In this document: positions 1 through 64,000 of the stretch, in pieces | How the letters are laid out: each line of letters begins with the position of its first letter | Position numbering within the stretch: position 1 is the stretch's first letter | Assembly (NCBI GenBank): GCA_951406725.2 | Contig: OX597819.1 | Location: 3,038,001-3,102,000 of the forward strand | Direction of reading: 5' to 3' | Origin: Octopus vulgaris | Taxonomy: Eukaryota | Length of the DNA stretch: 64,000 bases | The notes under the pieces: generated by a model | What the model was told of the DNA's origin: nothing | Seen by the model: only the letters and a program-made list of their open reading frames with translations | Databases searched by the model: none | Made by a program: the position numbers and the translations under genes

Positions 1-264
1 CATTTTAAAGTCAGATCATCATCATCATCACCATCATTTTAATCTTCCTTTTTCCATGCTTGCATGGGTTGGATGGAGTTCATTTGAGGCTGATTTTCAA
101 TAGTTGAAGGCTCTTCCTGTCACCAGCTTTCACCTCTTTCCAAGTAAGATAATATTTCCCCAGGGCCAGACATATTTTCACAGACAATAGAAATAACACT
201 GCTTGCATGATAGCACACTCATTTACATCTATCTTGTGATGGAGACACACAACCATGCACGCAC

Positions 265-300
<36 letters not shown>

Positions 301-516
301 GGCTTTCAGTTTCCATTTGCCAAATCCACTCTTAAGGTCCTGGGATATAGCAGAATACACTTGCCCAAAATGTCACACAGTGGGACTGAACCAAGAACCA
401 AGTGGTTCAGAAGCAAACTTCTTACCATACAACCACACCTGCACCAGATATTTGCATTAATTATTGAAGTAAAGTATTTTATGGATTCATGGTATCTCTC
501 TTCTGTTAAATTATAG

Positions 517-840
517 GAGCACTCGTCAGTTACGACGACGAGGGTCCCAGGTGATGCTATCAACGGATCAGCTTGCTCGTGAAATTAATGTGCAAGTGGC
601 TGAGCCCTCAATTGACAAGTGTACCCCTAACGTAGTTCTCAGGGAGATTCAGCGTGACACAAAATGTGACAAGGATGGTCCTTTGAAATACAGGTACAAC
701 TCATTTTTGCCAGCTGAGTGGACTAGAGCAATGTGAAATAAAGTGTCTTGCTCAAGGACACAACGCATTGCCGGGAATTGAACTCACAACTTTACAATCG
801 TGAGCCGAATGCTCTAACCACTAAGCCATGTGCCTTTACC
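517..840 (-). mobile_element. tRNA-derived SINE family C with CORE-like segment (related copies at ~10247-10582, 12826-13135, 20600-20720, 40440-40595, 55745-56080)
   Basis: Head catggcttagtggttagagc...gagttcaattccc, then ttgagcaagacactttatttcac...ccactcagctg. Confidence 0.82.
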
Positions 841-1040
841 TTCTGTTAAATAGCAAAGAGAGAATGGTAGAGTTAAATTTCTTGACATTTCAATTTTAGA
901 AGTCTCTCCGAGTAGATAATAATTAACCTTGTTGACATTCAATTATTGATCTGATAATTAGTAGATTAACCATATTTAAATTAGATTTGATATCACACCA
1001 GATAATTAAATTCAATAATTAGGATTAACATAAAAACTAC

Positions 1041-1183
1041 CTGCTCCATAATGTATCGAATAAGAATTTGTTCTAATGGTGAGTACAAAGGAAAATTGTG
1101 TTTTGCCAATCCAGATCTCAATGACTGCCGAATTTTGCCAGCACCATATGACTGAACTGATTGTCCCCCTTCAATTGCAAATC
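1041..1183 (-). CDS. Actin-fold exon ((G)FAIEGGQSVQSYGAGKIRQSLRSGLAKHNFPLYSPLEQILIRYIMEQ); gene continues beyond the window
   Basis: ctcttttcacccacag acceptor, CAG|gtagtt donor, phase 1->0. Aligns to actin GYALPHA...AGRDLTDYL...EREIVRDIKEK. Confidence 0.9.
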
Positions 1184-1513
1184 CTGTGGGTGAAAAGAGA
1201 TGGAAACAAATGTCAGAACAGAAATAAATAATACATCACGTTATAATCATTAAGAGATATCGTATACTAACAGAGATATCGTATACTAACAGGGAAAGAA
1301 AATTTGAGCAGCAAGAAAACAGCAAATCATATTTTGAAGCTTACGTCTTAAAAGAGGCTAAATTTGATTGAAAAGATAAATTTGAATGTAGGGAGGGGGA
1401 AATGCATTATCAGGTATTTTAAAAATTGCTTTGTCTTCTATAGCCCTTTGAATGGATTTGGTAGATGAAAACTGAAAGAAGCCCATTGTATATGTGTGTG
1501 TGTGTGTGTGTGT

Positions 1514-1813
1514 CATCATCATCATCGTTTAACATCCGCTTTCCATGCTAGCATGGGTTGGACGGTTTGACTGGGGTCTGGTAAGCCATGGAGGCTGCAC
1601 CAGGCCCAGTCAGATCTGGCAATGTTTCTACAGCTGGATGCCCTTCCTAACGCCAACCACTCCGTGAGTGTAGTGGGTGCTTTTTACGTGTTAGATAAGG
1701 CTGGCAATGGCCACAATCGGATGGTGCTTTTTACGTGCCACCGGCATGGAGGCCATTCGTGGCGGCACTGGCAACGGCCACGTTCGGATGGTTCTCTTAC
1801 GTGCCACCGGCAC
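1514..1813 (-). mobile_element. Isolated RTE 3' tail (representative; further copies near 2.4-2.6, 10.0-10.2, 28.6-28.9, 29.6-30.0, 32.1-32.3, 46.0-46.2, 46.7-46.9, 56.3-56.6, 57.0-57.2 and 60.1-60.5 kb)
   Basis: Shared motif gagtggttggcgttaggaagggcatccagctgtagaaac...acccatgctagcatggaaa..gacgttaaa(gat)n, the same as the tail of the long copies. Confidence 0.85.
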
Positions 1814-1820
1814 GTACATG

Positions 1821-1856
<36 letters not shown>

Positions 1857-1958
1857 TGGACAAACAAAAGGAAGAGCACTCTACATATTTATTGGGAGTT
1901 ACATTTATTGTTCAAAACGGTCTGAATCAGATTCTGAATCAAACTGTTTTGAACAATA

Positions 1959-2188
1959 TATTGGGTTGTCCGGAAAGTTCTTGCCGATTTATAGTAGCTT
2001 ACCTTTTGACTTATTTTAGAACATGGTTGAGTCCATAAAATAGGATTTGACTACACCTCCATTTAGAGCACACTTTAAGCTATCTTTTCGTGGAAGAAGG
2101 TTTATGTTCCTATAACCTGTGTTAATTCTGTAACCCTTGAAAATGGAAGATAAGAAAGTTCATTTTTGGCACTTGATGCTTTGGGAAC
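1959..2188 (+). mobile_element. mariner 5' end fragment
   Basis: TA-TTGGGTTGTCCGGAAAGTTC terminus followed by MEDKKVHFWHLMLWE, a mariner transposase N-terminus. Confidence 0.7.
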
Positions 2189-2925
2189 CAGACAAAAATT
2201 ACTGCAGCTCGGCTGGGATGTGTTACCCCACCCTCCATATTCACCATCTTTGCTCTCTCTCTCTTTCCTCTCTTGCTCCTGCTGAGCTAGATATGTTTCT
2301 CCTCCTATTTCTGTCCTTCTTCAATACTCTAACCTCTCATCATCTGACACAAACCCACCTCCCTCAATGCCATTCTCAGATTGCTGGGTGGAGAGGGTCT
2401 TGTTTTTCCAGTTATTTGGCAAAAAACGTCCAGTACACTCTGCAAAATAGTTGGCATTTGGAGGGGCACCCAACTGTAGAAACCATGCCAAAACAGACAA
2501 CAGAGCTAGGTGCAGTCTTCTGGCTTGCCAGTTCCTGTCAAACCCTACAATCCATGCCAGCATGGAAAATAAATGTTAAATGAGGATGATGATGGATTAA
2601 TTCAAAATCTTTCTTATTAAATAAACAACTATTAAGATGTGTGACATTGCAATATAAACTTTATCATTATGAAATCTCAGAACAATTCAACATTAAAAAT
2701 GTTACTTCTTTTCAACCCAGTATACAAGCATATGTAAATCCACATATTGTAGGAGTAATGAAAGCTCTTCCCATTAGTGAATTTCATTATTATTATTATT
2801 ATTATTATTTTTGTCAATAAAGCAATCCCAATATTGCTGCTTCATGTCTAAAAATGTACTGAGCTTTTATAGTTGGGTCCCTAATCACAGTTTTTTTTTA
2901 CTTGCATTCATTTAAAATTCTCTCT

Positions 2926-3404
2926 TAACCCTTTTATTATCATATATCTGTTGATATACAATGCCTTTGTTTCAACTAATTTTGAAAATAACTTTGTCAT
3001 TATTTAACTGGAATTAGGAGCATAAATTGATATAAAATTTTGATGGGAGATTTTAATTTAGAACATTTTAAAACAGGAAGGTTGTATAATAGAACCAGGG
3101 GTGGTCTCAGGTAAGTTGGTATCAAAAGGGTTAGGATTCAAACCTCGTAGAATATTGTTTTGTCAGTGTAAAATATCTAACTCTTTCACATTCAGATTTC
3201 TGTATCAAATGTAATACTTATTTATTCACACTGATTGGAATTAGTCATGCATTACCTTGAAGCTTTGAGATTTCAATGATGTGATTATTTATTTTTAGAA
3301 TAATATTGTAGGGTAAGTGTGAGAGGCTGGATCTGGCCAGTTTGAAGATAAAACAAATAGATTATTTTGGTTGGATATAGCCAGTTTAAATGCAAAAGGG
3401 TTAA
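2926..3404. mobile_element. Two adjacent piggyBac-like MITEs (~2926-3133 and ~3177-3404)
   Basis: TTAACCCTTT...AAAGGGTTA(A) termini. Confidence 0.6.
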
Positions 3405-3464
3405 AGACATACAACTTAACATATGAATAATAAAAGGATAGTATAATAAAAAAATGTTACTTTC

Positions 3465-3657
3465 CATCATAAATAGGAATAACCTCCAGTCTTTCACCAA
3501 TATCAACCATTATACCAGATTTGGATTTGTAGGAATAGAGAGCTGTGATAGCTTGTGTTACCATACACACTCCTTGTACATGGAACCGGTTCATCAATAT
3601 TTTCATAATATTTTCCTTATCTTTTTTACTAATATTCAAAGGCATAACCAGCATGAC
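3465..3657 (-). CDS. Actin-fold connect-1/phosphate-2 exon (VMLVMPLN...TQAITALYSYKSKSGIMVDIGERLEVIPIYD)
   Basis: ttattttaaag acceptor. Aligns to actin VLLTEAPLN...[29 protein letters not shown]. The 3' boundary is inferred from homology (GA donor, see findings). Confidence 0.93.
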
Positions 3658-4599
3658 CTTTAAAATAAAGACAAAAACATGTTATAGACTATTGTGAAAA
3701 GAAAAAATGCATACAAAATAAACAAATTGGAATCATATAACTAATGAAATATTCTTTAAAAATATATTGTAATTATAAAAATTGTGGTGGTTGTGTGCTA
3801 AGAAGTTTGCTTCCTAACCACATGGTGTCAGGTTTAGTCCTACTGCATGGCACTTGGGCAAGTGTCTTCTGCTATAACCCCAGGTCAACCAAAGCTTTTT
3901 GAGTAGATTTGGTAGATGGAAACTGAAAGGATCCCATCGTGTGTGTTAGTCTTTGTGTCTACATTTGTGTTTGTCCCCTTGCCACTGTTTGACAGCCAGT
4001 GTTGGTTTGTTTATGTCCTCAAAACTTACCAATTTGGCAAAAACAATCAATAGAATAAATACCAGCTTAAAAAGAAAATAAGTACTGGGGTTGATTAGTT
4101 CAGCTAGAATTCTTCAAGGTGGTGCCCCAGTATGGCCACAGTCTAATGACTGAAACACATGAAAGATAAAAGATCATTTAATTAATAAAAAGAAAAGGTG
4201 GTAACAAGTGACATTCATTTTGTAGTACCTTCTCTTCTAGGGCATAATTCATTGTTGTTAGATGTGTGTAATGCGATATATAAGACAATTCTTTGGATGA
4301 TTTTTCTTTCTTGCACTATATACATGTTGAGATGGTCTGGACACATATTTCCTCCCCTCCTGCAAAGGCTTCTTATTTTCCTCTCTTCTAACTTTGGTTT
4401 CTCTTTCATAAAATATTCCACAGATTCATCAGATATAGATGCCACTCTTATGTTCTTGCCATTGTTGGCTAAATTTAATTCAGGTAAAGAATTTTAAAAA
4501 TTTGGTGTTACTTTCAAACACAGTTTCTAATACACTACAAATTCTCTGAATTTTTTTTTCAGACAAATTGAGACACAATGGGTTTTGGTTTAATCTCTA

Positions 4600-5600
4600 A
4601 CTCAAGAACGACTGTAGCTTCATATAATGGTTAAGGTATTTGTAATATATAAAGAACTTATCATATACAGTGCCCAGGTGTACTACAATTCATCAGAAAT
4701 AGAAACCAAAGCTGCATGAACACTACAGAGAATATGCACAAGAAGTGAACAGCAGATGAGTCTTTAAAAAAGAAAAATACGGGGGTTAGGGGCATCAGGG
4801 GTTAGGGGCATCAGGGGTTAGGGGCATCAGGGGTTAGGGGCATCAGGGGTTAGGGGCATCAGGTGTACTGTTGGTGAATTTCAAGAAGCTTGGCAGTTTT
4901 GAAGGATATTGTGCCCTGACAGATAACAACTGACGTGGGTAGTTTATTCTAAGCTTCAGCAATTCTGAGTGTGAAAAAATGTCTCTGGAAGTCATGGATG
5001 CTGTGTTGTCTGATTTTGTAAGCATGTCAATGAATGTAAGAAATATGGAATTCAAAAAGATGCCCAAAGGTTGTTGTTGAAAAGATGGTTAATAATCTTG
5101 TGGATGTCTGTCAAGTCAGTTACCAGACATTGGAGCTTTAATGTGTCCACACCCAGGGAAACAATATGTCCAGAGTAGGGTTGATACTTGACGGTGGGTA
5201 TAATTCAGGAATACAAACTTCAAGTGACTCATTTTGTCTATATAATCTGACATACTGAAGATTAATTTGCCTGATAACATAGGCATTAGACAATTCCCTT
5301 CTACACACACTGAACACAAGATAGAGAGATAGTTTTAAGTACAGTTCAGCAGCTGATGGCTTTCAGTATTTTGATGTTTTGAAACCCACCTCTGTCTTTC
5401 ACATCAAAACATCAAGGAATGATAGTTGGTTATTGAATTATGCAGTGAGTTCATGAGGTCTGCATGAAATTGGACATCCTCTGGGTATTATCAGAATATG
5501 TGTTATCAACCTGTATTAACCAGGCTGTGAGCGTTTGTGAGTAACTTTATGCTAATCAGTTGGGTGAACTTTCTCTGGATGCCATCTTGGATGGCTGACT
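4600..5600 (-). mobile_element. Degraded Penelope-like retroelement
   Basis: FNNQLSFLDVLM*KTEVGFKTS near 5380-5435 resembles the Penelope RT motif LPFLDVL...F.T. A downstream DYIDK segment resembles a degenerate GIY-YIG motif. Confidence 0.6.
4782..4861 (+). repeat. 16-bp tandem repeat GGGGTTAGGGGCATCA x5
   Basis: Five exact copies read directly. Confidence 0.95.
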
Positions 5601-5769
5601 GAAACAGCAAAACTGTTTCAGTTGTGAGAGAAATATATATATATATATATGTATGTATATATATGTATATATACTAATCAAAGTGTACAAAATTACATAT
5701 CTATTATAGCCAATCAGTTTCATGCTAAGGGTTCAACAAGGTGTTAGATAACAGTCCGATTAGATAACC

Positions 5770-6828
5770 CTGCACTCTTCCTCAACATCAGTAGAAAGAT
5801 GGTGAAAGAGGTCAGAAAGGAGTTGGAAGATTCAGGATTCAACTACGAGGTGACAGTAGGGATGAAAGCTCATTATTGATGATCTAATGCTATCAGAATG
5901 CTGGAATTTGTCACTGAAATCCAGAAGGTCCTCAACAATGATCTCAGCAAGCTGATGCATGCCATCGTCTGGAAGGAAGGTGTGGATGAAATGCTCATCA
6001 GGCAGGTGGTGCATGAGAACATTCACTACTTTTCATACAAGATGAATTTCTTTCCAAGGCAATGCAGGAAAAACAACTGAAGCACACCAAGAAGCTAATC
6101 AAGTTGAAACACTCACTGGAGCGAGACAGGCTGTGGTTCTTCTCTGATGAGAAGAATTTCTGCCAACACCAGAAGATCAACTCCCAGAATAATAGGTAGC
6201 TTTCTGTCTCACCCAAGGACGTGCCCAGAGTCATGCAGATGAAATTTCCAGTGACAATCATAAACTTTGGTGTTGTCAGCAGTGAAGGTGACACCATGCA
6301 GCCCCATTTCTTCTCTGAGAGCCTCAAGCTGAACACCAACGGCTACATCCCTGTTCTGAGTGAGGTTGTGAAGTTCTGGATTGACTGAGTAGCTGCAGGG
6401 AGGCTATACATATGGCAGCAAAGCTCTGTGTCCTGCCACACCAGCTAGAAGACCTAGTCCTGGTTGTTGGATAATTTCTTCAATTATACAGCACCTGACA
6501 TTTGGGCTCCCAACTTGCCTGACTGCAACCCACTCAACTTGTTTGTGTGAGGCACAGTGGAATGAGAGACCAATAAATTTAGTTGCAATATGAAAGGTAA
6601 GCTGAGGACCAGGATTACAAGGGCCTTCAAAGGGTCTAAAGTGGCCAGTTCTAAGGTTGCCTGGGGGCTGTTATCAAGGTCAAAGGTGGGTTCATTGAGG
6701 GAGATTAACAGAACATGTCATGAAGATAAACTGACTCAAATTTGATGAATACATCACAAAAAATAAAAACATTGTTTTAGTTTTTCCTGAGACAGTCATC
6801 AAGCAAATGAATACTGTCAGCACCCTAT
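5770..6828 (+). mobile_element. Tc1/mariner-superfamily (maT/DD37D-like) transposase pseudogene
   Basis: WFFSDEKNF, FGVVSSEG, YIWQQSSVSCHTS and WAPNLPDCNPL motifs with in-frame stops. Right end cagcacccta-ta. Confidence 0.85.
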
Positions 6829-7325
6829 ATATACATATACACCTATACTTGTACATTATCCTTCAATATACACACACATATTCTTTTAAGTGGTAGGAGA
6901 GAATTTAGATTGCTTTTTGTAAACAGATGCAAGCAGCACACATAACTCTAGCATTTGAGTCAGAGTCAATGCTGCCGAAATGTTTGTTTTGTAACTTATA
7001 AAATTATGAAGATGTATCTTCTAGAAAATGATAAAAACATTACACTGATAACAATGTGGCTTTTGATAGTCTAAAATTTATCTTCATTATGTGTTGATCT
7101 AATTCTTACTCATTGCTATCAAGCAATGATATAATTCCTAACGATATCGATGTCTTGCTAACAACTTACACATGCAAGTACTACCAGTCAAGAACTCTGC
7201 ATACTAGAAGCCAGCAAGTGTATGGGGTCATCAGGAGAGAATGCATGCCATTTCGGGGCCTACCTCTCAAATTAGGTTTACATAAATTTTCACCCATTCA
7301 GCAAAGGAAGGTTGTAATTTCTTAC

Positions 7326-7406
7326 TTGATAATCTGGAGGTTTTATTTTCAAATCCTGGAAGATAGCTGAGAAAACGGATGGAAAGATTTCATATTCAAT
7401 TTTGAA
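7326..7406 (-). CDS. Actin-fold exon (FKIEYEIFPSVFSAIFQDLKIKPPDYQ)
   Basis: tttttatatttcag acceptor, gtaaga donor, phase 0->0. Aligns to actin IWHHTFYNELRVAPEEHP. Confidence 0.9.
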
Positions 7407-8419
7407 CTGAAATATAAAAAAGATTTCAACAATTTTAGTCTTTTCCATAAACAATTTGAAGAGAAAAATCTAACATTCAGAACTTTATCAGAAACTTAGC
7501 ACGAAACAAAATTACAAAAAAGCAATGATTTTTACACAGACACTTGGCAGAAGCTTGGCTCCAAACAAAATTAAAAATAAGCAACAACTTTTATACAAAC
7601 ACTGGATATGTATGAAAAATAACTTCACACACACATACACACATTTTACCTATGTTTAAACAGGTAAATTCATTCAATACAGTCTGTTATAAAAACCAGA
7701 TTTTTAAAAAGTAAAATCAGAATGATTCATTTTTCTCAATAAAAGAGAAGAAATTAAAAATAATATTTTCTAATATATTGAAAGTTCAAGTGCTTGTTTT
7801 TATGAGAAAAACTGCTTTGATAACTCAATGGAATTTTAAACAAAATGCATTTTCACTGTCCATATTGATGTCAAGTTTTGGCACAAGGCCAGCAATTGTG
7901 AGGGAGGATGCAAATTGATTATATCAATCCTAGTACTCAACTGGTACATATTTCTATCAACTCTGAAAGGCTGAAAGACAAAGTTGATTCTTCTCATGTA
8001 GATGCCACAGCACGTTTTGCCTATATCAATATTTATAAATATATTGATATGTTGTAAATATATTGTTACTAACACTAGTCTACAACAAGCAGAGCTCCAT
8101 ACTTGAACACCTGGTGTTTATTAATAGTATTTATAAAATAATAGTAATGGACTTCTTGTGGTTTGTTAGGGTGTGGTAAATTATAGCATGTGAACTACAA
8201 GATAAAAGCATCTAGCCATGTATACTGACAAATGTAGATGTATATACAGATATATTGACTTTGGCCATGCTGGAGCACTGCATTTAGTCGAGAAAATCAA
8301 CCCCAGGACTTATTCTTTGTAAGCCTAGTACTTATTCTATCGGTCTCTTTTGCTGAACCACTAAGTTACGGGGACGTAAACACACCAGCATCAGTTATCG
8401 AGTAATTTTGGGGGGACAA

Positions 8420-8458
<39 letters not shown>

Positions 8459-8849
8459 CGATGGGCTTCTTTCTGTCCAACGGATGGTGCTGAGTTGTCA
8501 AACATTTAAACCAAATTTTCTCAAAACAACTTGTCCGACCGTCCCATAGGCCTCCCCTTTGAGAAACACTGATTTAACCTAAATTGAGACACCAGCAAAA
8601 GAAGAAATAAAGATAGACTTTTTTTCTATTCCAAAGAAAAACGATTTTATTCACACAAATATGCAACCGAAGAGTTTAAAGTACCAGTAATGATAAGGCT
8701 GTTGACTGGGAGAACACAAACATGGTTTAAACAGTAAGCTTGGCAGGAAAGAAACGTGCCTTTAAGCAGAACAAAAATAACAAAAAATGGAAGGTGCAGT
8801 TATGTACAAGTTGATGGAATAAAAGCAGGACAAAAATGGCTTTATCAAT

Positions 8850-9008
8850 CACATTCTCACCTGGAATCGATTTTTGTAATGTTTTCAAGATTTATACACG
8901 CCCTGATACCGTCGCTATTTACATATCAAATTTGAGCGCAATCGAATGGAGGATGCCTGAGATCCTAGAAGACATACACACAGACAGACAGAACGGATTT
9001 TATAGATA
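8850..9008 (-). mobile_element. Helitron-like non-autonomous fragment (5' end)
   Basis: Minus strand begins TCTATAAAATCCGTTCTGTCTGTCTGTGTG, similar in style to the Helitron 5' ends at 16968 and 18721. Confidence 0.45.
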
Positions 9009-10208
9009 ATACTTTGCAGGTGTAGGCATGGCTGTGTGGTAAGAAGCCTGCTTCCCAACCACAAGGTTCCAGGTTCAGTCCTGCTGCATGGTATTTACGG
9101 CAGATGTTTTCCACTATAGCCTTGGGCTGACTAAAAGCCTTGTGAGTGGATTTGGTAGATGGAAACTGAAAGAAGCCCATTGTGTGTGTCTTTGTCCCCA
9201 ATCAAGCAACCAAGAAGCCTGTTGTATGTATATATCTATGTGTGTGTCTTTGTGTTTGTTCCCCCCCATCACTGCTTGACAACCGGTGTTGGTGTGTTTA
9301 TGTCCCTGTAACTTAGCTGTTCGGCAAATGAGTCCAATAGAATAAGTACTAGGCTTAAAAAAATAAGTAAAAGAACAAAAGGATAAAAAACCATTGCATT
9401 GTTGAGGCGATGATGGGAGATTTGCCTTCATCTATTGTCTAATTTACAAGGAGAGTTTTGTATATGAATGTAGACAGTTGCATACAGACTGCCTTTAATC
9501 CCTGGAGAACTGAACAAAGTGCCTTGTGGTATTTGTTCTGACTCCTTACAATCTGAATTTAAATTCTGGCACAGTATTCTTGCTCTTTCATCCATTTCAA
9601 TCAAGTACTAGGGTCAATTTAATCAATGAATTGCCCCAGCACCCCTGAACACTCATTAAAATTTACAAAACTATTGGTTTACAAAGCTAGCTGGCTTTTG
9701 ACTCAGAACATTACTATAGAATGATTTTTAAATTTACTGTTATGCAGCCATAAAAATTCAAGATGAGGAAAATATGACTCACATATTATAAATATTATAT
9801 TCCTCATCTGTTTATCCATGAAGTGCTGATAATTTAAAATGGATGGATCTTGCAGAAAAAGGAGACCTAAGAAGACATGGGATGAAGTATTGAAGGCTGA
9901 TCTCAAGACACTGAGCCCTATGTGGGAGATGACTTTGGACTGAGATACCTGGCGCATTGCTATACTCAAAAAGATCCATCTGTTACAGCAGAATTGATAC
10001 TGGTGCCTGTACCACATAAAAAGCACTGGTGCCATGTTAAAAGCACCCAGTGCACTCTGTGGATTGGTTGGCATTAAGAAGGGCATCCAGCCATAGAAAT
10101 CATGTCAGAACAAACTATGGAGCCTGGTCCGGCCCCTGACCTCACAAGTTCTGGTTGAAGCATCCAACCCATGCCAATATAGAAAACAGATGTTAAGTGA
10201 TGATGATG

Positions 10209-10245
<37 letters not shown>

Positions 10246-10914
10246 CTGAGACCCCCTTCGGTCATGACACAGACCATGGGATTGCACCTAGAAAGTTACC
10301 CTCCCAGGCACAAGTCCGAGCAAGTTTGTTTATTGAAGACCAGCAGTCACCCATGCATACCGACCTCCCCTCTCCATTCCACGAGTGTTATCCAAGGGAA
10401 AGGGAAAGGGGCCGATACAGCTTGGCACCAGTGATGTTGCAACTCATTTACAGCTGAGTAAACTGGAACAACGTGAAATAAAGTGTCTTGCTCAAGAACA
10501 CAACACACAGCCCGGTCCGGGATTCGAGCTCACAACCTCATGATTGTAAGCTCGACTCTCTAACCACTGAGCCATGCACCTTCACACACTTCATGTGTGT
10601 GAATGTATACATATATTAATGTATGTATAGTTATATATGTGAGAGTGTTTGTGTTTATGTATACCCATGTGTAGACATCTTGTGATGGTTGTAATCATCA
10701 TCGTCATACAAATGAGATTGTTCATTTCCAGCCTTCTATGAAAAACATGTCTATCTATGGGAAAATACAACATTGCTTAGAAACAGGTCAGAGTTGGTGA
10801 CAGGAAGGGCATCTGGCCAAAGAAAATCTGCCTCAATAAATTCACCTGACCCATGAAAGTATGGAAAAGTAGTTGTTAATTGATCATATATGTGTATGTG
10901 CATTTGTGTGTGAG

Positions 10915-11240
10915 CATATTCTACGACACCCTATTGCAGACTACCTCGTTGACAAATGACATGGACCTTCTCTTTGTGGCAGGTGACTTCAATGGACATG
11001 TTGGACGGCACATCGGGGGCTTCCATGACGTACATGGAGGCTACTGTTTTGGTTCTCGCAATGAGGAGGGAACCAGGCTGCTGGAATTCTGCAATGCAAA
11101 TGACCTTATGGTTTGCAATACCAACTTCAGGAAACCCACCTCTCACCTAGTCACCTACCGTTCTAGCAGACACACTAGCCAGTTGACTACATCCTCGCCA
11201 GAAAGAGGGAAAGAGGGCTGCTTATAAATGCCAAAACCTT
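10915..11240 (+). mobile_element. RTE LINE apurinic endonuclease fragment
   Basis: AGDFNGHVG, RNEEGTRLLEFC and NTNFRKP..HLVTY are APE-domain motifs. Confidence 0.88.
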
Positions 11241-11341
11241 TATAAAAAAATGCTTTTCTTGAAATGTGAGCATCCACTGTTTCATTCCACATCCTCCTCA
11301 ATTGAATGTTAGCAAGAAAAGGTATTACAGTGATCTCTTAC

Positions 11342-11490
11342 CTTATCTACTTTGTCCGAAAGTCCAAATACATGCATGATCTTTGAAGAAAGACGATTCT
11401 TGGGTTTATAAGCTTCAAATCCAACAAAATGCTTCTTTTCAGAATAGTTTACTGCAACAACACTAGGGAAGAAGATCTGAGGCAAAGTGA
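11342..11490 (-). CDS. Actin-fold subdomain-2 exon ((V)TLPQIFFPSVVAVNYSEKKHFVGFEAY...DKVDK)
   Basis: tctgttacag acceptor, AAG|gtaaga donor, phase 1->0. Aligns to actin PRAVFPSIVG...YVGDEA. Confidence 0.92.
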
Positions 11491-12769
11491 CTGTAACAGA
11501 AAGTGTGGAGTCAATGAAGCGTTGGAAATGTTTGTCTGTGAATATTGAGGGGGGGGGGAAATGTGTTTAATGTCTGAGCATATAAAGAAAATAACAAGTA
11601 AAAGTGTATCACTTAATTGGCTGAAAGAATATCAGGATTTGCCAGAATTTAAAAACCTGCTCAAGCTTTTGGTACATAAACATCATTAAACAAAAATACA
11701 GATGTTACAAATCATAGTGGATAAATTTAGCAATAAGTAGGCTTAAGGGAAATTAAGTTCCTTGGATATTCAAGAAGAAATAGGTTTTCTGAATTGGAAA
11801 CTGTATAACTGATCTATATGTCAGCTTATAGATTAATAAATCTAATTTATGAATGATTAATTGAAATTAGAAGAGGAGGCTTCTAACAGTGATTCACTGG
11901 AAGTACTATCCAAATCATAGGAATAAAATAATAATCAGAAAAATATCAAAAACCATTTCAATTTTGTTGATTATAATTAAAACAGAAAATTATCACATTT
12001 TTTATTGTTCAGTTTGGATGGTGTTTTACAGCAGAATAAGCTGGATATATATATCACAGTATTGATTAGACCATCAGATGCTGTGATACACCATTGGTCA
12101 CAATGCACTTCCAATTTTGTCTTGATTGTGCCATTCTTTTCCAACTCGATCCAAATTGCTTGACTAAATTGCATTCCCATTGTCATGGATGCCTTCCAAG
12201 AGGCCTTTTCCAATCTCTTGGCTACCACTCAGCAGCTGCACAGGTCCATCTGCTGTCTGTCAATCTTGCAACACAATCTCCTCTTCAAGTGTCACTAGCA
12301 TTCAGATGGCTTTAACTTATATTAATTTGTTTGTTTAACATTTCTTTTTCCATGCCAACATAGGGGTCGGATGGGGAATCTTTTGAGGTGGGACATTATG
12401 GCCAGGTGTTCCTCCCATTGCCACTTATTTTTTTATTCAGAAAGTGCGGAGTGACCAGTCACAATGTCAACATCATAACTGTTTTTCTCATATGGTGTTA
12501 AGCGTGGAATTAACACTTATGCATATGTGTGCACACACATGCATGCATACACACACACACACGTATATATTTTGTAGGTTTTCTACAATTTCTGTATACC
12601 AAATTCACTCACAAGGCATTAGGTGGCCTGGGGCTACAGTAGAAGACACATGCTACATTTATATGATGTGATCTCATGTTCAATGAAACTATTGGATGTT
12701 GTTATACATCCTGGTCACAATGTATTTTACATAATTTTAGCAGCTTTCAAATGATGCTAATTATGTGTG

Positions 12770-12819
<50 letters not shown>

Positions 12820-13804
12820 TACATGGCACTCTGTCAGTTATGATGACAAGAGTTCCAGTTCATCTGATCAATGAAACAGTTTGCTTGTGAAATTAACATG
12901 CAAGTGGCTGAGCACTCCACAGACATGTGTAGCCTTAATGTAGTTCTTGGAGATTCAGCGTGAAACAAAATGTGAAAAGGTCGGTCCTTTGAAATACAGG
13001 TACAACTCATCTTTGCCAGCTGTGTGGATGGAGCAACGTGAAATAAAGTGTCTTGCTCAAGGGCACAATGCAGGCTGGGAATTGAACTCATGACCTTATG
13101 GTCACAAGCCGAATACCCTTACCACTAAGCCATGTGCAATCTGAGTATCATATTAAAAGTAGATACACCATGAAAGGCCTAATTAACTGTAGTATTTCTC
13201 CTGAGACATATAGTATTAAATCTGCTTTGAATAGGATATACAGATTGCTATTTTAAAGTAATACTGCTTCTGTTGTACATAATGAAAATATCAGTGTATG
13301 AGTGTGTGTGTACATACATATTCACACAGACGTCTATTATTCACTTATGGTTATGTACTGAGGCACTTGAAAATAGTTTAAACAAGACAAAAGTTCATGA
13401 CTATCTTATATCAGTTTTATATCAGAATAGTTGCTGTTTTAGGCAAATTACTTTCTGCAAAACTAAGCTCTATGTTACTGCTAAAACAATACAAATGGTT
13501 ATACAGAGGTATTATTGTGGTGAAAGAAATATAAGATAAAGAGAAAAAAAGAACAAATGGATAGCAAAAACTATATTTGAGTTAGAGTTGTACTTGTGTA
13601 TCTAGCTGATCATTGATAAGACCTAAAGAATTAAAGCTTTTCAAGATTATTTTCTTTGTAATATCCTCCAGAGTAGGTGACCTTGTCTAGGACAAAAGAA
13701 ACCATGTTAAATAAAAATGTATGTGAAGTAAGGACAAAGGGTTATGGAAGAGGATGGCTAAAGAAGGGAAATTAGTGGTAATATGTTTGGAAAAGAGTAC
13801 TTAC

Positions 13805-13865
13805 CATTTTCTTTCAAAATGCCAGCTCTAACTGACATACTTCCCATTTCAACAATCAGAATATT
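13805..13865 (-). CDS. Actin-fold phosphate-1 exon (NILIVEMGSMSVRAGILKEN)
   Basis: ttgttacag acceptor, G|gtaagt donor, phase 0->1. Aligns to actin LVVDNGSGMCKAG. Confidence 0.92.
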
Positions 13866-13967
13866 CTGTAACAAGATAAGTGAACAGAACTTGACTTTTT
13901 TACAGTTTTTTTTAATAAGATGAAAATATCAACAATATTATTATCAGTAATATTTTATTGCACAGTA

Positions 13968-14180
13968 AAGTGGTGAGGTGGCAGAGTTGTAAGTTCACCG
14001 GGCAGAATGCTGAGTGACAGTTCATCCATTTTTACATTCTGTGTTCAAATTCTGCTGAGGACAACTTTACCTTTCATTCTTTCAGGGTCGATAAAATAAG
14101 TACCAGTTGAGCACTGTGGTCAATGTAATCAACTTACCTCCTCCTCTGAAGTTGCTGGCCTTGTGCCAAAATTTAAAACC
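13968..14180 (+). mobile_element. SINE family B (other copies at ~7873-7990, 14430-14575, 24075-24272, 38420-38600, 44925-45120, 58485-58697; one begins at the window end)
   Basis: Recurrent gttcaaattc..gaggtcgactttgcctttcatcctttcggggtcgataaaataagtaccagtt...ggccttgtgcc. Confidence 0.82.
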
Positions 14181-15114
14181 AATGTTTCATTGCACAGTAA
14201 GGATATAAAATACTGGCTTTTGTTGTTTCTTTGTGCATACTAAGTGCTTTAAACAGAAAGCACCTTTCTGAGAATATAAGCTAATCCAACACCATCACCT
14301 CACTAATTCTCTCTAACCCCTGTTTTCACTGGTATAGCCAAACCACTTTTTGGGATCCTGCATGCTTGGTTCATCAACTTGTTTTCAGCCAACTCAAAAA
14401 TGCTTTTGATTTTTTTTCTTAGCTATTATTATTTTATGTTCCGAGTTCAAATCATACTGAGATCAATTTTGATTTTTGTCACTCAAAGGTTGATAAAATA
14501 AAGTACCAGTCAAGTACAGGGGTCAATGCAACCTACTAACCTCCTCACTCAAAAATTGTTGGCCTTGTGCCTAAATGATTATTATTATCAGTGGGGTTAC
14601 TCGATTATCCCCAGAGGTCATTCTGTATCAGAGTATTGACCATGTAATACCTTACATAGCTAAATATTTGTAGTTTTCTTTAGGCTTTATTTCTTGCATA
14701 TTTTCAAGATTATCCTTTAAAGAATGTGGCATCAGTACATTTATAATGGCAAAACTCTACTTCAGTATCATCACTAAATTGTTTTATTATAATTAGAAAT
14801 CATTCCAGTTGCTCATTACCTTTGATGAAATGCTTTAGATCATCCATGTACAAGAGATGATACCATGATCTGGTGTTTATTCTTTACCCAAGTCTTATGC
14901 CATTCTACAACTTACTTAGGGAAATGAAAACCATGTAAAAGAGAAGCAGTGACCAACAGTCACCTTGAAAAATGCGGCATTTGTATCAATATCACCAGCA
15001 TTCACAGCATTCTAAATTAGAGTTGTCTTCCAGAGCTTCATACTATTTGATAGTAAATTAACAATAACTGGAGAGATTTTGTAAGATTTTCAAGCATTTC
15101 TCAATCCAACAACG

Positions 15115-15189
15115 AGGAAGTCTATCAATCCATGCAACAAGGAAGTCTATCAATCCATGCAACAAGGAAGTCTATCAATCCATGCAACA
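15115..15189 (+). repeat. 25-bp tandem repeat aggaagtctatcaatccatgcaaca x3
   Basis: Read directly. Confidence 0.9.
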
Positions 15190-16573
15190 GTGTTGTTTGT
15201 GGTAGTCCTCTAGAATAATTTTATTGTTTAAAAGTTAGCTTTCACACCCATATGAACCATGTTTACAGTCTTTTTGTTCATTGGAGAATATCTTGTTATC
15301 CACCAGGAAGATATATAAGTGTTAAGTACCATAAAAACTCATGTAATTTGCACACCTGTGTAACTTACACAGGTGATTTTTAGGATAAAAACTGTTAAAA
15401 AAGCTTCTACTCATGTAAAATTTGCACCCAAAAGTTTTCAGAATTGCCGATATGGACAGGGGGAAAAAGTTTTCAATTTAGTTGTCTTTAGCATAATTTC
15501 ACTTACTTATGATTAGATTTTATTAAATTTTCATTAGATAAAAATAATTTCTGTTTAACATTGAAAGCTATTAAATTACGAAGTGTTTGTGTTGTTTATA
15601 ATAAACTTTATTTTATATTTCTTGCCCACAGAAGATTATGTCCGATCTTCAGCATACTTCTGTATGCCTTCTCAAATCATGATTACAGGAAAATTTGTTG
15701 ATAATTCTTATTAACAAAAATAAAGCTGATAAATATGCATAAGTGTTGCAAAATAAGTTTAATAACCAATAAACATCTGCTTGGATGACACTTTACTCAA
15801 CTGACAGAGGAAGGTGACTGATCAAACTGATTATGTAAACAGAATTATGATTGGTCGAAAGTGTCTTCTTGTTTCAAGCTCTGATTTTCTGACTATTCTT
15901 GTCCGAATCTCTGATATGGAATATTGAAATTTTAATGCCTTTCACACTTATAAAATGTCAAGCAAACTTAAGAATTTGTCATTACCGTTTTAGCCAGGAG
16001 ACCAAACTGATAGTTTGGTAATCCACTAAAATAAATATTAACAATTGAAGGGAGAAAATAAACAGTTTTGCAAGTTTTACTCAGTGTTTATTGAACAAGA
16101 GATGTGCGAAATTTAAGAACTGACTTGTTAGAATATACATGTCTGTGAGGAGACGTAAACAAGAATAGCAAAAATCTACTCTACCAAAAGAACTGGTAAT
16201 ATATATATATTACAAGTGTTCTATGAAGAGAACATAAGATTGCTGCATAATTCAACATGAATGTGAAACGACATTAAAAATCATATAGGGTAAATGAAGG
16301 TTTCGGTAGGAATGCTAAGTCATATTCACTTAGTGAGGTTACATGCACAAGGATGAATTATGATGTCACTGTCGACATTGGATACAGTAAGAACTGATAG
16401 AGCGGCGATATCGATGGTGAGGAATTTCAGGATCTATTCCATTTCACATACAGTTTTTTTAATTAATTTTTTTTAAGTAAACACTTTGAAAATTTCAGAT
16501 ACTGGTAGAATGTGTTATGTAGAACAGGATTTACTCTTAACGTTTTTGACAACATTTTGTAATTTAGAAGTTA

Positions 16574-16968
16574 CTAGCAGTATCGCCCGGCGTTGCTCGG
16601 GTTTGTAAGGGAAATAATTATATAAGCATTTTTAGAGATGTAAAGTATAATAGCCATCTCAATATGGCTAACCACAAAGGGGGAGGGGTGTTACTGTAGC
16701 TTTTTACGTTCTGAGATTTAATAATAAATTTTAGAGAGTTACTTCCCTTATATATGTCAAAAATGGATTAAAAATGGGAAAAATTGATGGTAAATTTTTT
16801 TTAAAATCGTAGACTCATCGTAGACGCGCGCTAATACCTAGATGGTGTCGATATGAATCACGACTATAAGATACCCGGTTTTGGTTAAACTGCACCGCAA
16901 AATATGGGAGTAGTTAGGAATCTAAATCGTAGGAGACAGACACACAACCTCACTTTTATATATAAAGA
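16574..16968 (-). mobile_element. Non-autonomous Helitron
   Basis: On the minus strand: 5' A|TCTTTATATATAAAA, 3' hairpin CCCGAGCAACGCCGGG about 8 nt before CTAG|T, no TSD. Confidence 0.85.
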
Positions 16969-17750
16969 TTTCCTCTATTTACATAATATTGAGGTCTCTT
17001 TCTTTCTTTTGTTATCTTACTGTTTTTAACAATATACATATATATATATATATATATAAATATATATATAGTTAGAGAGATGTACTTGCATAGCAAGTGA
17101 CTTGATCTGAGATTGCGTGCTGGAACGAAAACAGTTGCAGCGTTGAAGGTGTTTATAAGCCATTTAAGAAACACACAAAAACCGTTAGATTCACTTCAAC
17201 ATTTAAATTTAATTTGTCAAAATATTTTCATCGCTTTGAGACCGCGACCTGTTAGCACGATATTTTTGTCAGTGAACAGGTCGCGGTCTCAAAGCGACGA
17301 AAATATTTTGGCAAATTAAATTTAAATGTTGAAGTGAATGTAACGGTTTTTGTGTGTTTCTTAAATGGCTTACAAACACCTTCCACGCTGCAATATATAT
17401 ATACACACATATATATATATGTATGTATGTGTGTATATGTGTATGCATGTATGTGTGTGTGTGTGCGTGTCTGTGCTTGTGATTGTCCTCCACCACTGCT
17501 TGACAACGAATGTTGGTTTGTTTACATCCCTGTCACCTAGTGGTTTGACAAAGGAAACAGATAGAATAAGTACAATGCTTACAAAAATAAAACTGGAGTT
17601 GATTCATTAAACTACAATTCTTCAAGGCATTGCCCCAGCATGGCCACAGACCAATGGCTGGAAAAAGCAGAAGAATAAAAGAATACATTCTCTGCTTTGG
17701 TCTTATGTTCAAGGCATGAGAAAGCTTGAGTTTACATGAGAAGGCCTAAC

Positions 17751-18230
17751 AGACCTGGTAGAAACAGCAGCGAAATCTCCCTCAAATCACACCTTACTGT
17801 TTTATGTATGTATATATATATGAGCCAATGAGGGGGACCTCTACATGGTAGCTAGACCTGGTAGAAATAGCAGCCAAATTTCCCCCAAATCACACCTTAC
17901 TGTCTTATCTATGTATATATGTATGTATGAGCCTATGAGGGAGACCCCTACATGGCAGCTAGACCTGGTAGAAATAGCAGCCAAATTTCCCCCAAATCAC
18001 ACCTTACTGTCTTATCTATGTATATATGTATGTATGAGCCTATGAGGGAGACCCCTACATGGCAGCTAGACCTGTTAGAAATAGCAGCCAAATTTCCCCC
18101 AAATCACACCTTACTGTCTTATCTATGTATATATGTATGTATGAGCCTATGAGGGAGACCCCTACATGGCAGCTAGACATGGTAGAAATAGCAGCCAAAT
18201 CTCCCTCAAATCACACCTTACTGTCTTATC
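17751..18230 (+). repeat. 107-bp tandem repeat, ~4.5 copies
   Basis: Unit containing agacctggtagaaatagcagccaaatttcccccaaatcacacc. Near-identical ORFs start at 17845, 17952 and 18059. Confidence 0.95.
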
Positions 18231-18308
18231 TTTCTGCTACTTATATTCGTCGTAAAAAACTTTCCTGTCACACACTCACGCACACACACACACACGCGCG
18301 CACCCTCA

Positions 18309-18343
<35 letters not shown>

Positions 18344-19966
18344 TCACACACGCACGTTAGCTTACAATTTTATTTATATATTTGCGTGTCTATGTGTTGA
18401 AAGAGGAAGTGGGAGGCAGAGTGAAAGAATCACTCACTACAGTAAGTAAATTACTTTCATTTTATTCGCTGCCCACTGTGTGTGTGCGTTTGCGTGTGGT
18501 GTAAACCAGACTAAGAAAAGCATTTGACACACACACCAGAATGTGAGTTTTCTGTAAATTTTGCTTAATTGGAGTTTAAATTTTAAAAACTGGACCTGGC
18601 ATGACGCGCTGCATTGTACTCTTAAAATTGCTAGGTAAATTGTAATTGAAGAAATCCTATATTGTAGATTTGTATAACTCCCAAAGGGAGGCAGATAAAA
18701 TCTGCCTTTTATAATAAGAGATTTAGTGTTAAAGTTGTCGTATTTGGGTAATTTTAACCAATCAGTGACATGTATTGGATCTTCATTGTGTCATAACTTG
18801 GAGAAAGTGAGCAAATAGCTTCCTGGTGCAAATGCAAGCTAGACTCCCTAAGCGGAGAAAAACTGATCTATTTAAGGAAATTGCTGGGCTCTATTTCAAT
18901 AGGTAGAAATGTCAAGCAATATAAAATATGGCCCAGCATGAATGTCAAATTTCAAAAAGTAGTTAACCATTTTATGGTTTTAGTAAATTTATACAGAAAA
19001 AGTAAGCATTATATTTTTTCTGTAAAAACCAATTCTGACATTAAAGTGAAATTATGCTAAAGACAACTAAATTGAAAACTTTTTCCCCCTGTCCATATCG
19101 GCAATTCTGAAAACTTTTGGGTGCAAATTTTACATGAGTAGAAGCTTTTTTTAACAGTTTTTATCCTAAAAATCACCTGTGTAAGTTACACAGGTGTGCA
19201 AATTACATGAGTTTTTATGGTACTTAACACTTATATATCTTCCTGGTGGATAACAAGATATTCTCCAATGAACAAAAAAAATCTCTAAAAAAATTCTGGA
19301 AATGGTCTACTCATGTAATTTATGCGCCCTTAATGTGTTTGTAAAAAAAGTGCATAAATTACATGGGTTTTTACAGTAATGATAGATGTGGGTATTTTAT
19401 ACATGACTGTAAAGCATGTTATTAATTTCTTTGAGGGTTATTATTTTCATCACTTTTGGGGAGTAAGCATGTTGCTCCATTTCTGAACTAAGTAAGGATT
19501 TTCTTGGTGTCATGCATAATATTATTGTACACATGGCTCAATCTTGCATGGGATTCAGGCACAGAGTATGTCAGTATTACTTTTAGGGTGGTGTACCTTG
19601 TGCATTGTGAGCAGCTTTCTAGTTCTTCTCTCTAAGTTCTCTAGCTCAAATTATGCCCATTTCAGAAAGGGAGCAGAGTATCTTAATACTGACATAGTCC
19701 TTGTATTTATTGCTTTAATGATATTCCTTTCATTTAATTTTGATTCAAGTACATTACTAATTCTCCTCTTGTACTCTTTTAAGATTTTCTCTCTCATTTC
19801 CTCTTTCATTATCCTGTTGACTTATAATATCCCTAGGTATTTCTATTCCTCACTATTCCACAGCAATCTAATGATGTATAGTAATTTTATGCCATGAAAG
19901 TTTATCATCTAGCCTCTCTTCATAATTAGCACTGCACAATTATTTACCTGAAACTGCATTCTATTA

Positions 19967-20316
19967 TTATTACCTTTGCCTTAGTGAAGGCGGAGGTATT
20001 GTTTTCAGTCGTGTTTGTTTGTCTGTGGTCAAGATATCTCAGGAACCGCTGAATAGATTCAGATGAAACTTTCAGGGATGTTTGGCCTCGTGACTGGCAC
20101 AAACTGATTAGATTTTGGGATTGATCTGGTACTGGACAAGGATTATGGCTTATTTTTCCTGTTTTTTTTACTTAATTTTTGAGAGAGGTCGGGTTAATTT
20201 TTAGTATTCTTGTTTGTGAGAGCAGTTGAGTTTATTTTCAGATATTCTTATTTCAATCGTTGAGAGGACGTTGGTGTTGCCTTGGAGGAGGTTTGTGCTC
20301 TGTGAGTGCTCTTGTT
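19967..20316 (+). mobile_element. Helentron/DINE-1-like (HINE) non-autonomous element
   Basis: ttattacctttgcc...ggcggaggt 5' inverted repeat, (GTTT/GTCT)n tract, 3' ttggaggaggt plus gtgctctgtgagtgc hairpin, inserted in (TTA)n. Confidence 0.7.
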
Positions 20317-21328
20317 ATTATTATTGCTACTCTAGTCTAACAGTGGTCTACACTTGGGCAGGTCCCTGTGCATGTGAACCTCTCCTAGCATTTTCTATAT
20401 GGCCTGGGTGGCCCCATACCCTCCCCTGCCACTGCTAAACAGATTACTGAAACTTTGGCTACCCTGACTAGACTTGTGAGGAATAGTGGAGTGGTTTCCC
20501 ATTGCCTTCTCGAGGCAGGTGGAATTTTAACTCAGAGTGTAGAAAGTCAAGAGATATACTGTAAGGCTCATGTGTCAACAATTCTGCCATGCTCTCACCT
20601 GCAGAGCAATGTGAAATGAAGTGTCTAGCTTAAGAATACAAGATGTCTGGTCTGGGAACTGAACCCATGATCAAGTGATTGTGAGTGCAAAATCCTAACC
20701 ACTAGGCCACATGCTTCACAGTTTGATATATAAGAAATCCTAAAAGATTAAGAAATGGATTTGATAACAATTTTTGATACATTTGAGAGATTTTATTTTG
20801 TTTATTATCATTTGTTATATTGGAATAGAATGTTTTTCAAATCTAGGATTTAGATTTATCTAGCAGCATTTTTAAATACCTATTAGAAAAATCAAATCCA
20901 TAATCCAGAGACAAATTTGCATAAGGTGGTTCAGACTTTAATGAAAATACTGCAAAGAGATTCTGGAGGTGAATGTCTCTGCTAGTCTAGGTTAAACCTC
21001 TCAGAAAATGCAAAAGATTTACATTTCTGTTTAGTACTGGATTAGATTTGATTAAAAATCTATGATCAAAAGACATTCCAACCAAGACCATTCAACCGTT
21101 TGTATTTTTCAAGCCTATTTAGGAACATATTAAATGCATCCTTTTAAGTTAGTAGGTCATCTGAAGGTGATTTTGCTGCTATTTCTAGTTGATAGAAACG
21201 CCACAGAGAGATGTTCCCAAGCATGCTGACTCTTTATGCAAAATGTTCAGTTTAGGTGGTGATGTAGACTGGTAGAATGTGTTCAACTGATCAAAATATA
21301 AAAGAGGAAAGTCTTGTAAATTTCTTAC

Positions 21329-21469
21329 CTTATAAGAAGATTTTGGAGCATCTACTAAAGGCTGGATATAGTTAGCTTTCAAGTTGTCCACTGTTTGACT
21401 CTGAAGTGCAGCTAACCACTGATCATATTCTTTTGATGAAGGACATCGCACCATCAGGTAATGACCCCT
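21329..21469 (-). CDS. PH domain C-terminal helix and linker exon (RGHYLMVRCPSSKEYDQWLAALQSQ...SSYK)
   Basis: tag acceptor, AAG|gtaaga donor, 141 nt in phase 0->0. Contains the invariant PH helix Trp (EYDQWLAAL). Confidence 0.92.
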
Positions 21470-21649
21470 CTATTCAACACAAAACAAATGCCATCAATGA
21501 ACAGTCTAGTATAACATAATTTTATCATCTTCATAACTATTACATAAAATTATACATATGCACACACACAAATATATACATATATATGCACACACAAATA
21601 TATACATATATATACACACACACATGTATCTATATATGTGCCAGTGGGA

Positions 21650-22335
21650 TGTAAATAGTACAATTTGAGCATGGTCAATGCCAGTGCCACCTGAATGGCC
21701 CCTGTGCCAGTGGAAATTAAAAAGCACCCACTATACTCTTGGAGTGGCTGGCATTACAAAGGGCATCTAGCTGTAGAAACTTTGCCAGATCAGATTGGAG
21801 CCTGGTGCAGCCTCCTGGCTTACCAGTCTTCAGCTTAGAGTAAAAGGTAGACTGTATGATGCATGTGTATGAACAGCCGTGCTACATGGCAGTGAAACAT
21901 GGGCCGTGACTTCTGAGGACAAGTATAAGCTCGCAAGGAATGAAGCCAGCATGCTCCGCTGGATGTGTAATGTCAGTGTTCATACTCGACAGAGTGTAAG
22001 TACTTTGAGAGAAAAGTTGGACCTAAGAAGCATCAGTTGTGGTGTGCAAGAGAGACGTTTATGCTGGTATGGTCATGTGGTGAGAATGGATGTGGATAGC
22101 TGTGTGAAAAAGTGCCACATCCTAGTGGTTACAGGAACCTGTGGAAGAGGTAGACCCAGAAAGACTTGGGATGAGATGGTGAAGCATGACCTTTGAATAT
22201 TAGGCCTCACCGAGGCAATGATTGGTGACTGAGACCTTTGGAAATATGTTGTGCTTGAGAAGACCTGGCAAGCCAAGTGAGACCATAACCCATGGCCTCT
22301 ACCAGGGGTGTAACCAGCCCACTTATGCACACATA
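21650..22335 (+). mobile_element. Rearranged RTE fragments (3' tail segment followed by ORF C-terminus)
   Basis: Tail sequence at 21650-21835, then HGSETWAVT...RRLCWYGHV...GRGRPRKTW. Confidence 0.85.
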
Positions 22336-23254
22336 CTGGTGCATGACACCAGTATGTGCCATGACTACAAGTTTATTTTGCTTGATGGGTTTTGTTTTAG
22401 AGCAGAGCATGTTGCCAAATGTCTTGGTAATGTGTTGTCTTGGCCTCTCTATGAGGCTTGAAAGGTGCTGTTTACGTGCCACTGGCTGGGAACACTTAGA
22501 TATGTACACACACACACACACACACACAAATAAATACTCCCCACACCCACACGTATATTAAACAGAGTCACACAGAGTAATATTGAATAAAATAGAAGTG
22601 GGTACAATGATATTTGACAAATTCCTGTTCAATCAAAAGTGAGAAAACCGTCCATTGTTTCATGAAATAGTTTCATGAAAAGGTTATCCTGTTGGAAAAT
22701 ATGTGTGAAAACACTATGGGCAGTGAATTACATCATTGGATCATGGATGCACGTGTTTCTGCATTGTTAAACATCATCAGCCACAAATACTGAACAACCT
22801 TTTGATAAGAACAGTTGGTCTCATACATAACAACAACAACAAACAGTAAATTTACTGATGTGTATGAAGTTTGTTCAAGCTAGAAATAATTAGAGTCGCG
22901 TAAAGCAGTACCAAAAAAGATATACACACGTAGAATTTTATTTATGATATTTACATAATAAAAATGGGATGGTTGTTTTTGGAATGCTTTTGATTCCAGA
23001 TCTACTTGAGCAGGGCTAATAGTGTGGTTAAAATATTCTTTCTTGACATTTTCCCATTCCATACTACAATATCTGCATATCTTGGTCACATATATAGATA
23101 TATGTCTTGTGTACACAGACACATATATCTTGCCTAGGCATTGCGAGACTAACAACATGTTGTATGTATGTTTCAGAACAAAGTATTATATGACCATAGA
23201 GCAGTAATAAGAAAAAGAAATGACACAGGAAAAACAATGGTTATGTTATGAACG

Positions 23255-23490
23255 TCATATATGATATATATATATATATACATACATACATACATACATA
23301 TATACATACATACATACATATATACATACATACATATATACATACATACATATATATATACATACATACATATATATATATATATACATACATACATATA
23401 TATATACATATATATATACATACATACATATACATATATATATACATACATACATACATACATATATATATACATACATACATATATATA

Positions 23491-23522
<32 letters not shown>

Positions 23523-23604
23523 CATACATACATACATACATACATACATACATACATACATACATACATACATACATACATACATACATACATACATACA
23601 TACA

Positions 23605-23654
<50 letters not shown>
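23255..23654. repeat. Compound (TACA)n/(TA)n microsatellite
   Basis: Read directly. Confidence 0.98.
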
Positions 23655-23908
23655 GCAATAATAATTCTCTAAAAGGGATATAGACAGTAACTGCTCGATA
23701 ACATAAGGGACTAAAGCCATCTGAATATGGCTAAGGACAGGGCAGGGTGGTGGGGGTGTTACTGTTGCATTTAGCCCCAGGCGAACATCGACGTCACCAC
23801 GAGCCTTTCTGGTGACGTCGATGTTCGCCTGGGGCTAAATGCAACAGTAACACCCCCACCACCCTGCCCTGTCCTTAGCCATATTCAGATGGCTTTAGTC
23901 CCTTATGT

Positions 23909-23939
<31 letters not shown>

Positions 23940-24278
23940 ACTCTAAAAAGTGATGCATGATGCTAGGATTTGTGACTCGATTTAAATATAACAATTCCAA
24001 ATCCTTGTTAGTATGTCTGCGTAAGTGGAATCTGGACTGGCATCAAGTCGTATCAGTTGTAGTAATCCATTTTACTATAGGCACAAGGCCTGAAATTTTG
24101 GGGTAGGGGGCTAGTTATATCCAACACTCCCAATGTGTAACTGGTACTTATATTATTGACCCCGAAAGGTGAAGTCGACCTTGGTGGAATTTGAACTGAG
24201 ATCATAAATACAGACGAAATGCCACAAAGCATTTTGCCCGGCATGGTAATGGTTCTACCAGCTCACCACCTTACGTAA

Positions 24279-24522
24279 AAGTTGTAAAAATGAAATCAAA
24301 CCAGATAGTTATATTGTGAAATCATTTAATATGTATGTTTCAGACCCGCATGATATATAATAGGAAATGCATCCATTACACAAGATCTTCATCAGTAAAT
24401 ACATTTTGAGAAAGGTCTTGCATAACAGATGCATTTTCTATTTTATATCATGCAGACCTGAAATATACAAATCAAATGATTTCAAAATATAACTATTTGG
24501 TTTGACTTCATCATAACAACTT
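24279..24522. mobile_element. Old palindromic MITE
   Basis: Imperfect inverted arms of ~110 bp (aagttgt..atgaaatcaaaccagatagttatatt / aatataactatttggtttgacttcat..acaactt). Confidence 0.7.
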
Positions 24523-24677
24523 ATATATATATATGTGTGTTTGTGTGTGTGTATATATATATATATGTGTGTGTTTGTGTGTATATATAGTATATATATA
24601 TAAATATATATATATATATAAATGTAAGATCTAGATATTGAGGTATAGGAAGAAAGTTGGCTTCAAGCAATCCACAG

Positions 24678-27600
24678 TCATCATCATCATCATCATCATT
24701 TAGCGTCCGTTTTCCATGCTAGCATGGGTTGGACGGTTCAACTGGGGTCTGGGGAGCCCGAAGGCTGCACCAGGCCAGTCAGATCTGGCAGTGTTTCTAC
24801 AGCTGGATGCCCTTCCTAACGCCAACCACTCCGAGAGTGTAGTGGGTGATTTTATGTGCCACCGACACAGGTGCCAGACGAGGCTGGCGAACGGCCACGC
24901 TCGGATGGTGTTTTTATGTGCCACCGACACAGGTGCCAGACGAGGCTGGCAGACGGCCACGCTCGGATGGTGTTTTTATGTGCCACCGACACAGGTGCCA
25001 GATGAGGCTGGCGGACGGCCACGATCGGATGGTGTTTGTTACGTCCCCAAAGCACGGAGGCCAGTCTATGCGGTACTGGCTACGGCCACGTTCGGATGAT
25101 TTTCTTGTGTGCCACCGGCACTGGTACCACAAAGATACAAATTCCATTGATGTTCATCTATTTTGATTTGTTTTGATTTGATTTGATTTTCACTTGCCTC
25201 AACAGGTCTTCACAAGTGTCACAAGAAGGAAGGTATGCACAGGTGGACTGACTACGTCCCAGGTAGGGGCCACGGGTTATGGCCTGACTAGTCTTGCCGG
25301 GTCTTCGGATGGTGTTTTTATGTGCCACCGACACAGGTGCCAGATGAGGCTGGCGAACGGCCATGATCGGATGGTGTTTGTTGCGTGCCCACAGCACGGA
25401 GGCCAGTCGATGCGGTACTGGCTACGGCCACGTTCGGATGGTTTTCTTGTGTGCCACCGGCACTGGTACCATAAGATACAAATTCCATTGATGTTCATCT
25501 ATTTTGATTTGATTTGATTTGATTTTCACTTGCCTCAACAGCACTTGCCTCAACAGGTCTTCACAGGTCTTCACAAGTGTCACAAGAAGGAAGGAAGGTA
25601 TGCACAGGTGGACTGACTACGTCCCAAGTAGGGGCCATGGGTTATGGCCTGACTAGTCTTGCCGGGTCTTCGGTTGGTGTTTTTATGTGCCACCGACACA
25701 GGTGCCAGATGAGGCTGGCGGACGGCCACGATCGGATGGTGTTTGTTATGTGCCCACATCACAGAGGCCAGTCGATGCGGTACTGGCTACGGCCACGTTC
25801 GGATGGTTTTCTAGTGTGCCACCGGTACTGGTACCACAAAGATACAAATTCCATTGATGTTCATCTATTTTGATTTGGTTTGATTTGATTTGATTTGATT
25901 TTGATTTTCACTTGCCTCAACAGGTCTTCACAAGTGTCATAAGTAGGAAGGTATGCACAGGTGGACTGACTACGTCGCCGGGTCTTCGGATGGTGTTTTT
26001 ATGTGCCACCGACACAGGTGCCAGATGAGGCTGGCGAACGGCCACGATCGGATGGTTTTCTTGTGTGCCACCGGTACTGGAACCACAAAGATACAAATTC
26101 CATTGATGTTCATCTATTTTGATTTGGTTTGATTTTCACTTGCCTCAACAGGTCTTCACAAGTTTGGTTTGATTTTCACTTGCCTCAACAGGTCTTCACA
26201 AGTGTCACACGTGTCACACACTTGCCTCAACACGTCTCCACAAGTGTCACACACTTGCCTCTGCCTCAACAGGTCTTCACAAAGTGTCACACACTTGCCT
26301 CTGCCTCAACAGGTCTTCACAAGTGTCACACACTTGCCTCAACAGGTCTTCACAAGTGTCATAAGAGGGAAGGTATGCACAGGTGGACTGACTACGTCGC
26401 CGGGTCTTCGGATGGTGTTTTTATGTGCCACCGACACAGGTGCCAGATGAGGCTGGCGAACGGCCACGATCAGATGGTGTTTGTTGTGCCCACAGCACGG
26501 AGGCCAGTCGATGCGGTACTGGCTACGGCCACGTTCGGATGGTTTTCTTGTGTGCCACCGGTACTGGAACCACAAAGATACAAATTCCATTGATGTTCAT
26601 CTATTTTGATTTGGTTTGATTTGATTTTTGATTTTCACTTGCCTCAACAGGTCTTCATAAGTGTCACAAGAAGGAAGGTATGCACAGGAGGACTGACTAC
26701 GTCCCAGGTAGGGGCCACGGGTTATGGCCTGACTAGTCTTGCCGGGTCTTCTCACGCACAGCATACTTCCATAGGTCTCGGTCTCTAGACATTTCCTTAG
26801 TGAGACCTAAAGTTCGAAGGTCGTGCTTCACCACCTCGTCCCAGGTTTTCCTGGGTCTACCTCTTCCACAGGTTCCCTCAACTGCTAGGGTGTAGCACTT
26901 TTGCACACAACTATCTTCAGCCTTTCTCGTCACATGACCATACCAGCGCAGCCGTCTCTCTTGCACACCACAACTGACGCTTCTTAGGTTCAACTTTTCT
27001 CTCAAGGAACTTACACTCTGACGATTATGAACACTGACATTACACATCCATCGGAGCATACTGGCTTCATTTCTTGCGAGCTTACGCATATCCTCAGCAG
27101 TCACGGCCCATGTTTCACTACCATGTAGCATGGCTGTACGTACACATGCATCATACAGTCTGCCTTTTACTCTGAGCGAGAGGCCTTTTGTCACCAGCAG
27201 GGGTAAGAGCTCTCTAAACTTTGCCCAGGCTATTCTTACTCTAGCAGTTACACTTTCAGCACACCCACCCCCGCTACTGACTTGGTCTCCTAGGTAGCGG
27301 AAGCTATCAACTACTTCTAGTTTGTCTCCCTGGAACGTGGCAGAAGTTGGTCTCTGCACATTTCCAGTGTTTATTGCTCCTGAGCATTTGCCACAGACAA
27401 AAACTATTTTCCTAGTTAGCCTTCCTTTGACATTGCTGCACCTCTTATGTGTCCATAGCTTACACTTGGTGCATCTTATAGAGTTTCTACCTACACCTTT
27501 TTTACAGATCGAGCAGGGCCATCTACCTGAAGGCGTTTGTGATTGATCTACCTTCCTACTTATTAGGACTTTGGTTTTGGCTAGGTTGATTCTAAGGCCC

Positions 27601-28078
27601 TTCGATTCTAATCCTTGTTTCCACACCTGAAACTTCTCCTCCAGTTCTGATAGTGACTCAGCAATTAGAGCAAGGTCGTCAGCATAGAGGAGCTCCCAGG
27701 GGCAACCTGTCTTGAATTCCTCCGTTATTGCCTGGAGGACTATGATAAATAGGAGGGGACTGAGGACTGAACCTTGGTGGACCCCAACCTCTACCCGGAA
27801 TTCTTCACTGTACTCGTTGCCAACCCTCACCTTACTAGCAGCGTCTCTGTACATAGCTTGCACAGCTCTCACCAACCATTCTTCTATCCCTAGTTTCCTC
27901 ATTGACCACCAGATAAGGGATCGGGGGACCCTGTCAAAGGCTTTCTCCAAGTCAACAAAAGCCAGGTACAAGGGCTTATCTTTGGCTAGGTATTTCTCCT
28001 GCAGCTGTCTTACCAGGAATATAGCATCAGTAGTACTTTTCCCTGGCACGAACCCAAACTGCATATCATCTAAGCTAA
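24678..28078 (-). mobile_element. 5'-truncated RTE-clade LINE with uninterrupted 443-aa RT C-terminal ORF (26733-28064), expanded 3' UTR and (GAT)n tail
   Basis: RT motifs QFGF, FVDLEKAFD, GVHQGSVLSPLLF, YADD and FRYLG. RTE C-terminus RRLRWYGHV and GRGRPRKTW. (ATC)n at 24678-24698 on the plus strand. Confidence 0.95.
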
Positions 28079-28479
28079 ATAACTTTCAAGGACAATAGTG
28101 GTTTATTGGGATGGAAGTTCTGGATATTTATTGTATCGAAGTGCAAAAAACTGAAAAAAGTTCTTTTTATATTTCACAGTAGTCAACCAGGGTTGCCAGG
28201 TGTGTGAATAACAACTCAAGATGTATGGAATGGAGTAGATAAGATCTAGGCGAAGTGTATAGCGCTGGCTACTCTTCAGGCCAAGTATATTTTGATTGAA
28301 TCTTCCATACCCTCTTCCATGTACCCCCTTGCAGCAGTGTAAACTTTCATTTATCAAGATATCCTTGGTCTGAAGAGTAGCTTGCAGTATACTCCTTGTC
28401 TGGATATTTACCACTTCTGAGGTTCCGTTTACTATGAAACATATATAGCCCAAATCTTATGTACTCCATTCCATAACTC

Positions 28480-28520
<41 letters not shown>

Positions 28521-31500
28521 CACATACATACATACATATATATATACATACACATATATACACATATATTTATACATATATATACACACATATATATATA
28601 CATATATAAACACACACACGTACATACATACATACATACATACCATTTGAGCATAGTCGTTGCCAGTGCTGCCTGACTGGCTCATGTGCCAGTGGTACAT
28701 AAAAAGCACCATTCGAGCATGGTTGATGCCAGTACCACCTGACTGGCCCTCATACCGGTGACACGTTAAAAGCACCCACTACACTCTCGGAGTGGTTGGT
28801 GTTAGGAAGGGCATCCAGCTGTAGAAACCTTGCCAAATCAGATTGGAACCTGATGCAACCTTTTGGCTTGCCAGTCCTCAGTCAAACTGCCCAACCCATG
28901 CCAGAATGGAAAGTAGACGTTAAACAATGATGATATATATCTGTACATACAAGACAATCATGCAGGAGGGAAATGTCTCGAGGGAGCATTCTAGATGCTA
29001 AATATACCACATACAATGAAGTTAGTCTAAAATGCAATGAAATGGCTTAAAAAACTTTAACTTTGATTATTCTTGAAATTATAGGATAAAAATTATCTCC
29101 TAAGTTATCTTTTATCTTTAATCTCTTTTATTTGTTTCAATCATTGGATTGTAACCACGCTGGAGTACCACCTTGATGGGTTTAGTTGAACAAATCAACC
29201 ACAACATTGCTTTCTTTTTAAGTTTGGTACTTATTCTATCGGTCTCTTAGGTGAACTGCTGAATTACAGGGACATAAACAAACCAACACCAACTATCAAT
29301 AGGTGGTGGTGGTCTAACATAAACACAAAGACACACACAGACACACATGTGTGTTCTACCATACCATCTATATTCTCATCCCCATACCTTCAGAGTATGC
29401 CCTGGGACATTGCCAACTTCTCTCTTGCTCCCTCTCACTTTTGCTCTCTCTCATTCTCCCTCTCTCTCTCTCTCTCTTTTGCTGTCTCCCTCTAACTAGG
29501 GTCACCATGCATCTCCCATACAGCAAGACTCCTGTTTTCTATGTTCTAACTTTTCATTACCTGGCATAAAACTACACCCCTCAAAGGGTCTTTATCTTAC
29601 AAGTTACTTGGTAATCTCACTGGTCCTAGTGCCATATATAAAGGCATTCGTCCACTCTGTAAAGTGGTTGGCATTAGGAAGGGCACCACTTGTAAAAATC
29701 ATGTCAAAACAGACCTCACCAGTGCTGGTGTCACGTAAAATGCACTCCCTCCCTCTGTAAAAGGGTGGTGTTAGGAAAGGTACCCAGCTGTAAAAACCAT
29801 GCCAAAACAGACCTCACCAGTGCTGGTGCCATGTAAAAAGCACCTAGTCCATTCTGTAATTTGGTTGGCATTAGGAAGAGCATCCAGCTGTAAAAACCAT
29901 GCTAAAAGAGACAGTGGATCTTGCTGCAGTCCTCTGGTTTGCCAGCTCCTAAACCATTCCACCCATGCCAGTATAGAAAATGGACGTTAAACAATGATGA
30001 TGATATGATGATATTCTGTATATATATATTTATGGGAGAGAAGAAAAGAAAGTAGTAATGCTAGTTATGAATATTGTCAATAAGGCAAACCTAAAATGTC
30101 TTAGGAGAGTGTTTTGACTGCTAAATACACATACACTAGTATCTCACTGCATTGGTCATAACCATAATTATACACTTATTAGGATGAATATTTTTTGCTA
30201 TTTGAGAGCCAGCACAACTAAAATGACAAAATGACAAAAAGAAATATTTAAGAGGGTAGGTCTGAATATAGAACAAGAAAAAGTGTACTCAGTTTTGGAA
30301 ATGTGACAGCATGATAGGCAGGCTACGAGTAACTAGAGACTAATATTTAGGTGACCTGCTAAAGCAATGAACTGTAAAAAAAAGTGGTAGTTTGGTGACA
30401 ACAGGTTATGACAAAAGATTTTGTTTAGATATTGAGCTGTACAGAGTATGTAACTGACAAATAGACACCAAATAGCTTCAGGCATGAATTTTTTTAAATA
30501 TTAAAAGAATAGAGGTGATTCACTGAATAGGAGAGTCAATTTGTCTCGTATACTTGTTTGTATACAATATAAACAGTTGTGCTTTAGATATGGACAGAAA
30601 AGAGTTAAAGCAAATTTGAAAAACAACTAGGGAGTTTATACTAAATTTAGGACATCATCAAACAAAATTAAACAAAACAGCTGCAAGAATTTCATAGCGA
30701 TTAAGTGTAATGTTTTTAATTATTCTGTCATGAAACTGTAAATATTTTAGAAATGGCAATCTGAAACTGCATTACAAAAAAAAAATCACATTGTTGCACT
30801 GCGAATGCTCATGGTGATTTTGATGATTATTAAGAGGATACACTGATATATTGCATTACTTACTCCAGGTCAACACCAGAATTTGGACCTAACACTACTA
30901 CTAGCAAAATATCTGTTAATTATGCAATACATCTGCTCCTTTTTGTACTGAGCTATACAAACTCATAGCCCTATAAATACCAGTAAGAATTAAGCATCTT
31001 GGCTATGGATGCAACATTAATGTTGGGATACAAACCAGCAAATCTTTAACCATATACCTACTTAATATCCAAGTAAAAAAAAAGAAATAACCAGGTGGGT
31101 CACATTAAAAACTAAGTAAAGAAAAAAGAATAATGAAAACTATCAAAAGCCAATATAATTAATGGAATGGAGAAAATAAAAGGAAGTCAATATTTCAGAC
31201 ATTAGTCCTCTATCAAAACGGAAAGAAAGAGAGGGAAAAGAAAAAAATGGAAAGAAAAAGCATGATGTTGGTTCAAAGACGGCAGGCTGGAAGTATAGTG
31301 GAGCAAAGAAGCTGATTTTAGGCAAAGAAGAGTGAACAATACTCAGGAAAATAAGTGTGAAAGTAAAAATATAGTATGTGTGAATTCGGTGTATGTGTAT
31401 TGCAAGTGTGGGGGAAGATGGTAAAGTGAAATGCTGTGTGTGTGTGTGTGTAAGCTAAGTTTATATATGTGGATGAAGAAGGAACTAAGTATGAGCAGAC

Positions 31501-33179
31501 TTTATCCAGAATGCCTCAATTCATGCAAGCTTAATCCAAACTGCCTTGAATCCCTGGAGAACTGAACAAAGTGCCTTGTGGTATTTGTTCTGGCTCCTTA
31601 CAATCTGAATTTAAATTCTGGCACAGTATTCTTGCTCTTTCATCCATTTCAATCAAGTACTAGGGTCAATTAAATCAATGAATCACCCCAGCACCCCTGT
31701 TGACTCATTAAGATTTACAATATTGTACCAATGTTAGAAATTATTGTTTTTCAAAGCTGGCCGGCTTTTGACTCTTGACTATATAATGATTTTTAAATTT
31801 ACTGTTTTTCAGCCATAAAAATTCAAGATTAGGAAAATATGACCCAAATATTATAAATATCATATTTCTCATCTGCTTAACCATGAAGAGCTGATCACTT
31901 AAAATGGATAAAACTTGAGGAAGAGGGAAACCCAGGAAGACATGGGACAAAGTATTGAAGGCTGATCTCAAGGTACTGAGTCTTATGAAGATGACTTTGG
32001 ACTGAAATACCTGGTGCATTGCTGTACTGAAGAAGACCTGTCCATTCCAGCAGAATTGATATTGGTGCTGGTGTCACATAAAAGGTACTCATACCGGTGC
32101 CATGTTAAAAGCACTGGTGATGATGTTATGTAAAAAGCACCAGTAGACTTTATAGAGCGGTTGCTGTTGGGAACGGCATCCAGCCAAAGAAACAATTCCA
32201 AAACAAACAATGGGGTCTGGTGAGGCCCCTGGCCTTAACAGCTCTAATCAAACCATCCAATCCATGCCAAATGGAAAATTGACATTAAATAATGATGATG
32301 ATTCCTCAAAAACAATTCCCAAGAAATTAAAACAATGATACTGAAAGGCCATGTCATACACTGTGAAATAAGAACTGATGAATTTGCTAAGGAAGTTGGA
32401 TTTAAAAGAATTTTATAAATTTTGTTGTTGTTTTCAATTTGGACAATTGTTGGAACAATGTTGTCATTTAATCTCAGGTCAAGCCTAACTGAAGAAACCT
32501 ATGATGGAAGGTGTTCAAACTGTGACCATTCAATCTTTATTTCTAGATTGTGTAGATGACACTATTCAGTTACTTATTGAAGATAGTAGGCTTTAATGTG
32601 AGAGAGCTATGATTGCAATTTCTAGTAGATTGAACATTCACTCTTCTTTTGTTGGATGCCTCTCTTACTTCAAATCACTCAACCTTGAAAAAAGAATGGA
32701 ATCTGATATCAACCATACAGACTGCTGAAAGCAGAGTTATAAGGTATGTTTATAAGACTGGAGTGACAGGTTTTTAATTCATGACCACATAGCCTAAACC
32801 TTACAACCTTTGTGCATAATTAAATAATCTAGTTTCAATAATACAGCTGCATCTTTATGAATTTCTAAAAGAAATGAGAATTCAACTGAGCAATTTATAT
32901 GGAGTAATTTTAAATTACTGAGTGGAATGTACAATTCCCCGTAATTTAGACTGTCTCATGGTCCCAACTGACGAAATGGAAAAGGTGCTGCCCTGGAGGA
33001 TGGTGAGGGAGATGTGCTGGAACAGCTACTCTGACTCATGACTTGTGGATAGTGGTGAGCATGAATATGGTCTGGTGGTGGAGAACATTGGAGGTCTCCA
33101 TTGCCACAGGCTTGACTATAAACCTATCAGAGCATAACAAAATAGATAAATAAATAAATAAAGTAAAAAAAAAACTTAC

Positions 33180-33272
33180 ACCATCATCAATACCAATTAC
33201 ATTGTTGCCCATAACAGTTATGGTTCCTCCCATCAACAATATCTCATCACTGGGTTGCTGATCTCCACAATT
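33180..33272 (-). CDS. PH domain middle exon (NCGDQQPSDEILLMGGTITVMGNNVIGIDDG)
   Basis: atttttag acceptor, gtaagt donor, 93 nt in phase 0->0. Matches the P..I.L.G..V PH pattern. Confidence 0.9.
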
Positions 33273-34117
33273 CTAAAAATATGCAAAAAGAATATATATA
33301 TATGTGTATATATATAAATATATATATATAAAAGTAAGATTCAGTTGAATTAGGTATTTAAGTTGAGGCACCTTGTTAGGTTGGAATAATATACGCGCAC
33401 AACAATATTATGTAAATATCAACTTGGCACATAAGTACCGGCTGAATGATATTCTTGCAGTGTCTGTAGACAATTAGACCCAGTTGAGTAAAGAAATCTG
33501 CTCTTGAGCTATTCAGACATGTACATTATATTAAATATACAGTCTGTAATATTTATGAATGGCAGATTCTGAGACAGGTGAATAAAATAGAAATGAGTAA
33601 CAGTAGAGGTACAGGTGTCAATCCATTATGGATGTTACTAATGACTCCTTTAATTGGTTAATGAAAACATTATATTGTAAAGAAACCATTTTTGTCAGAT
33701 GAATTCATGAACTTCAAAATAAAGGACATTTATAGTGATTCTGCTACTATTTCAGTTGACAGAACTGTGTCAGCCTTAACTTATAATGCCAAACATTGTC
33801 ACTTGGTATTAACACATGGAACCTAGAAGGGGAACCTAAAAAAAATTTCTAAGACCAGTCATGTGACTATCCTCTACCAATCAAATCCTATTCAAAACAT
33901 ATACTAACTTGGGCCATGAACTCCCTATAAAGATAGCGCAAACTTCAAACCCTAGTCAGAAGCAAGACAACTGTGGCATAAGTCACGTCTTTCTATTTGG
34001 ACCTTTTGATAATCAGTGTAAATTGTGAAACCAGTTAAAGCTTGAAATATATTAATAAAAAATATTTTAACTACTCTCAGTGCATTTTCAACTTCTGTAG
34101 AATAAAATAACTTTGTG

Positions 34118-34171
<54 letters not shown>

Positions 34172-34877
34172 TATCGCCATACTAATATGGCATTCTTATA
34201 AAAATAAGAAAAAAGCTGTCCGCTTATTAGCTCCATGAGGCCATCGCCTTAAGTTAGCTATTTGATACACAAACTGTATCCATATAATATTTCTATTATA
34301 ATATTTCTATATATATATATATATAGCTTTGTTCAGTAATTATGTATTTTTAAGTGTTTTATATAAAAAATTTTTAAATGTCATAACTGATGGGATTTTC
34401 ACAAGTTTAAGATGTTAGTCAACTAACCAAAACATTAATAGTTCAAACTCCTACATTCTCTCTTTTGATTAAGACATTAAACTGTCGAAGCCGCAGTTCA
34501 TCTTTGTATAAACATAACATATTGACAAGTGTTCCTTTGCAATATGATGATCGAATCATATCTTGGCAAAATACAAATCTGTGATTCCAGTTCAAACAGG
34601 AATATGTTTCTGCTTCTTAATGCAGTGAAAGCTAGAAAAGTTCCAGCACTATTCACTCAGTGAGCAGAATAATTCTAAAGGGAAGAGATATACATACAAA
34701 TCTATGGCAAACGATCTTGCTTGAATCTGGATCAATAAACACACTTGACTAATACATTTGATCTATCCCTCATCATTGATTCATCAGGTGTTACCCTATC
34801 AATAATTAACAGAATTGCAATAAATGAGTGTGCTTTTAAAAAAGTTGTTTAAAAAAAAAATTAAATTATAGATGTAC

Positions 34878-35021
34878 ATCATAGTAAACAAGCCATCCAT
34901 TTTTTGCCATAAAATATCTTCTTTTCCAAGTTTTCAGTAGGGTTGACTTTTTTTTATTCATAGGTAGTTTTTCCATCACTCCTTCCATTTCAATAAAATC
35001 AGAAGAAAAATCTTGTGTATC
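34878..35021 (-). CDS. PH domain beta1-beta3 exon (DTQDFSSDFIEMEGVMEKLPMNKKKSTLLKTWKRRYFMAKNGWLVYYD)
   Basis: tatcttcttcag acceptor, gtacat donor, 144 nt in phase 0->0. Shows the classic PH pattern EG.M.K...WKRRYF...G.L.YY. Confidence 0.92.
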
Positions 35022-36289
35022 CTGAAGAAGATATAGAAAATTTTAAATTGTATTTTAGTAAACTTTATATTTTTGAAAAAAACATTCAAGAAATATATAA
35101 CACAAATAACAGTTTAAATTGGAAGAATTGTCAAAAGAGCAATGATCAATTTCCATTTGAATATATTAGATTGGTATGTGAAATCACTCCATTTTGTCTA
35201 AGAAGAAGTAAAAATCAACAGAAGAATCAGATTGAGAAGATTGTTGTTGGTTAATAATATCTTTAAAAAAAAATGGGGAAGATATAGAAAGTTCACAAAT
35301 TAATTAATTTGTTGTAAATAAAATGAAATGTTTGAGTGAAAAATCAATATGTATACACAGAAAGTAAAACATTGGTTCCCTATTACTCGATGCCACTTTA
35401 CCCTCCGTCAGGCATCTACCATACTCTGAATGTGTTGCTTCCCTGGGAATAGGTACAGTGAAGCTCCGACGTCTGGCAACTGGCTTGGTAAACACCCACA
35501 AAATTATTAACCATCATGCCAACAACCACCCTGAGCCCCTTTTTGAGCCCCGTGTGTCTAACACATGTGGGCATGCCTAAAAGTCAGAAAACAGCACAGC
35601 TCCCATGACTTTCAGAAACATTTTTTCACACTCATGTATATGTCAGTGTCTGCATGTGTGAGTGTGTGTTTGTGTGTGAGTCTATTTAGATTCGTAAAAG
35701 GTGTGTTTGGGTGATTTACATAAATCATACAATGCATATGATACCTAGTTAACATTGTCAGTTTCAATGTAACAACACTTTTCTTGTAAAATGTTGTGTC
35801 TGTGTGTGCATAAGCAAATAAATGTGTGGGTGTAGATGTGTACGAATGTGTAACTGGTGTGTGATAAGTATGTTTGTATTTATGTTTTTGTGTTTGTATA
35901 TATTTATATGATAATTAGTACCAACAATTATTATTTATTAAATGAGAATTATGCAAAGACAAAAACGTAGTTCTTTAAAACAAAAATTAAAAGAACTTAA
36001 ATAATAAGTTTCTGTATAATTCTATTGAAATTTTGAAACAGTTTAATTAATGTTTTGTTAGAGTGTTTGTTATTTGCTTTACAAGTTGGGGTCCAGTTAA
36101 AATAGATTTGTTGTAGAGAAAAAGCAATTTGTATGTGATGGCTGACCAGCCAATGAAATTGCAGTAAATGTGCAAAAGTAAATAATCTTTGTGACATATT
36201 AGATGAGAGTGATGACACCATGTTAACTAGGTCTGTCCCAAGGGTTTGAAAAATGCACAAAAGAGTTTATCAACTGATGACTATTGGTA

Positions 36290-36900
36290 TGCAAAGCTTG
36301 TTTACCTTGCCGCTTGAGCACACAAGCATGTAAGGACCAATGGAGGACAAGTTAACTTCAGCTGACAAAATTACTGTTCTCCAGGATAAAATTACAATGT
36401 GGCTGCACTATTTGTGAAGGAGAGCAACAAATATATTTCCCCTTCTTAGAAGTGAAGAAAAACTTAATCTTGCTATACTGGATTGTGTGGAAAGTCACTA
36501 GTTAAGTTTCTAGCCTGTATTAAAATGGTACTTTCCAGAATAAGACATCAAGAAATACAAATGGATAAGAAAACCTTTCTCAAAAACAGTGGAAATGTAA
36601 AATTTCAAACTTCAAGAACAAGAAGCTTGTAAACTTGGAAAATGATCACACTTTTGTGTTGAAGTTTAAAGAATCATTGACAGCATCTGGATATCTAGTA
36701 AAAATAATATCCAGTTTGTCAGTCAGAAATCATAGTTTTGCCCTAGTTCATGGCTCAGTGAGTATGGTTTCTCAGCCTTAAAAAGTGTGAAAACAAAAAG
36801 AAGCAACATCTGGCATCTAGCAATGTGGTGAAAAGCATAAGAGTGTGTTCATCAATTTTAGATTTTTCAAAATTTGTCAAAAACTTCAGAACCATGTTTT
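36290..36900 (+). mobile_element. hAT (Charlie/Buster-type) transposase C-terminal remnant
   Basis: LTSADKITVLQDKITMW, LQEQE and SEYGFSALKSVKTKRSN resemble the hAT dimerization domain. Many stops. Confidence 0.7.
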
Positions 36901-37011
36901 TCAATAACAGACTCAGTGATTCTCTATTGTTTGCCTACTAGTTTTTAAAATTTACTTTGAATCAACTACTATGATGTAATAAAGTTTTTTTTTGTTGAAA
37001 TAAATAATTAG

Positions 37012-37286
37012 TTCTGTTGTGCTTGGGGAAAGTGATTTTCTTTTTGTGCCTTATAATTTAACACACTCACTGGTAAAATGTCCGCTTATTATTTTTATTT
37101 TCCTAAAATTTTCTTTGCATCTTGCAACCTTTTCAATAGTCTTGAGAGTCAAGACTATTGAAAGGGTTGCAAGATGCAAAGAAAATTTTAGGAAAATAAA
37201 AATAAGAAATAAGTGGAAATTTTACCAGTGAGTGTGTTACATTATAAGGCACAAAAAGAAAATGACTCTCCCCAGACACAACAGAA
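37012..37286. mobile_element. Palindromic MITE/foldback element
   Basis: Inverted arms of ~135 bp centred on ttga-gag-tcaa at ~37146. Confidence 0.85.
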
Positions 37287-39048
37287 TATGTTTCAACACA
37301 TGAACTCACATAAAGAATCTTGCAAACCAAATCCAAAAACTAAATATTAGTTGTTTGCAGACATAAAATCCAGGAAACCTTCTTTTCCCCTTTATGCTTA
37401 GTTCTTTACTGTCTGTATCAGAAATGGCGTATCATGGAATTTGTCAAGAATACAAAGAAGTTGCAGTAAAAATGGTATGTTGGATATATAATTATGTTAT
37501 GAAACAAAAAAATTTGAGAAAGTCTGAAATAGACTTAAAATGGTAAGTAAAGTTTAAGGTTTACAACTAATGGAATAAAGGTAATACTCATAGCATTTAC
37601 AAGTCCAACCAGACTGTTGAATTTATGTGGCTAATGTTCAGTGTATATATTTGCAGGTTGATGCATGTATGGAAAATATGGGCAGACAGGGACTTTGGGC
37701 AAAGTATTTAATGCAATGTTTTAAAGACATACTAAAGAATTGAAGACATACTAAAGAGTTGTTTGCAAGTTCAATAAAACCTGATTTTAGTGAGCACGGA
37801 AGAAAGAGAATGGGGATACAATTTGCCAATGACTGGATGTTTGCTGATTACTCAGATGGCCTTTTGGTTATGGTCTGGAATATATATATATGTCACAGTT
37901 ACTTTTCCTTGAATATGTTAGTAGTACTCTAAGGTTGAGCATACTTCCTTGCTTAACAATTCTTCACAGCTGAAGTAGTTGGACCACAAGATAAAAGTTG
38001 GGTTTGCGGAAAAAGACTACGTCAGTCAGACATACAAATATATGAAGAGACTAACTGATACAAAATGTACAAATTGTTAAATAATTCAACCTCAGTGCCA
38101 GCAGTATTTGTAGAAGAAATGTGAGAATGTCAGGAAGAGCTGAGCACATCAAAATTACTGAGAAGGATGAGTTGGTTGAGGCAGGCTTCATCAATTAAGG
38201 GAGATAAAGTCAAACAATTTGATTGTGGTAGGGATGGTTTGAAAAGCAGTTGACACTACAGATGAAAATGTAAAACTATCAAAAAGAATACAATGCCACT
38301 TGTTTTGTGATTTTTTGAAGACATTGCAGAATATATTTGATATTGGATATCTGTAATCAATATTTTTGAATTTCCTTTGGCAGTGAACCAGCAGAATCAT
38401 TTGCACTACAGGCAAAATACTTAGCAGCATTTTGTTTGTCTTAACATTCTGAGTTCAAATTCCTCCAAAGTTGACTTTGCCTTTCATCCTTTTGGGGGTT
38501 GATAAAATAAGTACCAATTGAACACTGGGGTCAACATAATTGACTTACTCCCTTCCCCAAAATTGCTGGCCTTGTGTCAAAAACTTAAAGCAATATTTGA
38601 ACTTTCTAAGGCAACTGACAGAGATTATTTTTCAAACTATATTTCATATTTCCTGGCACCCTATATAAAGTTAATGATCTTTAATGCAGATCTCTGTCAA
38701 CCTGCTATTTCATTAGTACATTATTTGTGATCTGTGCTAAACAGAAATGCTTATTGTAAAACCAAAGAAATACTTTGTAGATTTATTAATATTAGTTTAT
38801 TCTATTTTCAAGTATAAACCCCCCCCCCCCCCCCTGAGAATAGAGTTATTTCTTATCGCTCAGATAAAATGCTATTATTTAATAATACAACCCAATGAAA
38901 GGATTTGAAATTAAAAGACATTATATTTATACATGCATGTACAAAGACAACACCCTTCTTTGTACTGTGATTACTAAAAAAATGTAAAAGATAATGACAG
39001 GAAATAACTGCATTTTTGGGGTTAATTGTAATAAAATGTAAAACTTAC

Positions 39049-39093
39049 ATCAGGAACCAAATGGATATTGTATAAATCCATAAAAAGTGGGGA
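39049..39093 (-). CDS. 45-nt coding exon (SPLFMDLYNIHLVPD)
   Basis: tttattttcag acceptor, gtaagt donor, phase 0->0, open. Confidence 0.7.
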
Positions 39094-39404
39094 CTGAAAA
39101 TAAATTTAAAACACATAAATTAAAATGTAAAAGCTGACAAATCAAAAGTAAAATTATAAAGGAGAGAAAGGTATTAAAACAATTAAATGCATTAAAATGT
39201 ACATTATAATTAAATGTCCTTAATATTTATAATATAATAATGAAATAATTGTATATAGTGCTCAGGGGTGCTACAAAGAAATCTCCTGCCCTTTACTTTT
39301 CTTTGCCTACAGAATAAGTACAATTATTATATTATGAATACATTAGGTATCATAATGAACAGAAAGATATATGCATAATGATGATGATATCATCATGTGT
39401 GTGA

Positions 39405-40290
39405 ATAGCCATGCTAAATGGCAGTGAAACATGGGCCGTGACTGCTGAGGACATTCATAAGCTTGCAAGGAATGAAGCCAGTATGCTCCACTGGATGTGT
39501 AATGTCATTGTGCACACACGAGAGAGTGTAAGCACCCTGAGAGAAAAGTTGAATTTAAGAAGCATCAGATGTGGTGTGCAAGAGAGTTGACTGCACTGGT
39601 GTGGCCATGTGATGCATATAGATGAGGACAGCTGTGTGAAAAAGTGTCACACCCTAGCAGTAGAGGAAACCAGTGGAAGACCTGGAATGAGGTGGTGAAG
39701 CATGACCTTCAGACGTTGGGCCACACCAAAGCGATGACAAGTGGACGAGACCTCTGGAGGTATGTTGTGCTTGAGAAGTGAGACTGTAATCGTGACCTAT
39801 GCCAGTGCAATAAAACAAGCCCATTTAAGAGTACCCTTCAATTATTTGGCAATAAACTGTGCTTGCAAAGACCTGTTGAGGCAAGTGAAGCTATTGTCAT
39901 GGCCAATGACAGTACTGCCTGACTGGCTCCCATGCCGTGGAACCATTCAAACATAGTTGATGCCAGTGCTGGCTGACTGGTCCGATGCTGGTGGCACATA
40001 AAAAGCACCATTTGAGCATGGTCATTGCCAGTGCCACCTGACTGGCTCCCATGCCAGTGTCATGTAAAAAGCACCATTCAAGCGTGGTCAGTGCCAGTAC
40101 CATCTGGCATGTAAAAAACACCCACTAAACTCTCAGAGTGGTTGGCATTAGGAAAGGCATTCAGCTGTAGAAACTTTGCCAGATCAGATTGGAGCCTGAT
40201 GCAGTCTCTTCTGGCTTGCCAGCCCTCAGTGAAACCCATGCCAGCATGGAAAGTGGACGTTAAATGGCGACGATGATGATGATGATGATG
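39405..40290 (+). mobile_element. RTE LINE 3' fragment with UTR and (GAT)n tail
   Basis: GSETWAVTAED-encoding DNA, UTR repeats gtggcacataaaaagcacc, and the family tail. Confidence 0.88.
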
Positions 40291-42602
40291 AATATATATC
40301 ACTATATCACTGTACTGACCAGACTATTGGATGTTGTTATATGCTGCTGGACATAATGACTTCCTCTCATTGTTTTAGCATTTAAAGGATGCTGCCCATT
40401 GGTTAAAAGAGCAAGCCAACACACCCCTGTACAGAATGCCAGTCCATCATAAGATTACTCATTTACAGTTGAGTGAACTGGAAGAATGTGAAATGAAGTT
40501 TTGTTCAAGAACACAATATATTGTTGGTCTGGGAATTGAAACCACAATCTTGCAATCATGAGTACAACACCCTACCCACTAGGCCACACACCTTCACCCC
40601 CCGCCCCATAACTGGATATTAAGTCTTAAATCCAGACGGCTGCTGTCATCATCACCATAATTTTTTTTCCTATGCCTACATCATAATTTTTATGTGTTTC
40701 AAATCAAATGCTATGAGGAATCTAGCCTCCTTATTACATCCAGCATTCATTCCCATCTGGTAATGAAGTTTACTGTCACATTTATGGGTGTTGGAAGGAA
40801 GGTCTGTAACCAAATTTGTCCATGCCTGGATTGCAAACAATCTTCTAGACATTGTTTGGTCTTAGCAGTAGGAACTTGATCCATCAGCAAGTGCAGTAGA
40901 AATAGGGAAACCAAAATGCATTTGATGGCTGAAGAGAGTTATTTATCAACCACTCAGTAATGGTTAATCGACCCAATGGGAAGCAATGACATTCAAATCT
41001 CATTATCACTGGCAATAGCAGCTGTTATAATAACACTTTTAAACTGATACCACTTTGATTGTGTAATGGTGAAATTTACTGTTGCGAGTGCTAAACGTAA
41101 TTACAGCATATTTCCAATAAAAAAGAATGTGTAAGATTAACTGGATCAAGTTAATACATTGTTTCCTTAATTCAGATAAGAATTACTGTACTCATATGAT
41201 TTTAAAGCAAAATAAATGTCAAAGGGAATATTTGAGAGATAATAATAATAATAACTTGCATATCAAAATGAATTATGTTACAAAGAATATGTTGGTCTCC
41301 ATGGATTGAAACAATACAAAAATAATATTGAAAACCACACAATACAAAAACAGATGCAAACAAATGATGAAAATACACAAAAATTTCAGTTGACAATGGA
41401 TGCTAAATAAAGTTGATAGAAAGTAAGAGCAGTTTGTGATAAAAGGTTCAATGAAAATGAATGATTGAATGAAGCTGGACGTGAAAGAGTTCAGAACTAC
41501 AAAAATCATTTTTCAGGTCAAAATTAACAGAGATTAGACAATATTAAAAAAAAAAAAAATATGAAAAGATTTGTTTGTCTCCTCATAATGTATGTGTGTA
41601 TGTCTGCCATATATGTGTTTGTGTGAGAAGAACATTCAGTCTGATATGCTCAACACAAAAACAGCGATATGGCATTTCTTGCAAGCGTCTGTTTTGCTCC
41701 CAAAAATGGAGCCACTTGACCAGTGGAATTAGATAACTCTGGTTTGAGCCAAAATGCTGATAATTTCATTTTAAGTTTCTTGTAGTATTCTGTCAAGAGA
41801 GATATTAAGCTATGCAGCAGTGATTGGGTTAAACCAGTGAGACAGGTATGTCATGAAAATTGTTTACACAAATTCAGGACATTGATGTAATGAAACTGTC
41901 AATGAAAGAAAAAGTGCTGCTATAATCTAAGCCTTAAAATGATCTTAATAACGACAAATTAATAAATAAGATTAATAATGATAATCTAATAAGATTATGT
42001 TGTAATCATGATCACCAGATTGTGGGTTTGACTCCTGGACTGAGTGGTATGTTGTGTTCTTGAGCAAAACCATTTCACATTGCTTCAGTCCACTCAGCTG
42101 TAAATGGGTAACCCTGTGACGGATTAGACTTCAGGGGAATGCTGGCCCTGCTCACCAAGCTAGTCGGGTGACATCATTTGAAATTGAAAAAAACAAAAAC
42201 AATGTAAAGCACATAGTGAATTTTCATACTTATAATTGTTTTTGGTTTCTTGTATGTCCATAAATTGTTGGTGACAGAACAGAAGTCACCACCCATGAGA
42301 AAATACAAAAAAAATGTATCAATGATAACAAAATAGAAGAAAAAAAAAAGCAGTAGTGTAAAATAAGCCAACTTTAGATAAGTTCAAATATGTTTGGAAG
42401 ATATTTGATCCAGAAAAGGTAACTGTCAAGAGAAAAATTCTCTCTATTTTAACTGATCTAAAGTTTGTATATTTTACACCATTGCACTGCAGGCCGCCCA
42501 TACATTCTGTTCTGGCCTGATTGCCAAAGCATGAAACAGGAATTATCCCATTGGAGACCTATAACCGACATACTTTTATTTATCAAATGTCATATAGAAA
42601 TA

Positions 42603-44664
42603 TTTAACCAGGTGATACATGAAGGAGTCATACCCAGTGACTGGTGTAGCAGCATAATAGTCAACTACTACAAAAGTAAAGGTGATGCTTTAGATACAAA
42701 AAATTACTGAGGTATCAAGTTGTTGGATCAGGTAATGAAGGTCATGGAGAGGGTCATAGCCCAACTAATTAGGGAGAGAGACAGTTTAGATGAGATACAG
42801 TTTGGGTTCGTGCCAGGGAAAAGCATCACTGATGCCATATTTCTGGTAAGACAGCTGCAGGAGAAATACCTAGCCAAAGATAAGCCCCCGATCCCTTATT
42901 TGGTGGTCAATGAGGAAACTAGGGATAGATGAATGGTTAGTGAGAGCTGTGCAAGCCATGTACAGGGACTCTGTCAATAAGGTGAGGGTTGGCAACAAGT
43001 ACAGTGAAGAATTCCGGGTAGAGGTAGGGATCCACTAAGATTCAGTCCTAAGCCCCCTCCTATTTATCATAGTCCTCCAGGCAATAATGGAGGACTTCAA
43101 GACAGGATGCCCCTGGGAGCTCCTCTATGCTGACGACCTTGCTCTAATTGCCGAGTCACTTTCAGAACTAAAGGAGAAGTTTCAGGTGTGGAAGCAAGGA
43201 TTAGAATCGAAGGGCCTTAGGGTCAACCTAGCTAAAACTAAAGTTCTAATAAGTAGGATGGCAGGCAAACCACAAATCCCTTCAGGTAAATGGCCCTGCT
43301 CGATCTGTAGAAAAGGCATAGGTAGAAACTCTATAAGATGTACCCAGTGTAAGCTATGGACACATAAGAGGTGCAGTAATATCAAAGGAAAGCTAACTGG
43401 GAAGATAGTTTTTGTATGTGGCAGATGCTCAGGAGCAATAAACACTGAAAATGTGCAGAGACCATCTTCCGCCACATTCCAAGGAGAAAAACTAGAAGTA
43501 GTTGATAGCTTCCATTACCTAGGTGACCAAGTCAGTAGTGGGGGGTGGGTGCTCTGAAAGTGTAGCTGCTAGAATAAGAATAGCCTGGGCAAAGTTCAGA
43601 GAGCTCCTACCTCTGCTAGTGACAAAGGGCCTCCTGCTCAGAGTAAAAGGTAGACTGTATGATGCATGTGTATGAACAGCCGTGCTACATGGCAGTGAAA
43701 CATGGGCCGTGACTGCTGAGGACATGCGTAAGCTCGCAAGGAATGAAGCCAGTATGCTCCGATGGATGTGTAATGTCAGTGTGCATACTTAACAGAGTGT
43801 AAGTGCCTTGAGAGAAAAGTTGGACCTAAAAAGCATCAGATGTGGTGTGCAAGAGAGACGACTGCGCTGGTATGGTCATGTGGGGAGAATGGATGTGGAT
43901 AGCTGTGTGAAAAAGTGCCACACCCCAGTGGTTGCAGGAACCTGTGGAAGAGGTAGACCCAGGAAGACCTTGGATGAGGTGGTGAAGCATGACCTTCGAA
44001 CTGAAGCAATGACTAGCGACCAAGACCTTTGGAAATATGCTGTGCTTGAGAAGACTCGGCAAGCTCAAGTGGGACCATAACCTTATGGCCTATGCCAGGG
44101 GTGTAACCAGCTCACTTATGCGTACCTTTCCTTCATTGGACACTAAACTCTGCTTGCGAAGACCTGTTGAGGCAAGTGAAATTGAAATCAAATTTGATGA
44201 CTGGCATCCGTGCTAGTGGAGGACTAAGAGTGCCATACGAGCATGATCGTTGCCAGAGCAACTGGCCTTCGTGCCGGTGGCATGTAAAAAGCACCATTCA
44301 AGTGTGATCATTACCTGCATCGCCTTACTGGCACCTGTGCTGGTAGCACGTGAAAAACAACATTCGAGCGATGTCATTGCCAGTGCCGCTGGACTGGCTC
44401 CTGTGCAGGTGGCTCATAAAAAGCACCATTTGAGTGTAGCCGTTGCCAGTACCGCCTGATTGGCCCTCGTGCCTGTGGCACGTAAAAGCACCCACTACAC
44501 TCTCAGAGTGGTTGGCGTTAGGAAGGGCATCCAGCTGTAGAAACTCTGTCAGATCAAATTGGAGTCTGGTGCAGCCATCTGGTTTGCCAGACCTCAGTCA
44601 AATCGTCCAACCCATGCTAGCATGGAAAGCGGACGTTAAACAATGATGATGAAGATGATGATGA
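42603..44664 (+). mobile_element. 5'-truncated, disrupted RTE LINE of the same family
   Basis: Same RT motifs with stops and frameshifts, followed by 3' UTR repeats and (GAT)n tail. Confidence 0.93.
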
Positions 44665-47541
44665 ATATATAAATGCATATTTTATTAATTTATTTGTGAA
44701 TTTCTAATATGAAAAATCTATTTTTTCAAAATATTTTTCAATCTTAAACTAATTAAAGAATAAGCAAACAATTATTTGAGAAAGCAGATTATAACAGATT
44801 TAAGCTAATTGATTAAAAATGAAAATAGTGTTGTTAAAACTCTGGGACAGAACAGAGATGAGATGGATAGACTATATTTGGTATCAGGATATGGACTATA
44901 AAGATAAAACATTTCTGGTGGGAGAGTTTAAAATTTTGGCACAAGGCCAGCAAGCTCAGGGAGGGGTTGAGCCAATTACATTGATCTCAGTGCTCAACTG
45001 GTACTTATTTTGTTGATCCCAAAAAGATGAAAGCCAAAGTTGAGCTCGGTACATAAAGGTGGATGAAAAGCCGCTAAGTATTTTGTTTGGTATGCTAATG
45101 ATTCTACCAGCTCACCACCTTTGATGGGAATGTATTTTCACAATAAGATTATCTGGTTTGAGTATTGTCTGGAAGAATTTAACTTTCCTTATTCTAATGG
45201 TTCCGGGTTCATTCCCACTGTGTGGCACCTTGGGCAAGTGTCTTCTACTATAGCCTCGGGCCGACCAAAGCCTTGTGAGTGGATTTGGTAGATGGAAACT
45301 GAAAGAAGCCTGTCATATGTATATGTGTATATATATATATGTATGTATGTGTGTGTGTGTGTGCTTATGTGTTTGTGTTTGTCCTCCCAACATCGCTTGA
45401 CAACTGATGGTGGTGTGTTTACGTCCCCGTAACCTAATGGTTCGGCAAAAGAGACTGATAGAATAAGTACTAGGCTTACAAAGAATAAGTCCTGGGGTCG
45501 ATTTGCTCGACTAAAGGTGGTGCTCCAGCATGGTCATAATTAAATTACTGAAATAAGTAAAAGAGTAATGATGTGGGAATTTAAAAGTAGTAGTGTACAA
45601 ACAGTATTAAGTTGTACAGCGTTCAAATTTTGCTAGGATCAGTTTTGTCTTTTCTTATTCCCAGGGATTACTAAAGAAAGTACCAGTTATGTTCTAAGAT
45701 TAATTCATCTGACAGCAGTCTTTCCATAAAACTTGTGGCCATGAGCGACTTAAAATAACAGTGTTGATTTCAAAAATATAGTTGTTTTTATTATGTACCA
45801 ATACTCTGCAAGTCTCAAACATTGGGACTCACAGAGGAGGTGACAGGGGACTGAGACCCCTGGCGGTTTACTGTGCTTGAAAAGACATTTCAAGTTAAGT
45901 AAAAATGTGGTTGCCCTTGCATATAGGCTGGTTCCTTGCAACCCTCTCCGGCTGAGCATTCCTAATCTTGCGGGTTCGTATTTGCTGGTGCCACGTAAAA
46001 AGCATTTGTACCAGTGCTGCATAAAAGCACCCATACCAGTGTTGTGTAAAAGTACCGAATACATTCTGTAAAGTGGTTGGCATCAGGAAGGGCATCCAAC
46101 CGTAGAAACCATGCCAAAAGAGACTTACAGCCTGAACAGCCCTTCAGCTGGTCAGCTCTGTCCAATCCATGCCAGGAAAGAAAACGGATGTTAAATGATG
46201 ATAATGATGAGTTGTTTTTATGTACCCCATATAAAAATTTATATACATGCATTGTTCACTATACAATTCTAGATAGGTTTAAAGATATATTTCTAGGTAT
46301 ATGTATATCCTAAAACTTACAAATAAATTTAAGTATATAAGATAAGGGAACTGATGATAAATCGAGAAGCTGGTGACCAAAATGTAATGCAGATAGAACT
46401 AGGACTGAAATTGTGTGATATGGGTTAATGAGTCTAACAAACCTTAGAACAGAAAATTTTAAATGCTCCCCATATAATGTTGCAAACCACCTGCTTCTAC
46501 TCACTTTGTGTCTCGTGGGGCTACTTGGGCACTTCATTGTTATTATCTCTTTGCAGCCCCTACTGATCATTCATTTCTCTTTCTCTTCTTCAAAATGGGA
46601 GTAGTTATGCAGATCCTCCGCAAGAACCTGCTTTGACAATCTTTCCCTTTTAGTGTAACTCCTTGTTTCCAAGTCCTAAGCTGACCACCCACCACCACAC
46701 CCAGGTTTCATAGTTCTATGAGCTACAAAGGAATCTCAGTAGTGTGGGTGGCATATAAAAAAGCATTCCTTACACATTGTAAAGTGGTTGGCATTAGGAA
46801 GGACTTCCAGCTGTAGAAACCATGCCAAAGCAGACATTGGAGTATGACGCAGTCCTTGGATACATAGGATCCTATCAAACAGACCAACCCATGCCAGCAT
46901 GGAACATGGATATCAAATGATGATGATGATGGTGATGAAATATGAAGCTATGCTTATCTTGGTTTACAAAATAGAAACTATTTATGTGAAATACAAAATA
47001 GTCCTACCTTATTTTTTGAATTGATGTTATTCCCATGGATATGTTTTGTTTTGACATTTAAGGCTAACCATTTGGGAGACAGAATAACTAGACAAAGTAT
47101 TATATAGAAATATAATAAAGTTCATGATATTAGGCAGGAGGTAATCTCACTGGTAATTAAATAATAATAATTATCCTTACTTTAGTATACACTAAGATAT
47201 AGCTATTTTGTTATGTAATTTTGCTTGTGATATTTCAGAGTTGTTGAACACCCATGGATGCCATTAAACTGGAAACTGAAGTTAGCTTCCCGTCAGCCAT
47301 ATTGTTATATGTATTTTCAATAATCAAATTTCAGTGTGAAGTCATTCTGTCACCCAGACTTTGTTGTATCAGACAAAATGAAGTTATTAAGTTACATAAT
47401 AAATACCAACTTGTTTCTAAATACAATTTTTGTGGCAATTTTGATTCTTGTTGACAGATGACCGTGCAAAGACTGAGTGAAAAATAACAACACAGCTACA
47501 TAATAAAATTCATACAGCAATATAAAGAGAGAATATCTTAC

Positions 47542-47660
47542 TGGATCCCATTGATTAAAAGACTGTCTGTCATCAATAAACATATCTTCATCCTGTTTAG
47601 GTAGTGGCTTGTTAAAGGGGCTGACCAAGGAATCAATTTCTTTCTTTGATTTACTGCCAA
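47542..47660 (-). CDS. Coding exon, N-terminal linker ((V)GSKSKKEIDSLVSPFNKPLPKQDEDMFIDDRQSFNQWDP)
   Basis: Strong ttttcttctgttctag acceptor, gtaaga donor, open in phase 1->0. Confidence 0.75.
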
Positions 47661-47784
47661 CTAGAACAGAAGAAAATGGAAATAAATAATCACAATTCTA
47701 AAGAAAAGAGAAGTGATAAAAAAAATCTGTTAATTATACTAAAGTACTACTGAGTTTCAGCTACAGAATTATTAAAATGCATAC

Positions 47785-47803
47785 CTGTAGCAATGGCAGG
47801 TAA
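47785..47803 (-). CDS. 19-nt microexon of PH-actin-fold gene (LPAIAT)
   Basis: ttttttaacag acceptor and CAG|gtatgc donor. Phase 0->1 links the flanking exons in frame. Confidence 0.65.
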
Positions 47804-47967
47804 CTGTTAAAAAAATTAGTATAATTTGTTTTATTATTTTAACCAGGTACTCCAATGTAAACATATAACACCAAATCTAAGGGTTTCACATGAAACCCTT
47901 AAAAAAAAAAAACCTGGAAAAAGGAAAATCATTTACCCATACCAACAACTGTATGGCTTCTACTCAC

Positions 47968-47993
47968 CATCACAATTCCTGTAAGGCTACCAT
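47968..47993 (-). CDS. 26-nt microexon of PH-actin-fold gene ((N)GSLTGIVM)
   Basis: tcttgcatttcag acceptor and gtgagt donor. Open only in phase 1->0, which fits both neighbours. Confidence 0.65.
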
Positions 47994-48499
47994 CTGAAAT
48001 GCAAGATATATCTTTGTGTATCATATACAAGCTCTGCCATCTCTCATTGCTAAAAGGATTTCTTCAATTTTAAAGAATTTTCCTTCCCTCTGCTATTCAA
48101 ACATGATAGCTCTCTAAGCTATCATGTTTGAAGAGTGGAAGGAAGGAAGATTCCATAAGCTGTACTCCTACCAAAAAATACTTCATACTTGATGCCCACC
48201 TTGCATCCAACTCAACATTGTAGAGAACATGAATAATTCCTCCAAATATTTTCTTCTCTGTTTCACCAGTTTCATCACCATAAACATACATGCTGAGTGA
48301 AAAAATATCTGGCTTATTCAAACCAATAAAACCAATGGCCCCGACTATCTTACATTTATTCCCTTGCTAATTCTTTATTAGTTTGATCAGCAGATGGGTT
48401 ATGTTCATGAACTTCTAAAGCCTTCAAAGATAGGTAAAACTGATTTTGTTAATGTTACAAGTTTACAGTTACATTGAAACGTGTAGAGAGGAAATTCCA

Positions 48500-49130
48500 G
48501 CAGTCTGATATTCTAGAAAGGAAGTTTTAGACAGGTTTTAGTGTGCAACTAATGAGAGTAGGAGAAACAAATCAAATTTGGAAGTGCCTGAATGGAGACA
48601 ACATGAGATCAGCAACTATGAGGTACAAATGCCCCACTGTAGTAGCTGTTTGTTTATTCCTTTTTATGATTTTTATATGTGGCTGGCAGTTCTGTTGCTG
48701 GTATGAAAAGTAGAAAGCGGAAACATCTGTGGGCCACAAGTTGGAGAGTATAGGCAAGCAACTTCATACCAATCAGCCAAAAAGTTATTTTTCAGAAGAG
48801 AACGGTGCCTAAGTGTGTAGCAGCAGCACATCCCAGTTGTATGAGCAGCATTCCATAGTAGGTCTTACTGGTATTTTGCAAAGGGATACTAGTTGTTCAA
48901 AGTATATTCTGACTACCAAGAAGGTCACTTTGAGATGCAGTATTTGCTAAGTTGAAGATCCCTTGATGGTGAAGTCTAGCATTTGTAACCATCTTGAGAA
49001 TTCTTGTTACATGCTTAAGAGTTGGGGTGCAATTATGTTTTCTTGAAATGTGTAGTGGAAGGAAACAAGATTAGACTGGCTTCATTTGAGGATAAATTAT
49101 TCCCAATCTCTGTTCATGGAGTCATTGTAG
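48500..49130 (-). mobile_element. Old CR1/Jockey-type LINE RT C-terminal remnant
   Basis: LVSLCKIPVRPTMECCSYNW resembles the L..LYK..IRP.MEYCS.VW motif. Confidence 0.5.
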
Positions 49131-49195
49131 GTTTGGCTTAAAACGTTTAGATTGCACCATGAACCTCATTCTTAACATAATTCTCTTTCCCCTCA

Positions 49196-50797
49196 TGTGC
49201 AGGGACTCTGTCAGTAAGGTGAGGGTTGGCAACGAGTACACTAAAGAATTCAGGGTAGAGGTAAGCGTCCACCAAGGTTCAGGCCTCAGCCCCCTCCTAT
49301 TTATCATAGCCCTCCAGGCAATAACGGAGGACTTCAAGACAGGATGCCCCTCGGAGTTCCTATATGCTGATGACCTTGCTCTAATTGCTGAATCACTATC
49401 AGAACTAGAGGCAAAGTTTCAAGTGTGGAGACAAGGATTAGAATCGAAGGGCCTTAAAATCATCCAAGCTAAAACTAATGTCCTAATATGTAGGAAGGTA
49501 GACAAATCACAAACACCCTCAGATTGATGGCCCTGCTCAATCTGTAGAAAAGGCGTAGGTAGAAACTCTATAAGATGCACCAAGCGTAAGCTATGGACAC
49601 ATAAGAGGTGCAGCAATGTCAAAGGAAGGCTAACTGGGAAGATAGTTTTTGTATGTGGCAGATGCTCAGGAGCAATAAACACTGAAAATGCTCAGAGACC
49701 AACTTCTGCCACATTCCAGGGAGAAAAACTAGAAATTGTTGATAGCTTCTGTTACCTAGGTGACCAAGTCAGTAGCAGGGGGCAGGTGTGCTGAAAGTGT
49801 AACTGCTAGAGTAAGAATAGCCTGGGCAAAGTTCAGAGAGCTCTTACTTCTGCTGGTGGCAAAAGGCCTCTCGCTCAGAATAAAAGGCAGACTGTATGAC
49901 GCATGTGTACGAACAGCCATGCTACATGGCAGTGAAACTTGGGCCGTGACTGCTGAGGATATGTGTAAGCTCACAAGAAATGAAGCCAGTATGCTCCGAT
50001 GGATGTGTAATGTCAGTGTTCATACTCAATAGAGTGTAAGTACCTTGAGAGAAAAGTTGAACCTAAGAAGCATCAGTTGTGGTGTGCAAGAGAGACGCTT
50101 GTGCTGGTATGGTCATGTGGCAAGAATGGATGAAGATAGTTGTGTGAAAAAGTGCCACACCCTAGTGGTTGAGGGAACCTGTGGAAGAGGTAGACCCAGG
50201 AAAACCTGAGACGAGGTGGTGAAGCACGACCTTCGAACTTTAGGTCTCACCAAGGAAATGACCAGAGACCAAGACCTTTGGAAGTATGCTGTGCGTGGGA
50301 AGACCTGGCAGGACAAGTGAGCCCATAACCCGTGGCCTCTACCTGGGACGTAGCCAGCCCACTTATGCATACCTTTCCTTTTTGTGACACAAAACTCTAC
50401 TTGTGAAGACCTGTTGAGGCAAGTGAAAATCAAAATCGAAATTGTTCAACATCAATGGAAATTGTAGCTGTGATACCAGTGCCGGTGGCACATAAGAGGA
50501 CCATCTGAAAGTGGCCGTTGCCAGCGCCACCCAGACTGGCGTCTGTGCTGGTGGCACGTAAAAAGCACCATCTGATTGTGGCTGTTGCCAGCCTCGTCTG
50601 GCACCCGTGCCGGTGGCACGTAAAAAGCACCCACTACACTCATGGAGTGGTTGGCGTTAGGAAGGGCATCCAGCTGTAGAAACACTGCCAGATCAGACTG
50701 GGCCTGGCGCAGCCTTCTGGCTTCCCAGACCCCAGTTGAACCGTCCAACCCATGCTAGCATTGAAAACGGACGTTAAATGATGATGATGATGATGAT
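49196..50797 (+). mobile_element. 5'-truncated, disrupted RTE LINE of the same family
   Basis: HQGSGLSPLLF, YADD and Cys-rich finger. Single-copy 3' UTR and (GAT)n tail. Confidence 0.93.
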
Positions 50798-53429
50798 AGG
50801 TAGTGGTATATATCTTTATGTGTGTACGTTTGTTTGTTCCCCTCTACCACTCACTTACATCCCCATAACTTAGCAGTTTGGTAAAAGAGATGATAAAATA
50901 AGTATTGAGGTTGATTTGTTTGAGTAAACCCTTCAAGACAAAATCCCAGCAAAGCTTTAATTCCATGACTGAAACAAAAGGTGTACACACAGACGCACAC
51001 ATATGGACTCTACAGGAAGGTATTCTGTTTAGGAGAGCAGTAAATAAAAATGCAAAATGCTGTTGGGTTCAATGGACAACCTTTCTAGAGCTAGAGACAT
51101 GATAAAAGGTACCCAGTCCATGCTGTAAAGTGGATAATGATAGGTATATCTGTAAAAACGAAGTTCAAAACATAAAAAGCACAGAGACAATGTGATGTCA
51201 ATAGCTGTAGCGAAGGCAGCCCATCTAAGAGATGAGTAACCCCAGCATCACAGGCATGACATTGGCTAAAATACAAGTAGAGGAGATGTTTTAATCTTGG
51301 CAAACCCCCTCTTTTAAGTTAGTAACATTATAGATGACATTCGGATGTACATGCTGTAGAGGGGTCGATGACAGAAAGGATTGTAAAAAAAAAAAAAAGA
51401 AAAAGTGACCTCAATCCCTAAAAACAAAAATCATGGCATACATAGAGAATAGGAATTTTATTTTTAATGATGGCACCAGATGATGAAGGGCTGCAACAGA
51501 CTCGTCCAATCCACACTAACATAGAAAAAAAACATGCAAAAAAATAATGAAGATGATGATGATTAGTTGGAGTATAAATTTAACGTTGGGTTCTTTAATG
51601 ATCCAGTTGTAATTAATCCCTTGTTGCATGAATAGTTCAAGATGAATATCCAAGATGTTTCCATATATGCAAACATTCATCTCATATGAACCCACTTCAG
51701 TTTCATTGGGTCACCACTGAAGGAGTTATATCCAGTTAGTCTATCAAAGACAAGTGAACCTAATTTAGCTTATTCCTCCTCATTTCTCAAATGGAATTTT
51801 ACAGATTGTCACCACCATCATTTTATGTTGGATGAATTGTCATAGTTTGAGCCCTTTTTTACCCACCTAGGTATGGTCTCCAACCATGCCTCACTCATCT
51901 ATTTTCATTTTGGTACAGCTTCTATGGCTGGATGCACAGAGGGTACTAAGTGCATTTTGTCATGGTACTAGAAAGGTTGTTATAGCCTTCCTCATTCTAC
52001 AATGTCTTCACACATTTGTCAACCACTTTACAGAGTGTACTGGGTGCATTTTGTCATGGTAGCAGAACTATAGAAGTTGTCATGTACTTCATAAAACCAG
52101 ACTAAGGATCTTAACCCCCATGATGCCAACACTGGTTAGTCATCCACTTTACAAAGTATACTGGATAAACCTTATCATAGCACCTAACTTCTATATTTCA
52201 TTTCTATTCATTCAAGAAAATATATTAGAATAGAGAGGAGAAAGCGCAATTTCAGGTGAACTAAGGTGAGAGAAAGGAAAAAAGCAAAATATAAGGAGTA
52301 AGAGATATGGTCCAACCAGAAGTTGAGTCAGCATCACTGACTTAACTTAGGAGTTGACTCTCAAGTTATATGACTCACACATCTTTAATGTACAAATATC
52401 AAAACAAGTATATAATCCAGTGTAAACCAACAGTATTATGCACCCGTGGAGCAAACACTGGTGAGTTTTACTGTACCTTGGACTATATTGTCAGAGGAGA
52501 AATGATGACTTTGTGGCATGTTTTTTCCTTAAATCATCTCCTGATAATCAAAGTTATCAACATCATGCTGACATTAATCCAACACAACAGTATAATTATT
52601 CACTCAATTTTGTATTTTCTCAAGCCTTCTTTTTCTACTGTCAAATCATGATAAACAGATAGTCACTTGCCCACTTCTGTCTTCATTAACATCACATGTA
52701 TTTACTTAAATACAAATATATAAATATATGCACATAATGTAATAGATATTTAACTAAATTTACTAAAATTTCCAAATAATGAATTATATTTCTAAATGTC
52801 TGTAAAAAGTTTATAATTAAACCAACCAGTTCACCTGTAGATTTTCATGTGGTGCCTAAAGTAATTAAGCAGTTCATTACCAAGTTTACCAGGAACAATC
52901 TTTTACAAAATGAGAGTTGAAAATTAACTGTTCATTATCAGAGCTAAATTTGGTTTCTACAATAACTAAATGAGTGGTTAGTAATTGCTAATTAAGAAGG
53001 CTGATTCATTAAATGAATGAATATAAGTAAAGCCATACAAGGGATTAGTCATATCAGCAATTAATTTGAAGTGGATGTTGCTAAGTATCTTCATGTGTCG
53101 ACATTTGATCACTGCACTAGACTTTTCATGTGGAGATCATGATTAATGAAAATAGTACCTGAGAACCATAGACAGTAGACTGTTCTTGGGTTTAATAGTA
53201 AGAATATTTGTGTGATGAGACAGTTCATGGATTATTATGCACGTAAATTTGCTTGTTTGTTCAAGTACCAAGTGCTTTAGTCTTATTATTACCAATTTTA
53301 TAGTCAGGCTGTGTCAGGCTAATCTCACATAAAAACCACTTTAAACTATTTGTTTCAGCTTTAGCTCTGGAAGTATTTTTGCTTACAAAGGCCACAAGAT
53401 AAAGAATCATCGTAATTTCACACAATTAT

Positions 53430-54500
53430 GAGAAAGTGTTTGACAAGACACCTCACATTGTGATTTGGTGGTTGCTAAGGAAACTAAGAATAAACTGATA
53501 GTTTGTGATGGCTAAACAAGCTATGTATGAAGGAGCAGCCAGTAATGTGAGAATATTGCAGGTTGGAGTAGATCAGAGCTCAGGTCTCAGCCCATTCGTA
53601 TTTATTATAATCCTTTAAGCCATGGCTGGAATTTAAGTGAGGCTGCCTTTGGAAACACCTGTATACATATGAATTAGCTCTTAGAAGAATTGAATCTGAA
53701 ATTTCAGGCATGGAAGCAAAATCTGGAACTGAAGGACCTTAGCAAAAACAAAAAAAATTTGTAAGTTGGAATTCAGGACCCTTGTAACATCAGCGAAATG
53801 GCCATGCTCCAACTGTAGAAAAGGAGTTAGTAAAAATTCTCTAAAATTTGATCAGTGTAATCAGTGGATACACAGAAGTGTATTTGGATTAAAGACAGGT
53901 TAATAGAAAAGACAGACTTCAGATGCAGCAGGTGAATAGATTCTCTTAAATGCCCATATGCTTCCCAAGAAGTGGTTGATAGCTTTTGCAACTAGGTGAC
54001 CAAATTAGCAGTGTGGAGTAGATGTTTCAAACGTGTGTTAGCTAGAATAAGAATCGGCTGGAGAAAATCCAGATTGCTATTAATTTTGCTGGCAACAAAG
54101 GGCTTATGCTTCAAGATCAAGAGCAGATTGCAATACTTGTGTGTGAAGTACATTGCTGCATGACAGTGAGAGGTGAACGTTGAGAGTAGAAGACATGCAA
54201 AGGCTGGAAAGGAATGAGGTGAGCATGCTTCACTGCATGTACAATGCTAGATTGTATGACCTGCAAAGTATAAATGAATAAAAAGACAAACTGAGAATAA
54301 GAGGAATCCGTTGTAAGAGAGGAGACTGGGTGTGGGATGCAAATGGAGAATGACAGCTATATGACTAAGAGTGAATGGTTTCTGTGGAAAAGGAAGATTT
54401 GGCATGATGGGGTGAAAGATAATTTCAAGGCGTCCTATCTAAAGAAGGAGATAATTGAAGACCATGTCCACTGGTGACACACAGTGCTGCAGAAGATCTG
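53430..54500 (+). mobile_element. Old, degraded RTE LINE
   Basis: Recognisable remnants of EKVFD, QSSGLSP and the Cys finger, collinear with the younger copies. Confidence 0.7.
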
Positions 54501-56599
54501 ACCTCCTGCACAGACTTAGTGCAGGATTCCCCACCAACCTGTTGTCTATTCTATACCCTCACATTCAACACTCATATATTTTCCTAACTATTGTGTCTAT
54601 TCTCTACCCACTCATACTCAAGTGTCATGACACTCATATCAATTTCTGCATATTGAATATCTTCCTATCCCATACTTCCACCACCGATATCATACTCCCA
54701 TTTACTTTCTCCTGAATCATGATATTTGAGTGGGGAGGGATTGTACTTCAGTAAGCATGACTCATGTTAACTTGTGGTTATACCCTGGCCCTTCATTATC
54801 ATTTTATCTATCCCTCCTCCACAATCTACCCACCCCTTTATAACATGGTGTAGCACTGTATCACCATCTACTCAACTATCTCAATTTCTTTCCTCATTAC
54901 CCTTATCACTTTCATTAATCTCCTGATATTACCGGTTCCTTTCCACACAAGCTCTCATGTTTCCCACAAGTACTACTTTACCCTCTCATGTATAATGTGG
55001 GGTAGCACTACATCCACCCCCTTATTCAACCCTTCCCACTATCTTATCACTCTAACACCCTCTCACTAACCCCTTGATGTTACTTTTCACTTACTTCCTA
55101 TTATTTCCTTACCTAAAAGTGTCCCAGTTCTCTCTCAATAATTAATCTTTGTAATTTCACTAACAACTGTCTTGGACACTAAGGTATCATCAGACCCATG
55201 TTGGCATGGTAGAGGGACTCGGCCAGCGCACCACTGGCTCCACCTATTCAATGCCACTCATTACCCCTTACCTTTCTCTCCTTCACATTAATACCTGACA
55301 CTACACCTCTCCCTCTTTCCTTCGTCTCCTCTACTCCCTCTCCAACCCTGTTTCCCCTTCATTACCATCTTCTCATAGTAAATCTGTCCCTTCCATCATG
55401 GGGTGCTCTCTTTTGCTTTGCAAGCTGCAAGGTAACCTCAACAGTGCTGGTGCCACAAAAAGTACCTAGTGCACAGTGATTAGAAATTAATTCAAACAGG
55501 GAAATGCAGGAAAGGCAACCTCTATAGAGCTGGTGCCATTAAAAAATGCACACAGTTCACTCTGTAAAGTGGTGAGAGTTATGAAAGGGATACAGCTGTA
55601 GGAACCATGTCTAAAAATGAGACATTGGAGGAAGACATGGTTGTTTGACCTGATGAAGTCTGTTGAATCATCTTACCATTGCCAATATGGAAAGTGAATG
55701 TAAAATGGCGATGATGATGTTTTTGTACACTCTCTTATCACTAAGGCAAAGGTGCATGGCTCAGTGGTTAGAGCGTTGGGCTCACAATCATGAGGTAGTG
55801 AGTTCGATTCCCAGAATGGGCTGTGATATGTTCTTGAGCAAGACACTTTATTTCATGTTGCTCCATTTCACTCAGCTGTAGAAATGAGTTGCGAAATCAC
55901 TGGTGCCAAGCTGTATCGGCCCCTTTACCTTTCCCTTGAATAAAATTGGGAGTGTGGAGAAGGGAGGCTGGTATGCATGGATGACTACTGGTCTTCCATA
56001 AACAACCTTGCTGGGACTTGTACCTTGGAGGGGAACTTTCTAGGTGCAATCCCATAATTATTCATGACCGAAGGGAGTCTTAACCATTATCACAAAAAGC
56101 CTCACTTAAATGTTTTCACTTTTACCTTTTATTTGTTTCAGTCATTTAAGTGTGGCCATGCTGGGGCACTGCCTTGAAAGGCTTTAGTTGAACAAATCGA
56201 CCTTTGGACTTAATTTTTTAAACCCTAGTACTTAATCTATTGATATTTTTTGCTGAACTGCTAAGTTACGTGGATGTAAACATACCAACACTGGTTGTCA
56301 AGTGCTGGTAGGGAACAAACAGACACAAAGACACACATACTGGCCCCCATGCCAGTGGCACGTGAAAAGCACTATCCCAACGTGATTGATGCCAGGCCTG
56401 CCTGACTGGCTCATGTGCCGGTGGCAGGTAAAAAGCACCCACTATACTCTTGGAATGGTTGGCGTTAGGAAGGGCATCCAGCTGTAGAAACATTGCCAAA
56501 TCAGATTGGAGCCTGGTGCAGCCACTGGCTCTCCAGACCTCAGTCAAACTTATCCAACCCACGCCAGAATGGAAACCGGACGTTAAACGATGATGATGC

Positions 56600-56630
<31 letters not shown>

Positions 56631-57895
56631 GACACACGTACATGACGAGCTTCTTTCAGTTTCTGTCAACCAAATCCACTCACAAGGCTTTGGTTGGCTT
56701 GAGGCTATAGTAGAAGACACTTGCCTAAGGTACCATGCAGTGGGACTGAACTCGGAACTGTGTGCTCATGGATATATGTGTGTTTGTAGAAGTGATCTTG
56801 CCAATGGTGATGTTTGTTTCTAGTTCTTCATGCTGTTTGATAAACTGGGAGCTTCTTAATTCATTCGAAAGCAAGTGGAGGTTGGCAACAGGAAGGGCAT
56901 CCAGTCACAGAAAAACCCTGCTGCAATGTACTCTCATCTGACCCAAGCAAACTTGGAAAAGTAGATGTTAAGATAATGATGATGATGATGATGCTTAATA
57001 TATTTTCTACAGACATTATTTTCTTTGCATTAGGAAGGGCATCCGGCCATAGAAACTATGCCGAATCAGACTGGAACCTGGTGCAGCTCCCAGCTTACCA
57101 GTTTTCAGTTAAACCGTCCAACCCATGCCAGCATGGAAAATGGACATTAAATGATGATGATGATGAGATAAGTGCGAAACTTGTATACAAGCTTGGCTAG
57201 AACTTCTTAATCTCAAATAAAAGAAACTTATGAATATGAGATGGTAGGGATTGAAACTAAACCAATAAATACAACCCCCAAAAAACTATAAGGCTACAAG
57301 AAAGCCTCTATACGGTTAACTGAGCTGCTAGAAATAGCAGCAAAACATTTTACAACTTGCTTCAACCATCTTAAAAATGAAAGAACATATTAGTCAATGA
57401 AGTCTAAACTGATCTGCTCTATGGCTAAACAAACACTTACCCCCATCCCTCAAAAAAAAAAAGAAAAAAAAAGAAAAACCAACAAAAAACAGGGAAAAAA
57501 ACCATTGCTTTTAAGTTCTACAATTCTAAGTCCTGAAAACAAAATCTCATGACCAAAAAGAAACATTCATGAGAAAATACTAGTTATTTATATTCTTACT
57601 CAAGAAAATACCTAAACAATATTTTGCATACAAAATTAGACAATAAATGACTCTTTGAAAAATGGTCACATTCAGTTTGATTTCTATGGATCAATAGACA
57701 TGGTTACAATAGACATCAATAGACATGGTTACAGAGAGTATATGAAGTTGTATATTATTGTGCTCAGACAATGTTGTCAAACTCATTACTAAACTAGTGA
57801 CTAACAAATTTATTGGGCCCAGCCCATGCTTGGAACTGTACTGTAACAAATTACAAAAAAAAAAAATCAGTGAAGTAATTGTTAAATAATGTTAC

Positions 57896-57929
57896 TTGTA
57901 AAAGAGTGACGCCTAGTTCCAGATGCCAT
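57896..57929 (-). CDS. Putative first coding exon of PH-actin-fold gene (MASGTRRHSFT)
   Basis: aaaATGG Kozak context and donor A|gtaaca in phase 1, matching the phase-1 start of the next exon. An in-frame upstream ATG lies at 58004 with a stop just before it. The surrounding DNA is non-repetitive and GC-richer. No homology support. Confidence 0.5.
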
Positions 57930-59863
57930 TTTGGGATTTTCATCCACACATGCACAGGGATTAGAGTCTTCCGGAAGGCCAGCCAGAAGCCCTGTTATGT
58001 TCATACACAGTCATCAGCAGCAGCTAGGCTTGACCGCCATTCTCTCTCTTTGGCCCCGGCTTCTGACCATACAGGAAGCAACTTAGACCAGCTCCGTGGA
58101 GCTGGGATTCTGATGGCGAGCGATGTGAAAATGCCTTCGTATTTTTGTGTCTAACTACCAACCCTGCTGCTTCTCACACACCAAAGTGTCCAGGCTACCG
58201 ATGCCCAGAGATGAAATGTTTATTCAGGCGAAATAAATTATTATTGTTATTTATTCGAAGATTTTTGTTCCCGCTATTTTCCTTTCCACGACTACGTAAG
58301 GTATTGTGAGGCACCCATCCAGTGCCAACCTCACTTCCTACAAGAGCATATCTACCACCAGAATAAAACAATAAAGTAAAATCAGTCACAACAAGCTGGT
58401 TGTGAAGAGGTTCTGGGTATTCCCTATTTAAACAAGGCATAAGATTTAGTTGGAATGAAAAATTCGTTGATTAGTATCTAGATATTGGTTTCAAATTTTG
58501 GCACAAGGCCAGCAAAACTTCGGGGCAAAGTTGATTATATCAATCCCAGTGTTCAACTGGTACTTATTTTATTAACCCTGAAAAGATGAAAGGCAAAGTT
58601 GACCATAGCAGAATTTGAAATCAGAATGTAGGGATGGATGAATTGCCACTAAGCATTTTGCCTGGTGGCCTCATGATTTTGCCAGCTCACTGCCTTAGTG
58701 TTTAGATACCATACAGACATTATTATGAACAAGTTTAAAAAACATAACTTCATTCTAAGGAAGATAGGGAGTTTAAGAAAGAAAATTTAGCTGTTACATT
58801 TAGCAGGTTGAGATGTAGAAGTTGTTTTACAAAGTTTGGAGTAAAAATGTTAGATGTTTTGTGCTTAAGGGAAATGTTATCAATGTTCATGTTGAAATTG
58901 TTCAGAAGTAAACAGATAAGACATAGAAAAGAACAAAATTTAATTCCCTGAATGTGTAATGTTAATTAGCAGTCTAGTTTAAATAATTGCTTGCAAGTGG
59001 AAGATTTCATTAGCACAGTAGAAATAAAGAAGTTTCTAAGTAGGATTAAGAACATAACTAATCAGTAGTTACAGCTGAGCTAAAAAAATCTAGAATTTAC
59101 AGAAATGTAGAAAATTTAGGCTAAGGTGAACAAACAAAATTTAATGACTAATTAATTATGGATATAAGTCAATTAATAAAAAAAAGGTCATATTTCAGTA
59201 ACATTTTTGTAAATAAATATCTGTACTTGTGTAAAAAGTCACTGGGAATGCAATATTATAACCTAGATTCGTTAAATGGTTCTGTATTGAAGAGAAAATA
59301 TCAATGTTTAATGCTAGGAGATTGGGCTACGTTAACGACATTTTATAAGTTTGTGCATTATTGGCGTTGCAAAAATGGTTAAAACACAAGGAAGAAAAAT
59401 GTTAAAATTATATAACTGCCCCACAAGTGTGGCAAAAGTAGAACACTGGACTGCACAGTTTCACCCTAATGGGAACTGTCACCTGTGTGTCTCTATTGCT
59501 TCTATGGCCTACCTAATTCTCTGCATCAGTATATATATTTGCCATATATATTTATGGCTGATTCAGAGAAATGTCAAATTGTATGGTATAAAATTAATGT
59601 GGGCAGCTAGCTAGGTATATTATAAACTGCATACACAAAATTTAGTTGTCTCTAAATATGACTGTATGTGCTACAATCACAAATATTGCTAGAAATAAGA
59701 GTTAAACCACTTATAGCTGGGTAAAAGCACATTTATATATACTGGCAGGGTAGATAACTTCCCATGAGTGAAAGAAAGGTAGAACACTACACTGCAGTTG
59801 TTGCCAGAGTGCCTCCACTGCTTCTATGGAACAGCTAATTCTCTCTGTTAGTATACATATTTG

Positions 59864-59904
<41 letters not shown>

Positions 59905-60107
59905 AATAAGAAAATGGAGGAACAAATTCATTTCGATCATCAACTTACAGATATTCCAATTTCATATTATTTATTAATTATACAAATAGGAACATGAAAA
60001 TCGAACAAAACAATATTCATCAATATGCAAATTAATAATACTAGCAGTATATTGGATAACTGATATCCCATAGTGGATTACCCTCATAATCCCTATCTTT
60101 GTGTTTG

Positions 60108-60146
<39 letters not shown>

Positions 60147-61166
60147 TCATCATCATCATCATTTAACGTCCGTTTTCCATGCTAGCATGGGTTGGATGGT
60201 TCAACCGGGGTCTGGGAAGCCAGGAGGCTGCACCAGGCTCCAGTCTGATCTGGCAGTGTTTCTACAGCTGGATGCCCTTCCTAACGCCAACCACACCATG
60301 AGTGTAGTGGGTGCTTTTTACGTGCCACTGGAAAAGGGGCCAGATGAGGCTGGCAAACAGCCACGATCAGTTGGTGCTTTTACGCGTCACCGACACGGAC
60401 GCCAGTTAGGTGGTGCCGGCAACTGCCACGTTTGGATGGTGCTTTTAACGTGTCCCTGGCACGGGTATCTTAACTACAATTTCCATTTCAATTTTCATTT
60501 TGATATATATATACATATGTATATGATGGCTGATTTAGTGAAATGCCAAATCATATAGTATGAAATTAATATGGGCAGCCGAGCACAATACAAACTGTCC
60601 TGGGCAAAATTTAGATGTCAGATGGAAAGAATTTGCTGTGCCATAGAAGCAATGGAGGCACACTAATGACAATTCCCATTAAGATGAAACTGTACAGTCC
60701 AGTGTTCTGGCTTTGCTTTGCTCATGGGGCAGTTGTCTACCCTGCTGGTTGCCAGATTTATTGCCAAAAATATGTATGGTCACATTGTTTTGGTGAATGT
60801 GGATCACTTTTAGATTCTTGTTCAGCCTCTTCCTCCAAAAGGTTTCTGTAAGCCCTTTACATATCTCAATGTATTGCTAACCACTTCAGAAAATCAAAGA
60901 GAATGTTGCCTTCATCAGCTTAAGAATTAGTCATGAAGACTTTCTGTGCTGATTGTTGGCTCTTGGAGAGGAGGTGTAATGCCTAACTCATGGACTAACT
61001 TACTTTCCCAATCATAAAGGTATGCCTATATTCTATTCCCCATCATCAGAGCAGAAAAATGTCTCCATTGGTTTCAAATGCTTCCAGTAGGTCAAAGTAG
61101 ACCTTCACCTGACTCTTCTTCAAATCTGGTGTCAATGCCACTTTCAACGTATTTTTTTGATACATA

Positions 61167-61567
61167 GGTGTGGGAGTGGCTGTGTGGTAAGTAGCTTGCT
61201 TACGAACCACATGGTTCCAGGTTCAGTTCCACTGTGTGGCACCTTGGGCAAGTGTCTTCTACTATAGCCTCAGGCTGGCCAAAGCCTTGTGAGTGGATTT
61301 GGTAGATGGAAACTGAAAGAAGACCGTCGTGTATGTATATATATATGTATGTGTGTGTATATGTTTGTGTGACTGTGTTTGTCCCCAAACATTGCTTGAC
61401 AACCGATGCTGGTGTATTTACATCCCTGTAACTTAGTGGTTCGGCAAAAGAGACCGATAGAATAAGTACTAGGCTTACAAAGAATAAGTCCTAGGATTGA
61501 TTTGTTCGACTAAAGGCAGTGCTCCAGCATGGCCACAGTCAAACGACTGAACCAAGTAAGAGAGTAA
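61167..61567 (+). mobile_element. tRNA-derived SINE family A, full length (other copies at ~295-445, 3785-4170, 8263-8470, 9017-9365, 45198-45567, 56120-56330, 63469-63625)
   Basis: Box A/B-like head (tggctgtgtggtaa...ggttcagttcc), shared body ggatttggtagatggaaactgaaagaag, internal (TA/TG)n and tail ataagtactaggct. Confidence 0.85.
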
Positions 61568-62495
61568 AGTGTTCTGCATTGCTTTGTGACCAGAGTGGAG
61601 CAGTGCATTAAGCTCATGAAATGTGACTTGTTTGTCTGCATGAATCAGTTTGCTCATTCACTGGCATTTATGCCGGTGGTTATAATATCTCACTGACTTT
61701 TCATTGAGTAGTTTGTCTTCAATGCTTCTTTAAATGTCTGCATCCTATTTGTGCACATTGTTCTTGTTAATGATGTCATATCTGTTAATGATGTCATACC
61801 TGTAGTCTTCTATGGATGTCAGACAGACTGCACCCCTACTTTGTCAAGAAATCAATGATGGCATGATGTTTCTATTTGGAATCTATTATTTGCTTTCAAT
61901 GAAGAACAAGAAAAAGAATTAATATAGAGGAAGAGTTATCCTACCGGCATGTGCAATATGAAGGATAGTTAATAAAAATGTATGCTCAGTTTTGCATTAT
62001 GAACAACAGCTATTAACGCCAAATTGTAAGAAAGAAGTTTACTGCTTGTTTTATAGTATAACAAGCAGTTTAAAACTTAGTGCAATACCATCCCTGCTAT
62101 TACTATTGTATTGAGATAATGATATATTAGGGTTTAATGTTATACTCAAGAACCGAGTTCTAGAATTTTGTAGATATATTTGTTCCAGTGCACAAGCACC
62201 TATTCAAAATAATGAATTATATATACAAAAAAACCCCCCATAAATTCAAGAAGTAGGAAAGGTGAATATGTATTTAACCATGTGACTTCCATACGATTAT
62301 GGTTGTTTTGCAACCTTCTTCATGTGGCATTAAGTTCAGTATGGAAGAAATTATGCATGCATGTTTGAATTAATACATATGCTCAGCATTATACAATAAA
62401 ATTGTGTATTTAGTAATTGGTACAAAAAAAGAAAGCTAGCACATCATACCATAGGAACATCATGGTTACAACAACAATTCAACACTGTATTATAT

Positions 62496-62538
<43 letters not shown>

Positions 62539-62540
<2 letters not shown>

Positions 62541-62734
62541 AGGGGGTGTTGAAAAGTTCCTGACTTCAAGGGCATCATGAAAAGCCTGGTTGGAGGCCCA
62601 ACCTTCTGAGTTCTTTCACAGGCCCTGCAATAATAGTGTGAATCTGAGAGGGGAATATATTGAATAAAATCGTAATTAACTAATCCTTCTGTATTTTTTT
62701 TTTACCCAATGCCAGGAACTTTTCGGCACACCCT

Positions 62735-62736
<2 letters not shown>
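62539..62736 (+). mobile_element. mariner-derived MITE
   Basis: TIRs CAAGGGGGTGTTGAAAAGTTCC / GGAACTTTTCGGCACACCCTTG. Internal VNLRGEYIE* matches a mariner C-terminus. Confidence 0.8.
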
Positions 62737-62804
<68 letters not shown>

Positions 62805-63944
62805 CACAACAATGTGTGTGTATATATATATACACACACACACATACATTCATTCATACACACACTTGTATGTGTGCATGCATACATATATATACACACA
62901 GAAACACACATACTCATACACATACAGATGCATGTGTGCACATATAAATATATGTATACTTATGCATCTCAACAAAAGAATGCAAGAAATAGAAAAAAAA
63001 ACTATGTCTCACATACATATACGTGTTTGTGTATATATTAAGACTCATTAGTTATATAGGAATGTTCTTAGTAATTATAATATTGCGAAGGTGTGTAAGC
63101 AAGTGATTAAGGTGTTGTGGTTTCAGTTCCCAGACATCAGTGCATTGTCTTCTTGAGCAAAACACATAATTCCCCATTGTGCCAGTCCACTCAGCTGTAA
63201 ATGTGTAGCTCTACAATGGACCAGCATTCAAATCAAGGAGAACATTGGCTTGCCTACTTGGATAGCAGAGTGGCATCATTTAGAAGCTACAACAATGTGA
63301 GAAAATGCACTGAGACTAGCTGTGTACAACAACAACTGATAGTTTAGTTGATACAGTGATACTAAGTATTAAGGTCCTCATTGTGGTTACTAGCTGTCCT
63401 TTCATGGAAAGCAAGGTAAAATTTTATCTCTATGTTTTGTGCATTTAATGAAAAGAAAGGAATTTAGATGGTGCAAGCATGGCTGTGTGGTTTGAAAACT
63501 TGCTTCCTAACCATGTGGGTCTTAGTTTCAGCCTCACTGCATGGCACCTTGGACAAGTGTCTTCTACTACAGTCCTGGCTACCCAAAACCTATTGAGAAG
63601 ATGGTAGATGGAAACTGAAAGACGTTCAAGTCGTGCCATTACTTTTCTGCAATGAGGTCACAGCTCAGGCACTACAGAGTAACTGGAATGTTGCAGGCAA
63701 GAATTGCATTGCAAGATGAATTATTCAAGGTGAGAAAACCAGCAGGAAACCTAGGGATGCACCACATAAGGTGGTTGGATAATATTTATGGTTTTAGTTG
63801 ATCATAGGTGAAGTACCTGATGATCCACTCAAAAATAATGGGTGGTGAAGATGGAGGGACAGATGGATGGAGGGATGCAAAAATTATTTAGGATGCATTT
63901 TATATTTTCATTGCCATTATTACTATTACTATGATTATTATTGC

Positions 63945-63981
<37 letters not shown>

Positions 63982-64000
63982 GTTTACGGTGGCGAACTGG

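Follow-up and report, generated by a model that had tools for sequence, protein, structure and literature searches.

An octopus gene joining a PH domain to an actin fold points to an old, undescribed family of actin-related proteins

RESULTS

Gene structure and splice model

A single-copy gene on the minus strand of the Octopus vulgaris genome encodes a protein that combines a PH domain, a type of module frequently involved in binding membrane lipids, with a divergent actin fold, and sequence comparison suggests that it represents an old, undescribed actin-related family outside Arp1-10/11. The gene and the PH-actin fusion are real. The gene spans ~140 kb, and the window, that is, the whole stretch of 64,000 nucleotides analysed, covers its middle part. 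There, the frame runs from 57929 to 1041 through an N-terminal part, the PH domain, a short linker, and the actin fold, as the initial annotation had proposed. Our splice model agrees without gaps at 556 of 558 residues with P0001, the 2,473-aa protein of O. sinensis (XP_036360167.1, LOC115213538), and this comparison covers both the PH-actin junction and a junction with an unusual GA donor. The model contains 11 exons with 401 codons inside the window. The 13 exons and 416 aa counted initially had to be rejected, since P0001 leaves no space for further exons from 47660 to 1041. Nor does the frame stop at 1041. Four additional exons, 2.0 to 8.8 kb past the window start (contig C6 3036042-3035927, 3035191-3035045, 3033239-3033140, and 3029339-3029196, the last containing the stop), complete the actin fold and yield 569 aa from the ATG at 57929. 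Because a strict splice-site scan missed true exons, the exons were read off the repeat-masked sequence. A search of sequencing runs with the last exon and its 3' flank listed no RNA data set.

All exons lie on the minus strand. Exon 47542..47660 carries the end of a low-complexity N-terminal region and the start of a conserved W-D-P helix motif; the remainder of this helix (W-D-P-x-x-L-L-x-x-L-Y) is encoded by a 45-nt exon at 39049..39093, in which all 15 residues are the same as in P0001. The PH domain, previously assigned to the exon at 21329 only, is spread over three exons: 34878..35021 (strands 1-3 and the basic loop; PF00169 with E 1.1e-4 on the exon alone), 33180..33272 (strands 4-6, as seen in the family model), and 21329..21469 (strand 7, C-terminal helix, and a 22-aa linker). 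The latter is single copy in the genome and matches P0001 at 47 of 47 residues. The predicted join of 21329 to 13865 proved to be phase-compatible (phase 0/0, GT-AG ends). Exon 13805..13865 provides the first actin-fold strands and the phosphate-1 loop, with Asp11 exchanged for Glu and Lys18 for Arg. Subdomain 2 with a shortened D-loop follows on 11342..11490 and a subdomain 1 helix on 7326..7406. Exon 3465..3657, which by itself scores 34.6 bits against PF00022, contributes the hinge helix with the Gln137 equivalent and a phosphate-2 hairpin that is one residue short and lacks His161, and 1041..1183 encodes subdomain 3/4 as far as the Glu214 equivalent.

The intron at 1184..3464 (minus strand) has a GA in place of the GT donor. 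We accepted this donor, already noted in the initial annotation, because no other junction reproduces the residues found in P0001 and P0002. A GT donor 4 nt downstream was rejected, as it needs an acceptor at 1116 and drops 22 conserved residues. Candidate causes are a true GA-AG intron, an allele, or an assembly error.

The long isoform begins with an exon of 6,136 nt at contig position 3168945, 67 kb beyond the window end, and reaches exon 47660 via two microexons of 30 and 27 nt (C6 3168945-3162810, 3154650-3154621, and 3151004-3150978, minus strand). It comprises 2,622 aa with zero internal stops. The exon proposed to start at 57929 (57896..57929, minus strand, 11 codons) is a candidate alternative first coding exon. 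Its phase-1 GT donor fits in phase, but is weak; the exon is absent from P0001, and 15 ATG-to-donor candidates within the same 65-kb intron score equal or better. A CpG-rich stretch extends over and upstream of this start (57901..58300, minus strand; 14 CpG, o/e 0.65, GC 47%) and tops the CpG count among 198 low-repeat 400-bp windows (median 2). It is a possible alternative promoter or 5' UTR, and a short-isoform start at 57929 appears plausible.

PH domain and conserved helix

Both domains were detected when the proposed Pfam check was applied to P0001: PH (PF00169) at 1982-2074 with 30.4 bits (cut-off 25.1) and Actin (PF00022) at 2097-2469 with 156.8 bits. From these boundaries, the linker measures 22 aa; its presence had been recognised correctly, whereas its length had been given as ~25 aa. 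In the family model, the PH domain comprises seven strands and a helix (114-126), and the conserved Trp occurs in 95-100% of the sequences. The basic loop of the octopus protein has a net charge of +9 across residues 1988-2010, and its strand 1-2 loop displays a K...(K/R)xR pattern, which we take to be the signature of phosphoinositide-binding PH domains. This motif, which is not spelled out in PMC4735990, is carried by 65 of the 86 sequences from outside the nematodes, where the net charge is +8 at the median, and by 0 of 20 nematode sequences, whose net charge is 0. Thus, the lipid sensing ascribed to the protein is compatible with the strongly basic loop of most animals, but it is not universal in the family because nematodes lost this loop.

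The helix preceding the PH domain retains its W, P, L, and Y residues in 87-100% of the sequences. It reached a pLDDT of 96 in both predicted models, i.e., that of the family member P0023 and a PH-less model, in which it sits between disordered flanks. By prediction, the helix docks onto the actin fold and packs with it and the PH domain as a single rigid unit. To locate the docked helix, the PH-less model was submitted to a fold search, in which the matches aligned over the actin range only. Two database proteins, P0095 and P0115, keep the helix without a PH domain.

Retained and lost features of the actin fold

The P0023 model (529 aa) was predicted with a pLDDT of 93.1 and a pTM of 0.88. 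Structure prediction followed by a fold search, as recommended initially, identified actin as the best match (Z 43.7, rmsd 2.1, 347 aligned residues, 29% identity). Structural identity to Arp3, Arp4, Arp5, Arp6, Arp8, and Arp10/11 was 20-23%. Conventional actin was also the best sequence match (E 1e-47), with 22-34% identity family-wide and 24-25% for the octopus protein.

Residue statistics were obtained from 106 dereplicated family sequences and are given in actin numbering. As judged from these, the nucleotide pocket is largely retained (n = 106), with Gly13 (100%), Arg for Lys18 (97%), Gln137 (98%), Asp154 (94%), Glu214 (96%), and Gly301 (100%); the phosphate-1, phosphate-2, and adenosine motifs (Asp/Glu11, Gly13, Asp154, Gly156, Glu214, Gly301, Gly302) occur in 94-100%. 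Most of the D-loop is gone: segment 33-54 has 13-16 residues in 98 of 106 sequences compared to 22 in actin. His73 is absent, and the phosphate-2 hairpin is one residue shorter than that of actin. His161, which together with Gln137 has a role in polymerisation-coupled hydrolysis of actin (PMC9618068), was found in 0 of 105 sequences, the position being mostly occupied by Asp (53), Glu (30), or Asn (15). Near-invariant residues peculiar to the family and unlike actin are Trp at position 267, Tyr at 145, and His at 330 and 337.

Similarity to actin reached 0.57 on the barbed face and 0.28 on the pointed one (p 0.003 by permutation), using residue sets that we assume to represent the two faces. 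With the D-loop positions removed, the values were 0.57 and 0.44 (p 0.16). On the pointed face, Arg62 (99%) and Glu205 (82%) are retained. Changes affect the rim of the barbed cleft, where Gly146 is replaced by Asn, Asp, or Lys, Ser145 is Tyr in 98-100%, and the Cys374/Phe375 column is missing. The surroundings of the cleft are kept, namely Tyr143 (84%), Gly168 (95%), Tyr/Phe169 (83%), and Phe352 (91%), which presumably form the binding site of actin-monomer-binding proteins. Asp288 (96%) and Arg290 (99%), in our understanding filament-contact residues of actin, are conserved as well; similarity at the lateral contact positions is just 0.39. The family protein is likely unable to form ordinary actin filaments. 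When the octopus core (residues 1945-2473 of P0001) was modelled together with actin from its own genome, ATP, and Mg, without alignments, the scores of 0.36, 0.33, and 0.33 fell on either side of the mark of 0.34, with controls at 0.00.

Distribution and phylogeny

The family core consists of the conserved helix, the PH domain, and the actin fold. PF00169 and PF00022 occurred together at E<=0.001 in 31 of 36 scanned matches, 25 of which exceed the PH cut-off. Among 188 near-complete actin domains of the family, 174 are preceded by the helix-PH module; of the remaining 14, 11 are truncated at the N-terminus. The N-terminal part has a median length of 538 aa and reaches about 2,500 aa, so that the protein usually exceeds the initial 416 aa by far; many nematode members have about 550 aa in all. 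As anticipated, similar proteins from invertebrates are present in databases. According to source names, they derive from choanoflagellates (Salpingoeca, Didymoeca), Sycon, Hydra, Porites, and Clytia; from sea urchins, a crinoid, and Ptychodera; from many molluscs, Lingula, Owenia, and Lineus; and from spiders, a crab, odonates, a mayfly, thrips, and nematodes, including Caenorhabditis nigoni, bovis, and angaria. Among the named matches listed (at least 143 representatives, with 8,000 candidates scored twice; many matches are unnamed), none bears a vertebrate, tunicate, fly, or fungal name. Unbroken frames with the PH-actin join were also found on 1.9-4.2-kb contigs of other species, which suggests transcripts.

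In the proposed phylogeny, family members formed one clade separate from actins, Arp1, and Arp2 (35 rows, SH-aLRT 100); the tree was built with actins and, as the only Arps, partial own-genome Arp1 and Arp2 rows. The clade spans choanoflagellates, sponges, cnidarians, echinoderms, molluscs, arthropods, and nematodes. The description as uncharacterised holds insofar as no study of a PH-actin family was found in the openly accessible literature (subscription journals and bioRxiv supplements were outside reach). The architecture has, however, been annotated automatically, as 'PH domain-containing protein' in UniRef and 'Actin-like PH domain' in C. elegans screen tables. We rejected the automatic labels 'actin', 'POTE ankyrin', 'Actin-related protein 8', and 'SETMAR' as identities of family members.

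The likely C. elegans counterpart

The C. elegans protein F42C5.9 (WBGene00018349) is annotated with PF00022 and a pleckstrin-like domain. These labels and the three Caenorhabditis family members make it the likely counterpart. Four papers were found to name F42C5.9, and on the protein they offer automatic annotation and screen results. Overexpressed GFP fusions of F42C5.9 localise to the muscle cell membrane and to filament-like and dense-body-like structures (PMC3096668). RNAi leads to myofilament disorganisation, with a muscle score in the mildest of three classes (PMC2694363 supplement). Altogether, the gene was a hit in four screens (muscle, neuroblast migration, epidermal immunity, and response to a pore-forming protein). 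F42C5.9 and the gelsolin K06A4.3 share a small 'unusual' localisation class, and both are up after Cry5B feeding.

DISCUSSION

The initial annotation had offered a nucleator, a capper, or a decoy as possible functions. These are not distinguishable by sequence, but the missing D-loop speaks for a cap at the pointed end, or an anchor, rather than for a subunit of the filament. Our leading proposal, to which we give somewhat less than an even chance, is a non-polymerising membrane anchor that would attach to cortical actin filaments at their pointed end and cap it. The basic PH loop would bind anionic lipids or phosphoinositides, and the actin fold would hold Mg-nucleotide, which would serve as structural cofactor and pass through an altered hydrolysis cycle. 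Because absence of the D-loop would block extension toward the pointed end, the protein could serve as the last subunit only, comparable to Arp11. Its better-kept barbed face would take the pointed end of an actin filament, which would be held at the membrane or whose growth would be seeded, and the variable N-terminal region would set place and partners isoform by isoform. The barbed/pointed contrast, the basic PH loop outside nematodes, and the muscle localisation and RNAi phenotype of F42C5.9 speak for this proposal. Against capping, the barbed/pointed difference loses significance without the D-loop positions, Arg62 and Glu205 are kept, and the barbed cleft rim is changed; if the helix filled the barbed cleft, this role would be blocked. 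Against lipid recruitment, the sole localisation data come from a nematode, the group without the basic PH motif. The helix-bearing proteins P0095 and P0115 that lack a PH domain, the mild RNAi score in muscle, and the overexpression of the GFP fusions also count against the proposal.

A membrane-held actin mimic, acting as decoy or adaptor, is a less probable alternative. Its barbed face would bind WH2 proteins, profilin, the gelsolin family, and capping protein instead of filament ends and thereby tune or recruit them locally. The conserved residues around the cleft and the properties shared by F42C5.9 and K06A4.3 are consistent with this, whereas 22-34% identity is low for mimicry, Asp288 and Arg290 are also kept, and Gly146 is replaced. 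Slightly less probable again, and in our view unlikely, is a structural scaffold, i.e., a platform stabilised by nucleotide, comparable to the nuclear Arps, which would bind its own helix and family-specific partners without contacting actin. The near-invariant residues unlike those of actin, the helix that is ordered even without the PH domain, and the loss of the catalytic His161 argue for it; fold and sequence, however, are nearest to conventional actin rather than nuclear Arps, and the likely worm counterpart is found on filament-like and dense-body-like structures.

This pattern in worms would also suit a non-canonical polymer or sheet formed by the protein itself on membranes in the manner of MreB/FtsA, through contacts other than the D-loop. 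Gln137, Asp154, and the acidic or amide residue at 161 could still support hydrolysis, and Arg62, Glu205, and Arg290 are retained. Yet the loss of the D-loop, the weakly conserved lateral contacts, and a single-copy gene with N-terminal regions of up to about 2,500 aa make self-assembly improbable. An artefact, in which the model would have merged two adjacent genes or a broken donor would mark a dead gene, is scarcely credible. One donor does read GA, and the junctions here are known from genome sequence, not reads; against this stand the near-identity to an independently annotated protein, the same PH-actin join in dozens of species, including the short contigs mentioned above, and 2,622 codons without a stop.

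Extended to the whole family, the anchor proposal becomes more tentative: a further, pre-animal cytoplasmic Arp family, kept in most invertebrate lines, may provide cortical actin with an anchor for pointed ends or a seed for nucleation that consists of a single chain, is recruited by lipids, and is possibly gated by the helix. It may have escaped notice through its apparent absence from yeast, flies, and vertebrates and because it surfaced only as a C. elegans screen hit. The fold of this additional actin family is coupled directly to a domain of the membrane-targeting type, and its distribution follows the animal tree from the choanoflagellates on. If it anchors or seeds filaments, lipid signals could reach cortical actin without a multi-subunit complex, and this route would have been present at the origin of animals. 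Relatives are available in C. elegans and choanoflagellates, and the localisation and screen hits of the likely worm member are so far without explanation.

Comparison with known systems

LOC115213538 of O. sinensis is the orthologue of the octopus gene (99.6% over 558 aa). According to reviews (PMC12050087, PMC2441452), the conserved set comprises actin and Arp1-11. Membership in this set was rejected, in agreement with the class beyond Arp1-10 postulated initially: the family forms its own clade apart from actins, Arp1, and Arp2, its structural identity to the other Arps compared is lower than to actin, and the octopus genome contains separate genes for Arp1 and Arp2 (C2 and C11) and, identified by one exon each, for Arp3 (C3), Arp4/ACTL6 (C5), Arp5 (C2), Arp6 (C2), Arp8 (C1), and Arp10/11 (C18). 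Dictyostelium filactin likewise carries its actin domain after a long N-terminal extension (PMC2441452). There, this domain is said to resemble conventional actin very closely, in contrast to 24-25% identity for the octopus protein, and the word 'pleckstrin' is absent from that paper; it is this description that sets filactin apart. Conventional actin, the best sequence and fold match, shares the core of the nucleotide pocket, but is a single domain of about 375 aa with a full D-loop, His73, and His161, whereas the octopus protein is multidomain.

Arp11 is not known to carry a PH domain. Identity of Arp11/ACTR10 to the family model is 23% (5adx_J), and the octopus has its own Arp10/11 gene. 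Nevertheless, the subdomain-2 loop is deleted in both proteins. The barbed face is better kept in Arp11, and in the family it is significantly so with the D-loop positions included; it is from these two features that Arp11 was argued to be a pointed-end cap (PMC2174220). By analogy, the family protein would be at most a work-alike of Arp11.

Gene model and long isoform

The window was located in the 2.8-Gb assembly (contig C6, 3038001-3102000), and the gene was read from the sequence on the minus strand. The initial annotation had joined 13 exons into 416 amino acids; we instead obtained 11 exons with 401 codons inside the window. Beyond the window start, four further exons complete the actin fold with its final third, and the resulting 15 phase-compatible exons give a 569-aa frame from an ATG at 57929. 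Two exon searches of the genome indicated a single copy. In a genome-wide scan with the Actin profile PF00022, three of the gene's exons matched, and one of these matches passed the cut-off. All introns are GT-AG with the single exception of the intron after 3465 (3464-1184, minus strand), which indeed begins with GA, as previously proposed, ends with AG and has a perfect surrounding consensus; its donor context is otherwise strong (score 5.85, the same as the donor at 13804). GA-AG introns are known from animals, according to passages of PMC7072748. A real GA-AG intron, a T-to-A allele and a single-base assembly error are equally possible.

The intron separating the PH from the actin exons carries a 107-bp tandem repeat (17751-18231; 4.5 copies, 94% alike). 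A 450-codon reverse-transcriptase-like frame (28085-26736, minus strand) and related fragments (43039-44077, 49096-50029 and 21873-22193, plus strand) also lie within introns and probably belong to a LINE-type element. In the neighbouring region, ~92.5 kb before the window start, a minus-strand exon (L011) resembles an Arf-like small GTPase, presumably of the Arl1 type.

The 64-aa exon 3466-3657 matched at least 143 of 1.84 billion representatives. The best was P0001, a 2,473-aa Octopus sinensis protein (XP_036360167.1, 'uncharacterized protein LOC115213538 isoform X7') identical to our model across this exon. The splice model and P0001 share 556 of 558 residues without gaps, covering every junction from 47660 on. 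Because the first 1,900 residues of P0001 map to one 6,136-nt exon 67 kb past the window end and to two microexons, the exon at 57929 is at best an alternative start. Its donor is weak, with 15 comparable candidates in the same intron, and a CpG-rich stretch overlies it. The 6,136-nt exon, the microexons and the exons from 47660 onward together encode 2,622 amino acids without a stop. The long N-terminal region has a high content of Ser, Glu, Lys, Thr and Asn, and the sole match in a profile search with two pieces of it was an Argonauta protein. On the minus strand of contig C6, a 235-codon frame (contig positions 3213713-3213009) resembles the long-isoform start (39% over 54 aa, E 5.5e-7), and a 404-codon frame (3239526-3238315) is rich in Ser, Glu and Lys; each may be another alternative first exon of this gene.

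A conserved PH+Actin family

For a domain scan, 36 longer matches were picked out of the 143 listed. PF00022 was present in all 36 and the PH profile PF00169 in 31 at E<=0.001, 25 of the 36 exceeding its cut-off. Among 282 stored proteins, a conserved helix and the PH domain precede 174 of 188 near-complete family actin domains, a count that is partly circular, as the helix+PH profile derives from family members. The remaining 14 comprise 11 N-terminally cut sequences, one degenerate PH domain and two proteins (P0095, P0115) in which the helix directly precedes the actin fold without a PH domain; the latter two are splice forms, paralogues or assembly artefacts. By source name, members occur in choanoflagellates (Salpingoeca urceolata, Didymoeca costata), a sponge, cnidarians, echinoderms and a hemichordate; in molluscs, a brachiopod, an annelid, a nemertean and a bryozoan; and in a priapulid, chelicerates, crustaceans, a millipede, odonates, a mayfly, thrips and many nematodes. 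The earlier suggestion that similar invertebrate proteins may exist was borne out. Of the three nearest Atlas clusters, one (actin, 557 aa) is mostly nematode and two (PH+Actin) are mostly arthropod. The S. urceolata protein P0092 has a SAM domain ahead of helix and PH domain. Four unrelated matches (P0087, P0109, P0113, P0118) have two actin folds per chain and may be tandem fusions or merged gene models.

We built a tree from 35 chosen family rows, own-genome actins and, as the only Arps, partial Arp1 and Arp2 sequences; a branch with support 100 set the family apart from the others, and a 101-row FastTree recovered the same clade (support 99). Within the family, the order was as expected (choanoflagellates, then non-bilaterians, ambulacrarians and protostomes), which suggests vertical descent since before animals. 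Eight other loci, one exon each, best match Arp1, Arp2, Arp3, ACTL6A, Arp6, Arp5, Arp8 and Arp10/11. By these sequence matches, the gene is therefore additional to the usual Arp set of the Octopus vulgaris genome, in agreement with the uncharacterised Arp class proposed initially. The octopod P0001/P0002 branch is long relative to other molluscs (0.49), and the phosphate-1 loop of both proteins has Glu at Asp11 and Met at Gly15. Elsewhere, at 12.58-12.88 Mb of contig C27, about a dozen divergent actin-like genes are clustered, some with stops (L020-L028, L030-L032, L035, L037, L038, L042). Aligned members are about 48-57% identical to an own-genome actin, and the cluster looks like a lineage-specific expansion.

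Predicted structure and residue conservation

AlphaFold2 was given an alignment of 47 rows with P0023 at its head; this 529-aa protein served as a stand-in and shares 46% identity with the actin domain of octopus. The model (pLDDT 93.1, pTM 0.88) has a PH topology, with seven strands and one helix, and an ordered linker; the high pTM suggests that the domains are held in a fixed arrangement. Its top structural match was actin (Z 43.7, rmsd 2.1, 347 aligned, 29% identity), followed by Arp3 (Z 38.2, 22%), ACTL6A (34.1, 21%), Arp5 (33.4, 22%), Arp11 (32.4, 23%), Arp8 (31.2, 21%) and Arp6 (30.7, 20%), and Foldseek agreed. In the model of a natural PH-less member, the flanks were poorly ordered and the conserved helix kept a pLDDT of 96 without the PH domain, so the helix likely docks on the actin fold.

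Conservation was assessed in the 106 sequences left after dereplicating 171 at 85%. The nucleotide pocket is kept at 92-100% (Asp/Glu11, Gly13, Gln137, Asp154, Gly156, Arg210, Glu214, Gly301 and Gly302, with Arg in place of Lys18). The phosphate-2 hairpin is one residue shorter in all 105 sequences covering it and contains Arg in 84. Position 161 is Asp, Glu or Asn, and His in none of 105. Since Gln137 and His161 of actin position waters for hydrolysis (passages of PMC9618068), the hydrolysis cycle is likely altered. The D-loop segment has 13-16 residues in 98 of 106 sequences versus 22 in actin. With assumed interface sets, similarity to actin was 0.57 for the barbed versus 0.28 for the pointed face (p 0.003); when the D-loop positions were left out, the two values were 0.57 and 0.44 (p 0.16).

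An assumed basic signature of the PH strand 1-2 region occurred in 65 of 86 non-nematode sequences but in none of 20 from nematodes; the median net charge was +8 in the former group and 0 in the latter, and the octopus value was +9. The proposed phosphoinositide sensing may hold for octopus and other animals with the signature, but would not be universal.

Discussion

Literature searches found no study devoted to the PH+Actin family, nor is it mentioned in the review passages of PMC12050087 and PMC2441452. From domain labels and three Caenorhabditis proteins in the clade, we infer that C. elegans F42C5.9 is a member. Its GFP fusion is at the muscle cell membrane and in filament-like and dense-body-like structures (PMC3096668), its RNAi was scored as general myofilament disorganisation, the class of least severity (listed in the supplement of PMC2694363 and not named in the article itself), it is a 'foundling' match in an antifungal immunity screen (PMC4850687), and it is up after Cry5B feeding (PMC9704757). 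The fold and both domains are established, and databases already annotate this architecture automatically. The Arp family as such is undescribed in the literature searched and deeply conserved, with a tentative mechanism.

A subunit without a D-loop would be unable to reach the next subunit on the pointed-end side, and a kept barbed face could receive the pointed end of a filament. Rigidly joined to a basic PH domain, such a fold would anchor pointed ends at the membrane or cap them, a role that we put forward tentatively. It is rather unlikely that the family serves as a decoy or adaptor of proteins that bind actin monomers, and slightly less likely still that it is an actin-independent scaffold; a polymer of its own subunits is improbable. 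The anchor or cap reading follows, by analogy, the argument from D-loop loss and a kept barbed face that was made for Arp11 in passages of PMC2174220.

Follow-up and report, generated by a model that had tools for sequence, protein, structure and literature searches.

The window, by which we mean the whole 64,000-nucleotide stretch of Octopus vulgaris DNA analysed here (contig OX597819.1), carries on its minus strand part of a gene for a very large protein in which a PH domain is joined to a divergent actin fold. A HMMER search with one actin-like exon, referred to below as the upstream exon, returned, with a stretch of 100% identity, an O. sinensis protein of 2,473 residues (XP_036360167.1, gene LOC115213538; the O. 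bimaculoides counterpart is LOC106882864), which is built of a long N-terminus without a Pfam match, a PH domain (PF00169) and then the C-terminal actin fold (PF00022). Fourteen exons, corresponding to residues 1916-2473 of XP_036360167.1, were mapped in the window together with 60 kb of adjoining contig DNA; the last four coding exons lie in that adjoining DNA, beyond the window start. They are separated by 13 introns, 12 of which are GT-AG and one GA-AG. The features of the host gene and of the exceptional intron are given here in the order of transcription, the exons having been placed by protein mapping unless otherwise stated:

47542..47660, minus strand: most upstream mapped exon of the host gene
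39049..39093, minus strand: exon of 45 nt
34878..35021, minus strand: exon, PH domain
33180..33272, minus strand: exon, PH domain
21329..21469, minus strand: exon, end of the PH domain
13805..13865, minus strand: exon, start of the actin-like domain
11342..11490, minus strand: exon, actin-like domain
7326..7406, minus strand: exon FKIEYE...DYQ, with GT-AG introns on either side
3465..3657, minus strand: upstream exon, VMLVMP...PIYD, actin-like domain, 193 nt (Pfam Actin, E 1e-8)
3496..3497, minus strand: in-frame exonic GT, 33 nt upstream of the donor, TTG/GTGAAAG, use of which loses 11 residues in simulated splicing
3457..3467, minus strand: 5' splice site ATG/GAAAGTAA (-3 to +8), with the last exon base at 3465, +1 G at 3464 and +2 A at 3463
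3459..3460, minus strand: GT at +5/+6 of the donor; used as a donor in simulated splicing it reads AAA/GTAACATT and gives a 4-nt extension and KICN followed by a stop
3417..3456, minus strand: U-rich tract from +9 to +48, 60% T in an AT-rich genome, a candidate intronic enhancer
1184..3464, minus strand: GA-AG intron, phase 1, 2,281 nt, with several repeat insertions
1184..1243, minus strand: U2-type 3' end with a pyrimidine-rich tract and CAG, recognised from the sequence
1041..1183, minus strand: downstream exon, GFAIEGG...MEQ, 143 nt, from transcript contigs and protein mapping

Read on the minus strand from 3464 to 1184, the intron starts with GAAAGT and finishes with CAG. Its 5' end is GAAAGTAAC, with G at 3464 and A at 3463, and its 3' end is ...cccacag at 1184; the upstream exon closes with ATT TAT GAT G at 3465 and the downstream exon opens in phase 1 with GA TTT GCA at 1183. 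An earlier, sequence-only reading had claimed that a GA-AG intron is needed here to keep the frame, and simulated splicing agrees. Splicing at GA leaves the frame open to the natural stop, and with this junction the 13 exons from 39093 onwards encode 518 residues and a stop, a product that agrees with the C-terminal part of O. sinensis XP_036360167.1 at 517 of 518 positions (the single difference matches the O. vulgaris public model) and with O. bimaculoides at 499 of 518. Read-through from the upstream exon into the intron stops at once after GK, as had been claimed. Splicing at GT 3460, likewise as predicted, shifts the frame and gives ...PIYDGKICN and a stop, with four introns still downstream of it, while splicing at the GT 33 nt upstream yields ...VDIG-FAIEGG. 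Where the earlier reading spoke of an actin frame, the collinear open frame stands and the identity has to be amended: a conventional actin is a stand-alone protein of about 375 residues, highly similar to other actins, and what is encoded here is a divergent actin-fold domain at the end of a protein of 2,473 residues with a PH domain.

Assembled sequencing runs place the junction directly. Twelve of the 24 runs matched held 0.67 of the sampled words, as exon-only sequence would give, and the four transcript-like runs that were examined (three studies) were drawn from these 12, so that their RNA status is presumed and their sequences are assembled contigs. The exact exon-exon joint across the GA-AG intron is present in all four. 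Each contributes one contig of 1,997-2,485 nt in which 1041-1181 directly adjoins 3463-3657, free of mismatches and gaps and with no letters between the exons, and three stretches of the intron are without depth in any of them. As it stands in the contigs, the joint 1181-3463 skips 2,281 nt and includes three ambiguous letters of microhomology, which allow four equivalent placements (GG..CA, GA..AG, AA..GG and AA..GA); an AG acceptor exists only in GA..AG, and this is also the only placement that uses the pyrimidine tract and CAG. The sequence-only reading had set a junction from 3465 to 1183 against one from 3461 to 1183; the former is found in four of four runs, and the latter, which would mark splicing at GT 3460, is absent among the joints listed in these runs, whose contigs drop minor forms. 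A further possibility raised there, that transcripts use GT 3460 together with a frame-restoring microexon, is excluded because nothing lies between the joined exons. A paralog as the source of the spliced RNA can also be rejected, since both exons are single copy: the upstream exon has no other DNA match in the 2.80-Gb genome than 40 bases of intronic flank, and the downstream exon gave one match in a protein search of the genome. The intron is real, and in the main (assembled) transcript it is cut exactly at GA, so that the earlier claim of a genuine donor in use is supported.

Public gene models are disturbed at precisely this point, and the GA donor is the likely explanation. In O. vulgaris the gene is split in two; CAI9723723.1 ends in KICN, as does the simulated splice at GT 3460, and the remainder appears as a separate protein of 171 residues, CAI9723722.1. 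These models may derive from the window's own DNA and are therefore not independent evidence. For O. bimaculoides, the UniRef entry A0A0L8FJY8 matches exactly the simulated splice at the upstream GT, with 11 residues of the actin fold missing, and the three full-length RefSeq isoforms seen have the sequence intact across the junction. Gene sets of the kind that yielded A0A0L8FJY8 were presumably made by tools that accept GT only. These models suggest that the true donor of O. bimaculoides is also non-GT and that such a predictor moved to the in-frame GT, the alternative being a real minor isoform; if so, the change to GA is likely older than the divergence from O. bimaculoides and the site is likely common to two Octopus species. 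Among 82 family protein entries checked, a count that includes isoforms, 78 cross the junction without a gap; the four broken ones are cephalopod models outside RefSeq, three of the four having been reached through cluster look-ups instead of the ranked search. In Argonauta the model is intact, and a broken model is thus not a universal cephalopod sign. As a separate observation, the Sepia pharaonis model CAE1262383.1 is without both exons that flank the intron and also without a PH exon, which makes it weak evidence; its skipped exons may point to a non-canonical donor in the cuttlefish as well.

A scan of metagenomes recovered 24 loci with 34-53% identity. At the same phase-1 position, 14 of these have a complete GT..AG intron, three have a GT with the next exon outside the available sequence and seven are intronless; the orthologous donor is consequently GT in all 17 intron-bearing relatives, and a GA donor at this position occurs in none of the 24, the closest of which is 53% identical and among which there is no cephalopod donor. 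Peptides read through the relatives' donors are blind to the distinction, because GT and GA both give glycine. That every intron-bearing relative has GT argues that GA is the derived state, and from these loci the intron itself is evidently old.

Whether the A at 3463 is a true and fixed base is a question that the spliced RNA cannot answer, because a GT allele and a GA allele would yield the same mRNA, and RNA and DNA here come from different samples. The sequence-only reading had allowed for an assembly error or a mutant allele, and both now appear unlikely. Short-read contigs of three runs, representing two samples from two studies, contain all 27 of the 27 sampled words of 3400-3700, although a flag marks each of the two samples as a possible origin of the window's own DNA. 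If the nine words lacking from the RNA runs are taken to lie at random among 106 non-exon positions, position 3463 escapes every sampled word with a probability of 0.043 and is covered by exactly one with a probability of 0.17. The complete recovery in three runs therefore argues against a mistake in assembly or base calling. One T would restore a perfect GTAAGT-type donor, the state of all 17 intron-bearing relatives; however, an error in one assembly cannot account for the O. bimaculoides model either, and we regard an error as very improbable. Somewhat less far-fetched, though still unlikely, is the possibility that the sequenced animal carries a splice-site allele that is private or segregating, and perhaps damaging, the spliced RNA having come from GT animals or haplotypes. 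Runs of other samples miss some words (four have 26 of 27 and one has 24 of 27), and given the chance that a single word covers the site, those with 26 are compatible with either GA or GT; a population-level GA allele is moreover on record for the SYMRK gene of Trema (PMC10668435, in part). Against such an allele stand the two samples with every word, the independently assembled O. bimaculoides, whose model avoids the same donor, and the fact that all four broken entries among the 82 are cephalopod, with the caveat on their retrieval given above.

In its remaining features the donor is an ordinary one. The earlier description of GAAAGT as the GTAAGT consensus altered only at +2 is upheld by a fit to consensus at -1, +1 and +3 to +7, and these are the positions at which the site pairs with the 5' end of the genome's own U1 (7 of 11 Watson-Crick pairs). 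The duplex has an energy of -6.0 kcal/mol, and its best register is the standard one, by which a shifted U1 register is rejected. GT candidates within about 60 nt reach -5.4 kcal/mol or weaker (-5.4, -4.2 and -3.2 for the GTs at 3497, 3483 and 3460), and canonical donors of the host gene include duplexes weaker than that of the GA site, at -0.7, -4.5 and -5.4 kcal/mol; all of these energies are crude, pseudouridine and proteins being left out. GT 3460 as a donor is without G at -1 and without G at +5. A compensating U1 is also rejected: among 42 scored copies out of about 31,000 candidates, which is a lower bound on the number of copies, there was no variant that would pair with A at +2, and 40 of the 42 have the canonical first 10 nt, the other two being without a recognisable 5' end. 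At C18:48.97-49.21 Mb, upwards of 20 nearly identical U1 snRNA genes are clustered in tandem, with more on C20, C14, C3, C4, C26, C27, C1 and C25. U12-type introns are marked by an RTATCCTT donor and, close to the 3' end, a branch site like TCCTTAAC; the donor here is GAAAGTAA, and inspection by eye of the last 60 nt found no U12 branch motif. The intron instead combines what is expected of a U2-type GA-AG intron, namely GA..AG ends, an exact transcript joint, a donor that follows the U1/U6 consensus except at +2, and a pyrimidine tract with YAG.

The model we favour requires a single event. An ancestral GT donor would have become GA by one T-to-A change at +2; standard U1 would bind across the single mismatch, U6 would read +4 to +6 (AGU), and the GA site would win as no nearby GT competes better. 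Removal would be by the ordinary major spliceosome, and the change would have been tolerated rather than regulatory. We hold it to be quite probable that this is a real GA intron, used in the main transcript, which likely arose from GT by one substitution, is likely removed by the major spliceosome and is tolerated.

Two other explanations have to be set beside this model. One is that the junction reflects no spliceosomal GA event at all, and is instead due to a microexon, to the minor spliceosome, to a donor edited in the RNA or to template switching by reverse transcriptase. The three letters of microhomology at the joint would suit template switching, and cephalopods are known for heavy RNA editing; yet there are no letters between the exons, the donor is U2-like and not RTATCCTT, with no U12 branch motif visible in the last 60 nt, A-to-I editing of a GA donor would give GG and not GU, and the joint sits at an ancient intron position with a normal acceptor. 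This is the least credible of the alternatives, and we give it almost no weight. The other is that selection keeps GA as a rheostat, regulated use of GT 3460 leading to the KICN stop and hence to nonsense-mediated decay (NMD), with protein limited in some tissues. The layout is suitable, in that the +5 GT forms a 4-nt tandem donor whose use puts a stop ahead of four further introns, and in human, tandem donors four nucleotides apart frequently give rise to NMD targets (PMC2423196, in part). In human reporters, according to the part of PMC6280755 drawn on here, a GA donor was weak but usable and enhancer-dependent, for accurate +1 splicing TT donors appeared to require a second GT at +5/+6, and intronic TIA1 enhancers shifted weak non-canonical donors to +5. 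It is this last effect, taken with the 60% T tract at +9 to +48, that keeps NMD control in contention; the O. vulgaris model ending in KICN could also reflect real transcripts, and the apparent sharing of the site with O. bimaculoides hints at retention. On the other hand, no 3461 joint is among those listed and each run has one unbroken contig with the GA junction, and the +5 site combines the lack of G at -1 and +5 with the weakest pairing of the GTs named above. A GT at +5/+6 is besides ordinary, being present in 10 of the 17 orthologous GT donors and in four of the 12 other donors of the gene, which argues that GT 3460 is part of the normal consensus and not a designed competitor. The limiter of expression that the sequence-only reading had suggested, with an NMD-inducing GT in competition with GA, finds no support here. 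The KICN model is equally well explained by a forced canonical site, as for human ITPR1 (PMC4176328, in part). That an ancient GT intron turned to GA in the Octopus lineage and was kept as a tissue-tuned, NMD-based dose control on a giant PH-actin protein is accordingly a doubtful proposition, and the regulated rheostat itself we judge improbable to the same degree. If true, the case would be one of a constitutive GA donor in nature that works without a variant U1 and without a helper site of the FGFR type.

Returning to the tolerated GA donor that we prefer, the intron joins a rare GA-AG class that is already documented, and the comparisons that follow are with those parts of the published accounts to which we refer. 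The human ITPR1 gene has an isolated, functional GA-AG intron of U2 type that was misannotated to a nearby GT (PMC4176328), and intron 12 of SYMRK in Trema orientalis is a GA-AG intron about 95% spliced, derived from GC, and a population allele (PMC10668435). The octopus donor resembles both in being otherwise consensus-like and in giving the main in-frame mRNA, and it resembles ITPR1 further in that annotation has been pulled to a nearby GT; it differs from SYMRK in that the relatives seen all have GT, and in that the site is likely common to two species. The GA 5' splice site of FGFR1-3 (Twigg 1998 and Brackenridge 2003, via PMC4176328, PMC7072748 and PMC6280755) is likewise GA-AG and U2-like with neighbouring GT dinucleotides, features also found in the octopus intron. 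However, in FGFR the GA serves as an alternative donor and needs a GT 6 nt upstream, whereas the octopus GA is the main donor in four of four runs and its nearest upstream GTs are 19 and 33 nt away. In Eurytemora affinis, and likewise in Oikopleura dioica, GA-AG introns occur in bulk and outnumber GC-AG, and AG precedes the donor (PMC7072748). The octopus site shares with these an A at +3; in contrast, its exon ends in TG and no variant was found among the 42 scored U1 copies. Nor is the annotation of O. bimaculoides rich in such introns, 41 GA-AG being counted by hand against 762 GC-AG among 110,752 introns, or about 0.04% GA-AG (PMC7072748 supplement, in part); with GA-AG rarer than GC-AG in this relative and no AG before the donor, the site does not fit splicing of the Eurytemora/Oikopleura type.

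Most non-canonical donors in human data play a minor part next to a stronger site (PMC6280755, in part). A site at which GA is apparently the main donor, in an ancient intron of a single-copy gene with GT outgroups, offers a clean natural test of tolerance at +2, and the context that tolerates such a substitution bears on how +2 variants in disease genes are interpreted. There is also a correction to be made to annotation, in which the O. vulgaris gene is cut in two and the O. bimaculoides model is short of actin-fold residues. A cuttlefish study describes, in the part drawn on here, RNA-seq settings that remove non-canonical junctions (PMC13218726); settings of this kind would discard reads across the GA junction.

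The host family, a widespread one of uncharacterised invertebrate proteins, may prove to be of more interest than the intron. Its relatives occur in other molluscs, in arthropods and in a nematode, with lengths of about 500 to 3,100 residues. A word-based homolog search with the 64 residues of the upstream exon found no match, and the ESM Atlas returned generic actin clusters only; no paper on this intron or on the PH-actin gene family was found in a literature that omits most subscription papers and bioRxiv supplements.

The remainder of the window includes several repeats and decayed elements. A decayed coding-like stretch at about 5000-6700 on the minus strand lies in the intron that precedes the GA exon, and the two of its ORFs that were tested gave no Pfam match. 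A perfect inverted repeat, also intronic, pairs 15271-15504 with 19044-19278, its arms being about 234 nt each, about 3.5 kb apart, and matching at 100% over two segments, of 132 and 108 nt; this structure suggests a DNA-transposon-like element of recent origin or an inverted duplication that arose locally. Inside it is a MITE-like palindrome of 259 nt (17135-17393), with 119-nt arms that are 96% complementary and a 21-nt spacer. Minisatellites with periods of 107, 62, 16 and 25 nt occupy 17751-18231, 24845-25037, 4782-4863 and 15101-15189, respectively. LINE fragments are found at 26736-28085 (minus strand), 43039-43554 (plus) and 10880-11224 (plus), and comprise an endonuclease piece and a reverse transcriptase with a PHD/C1-like Cys-rich segment after it; a similar decayed LINE copy lies near 49100-50450.
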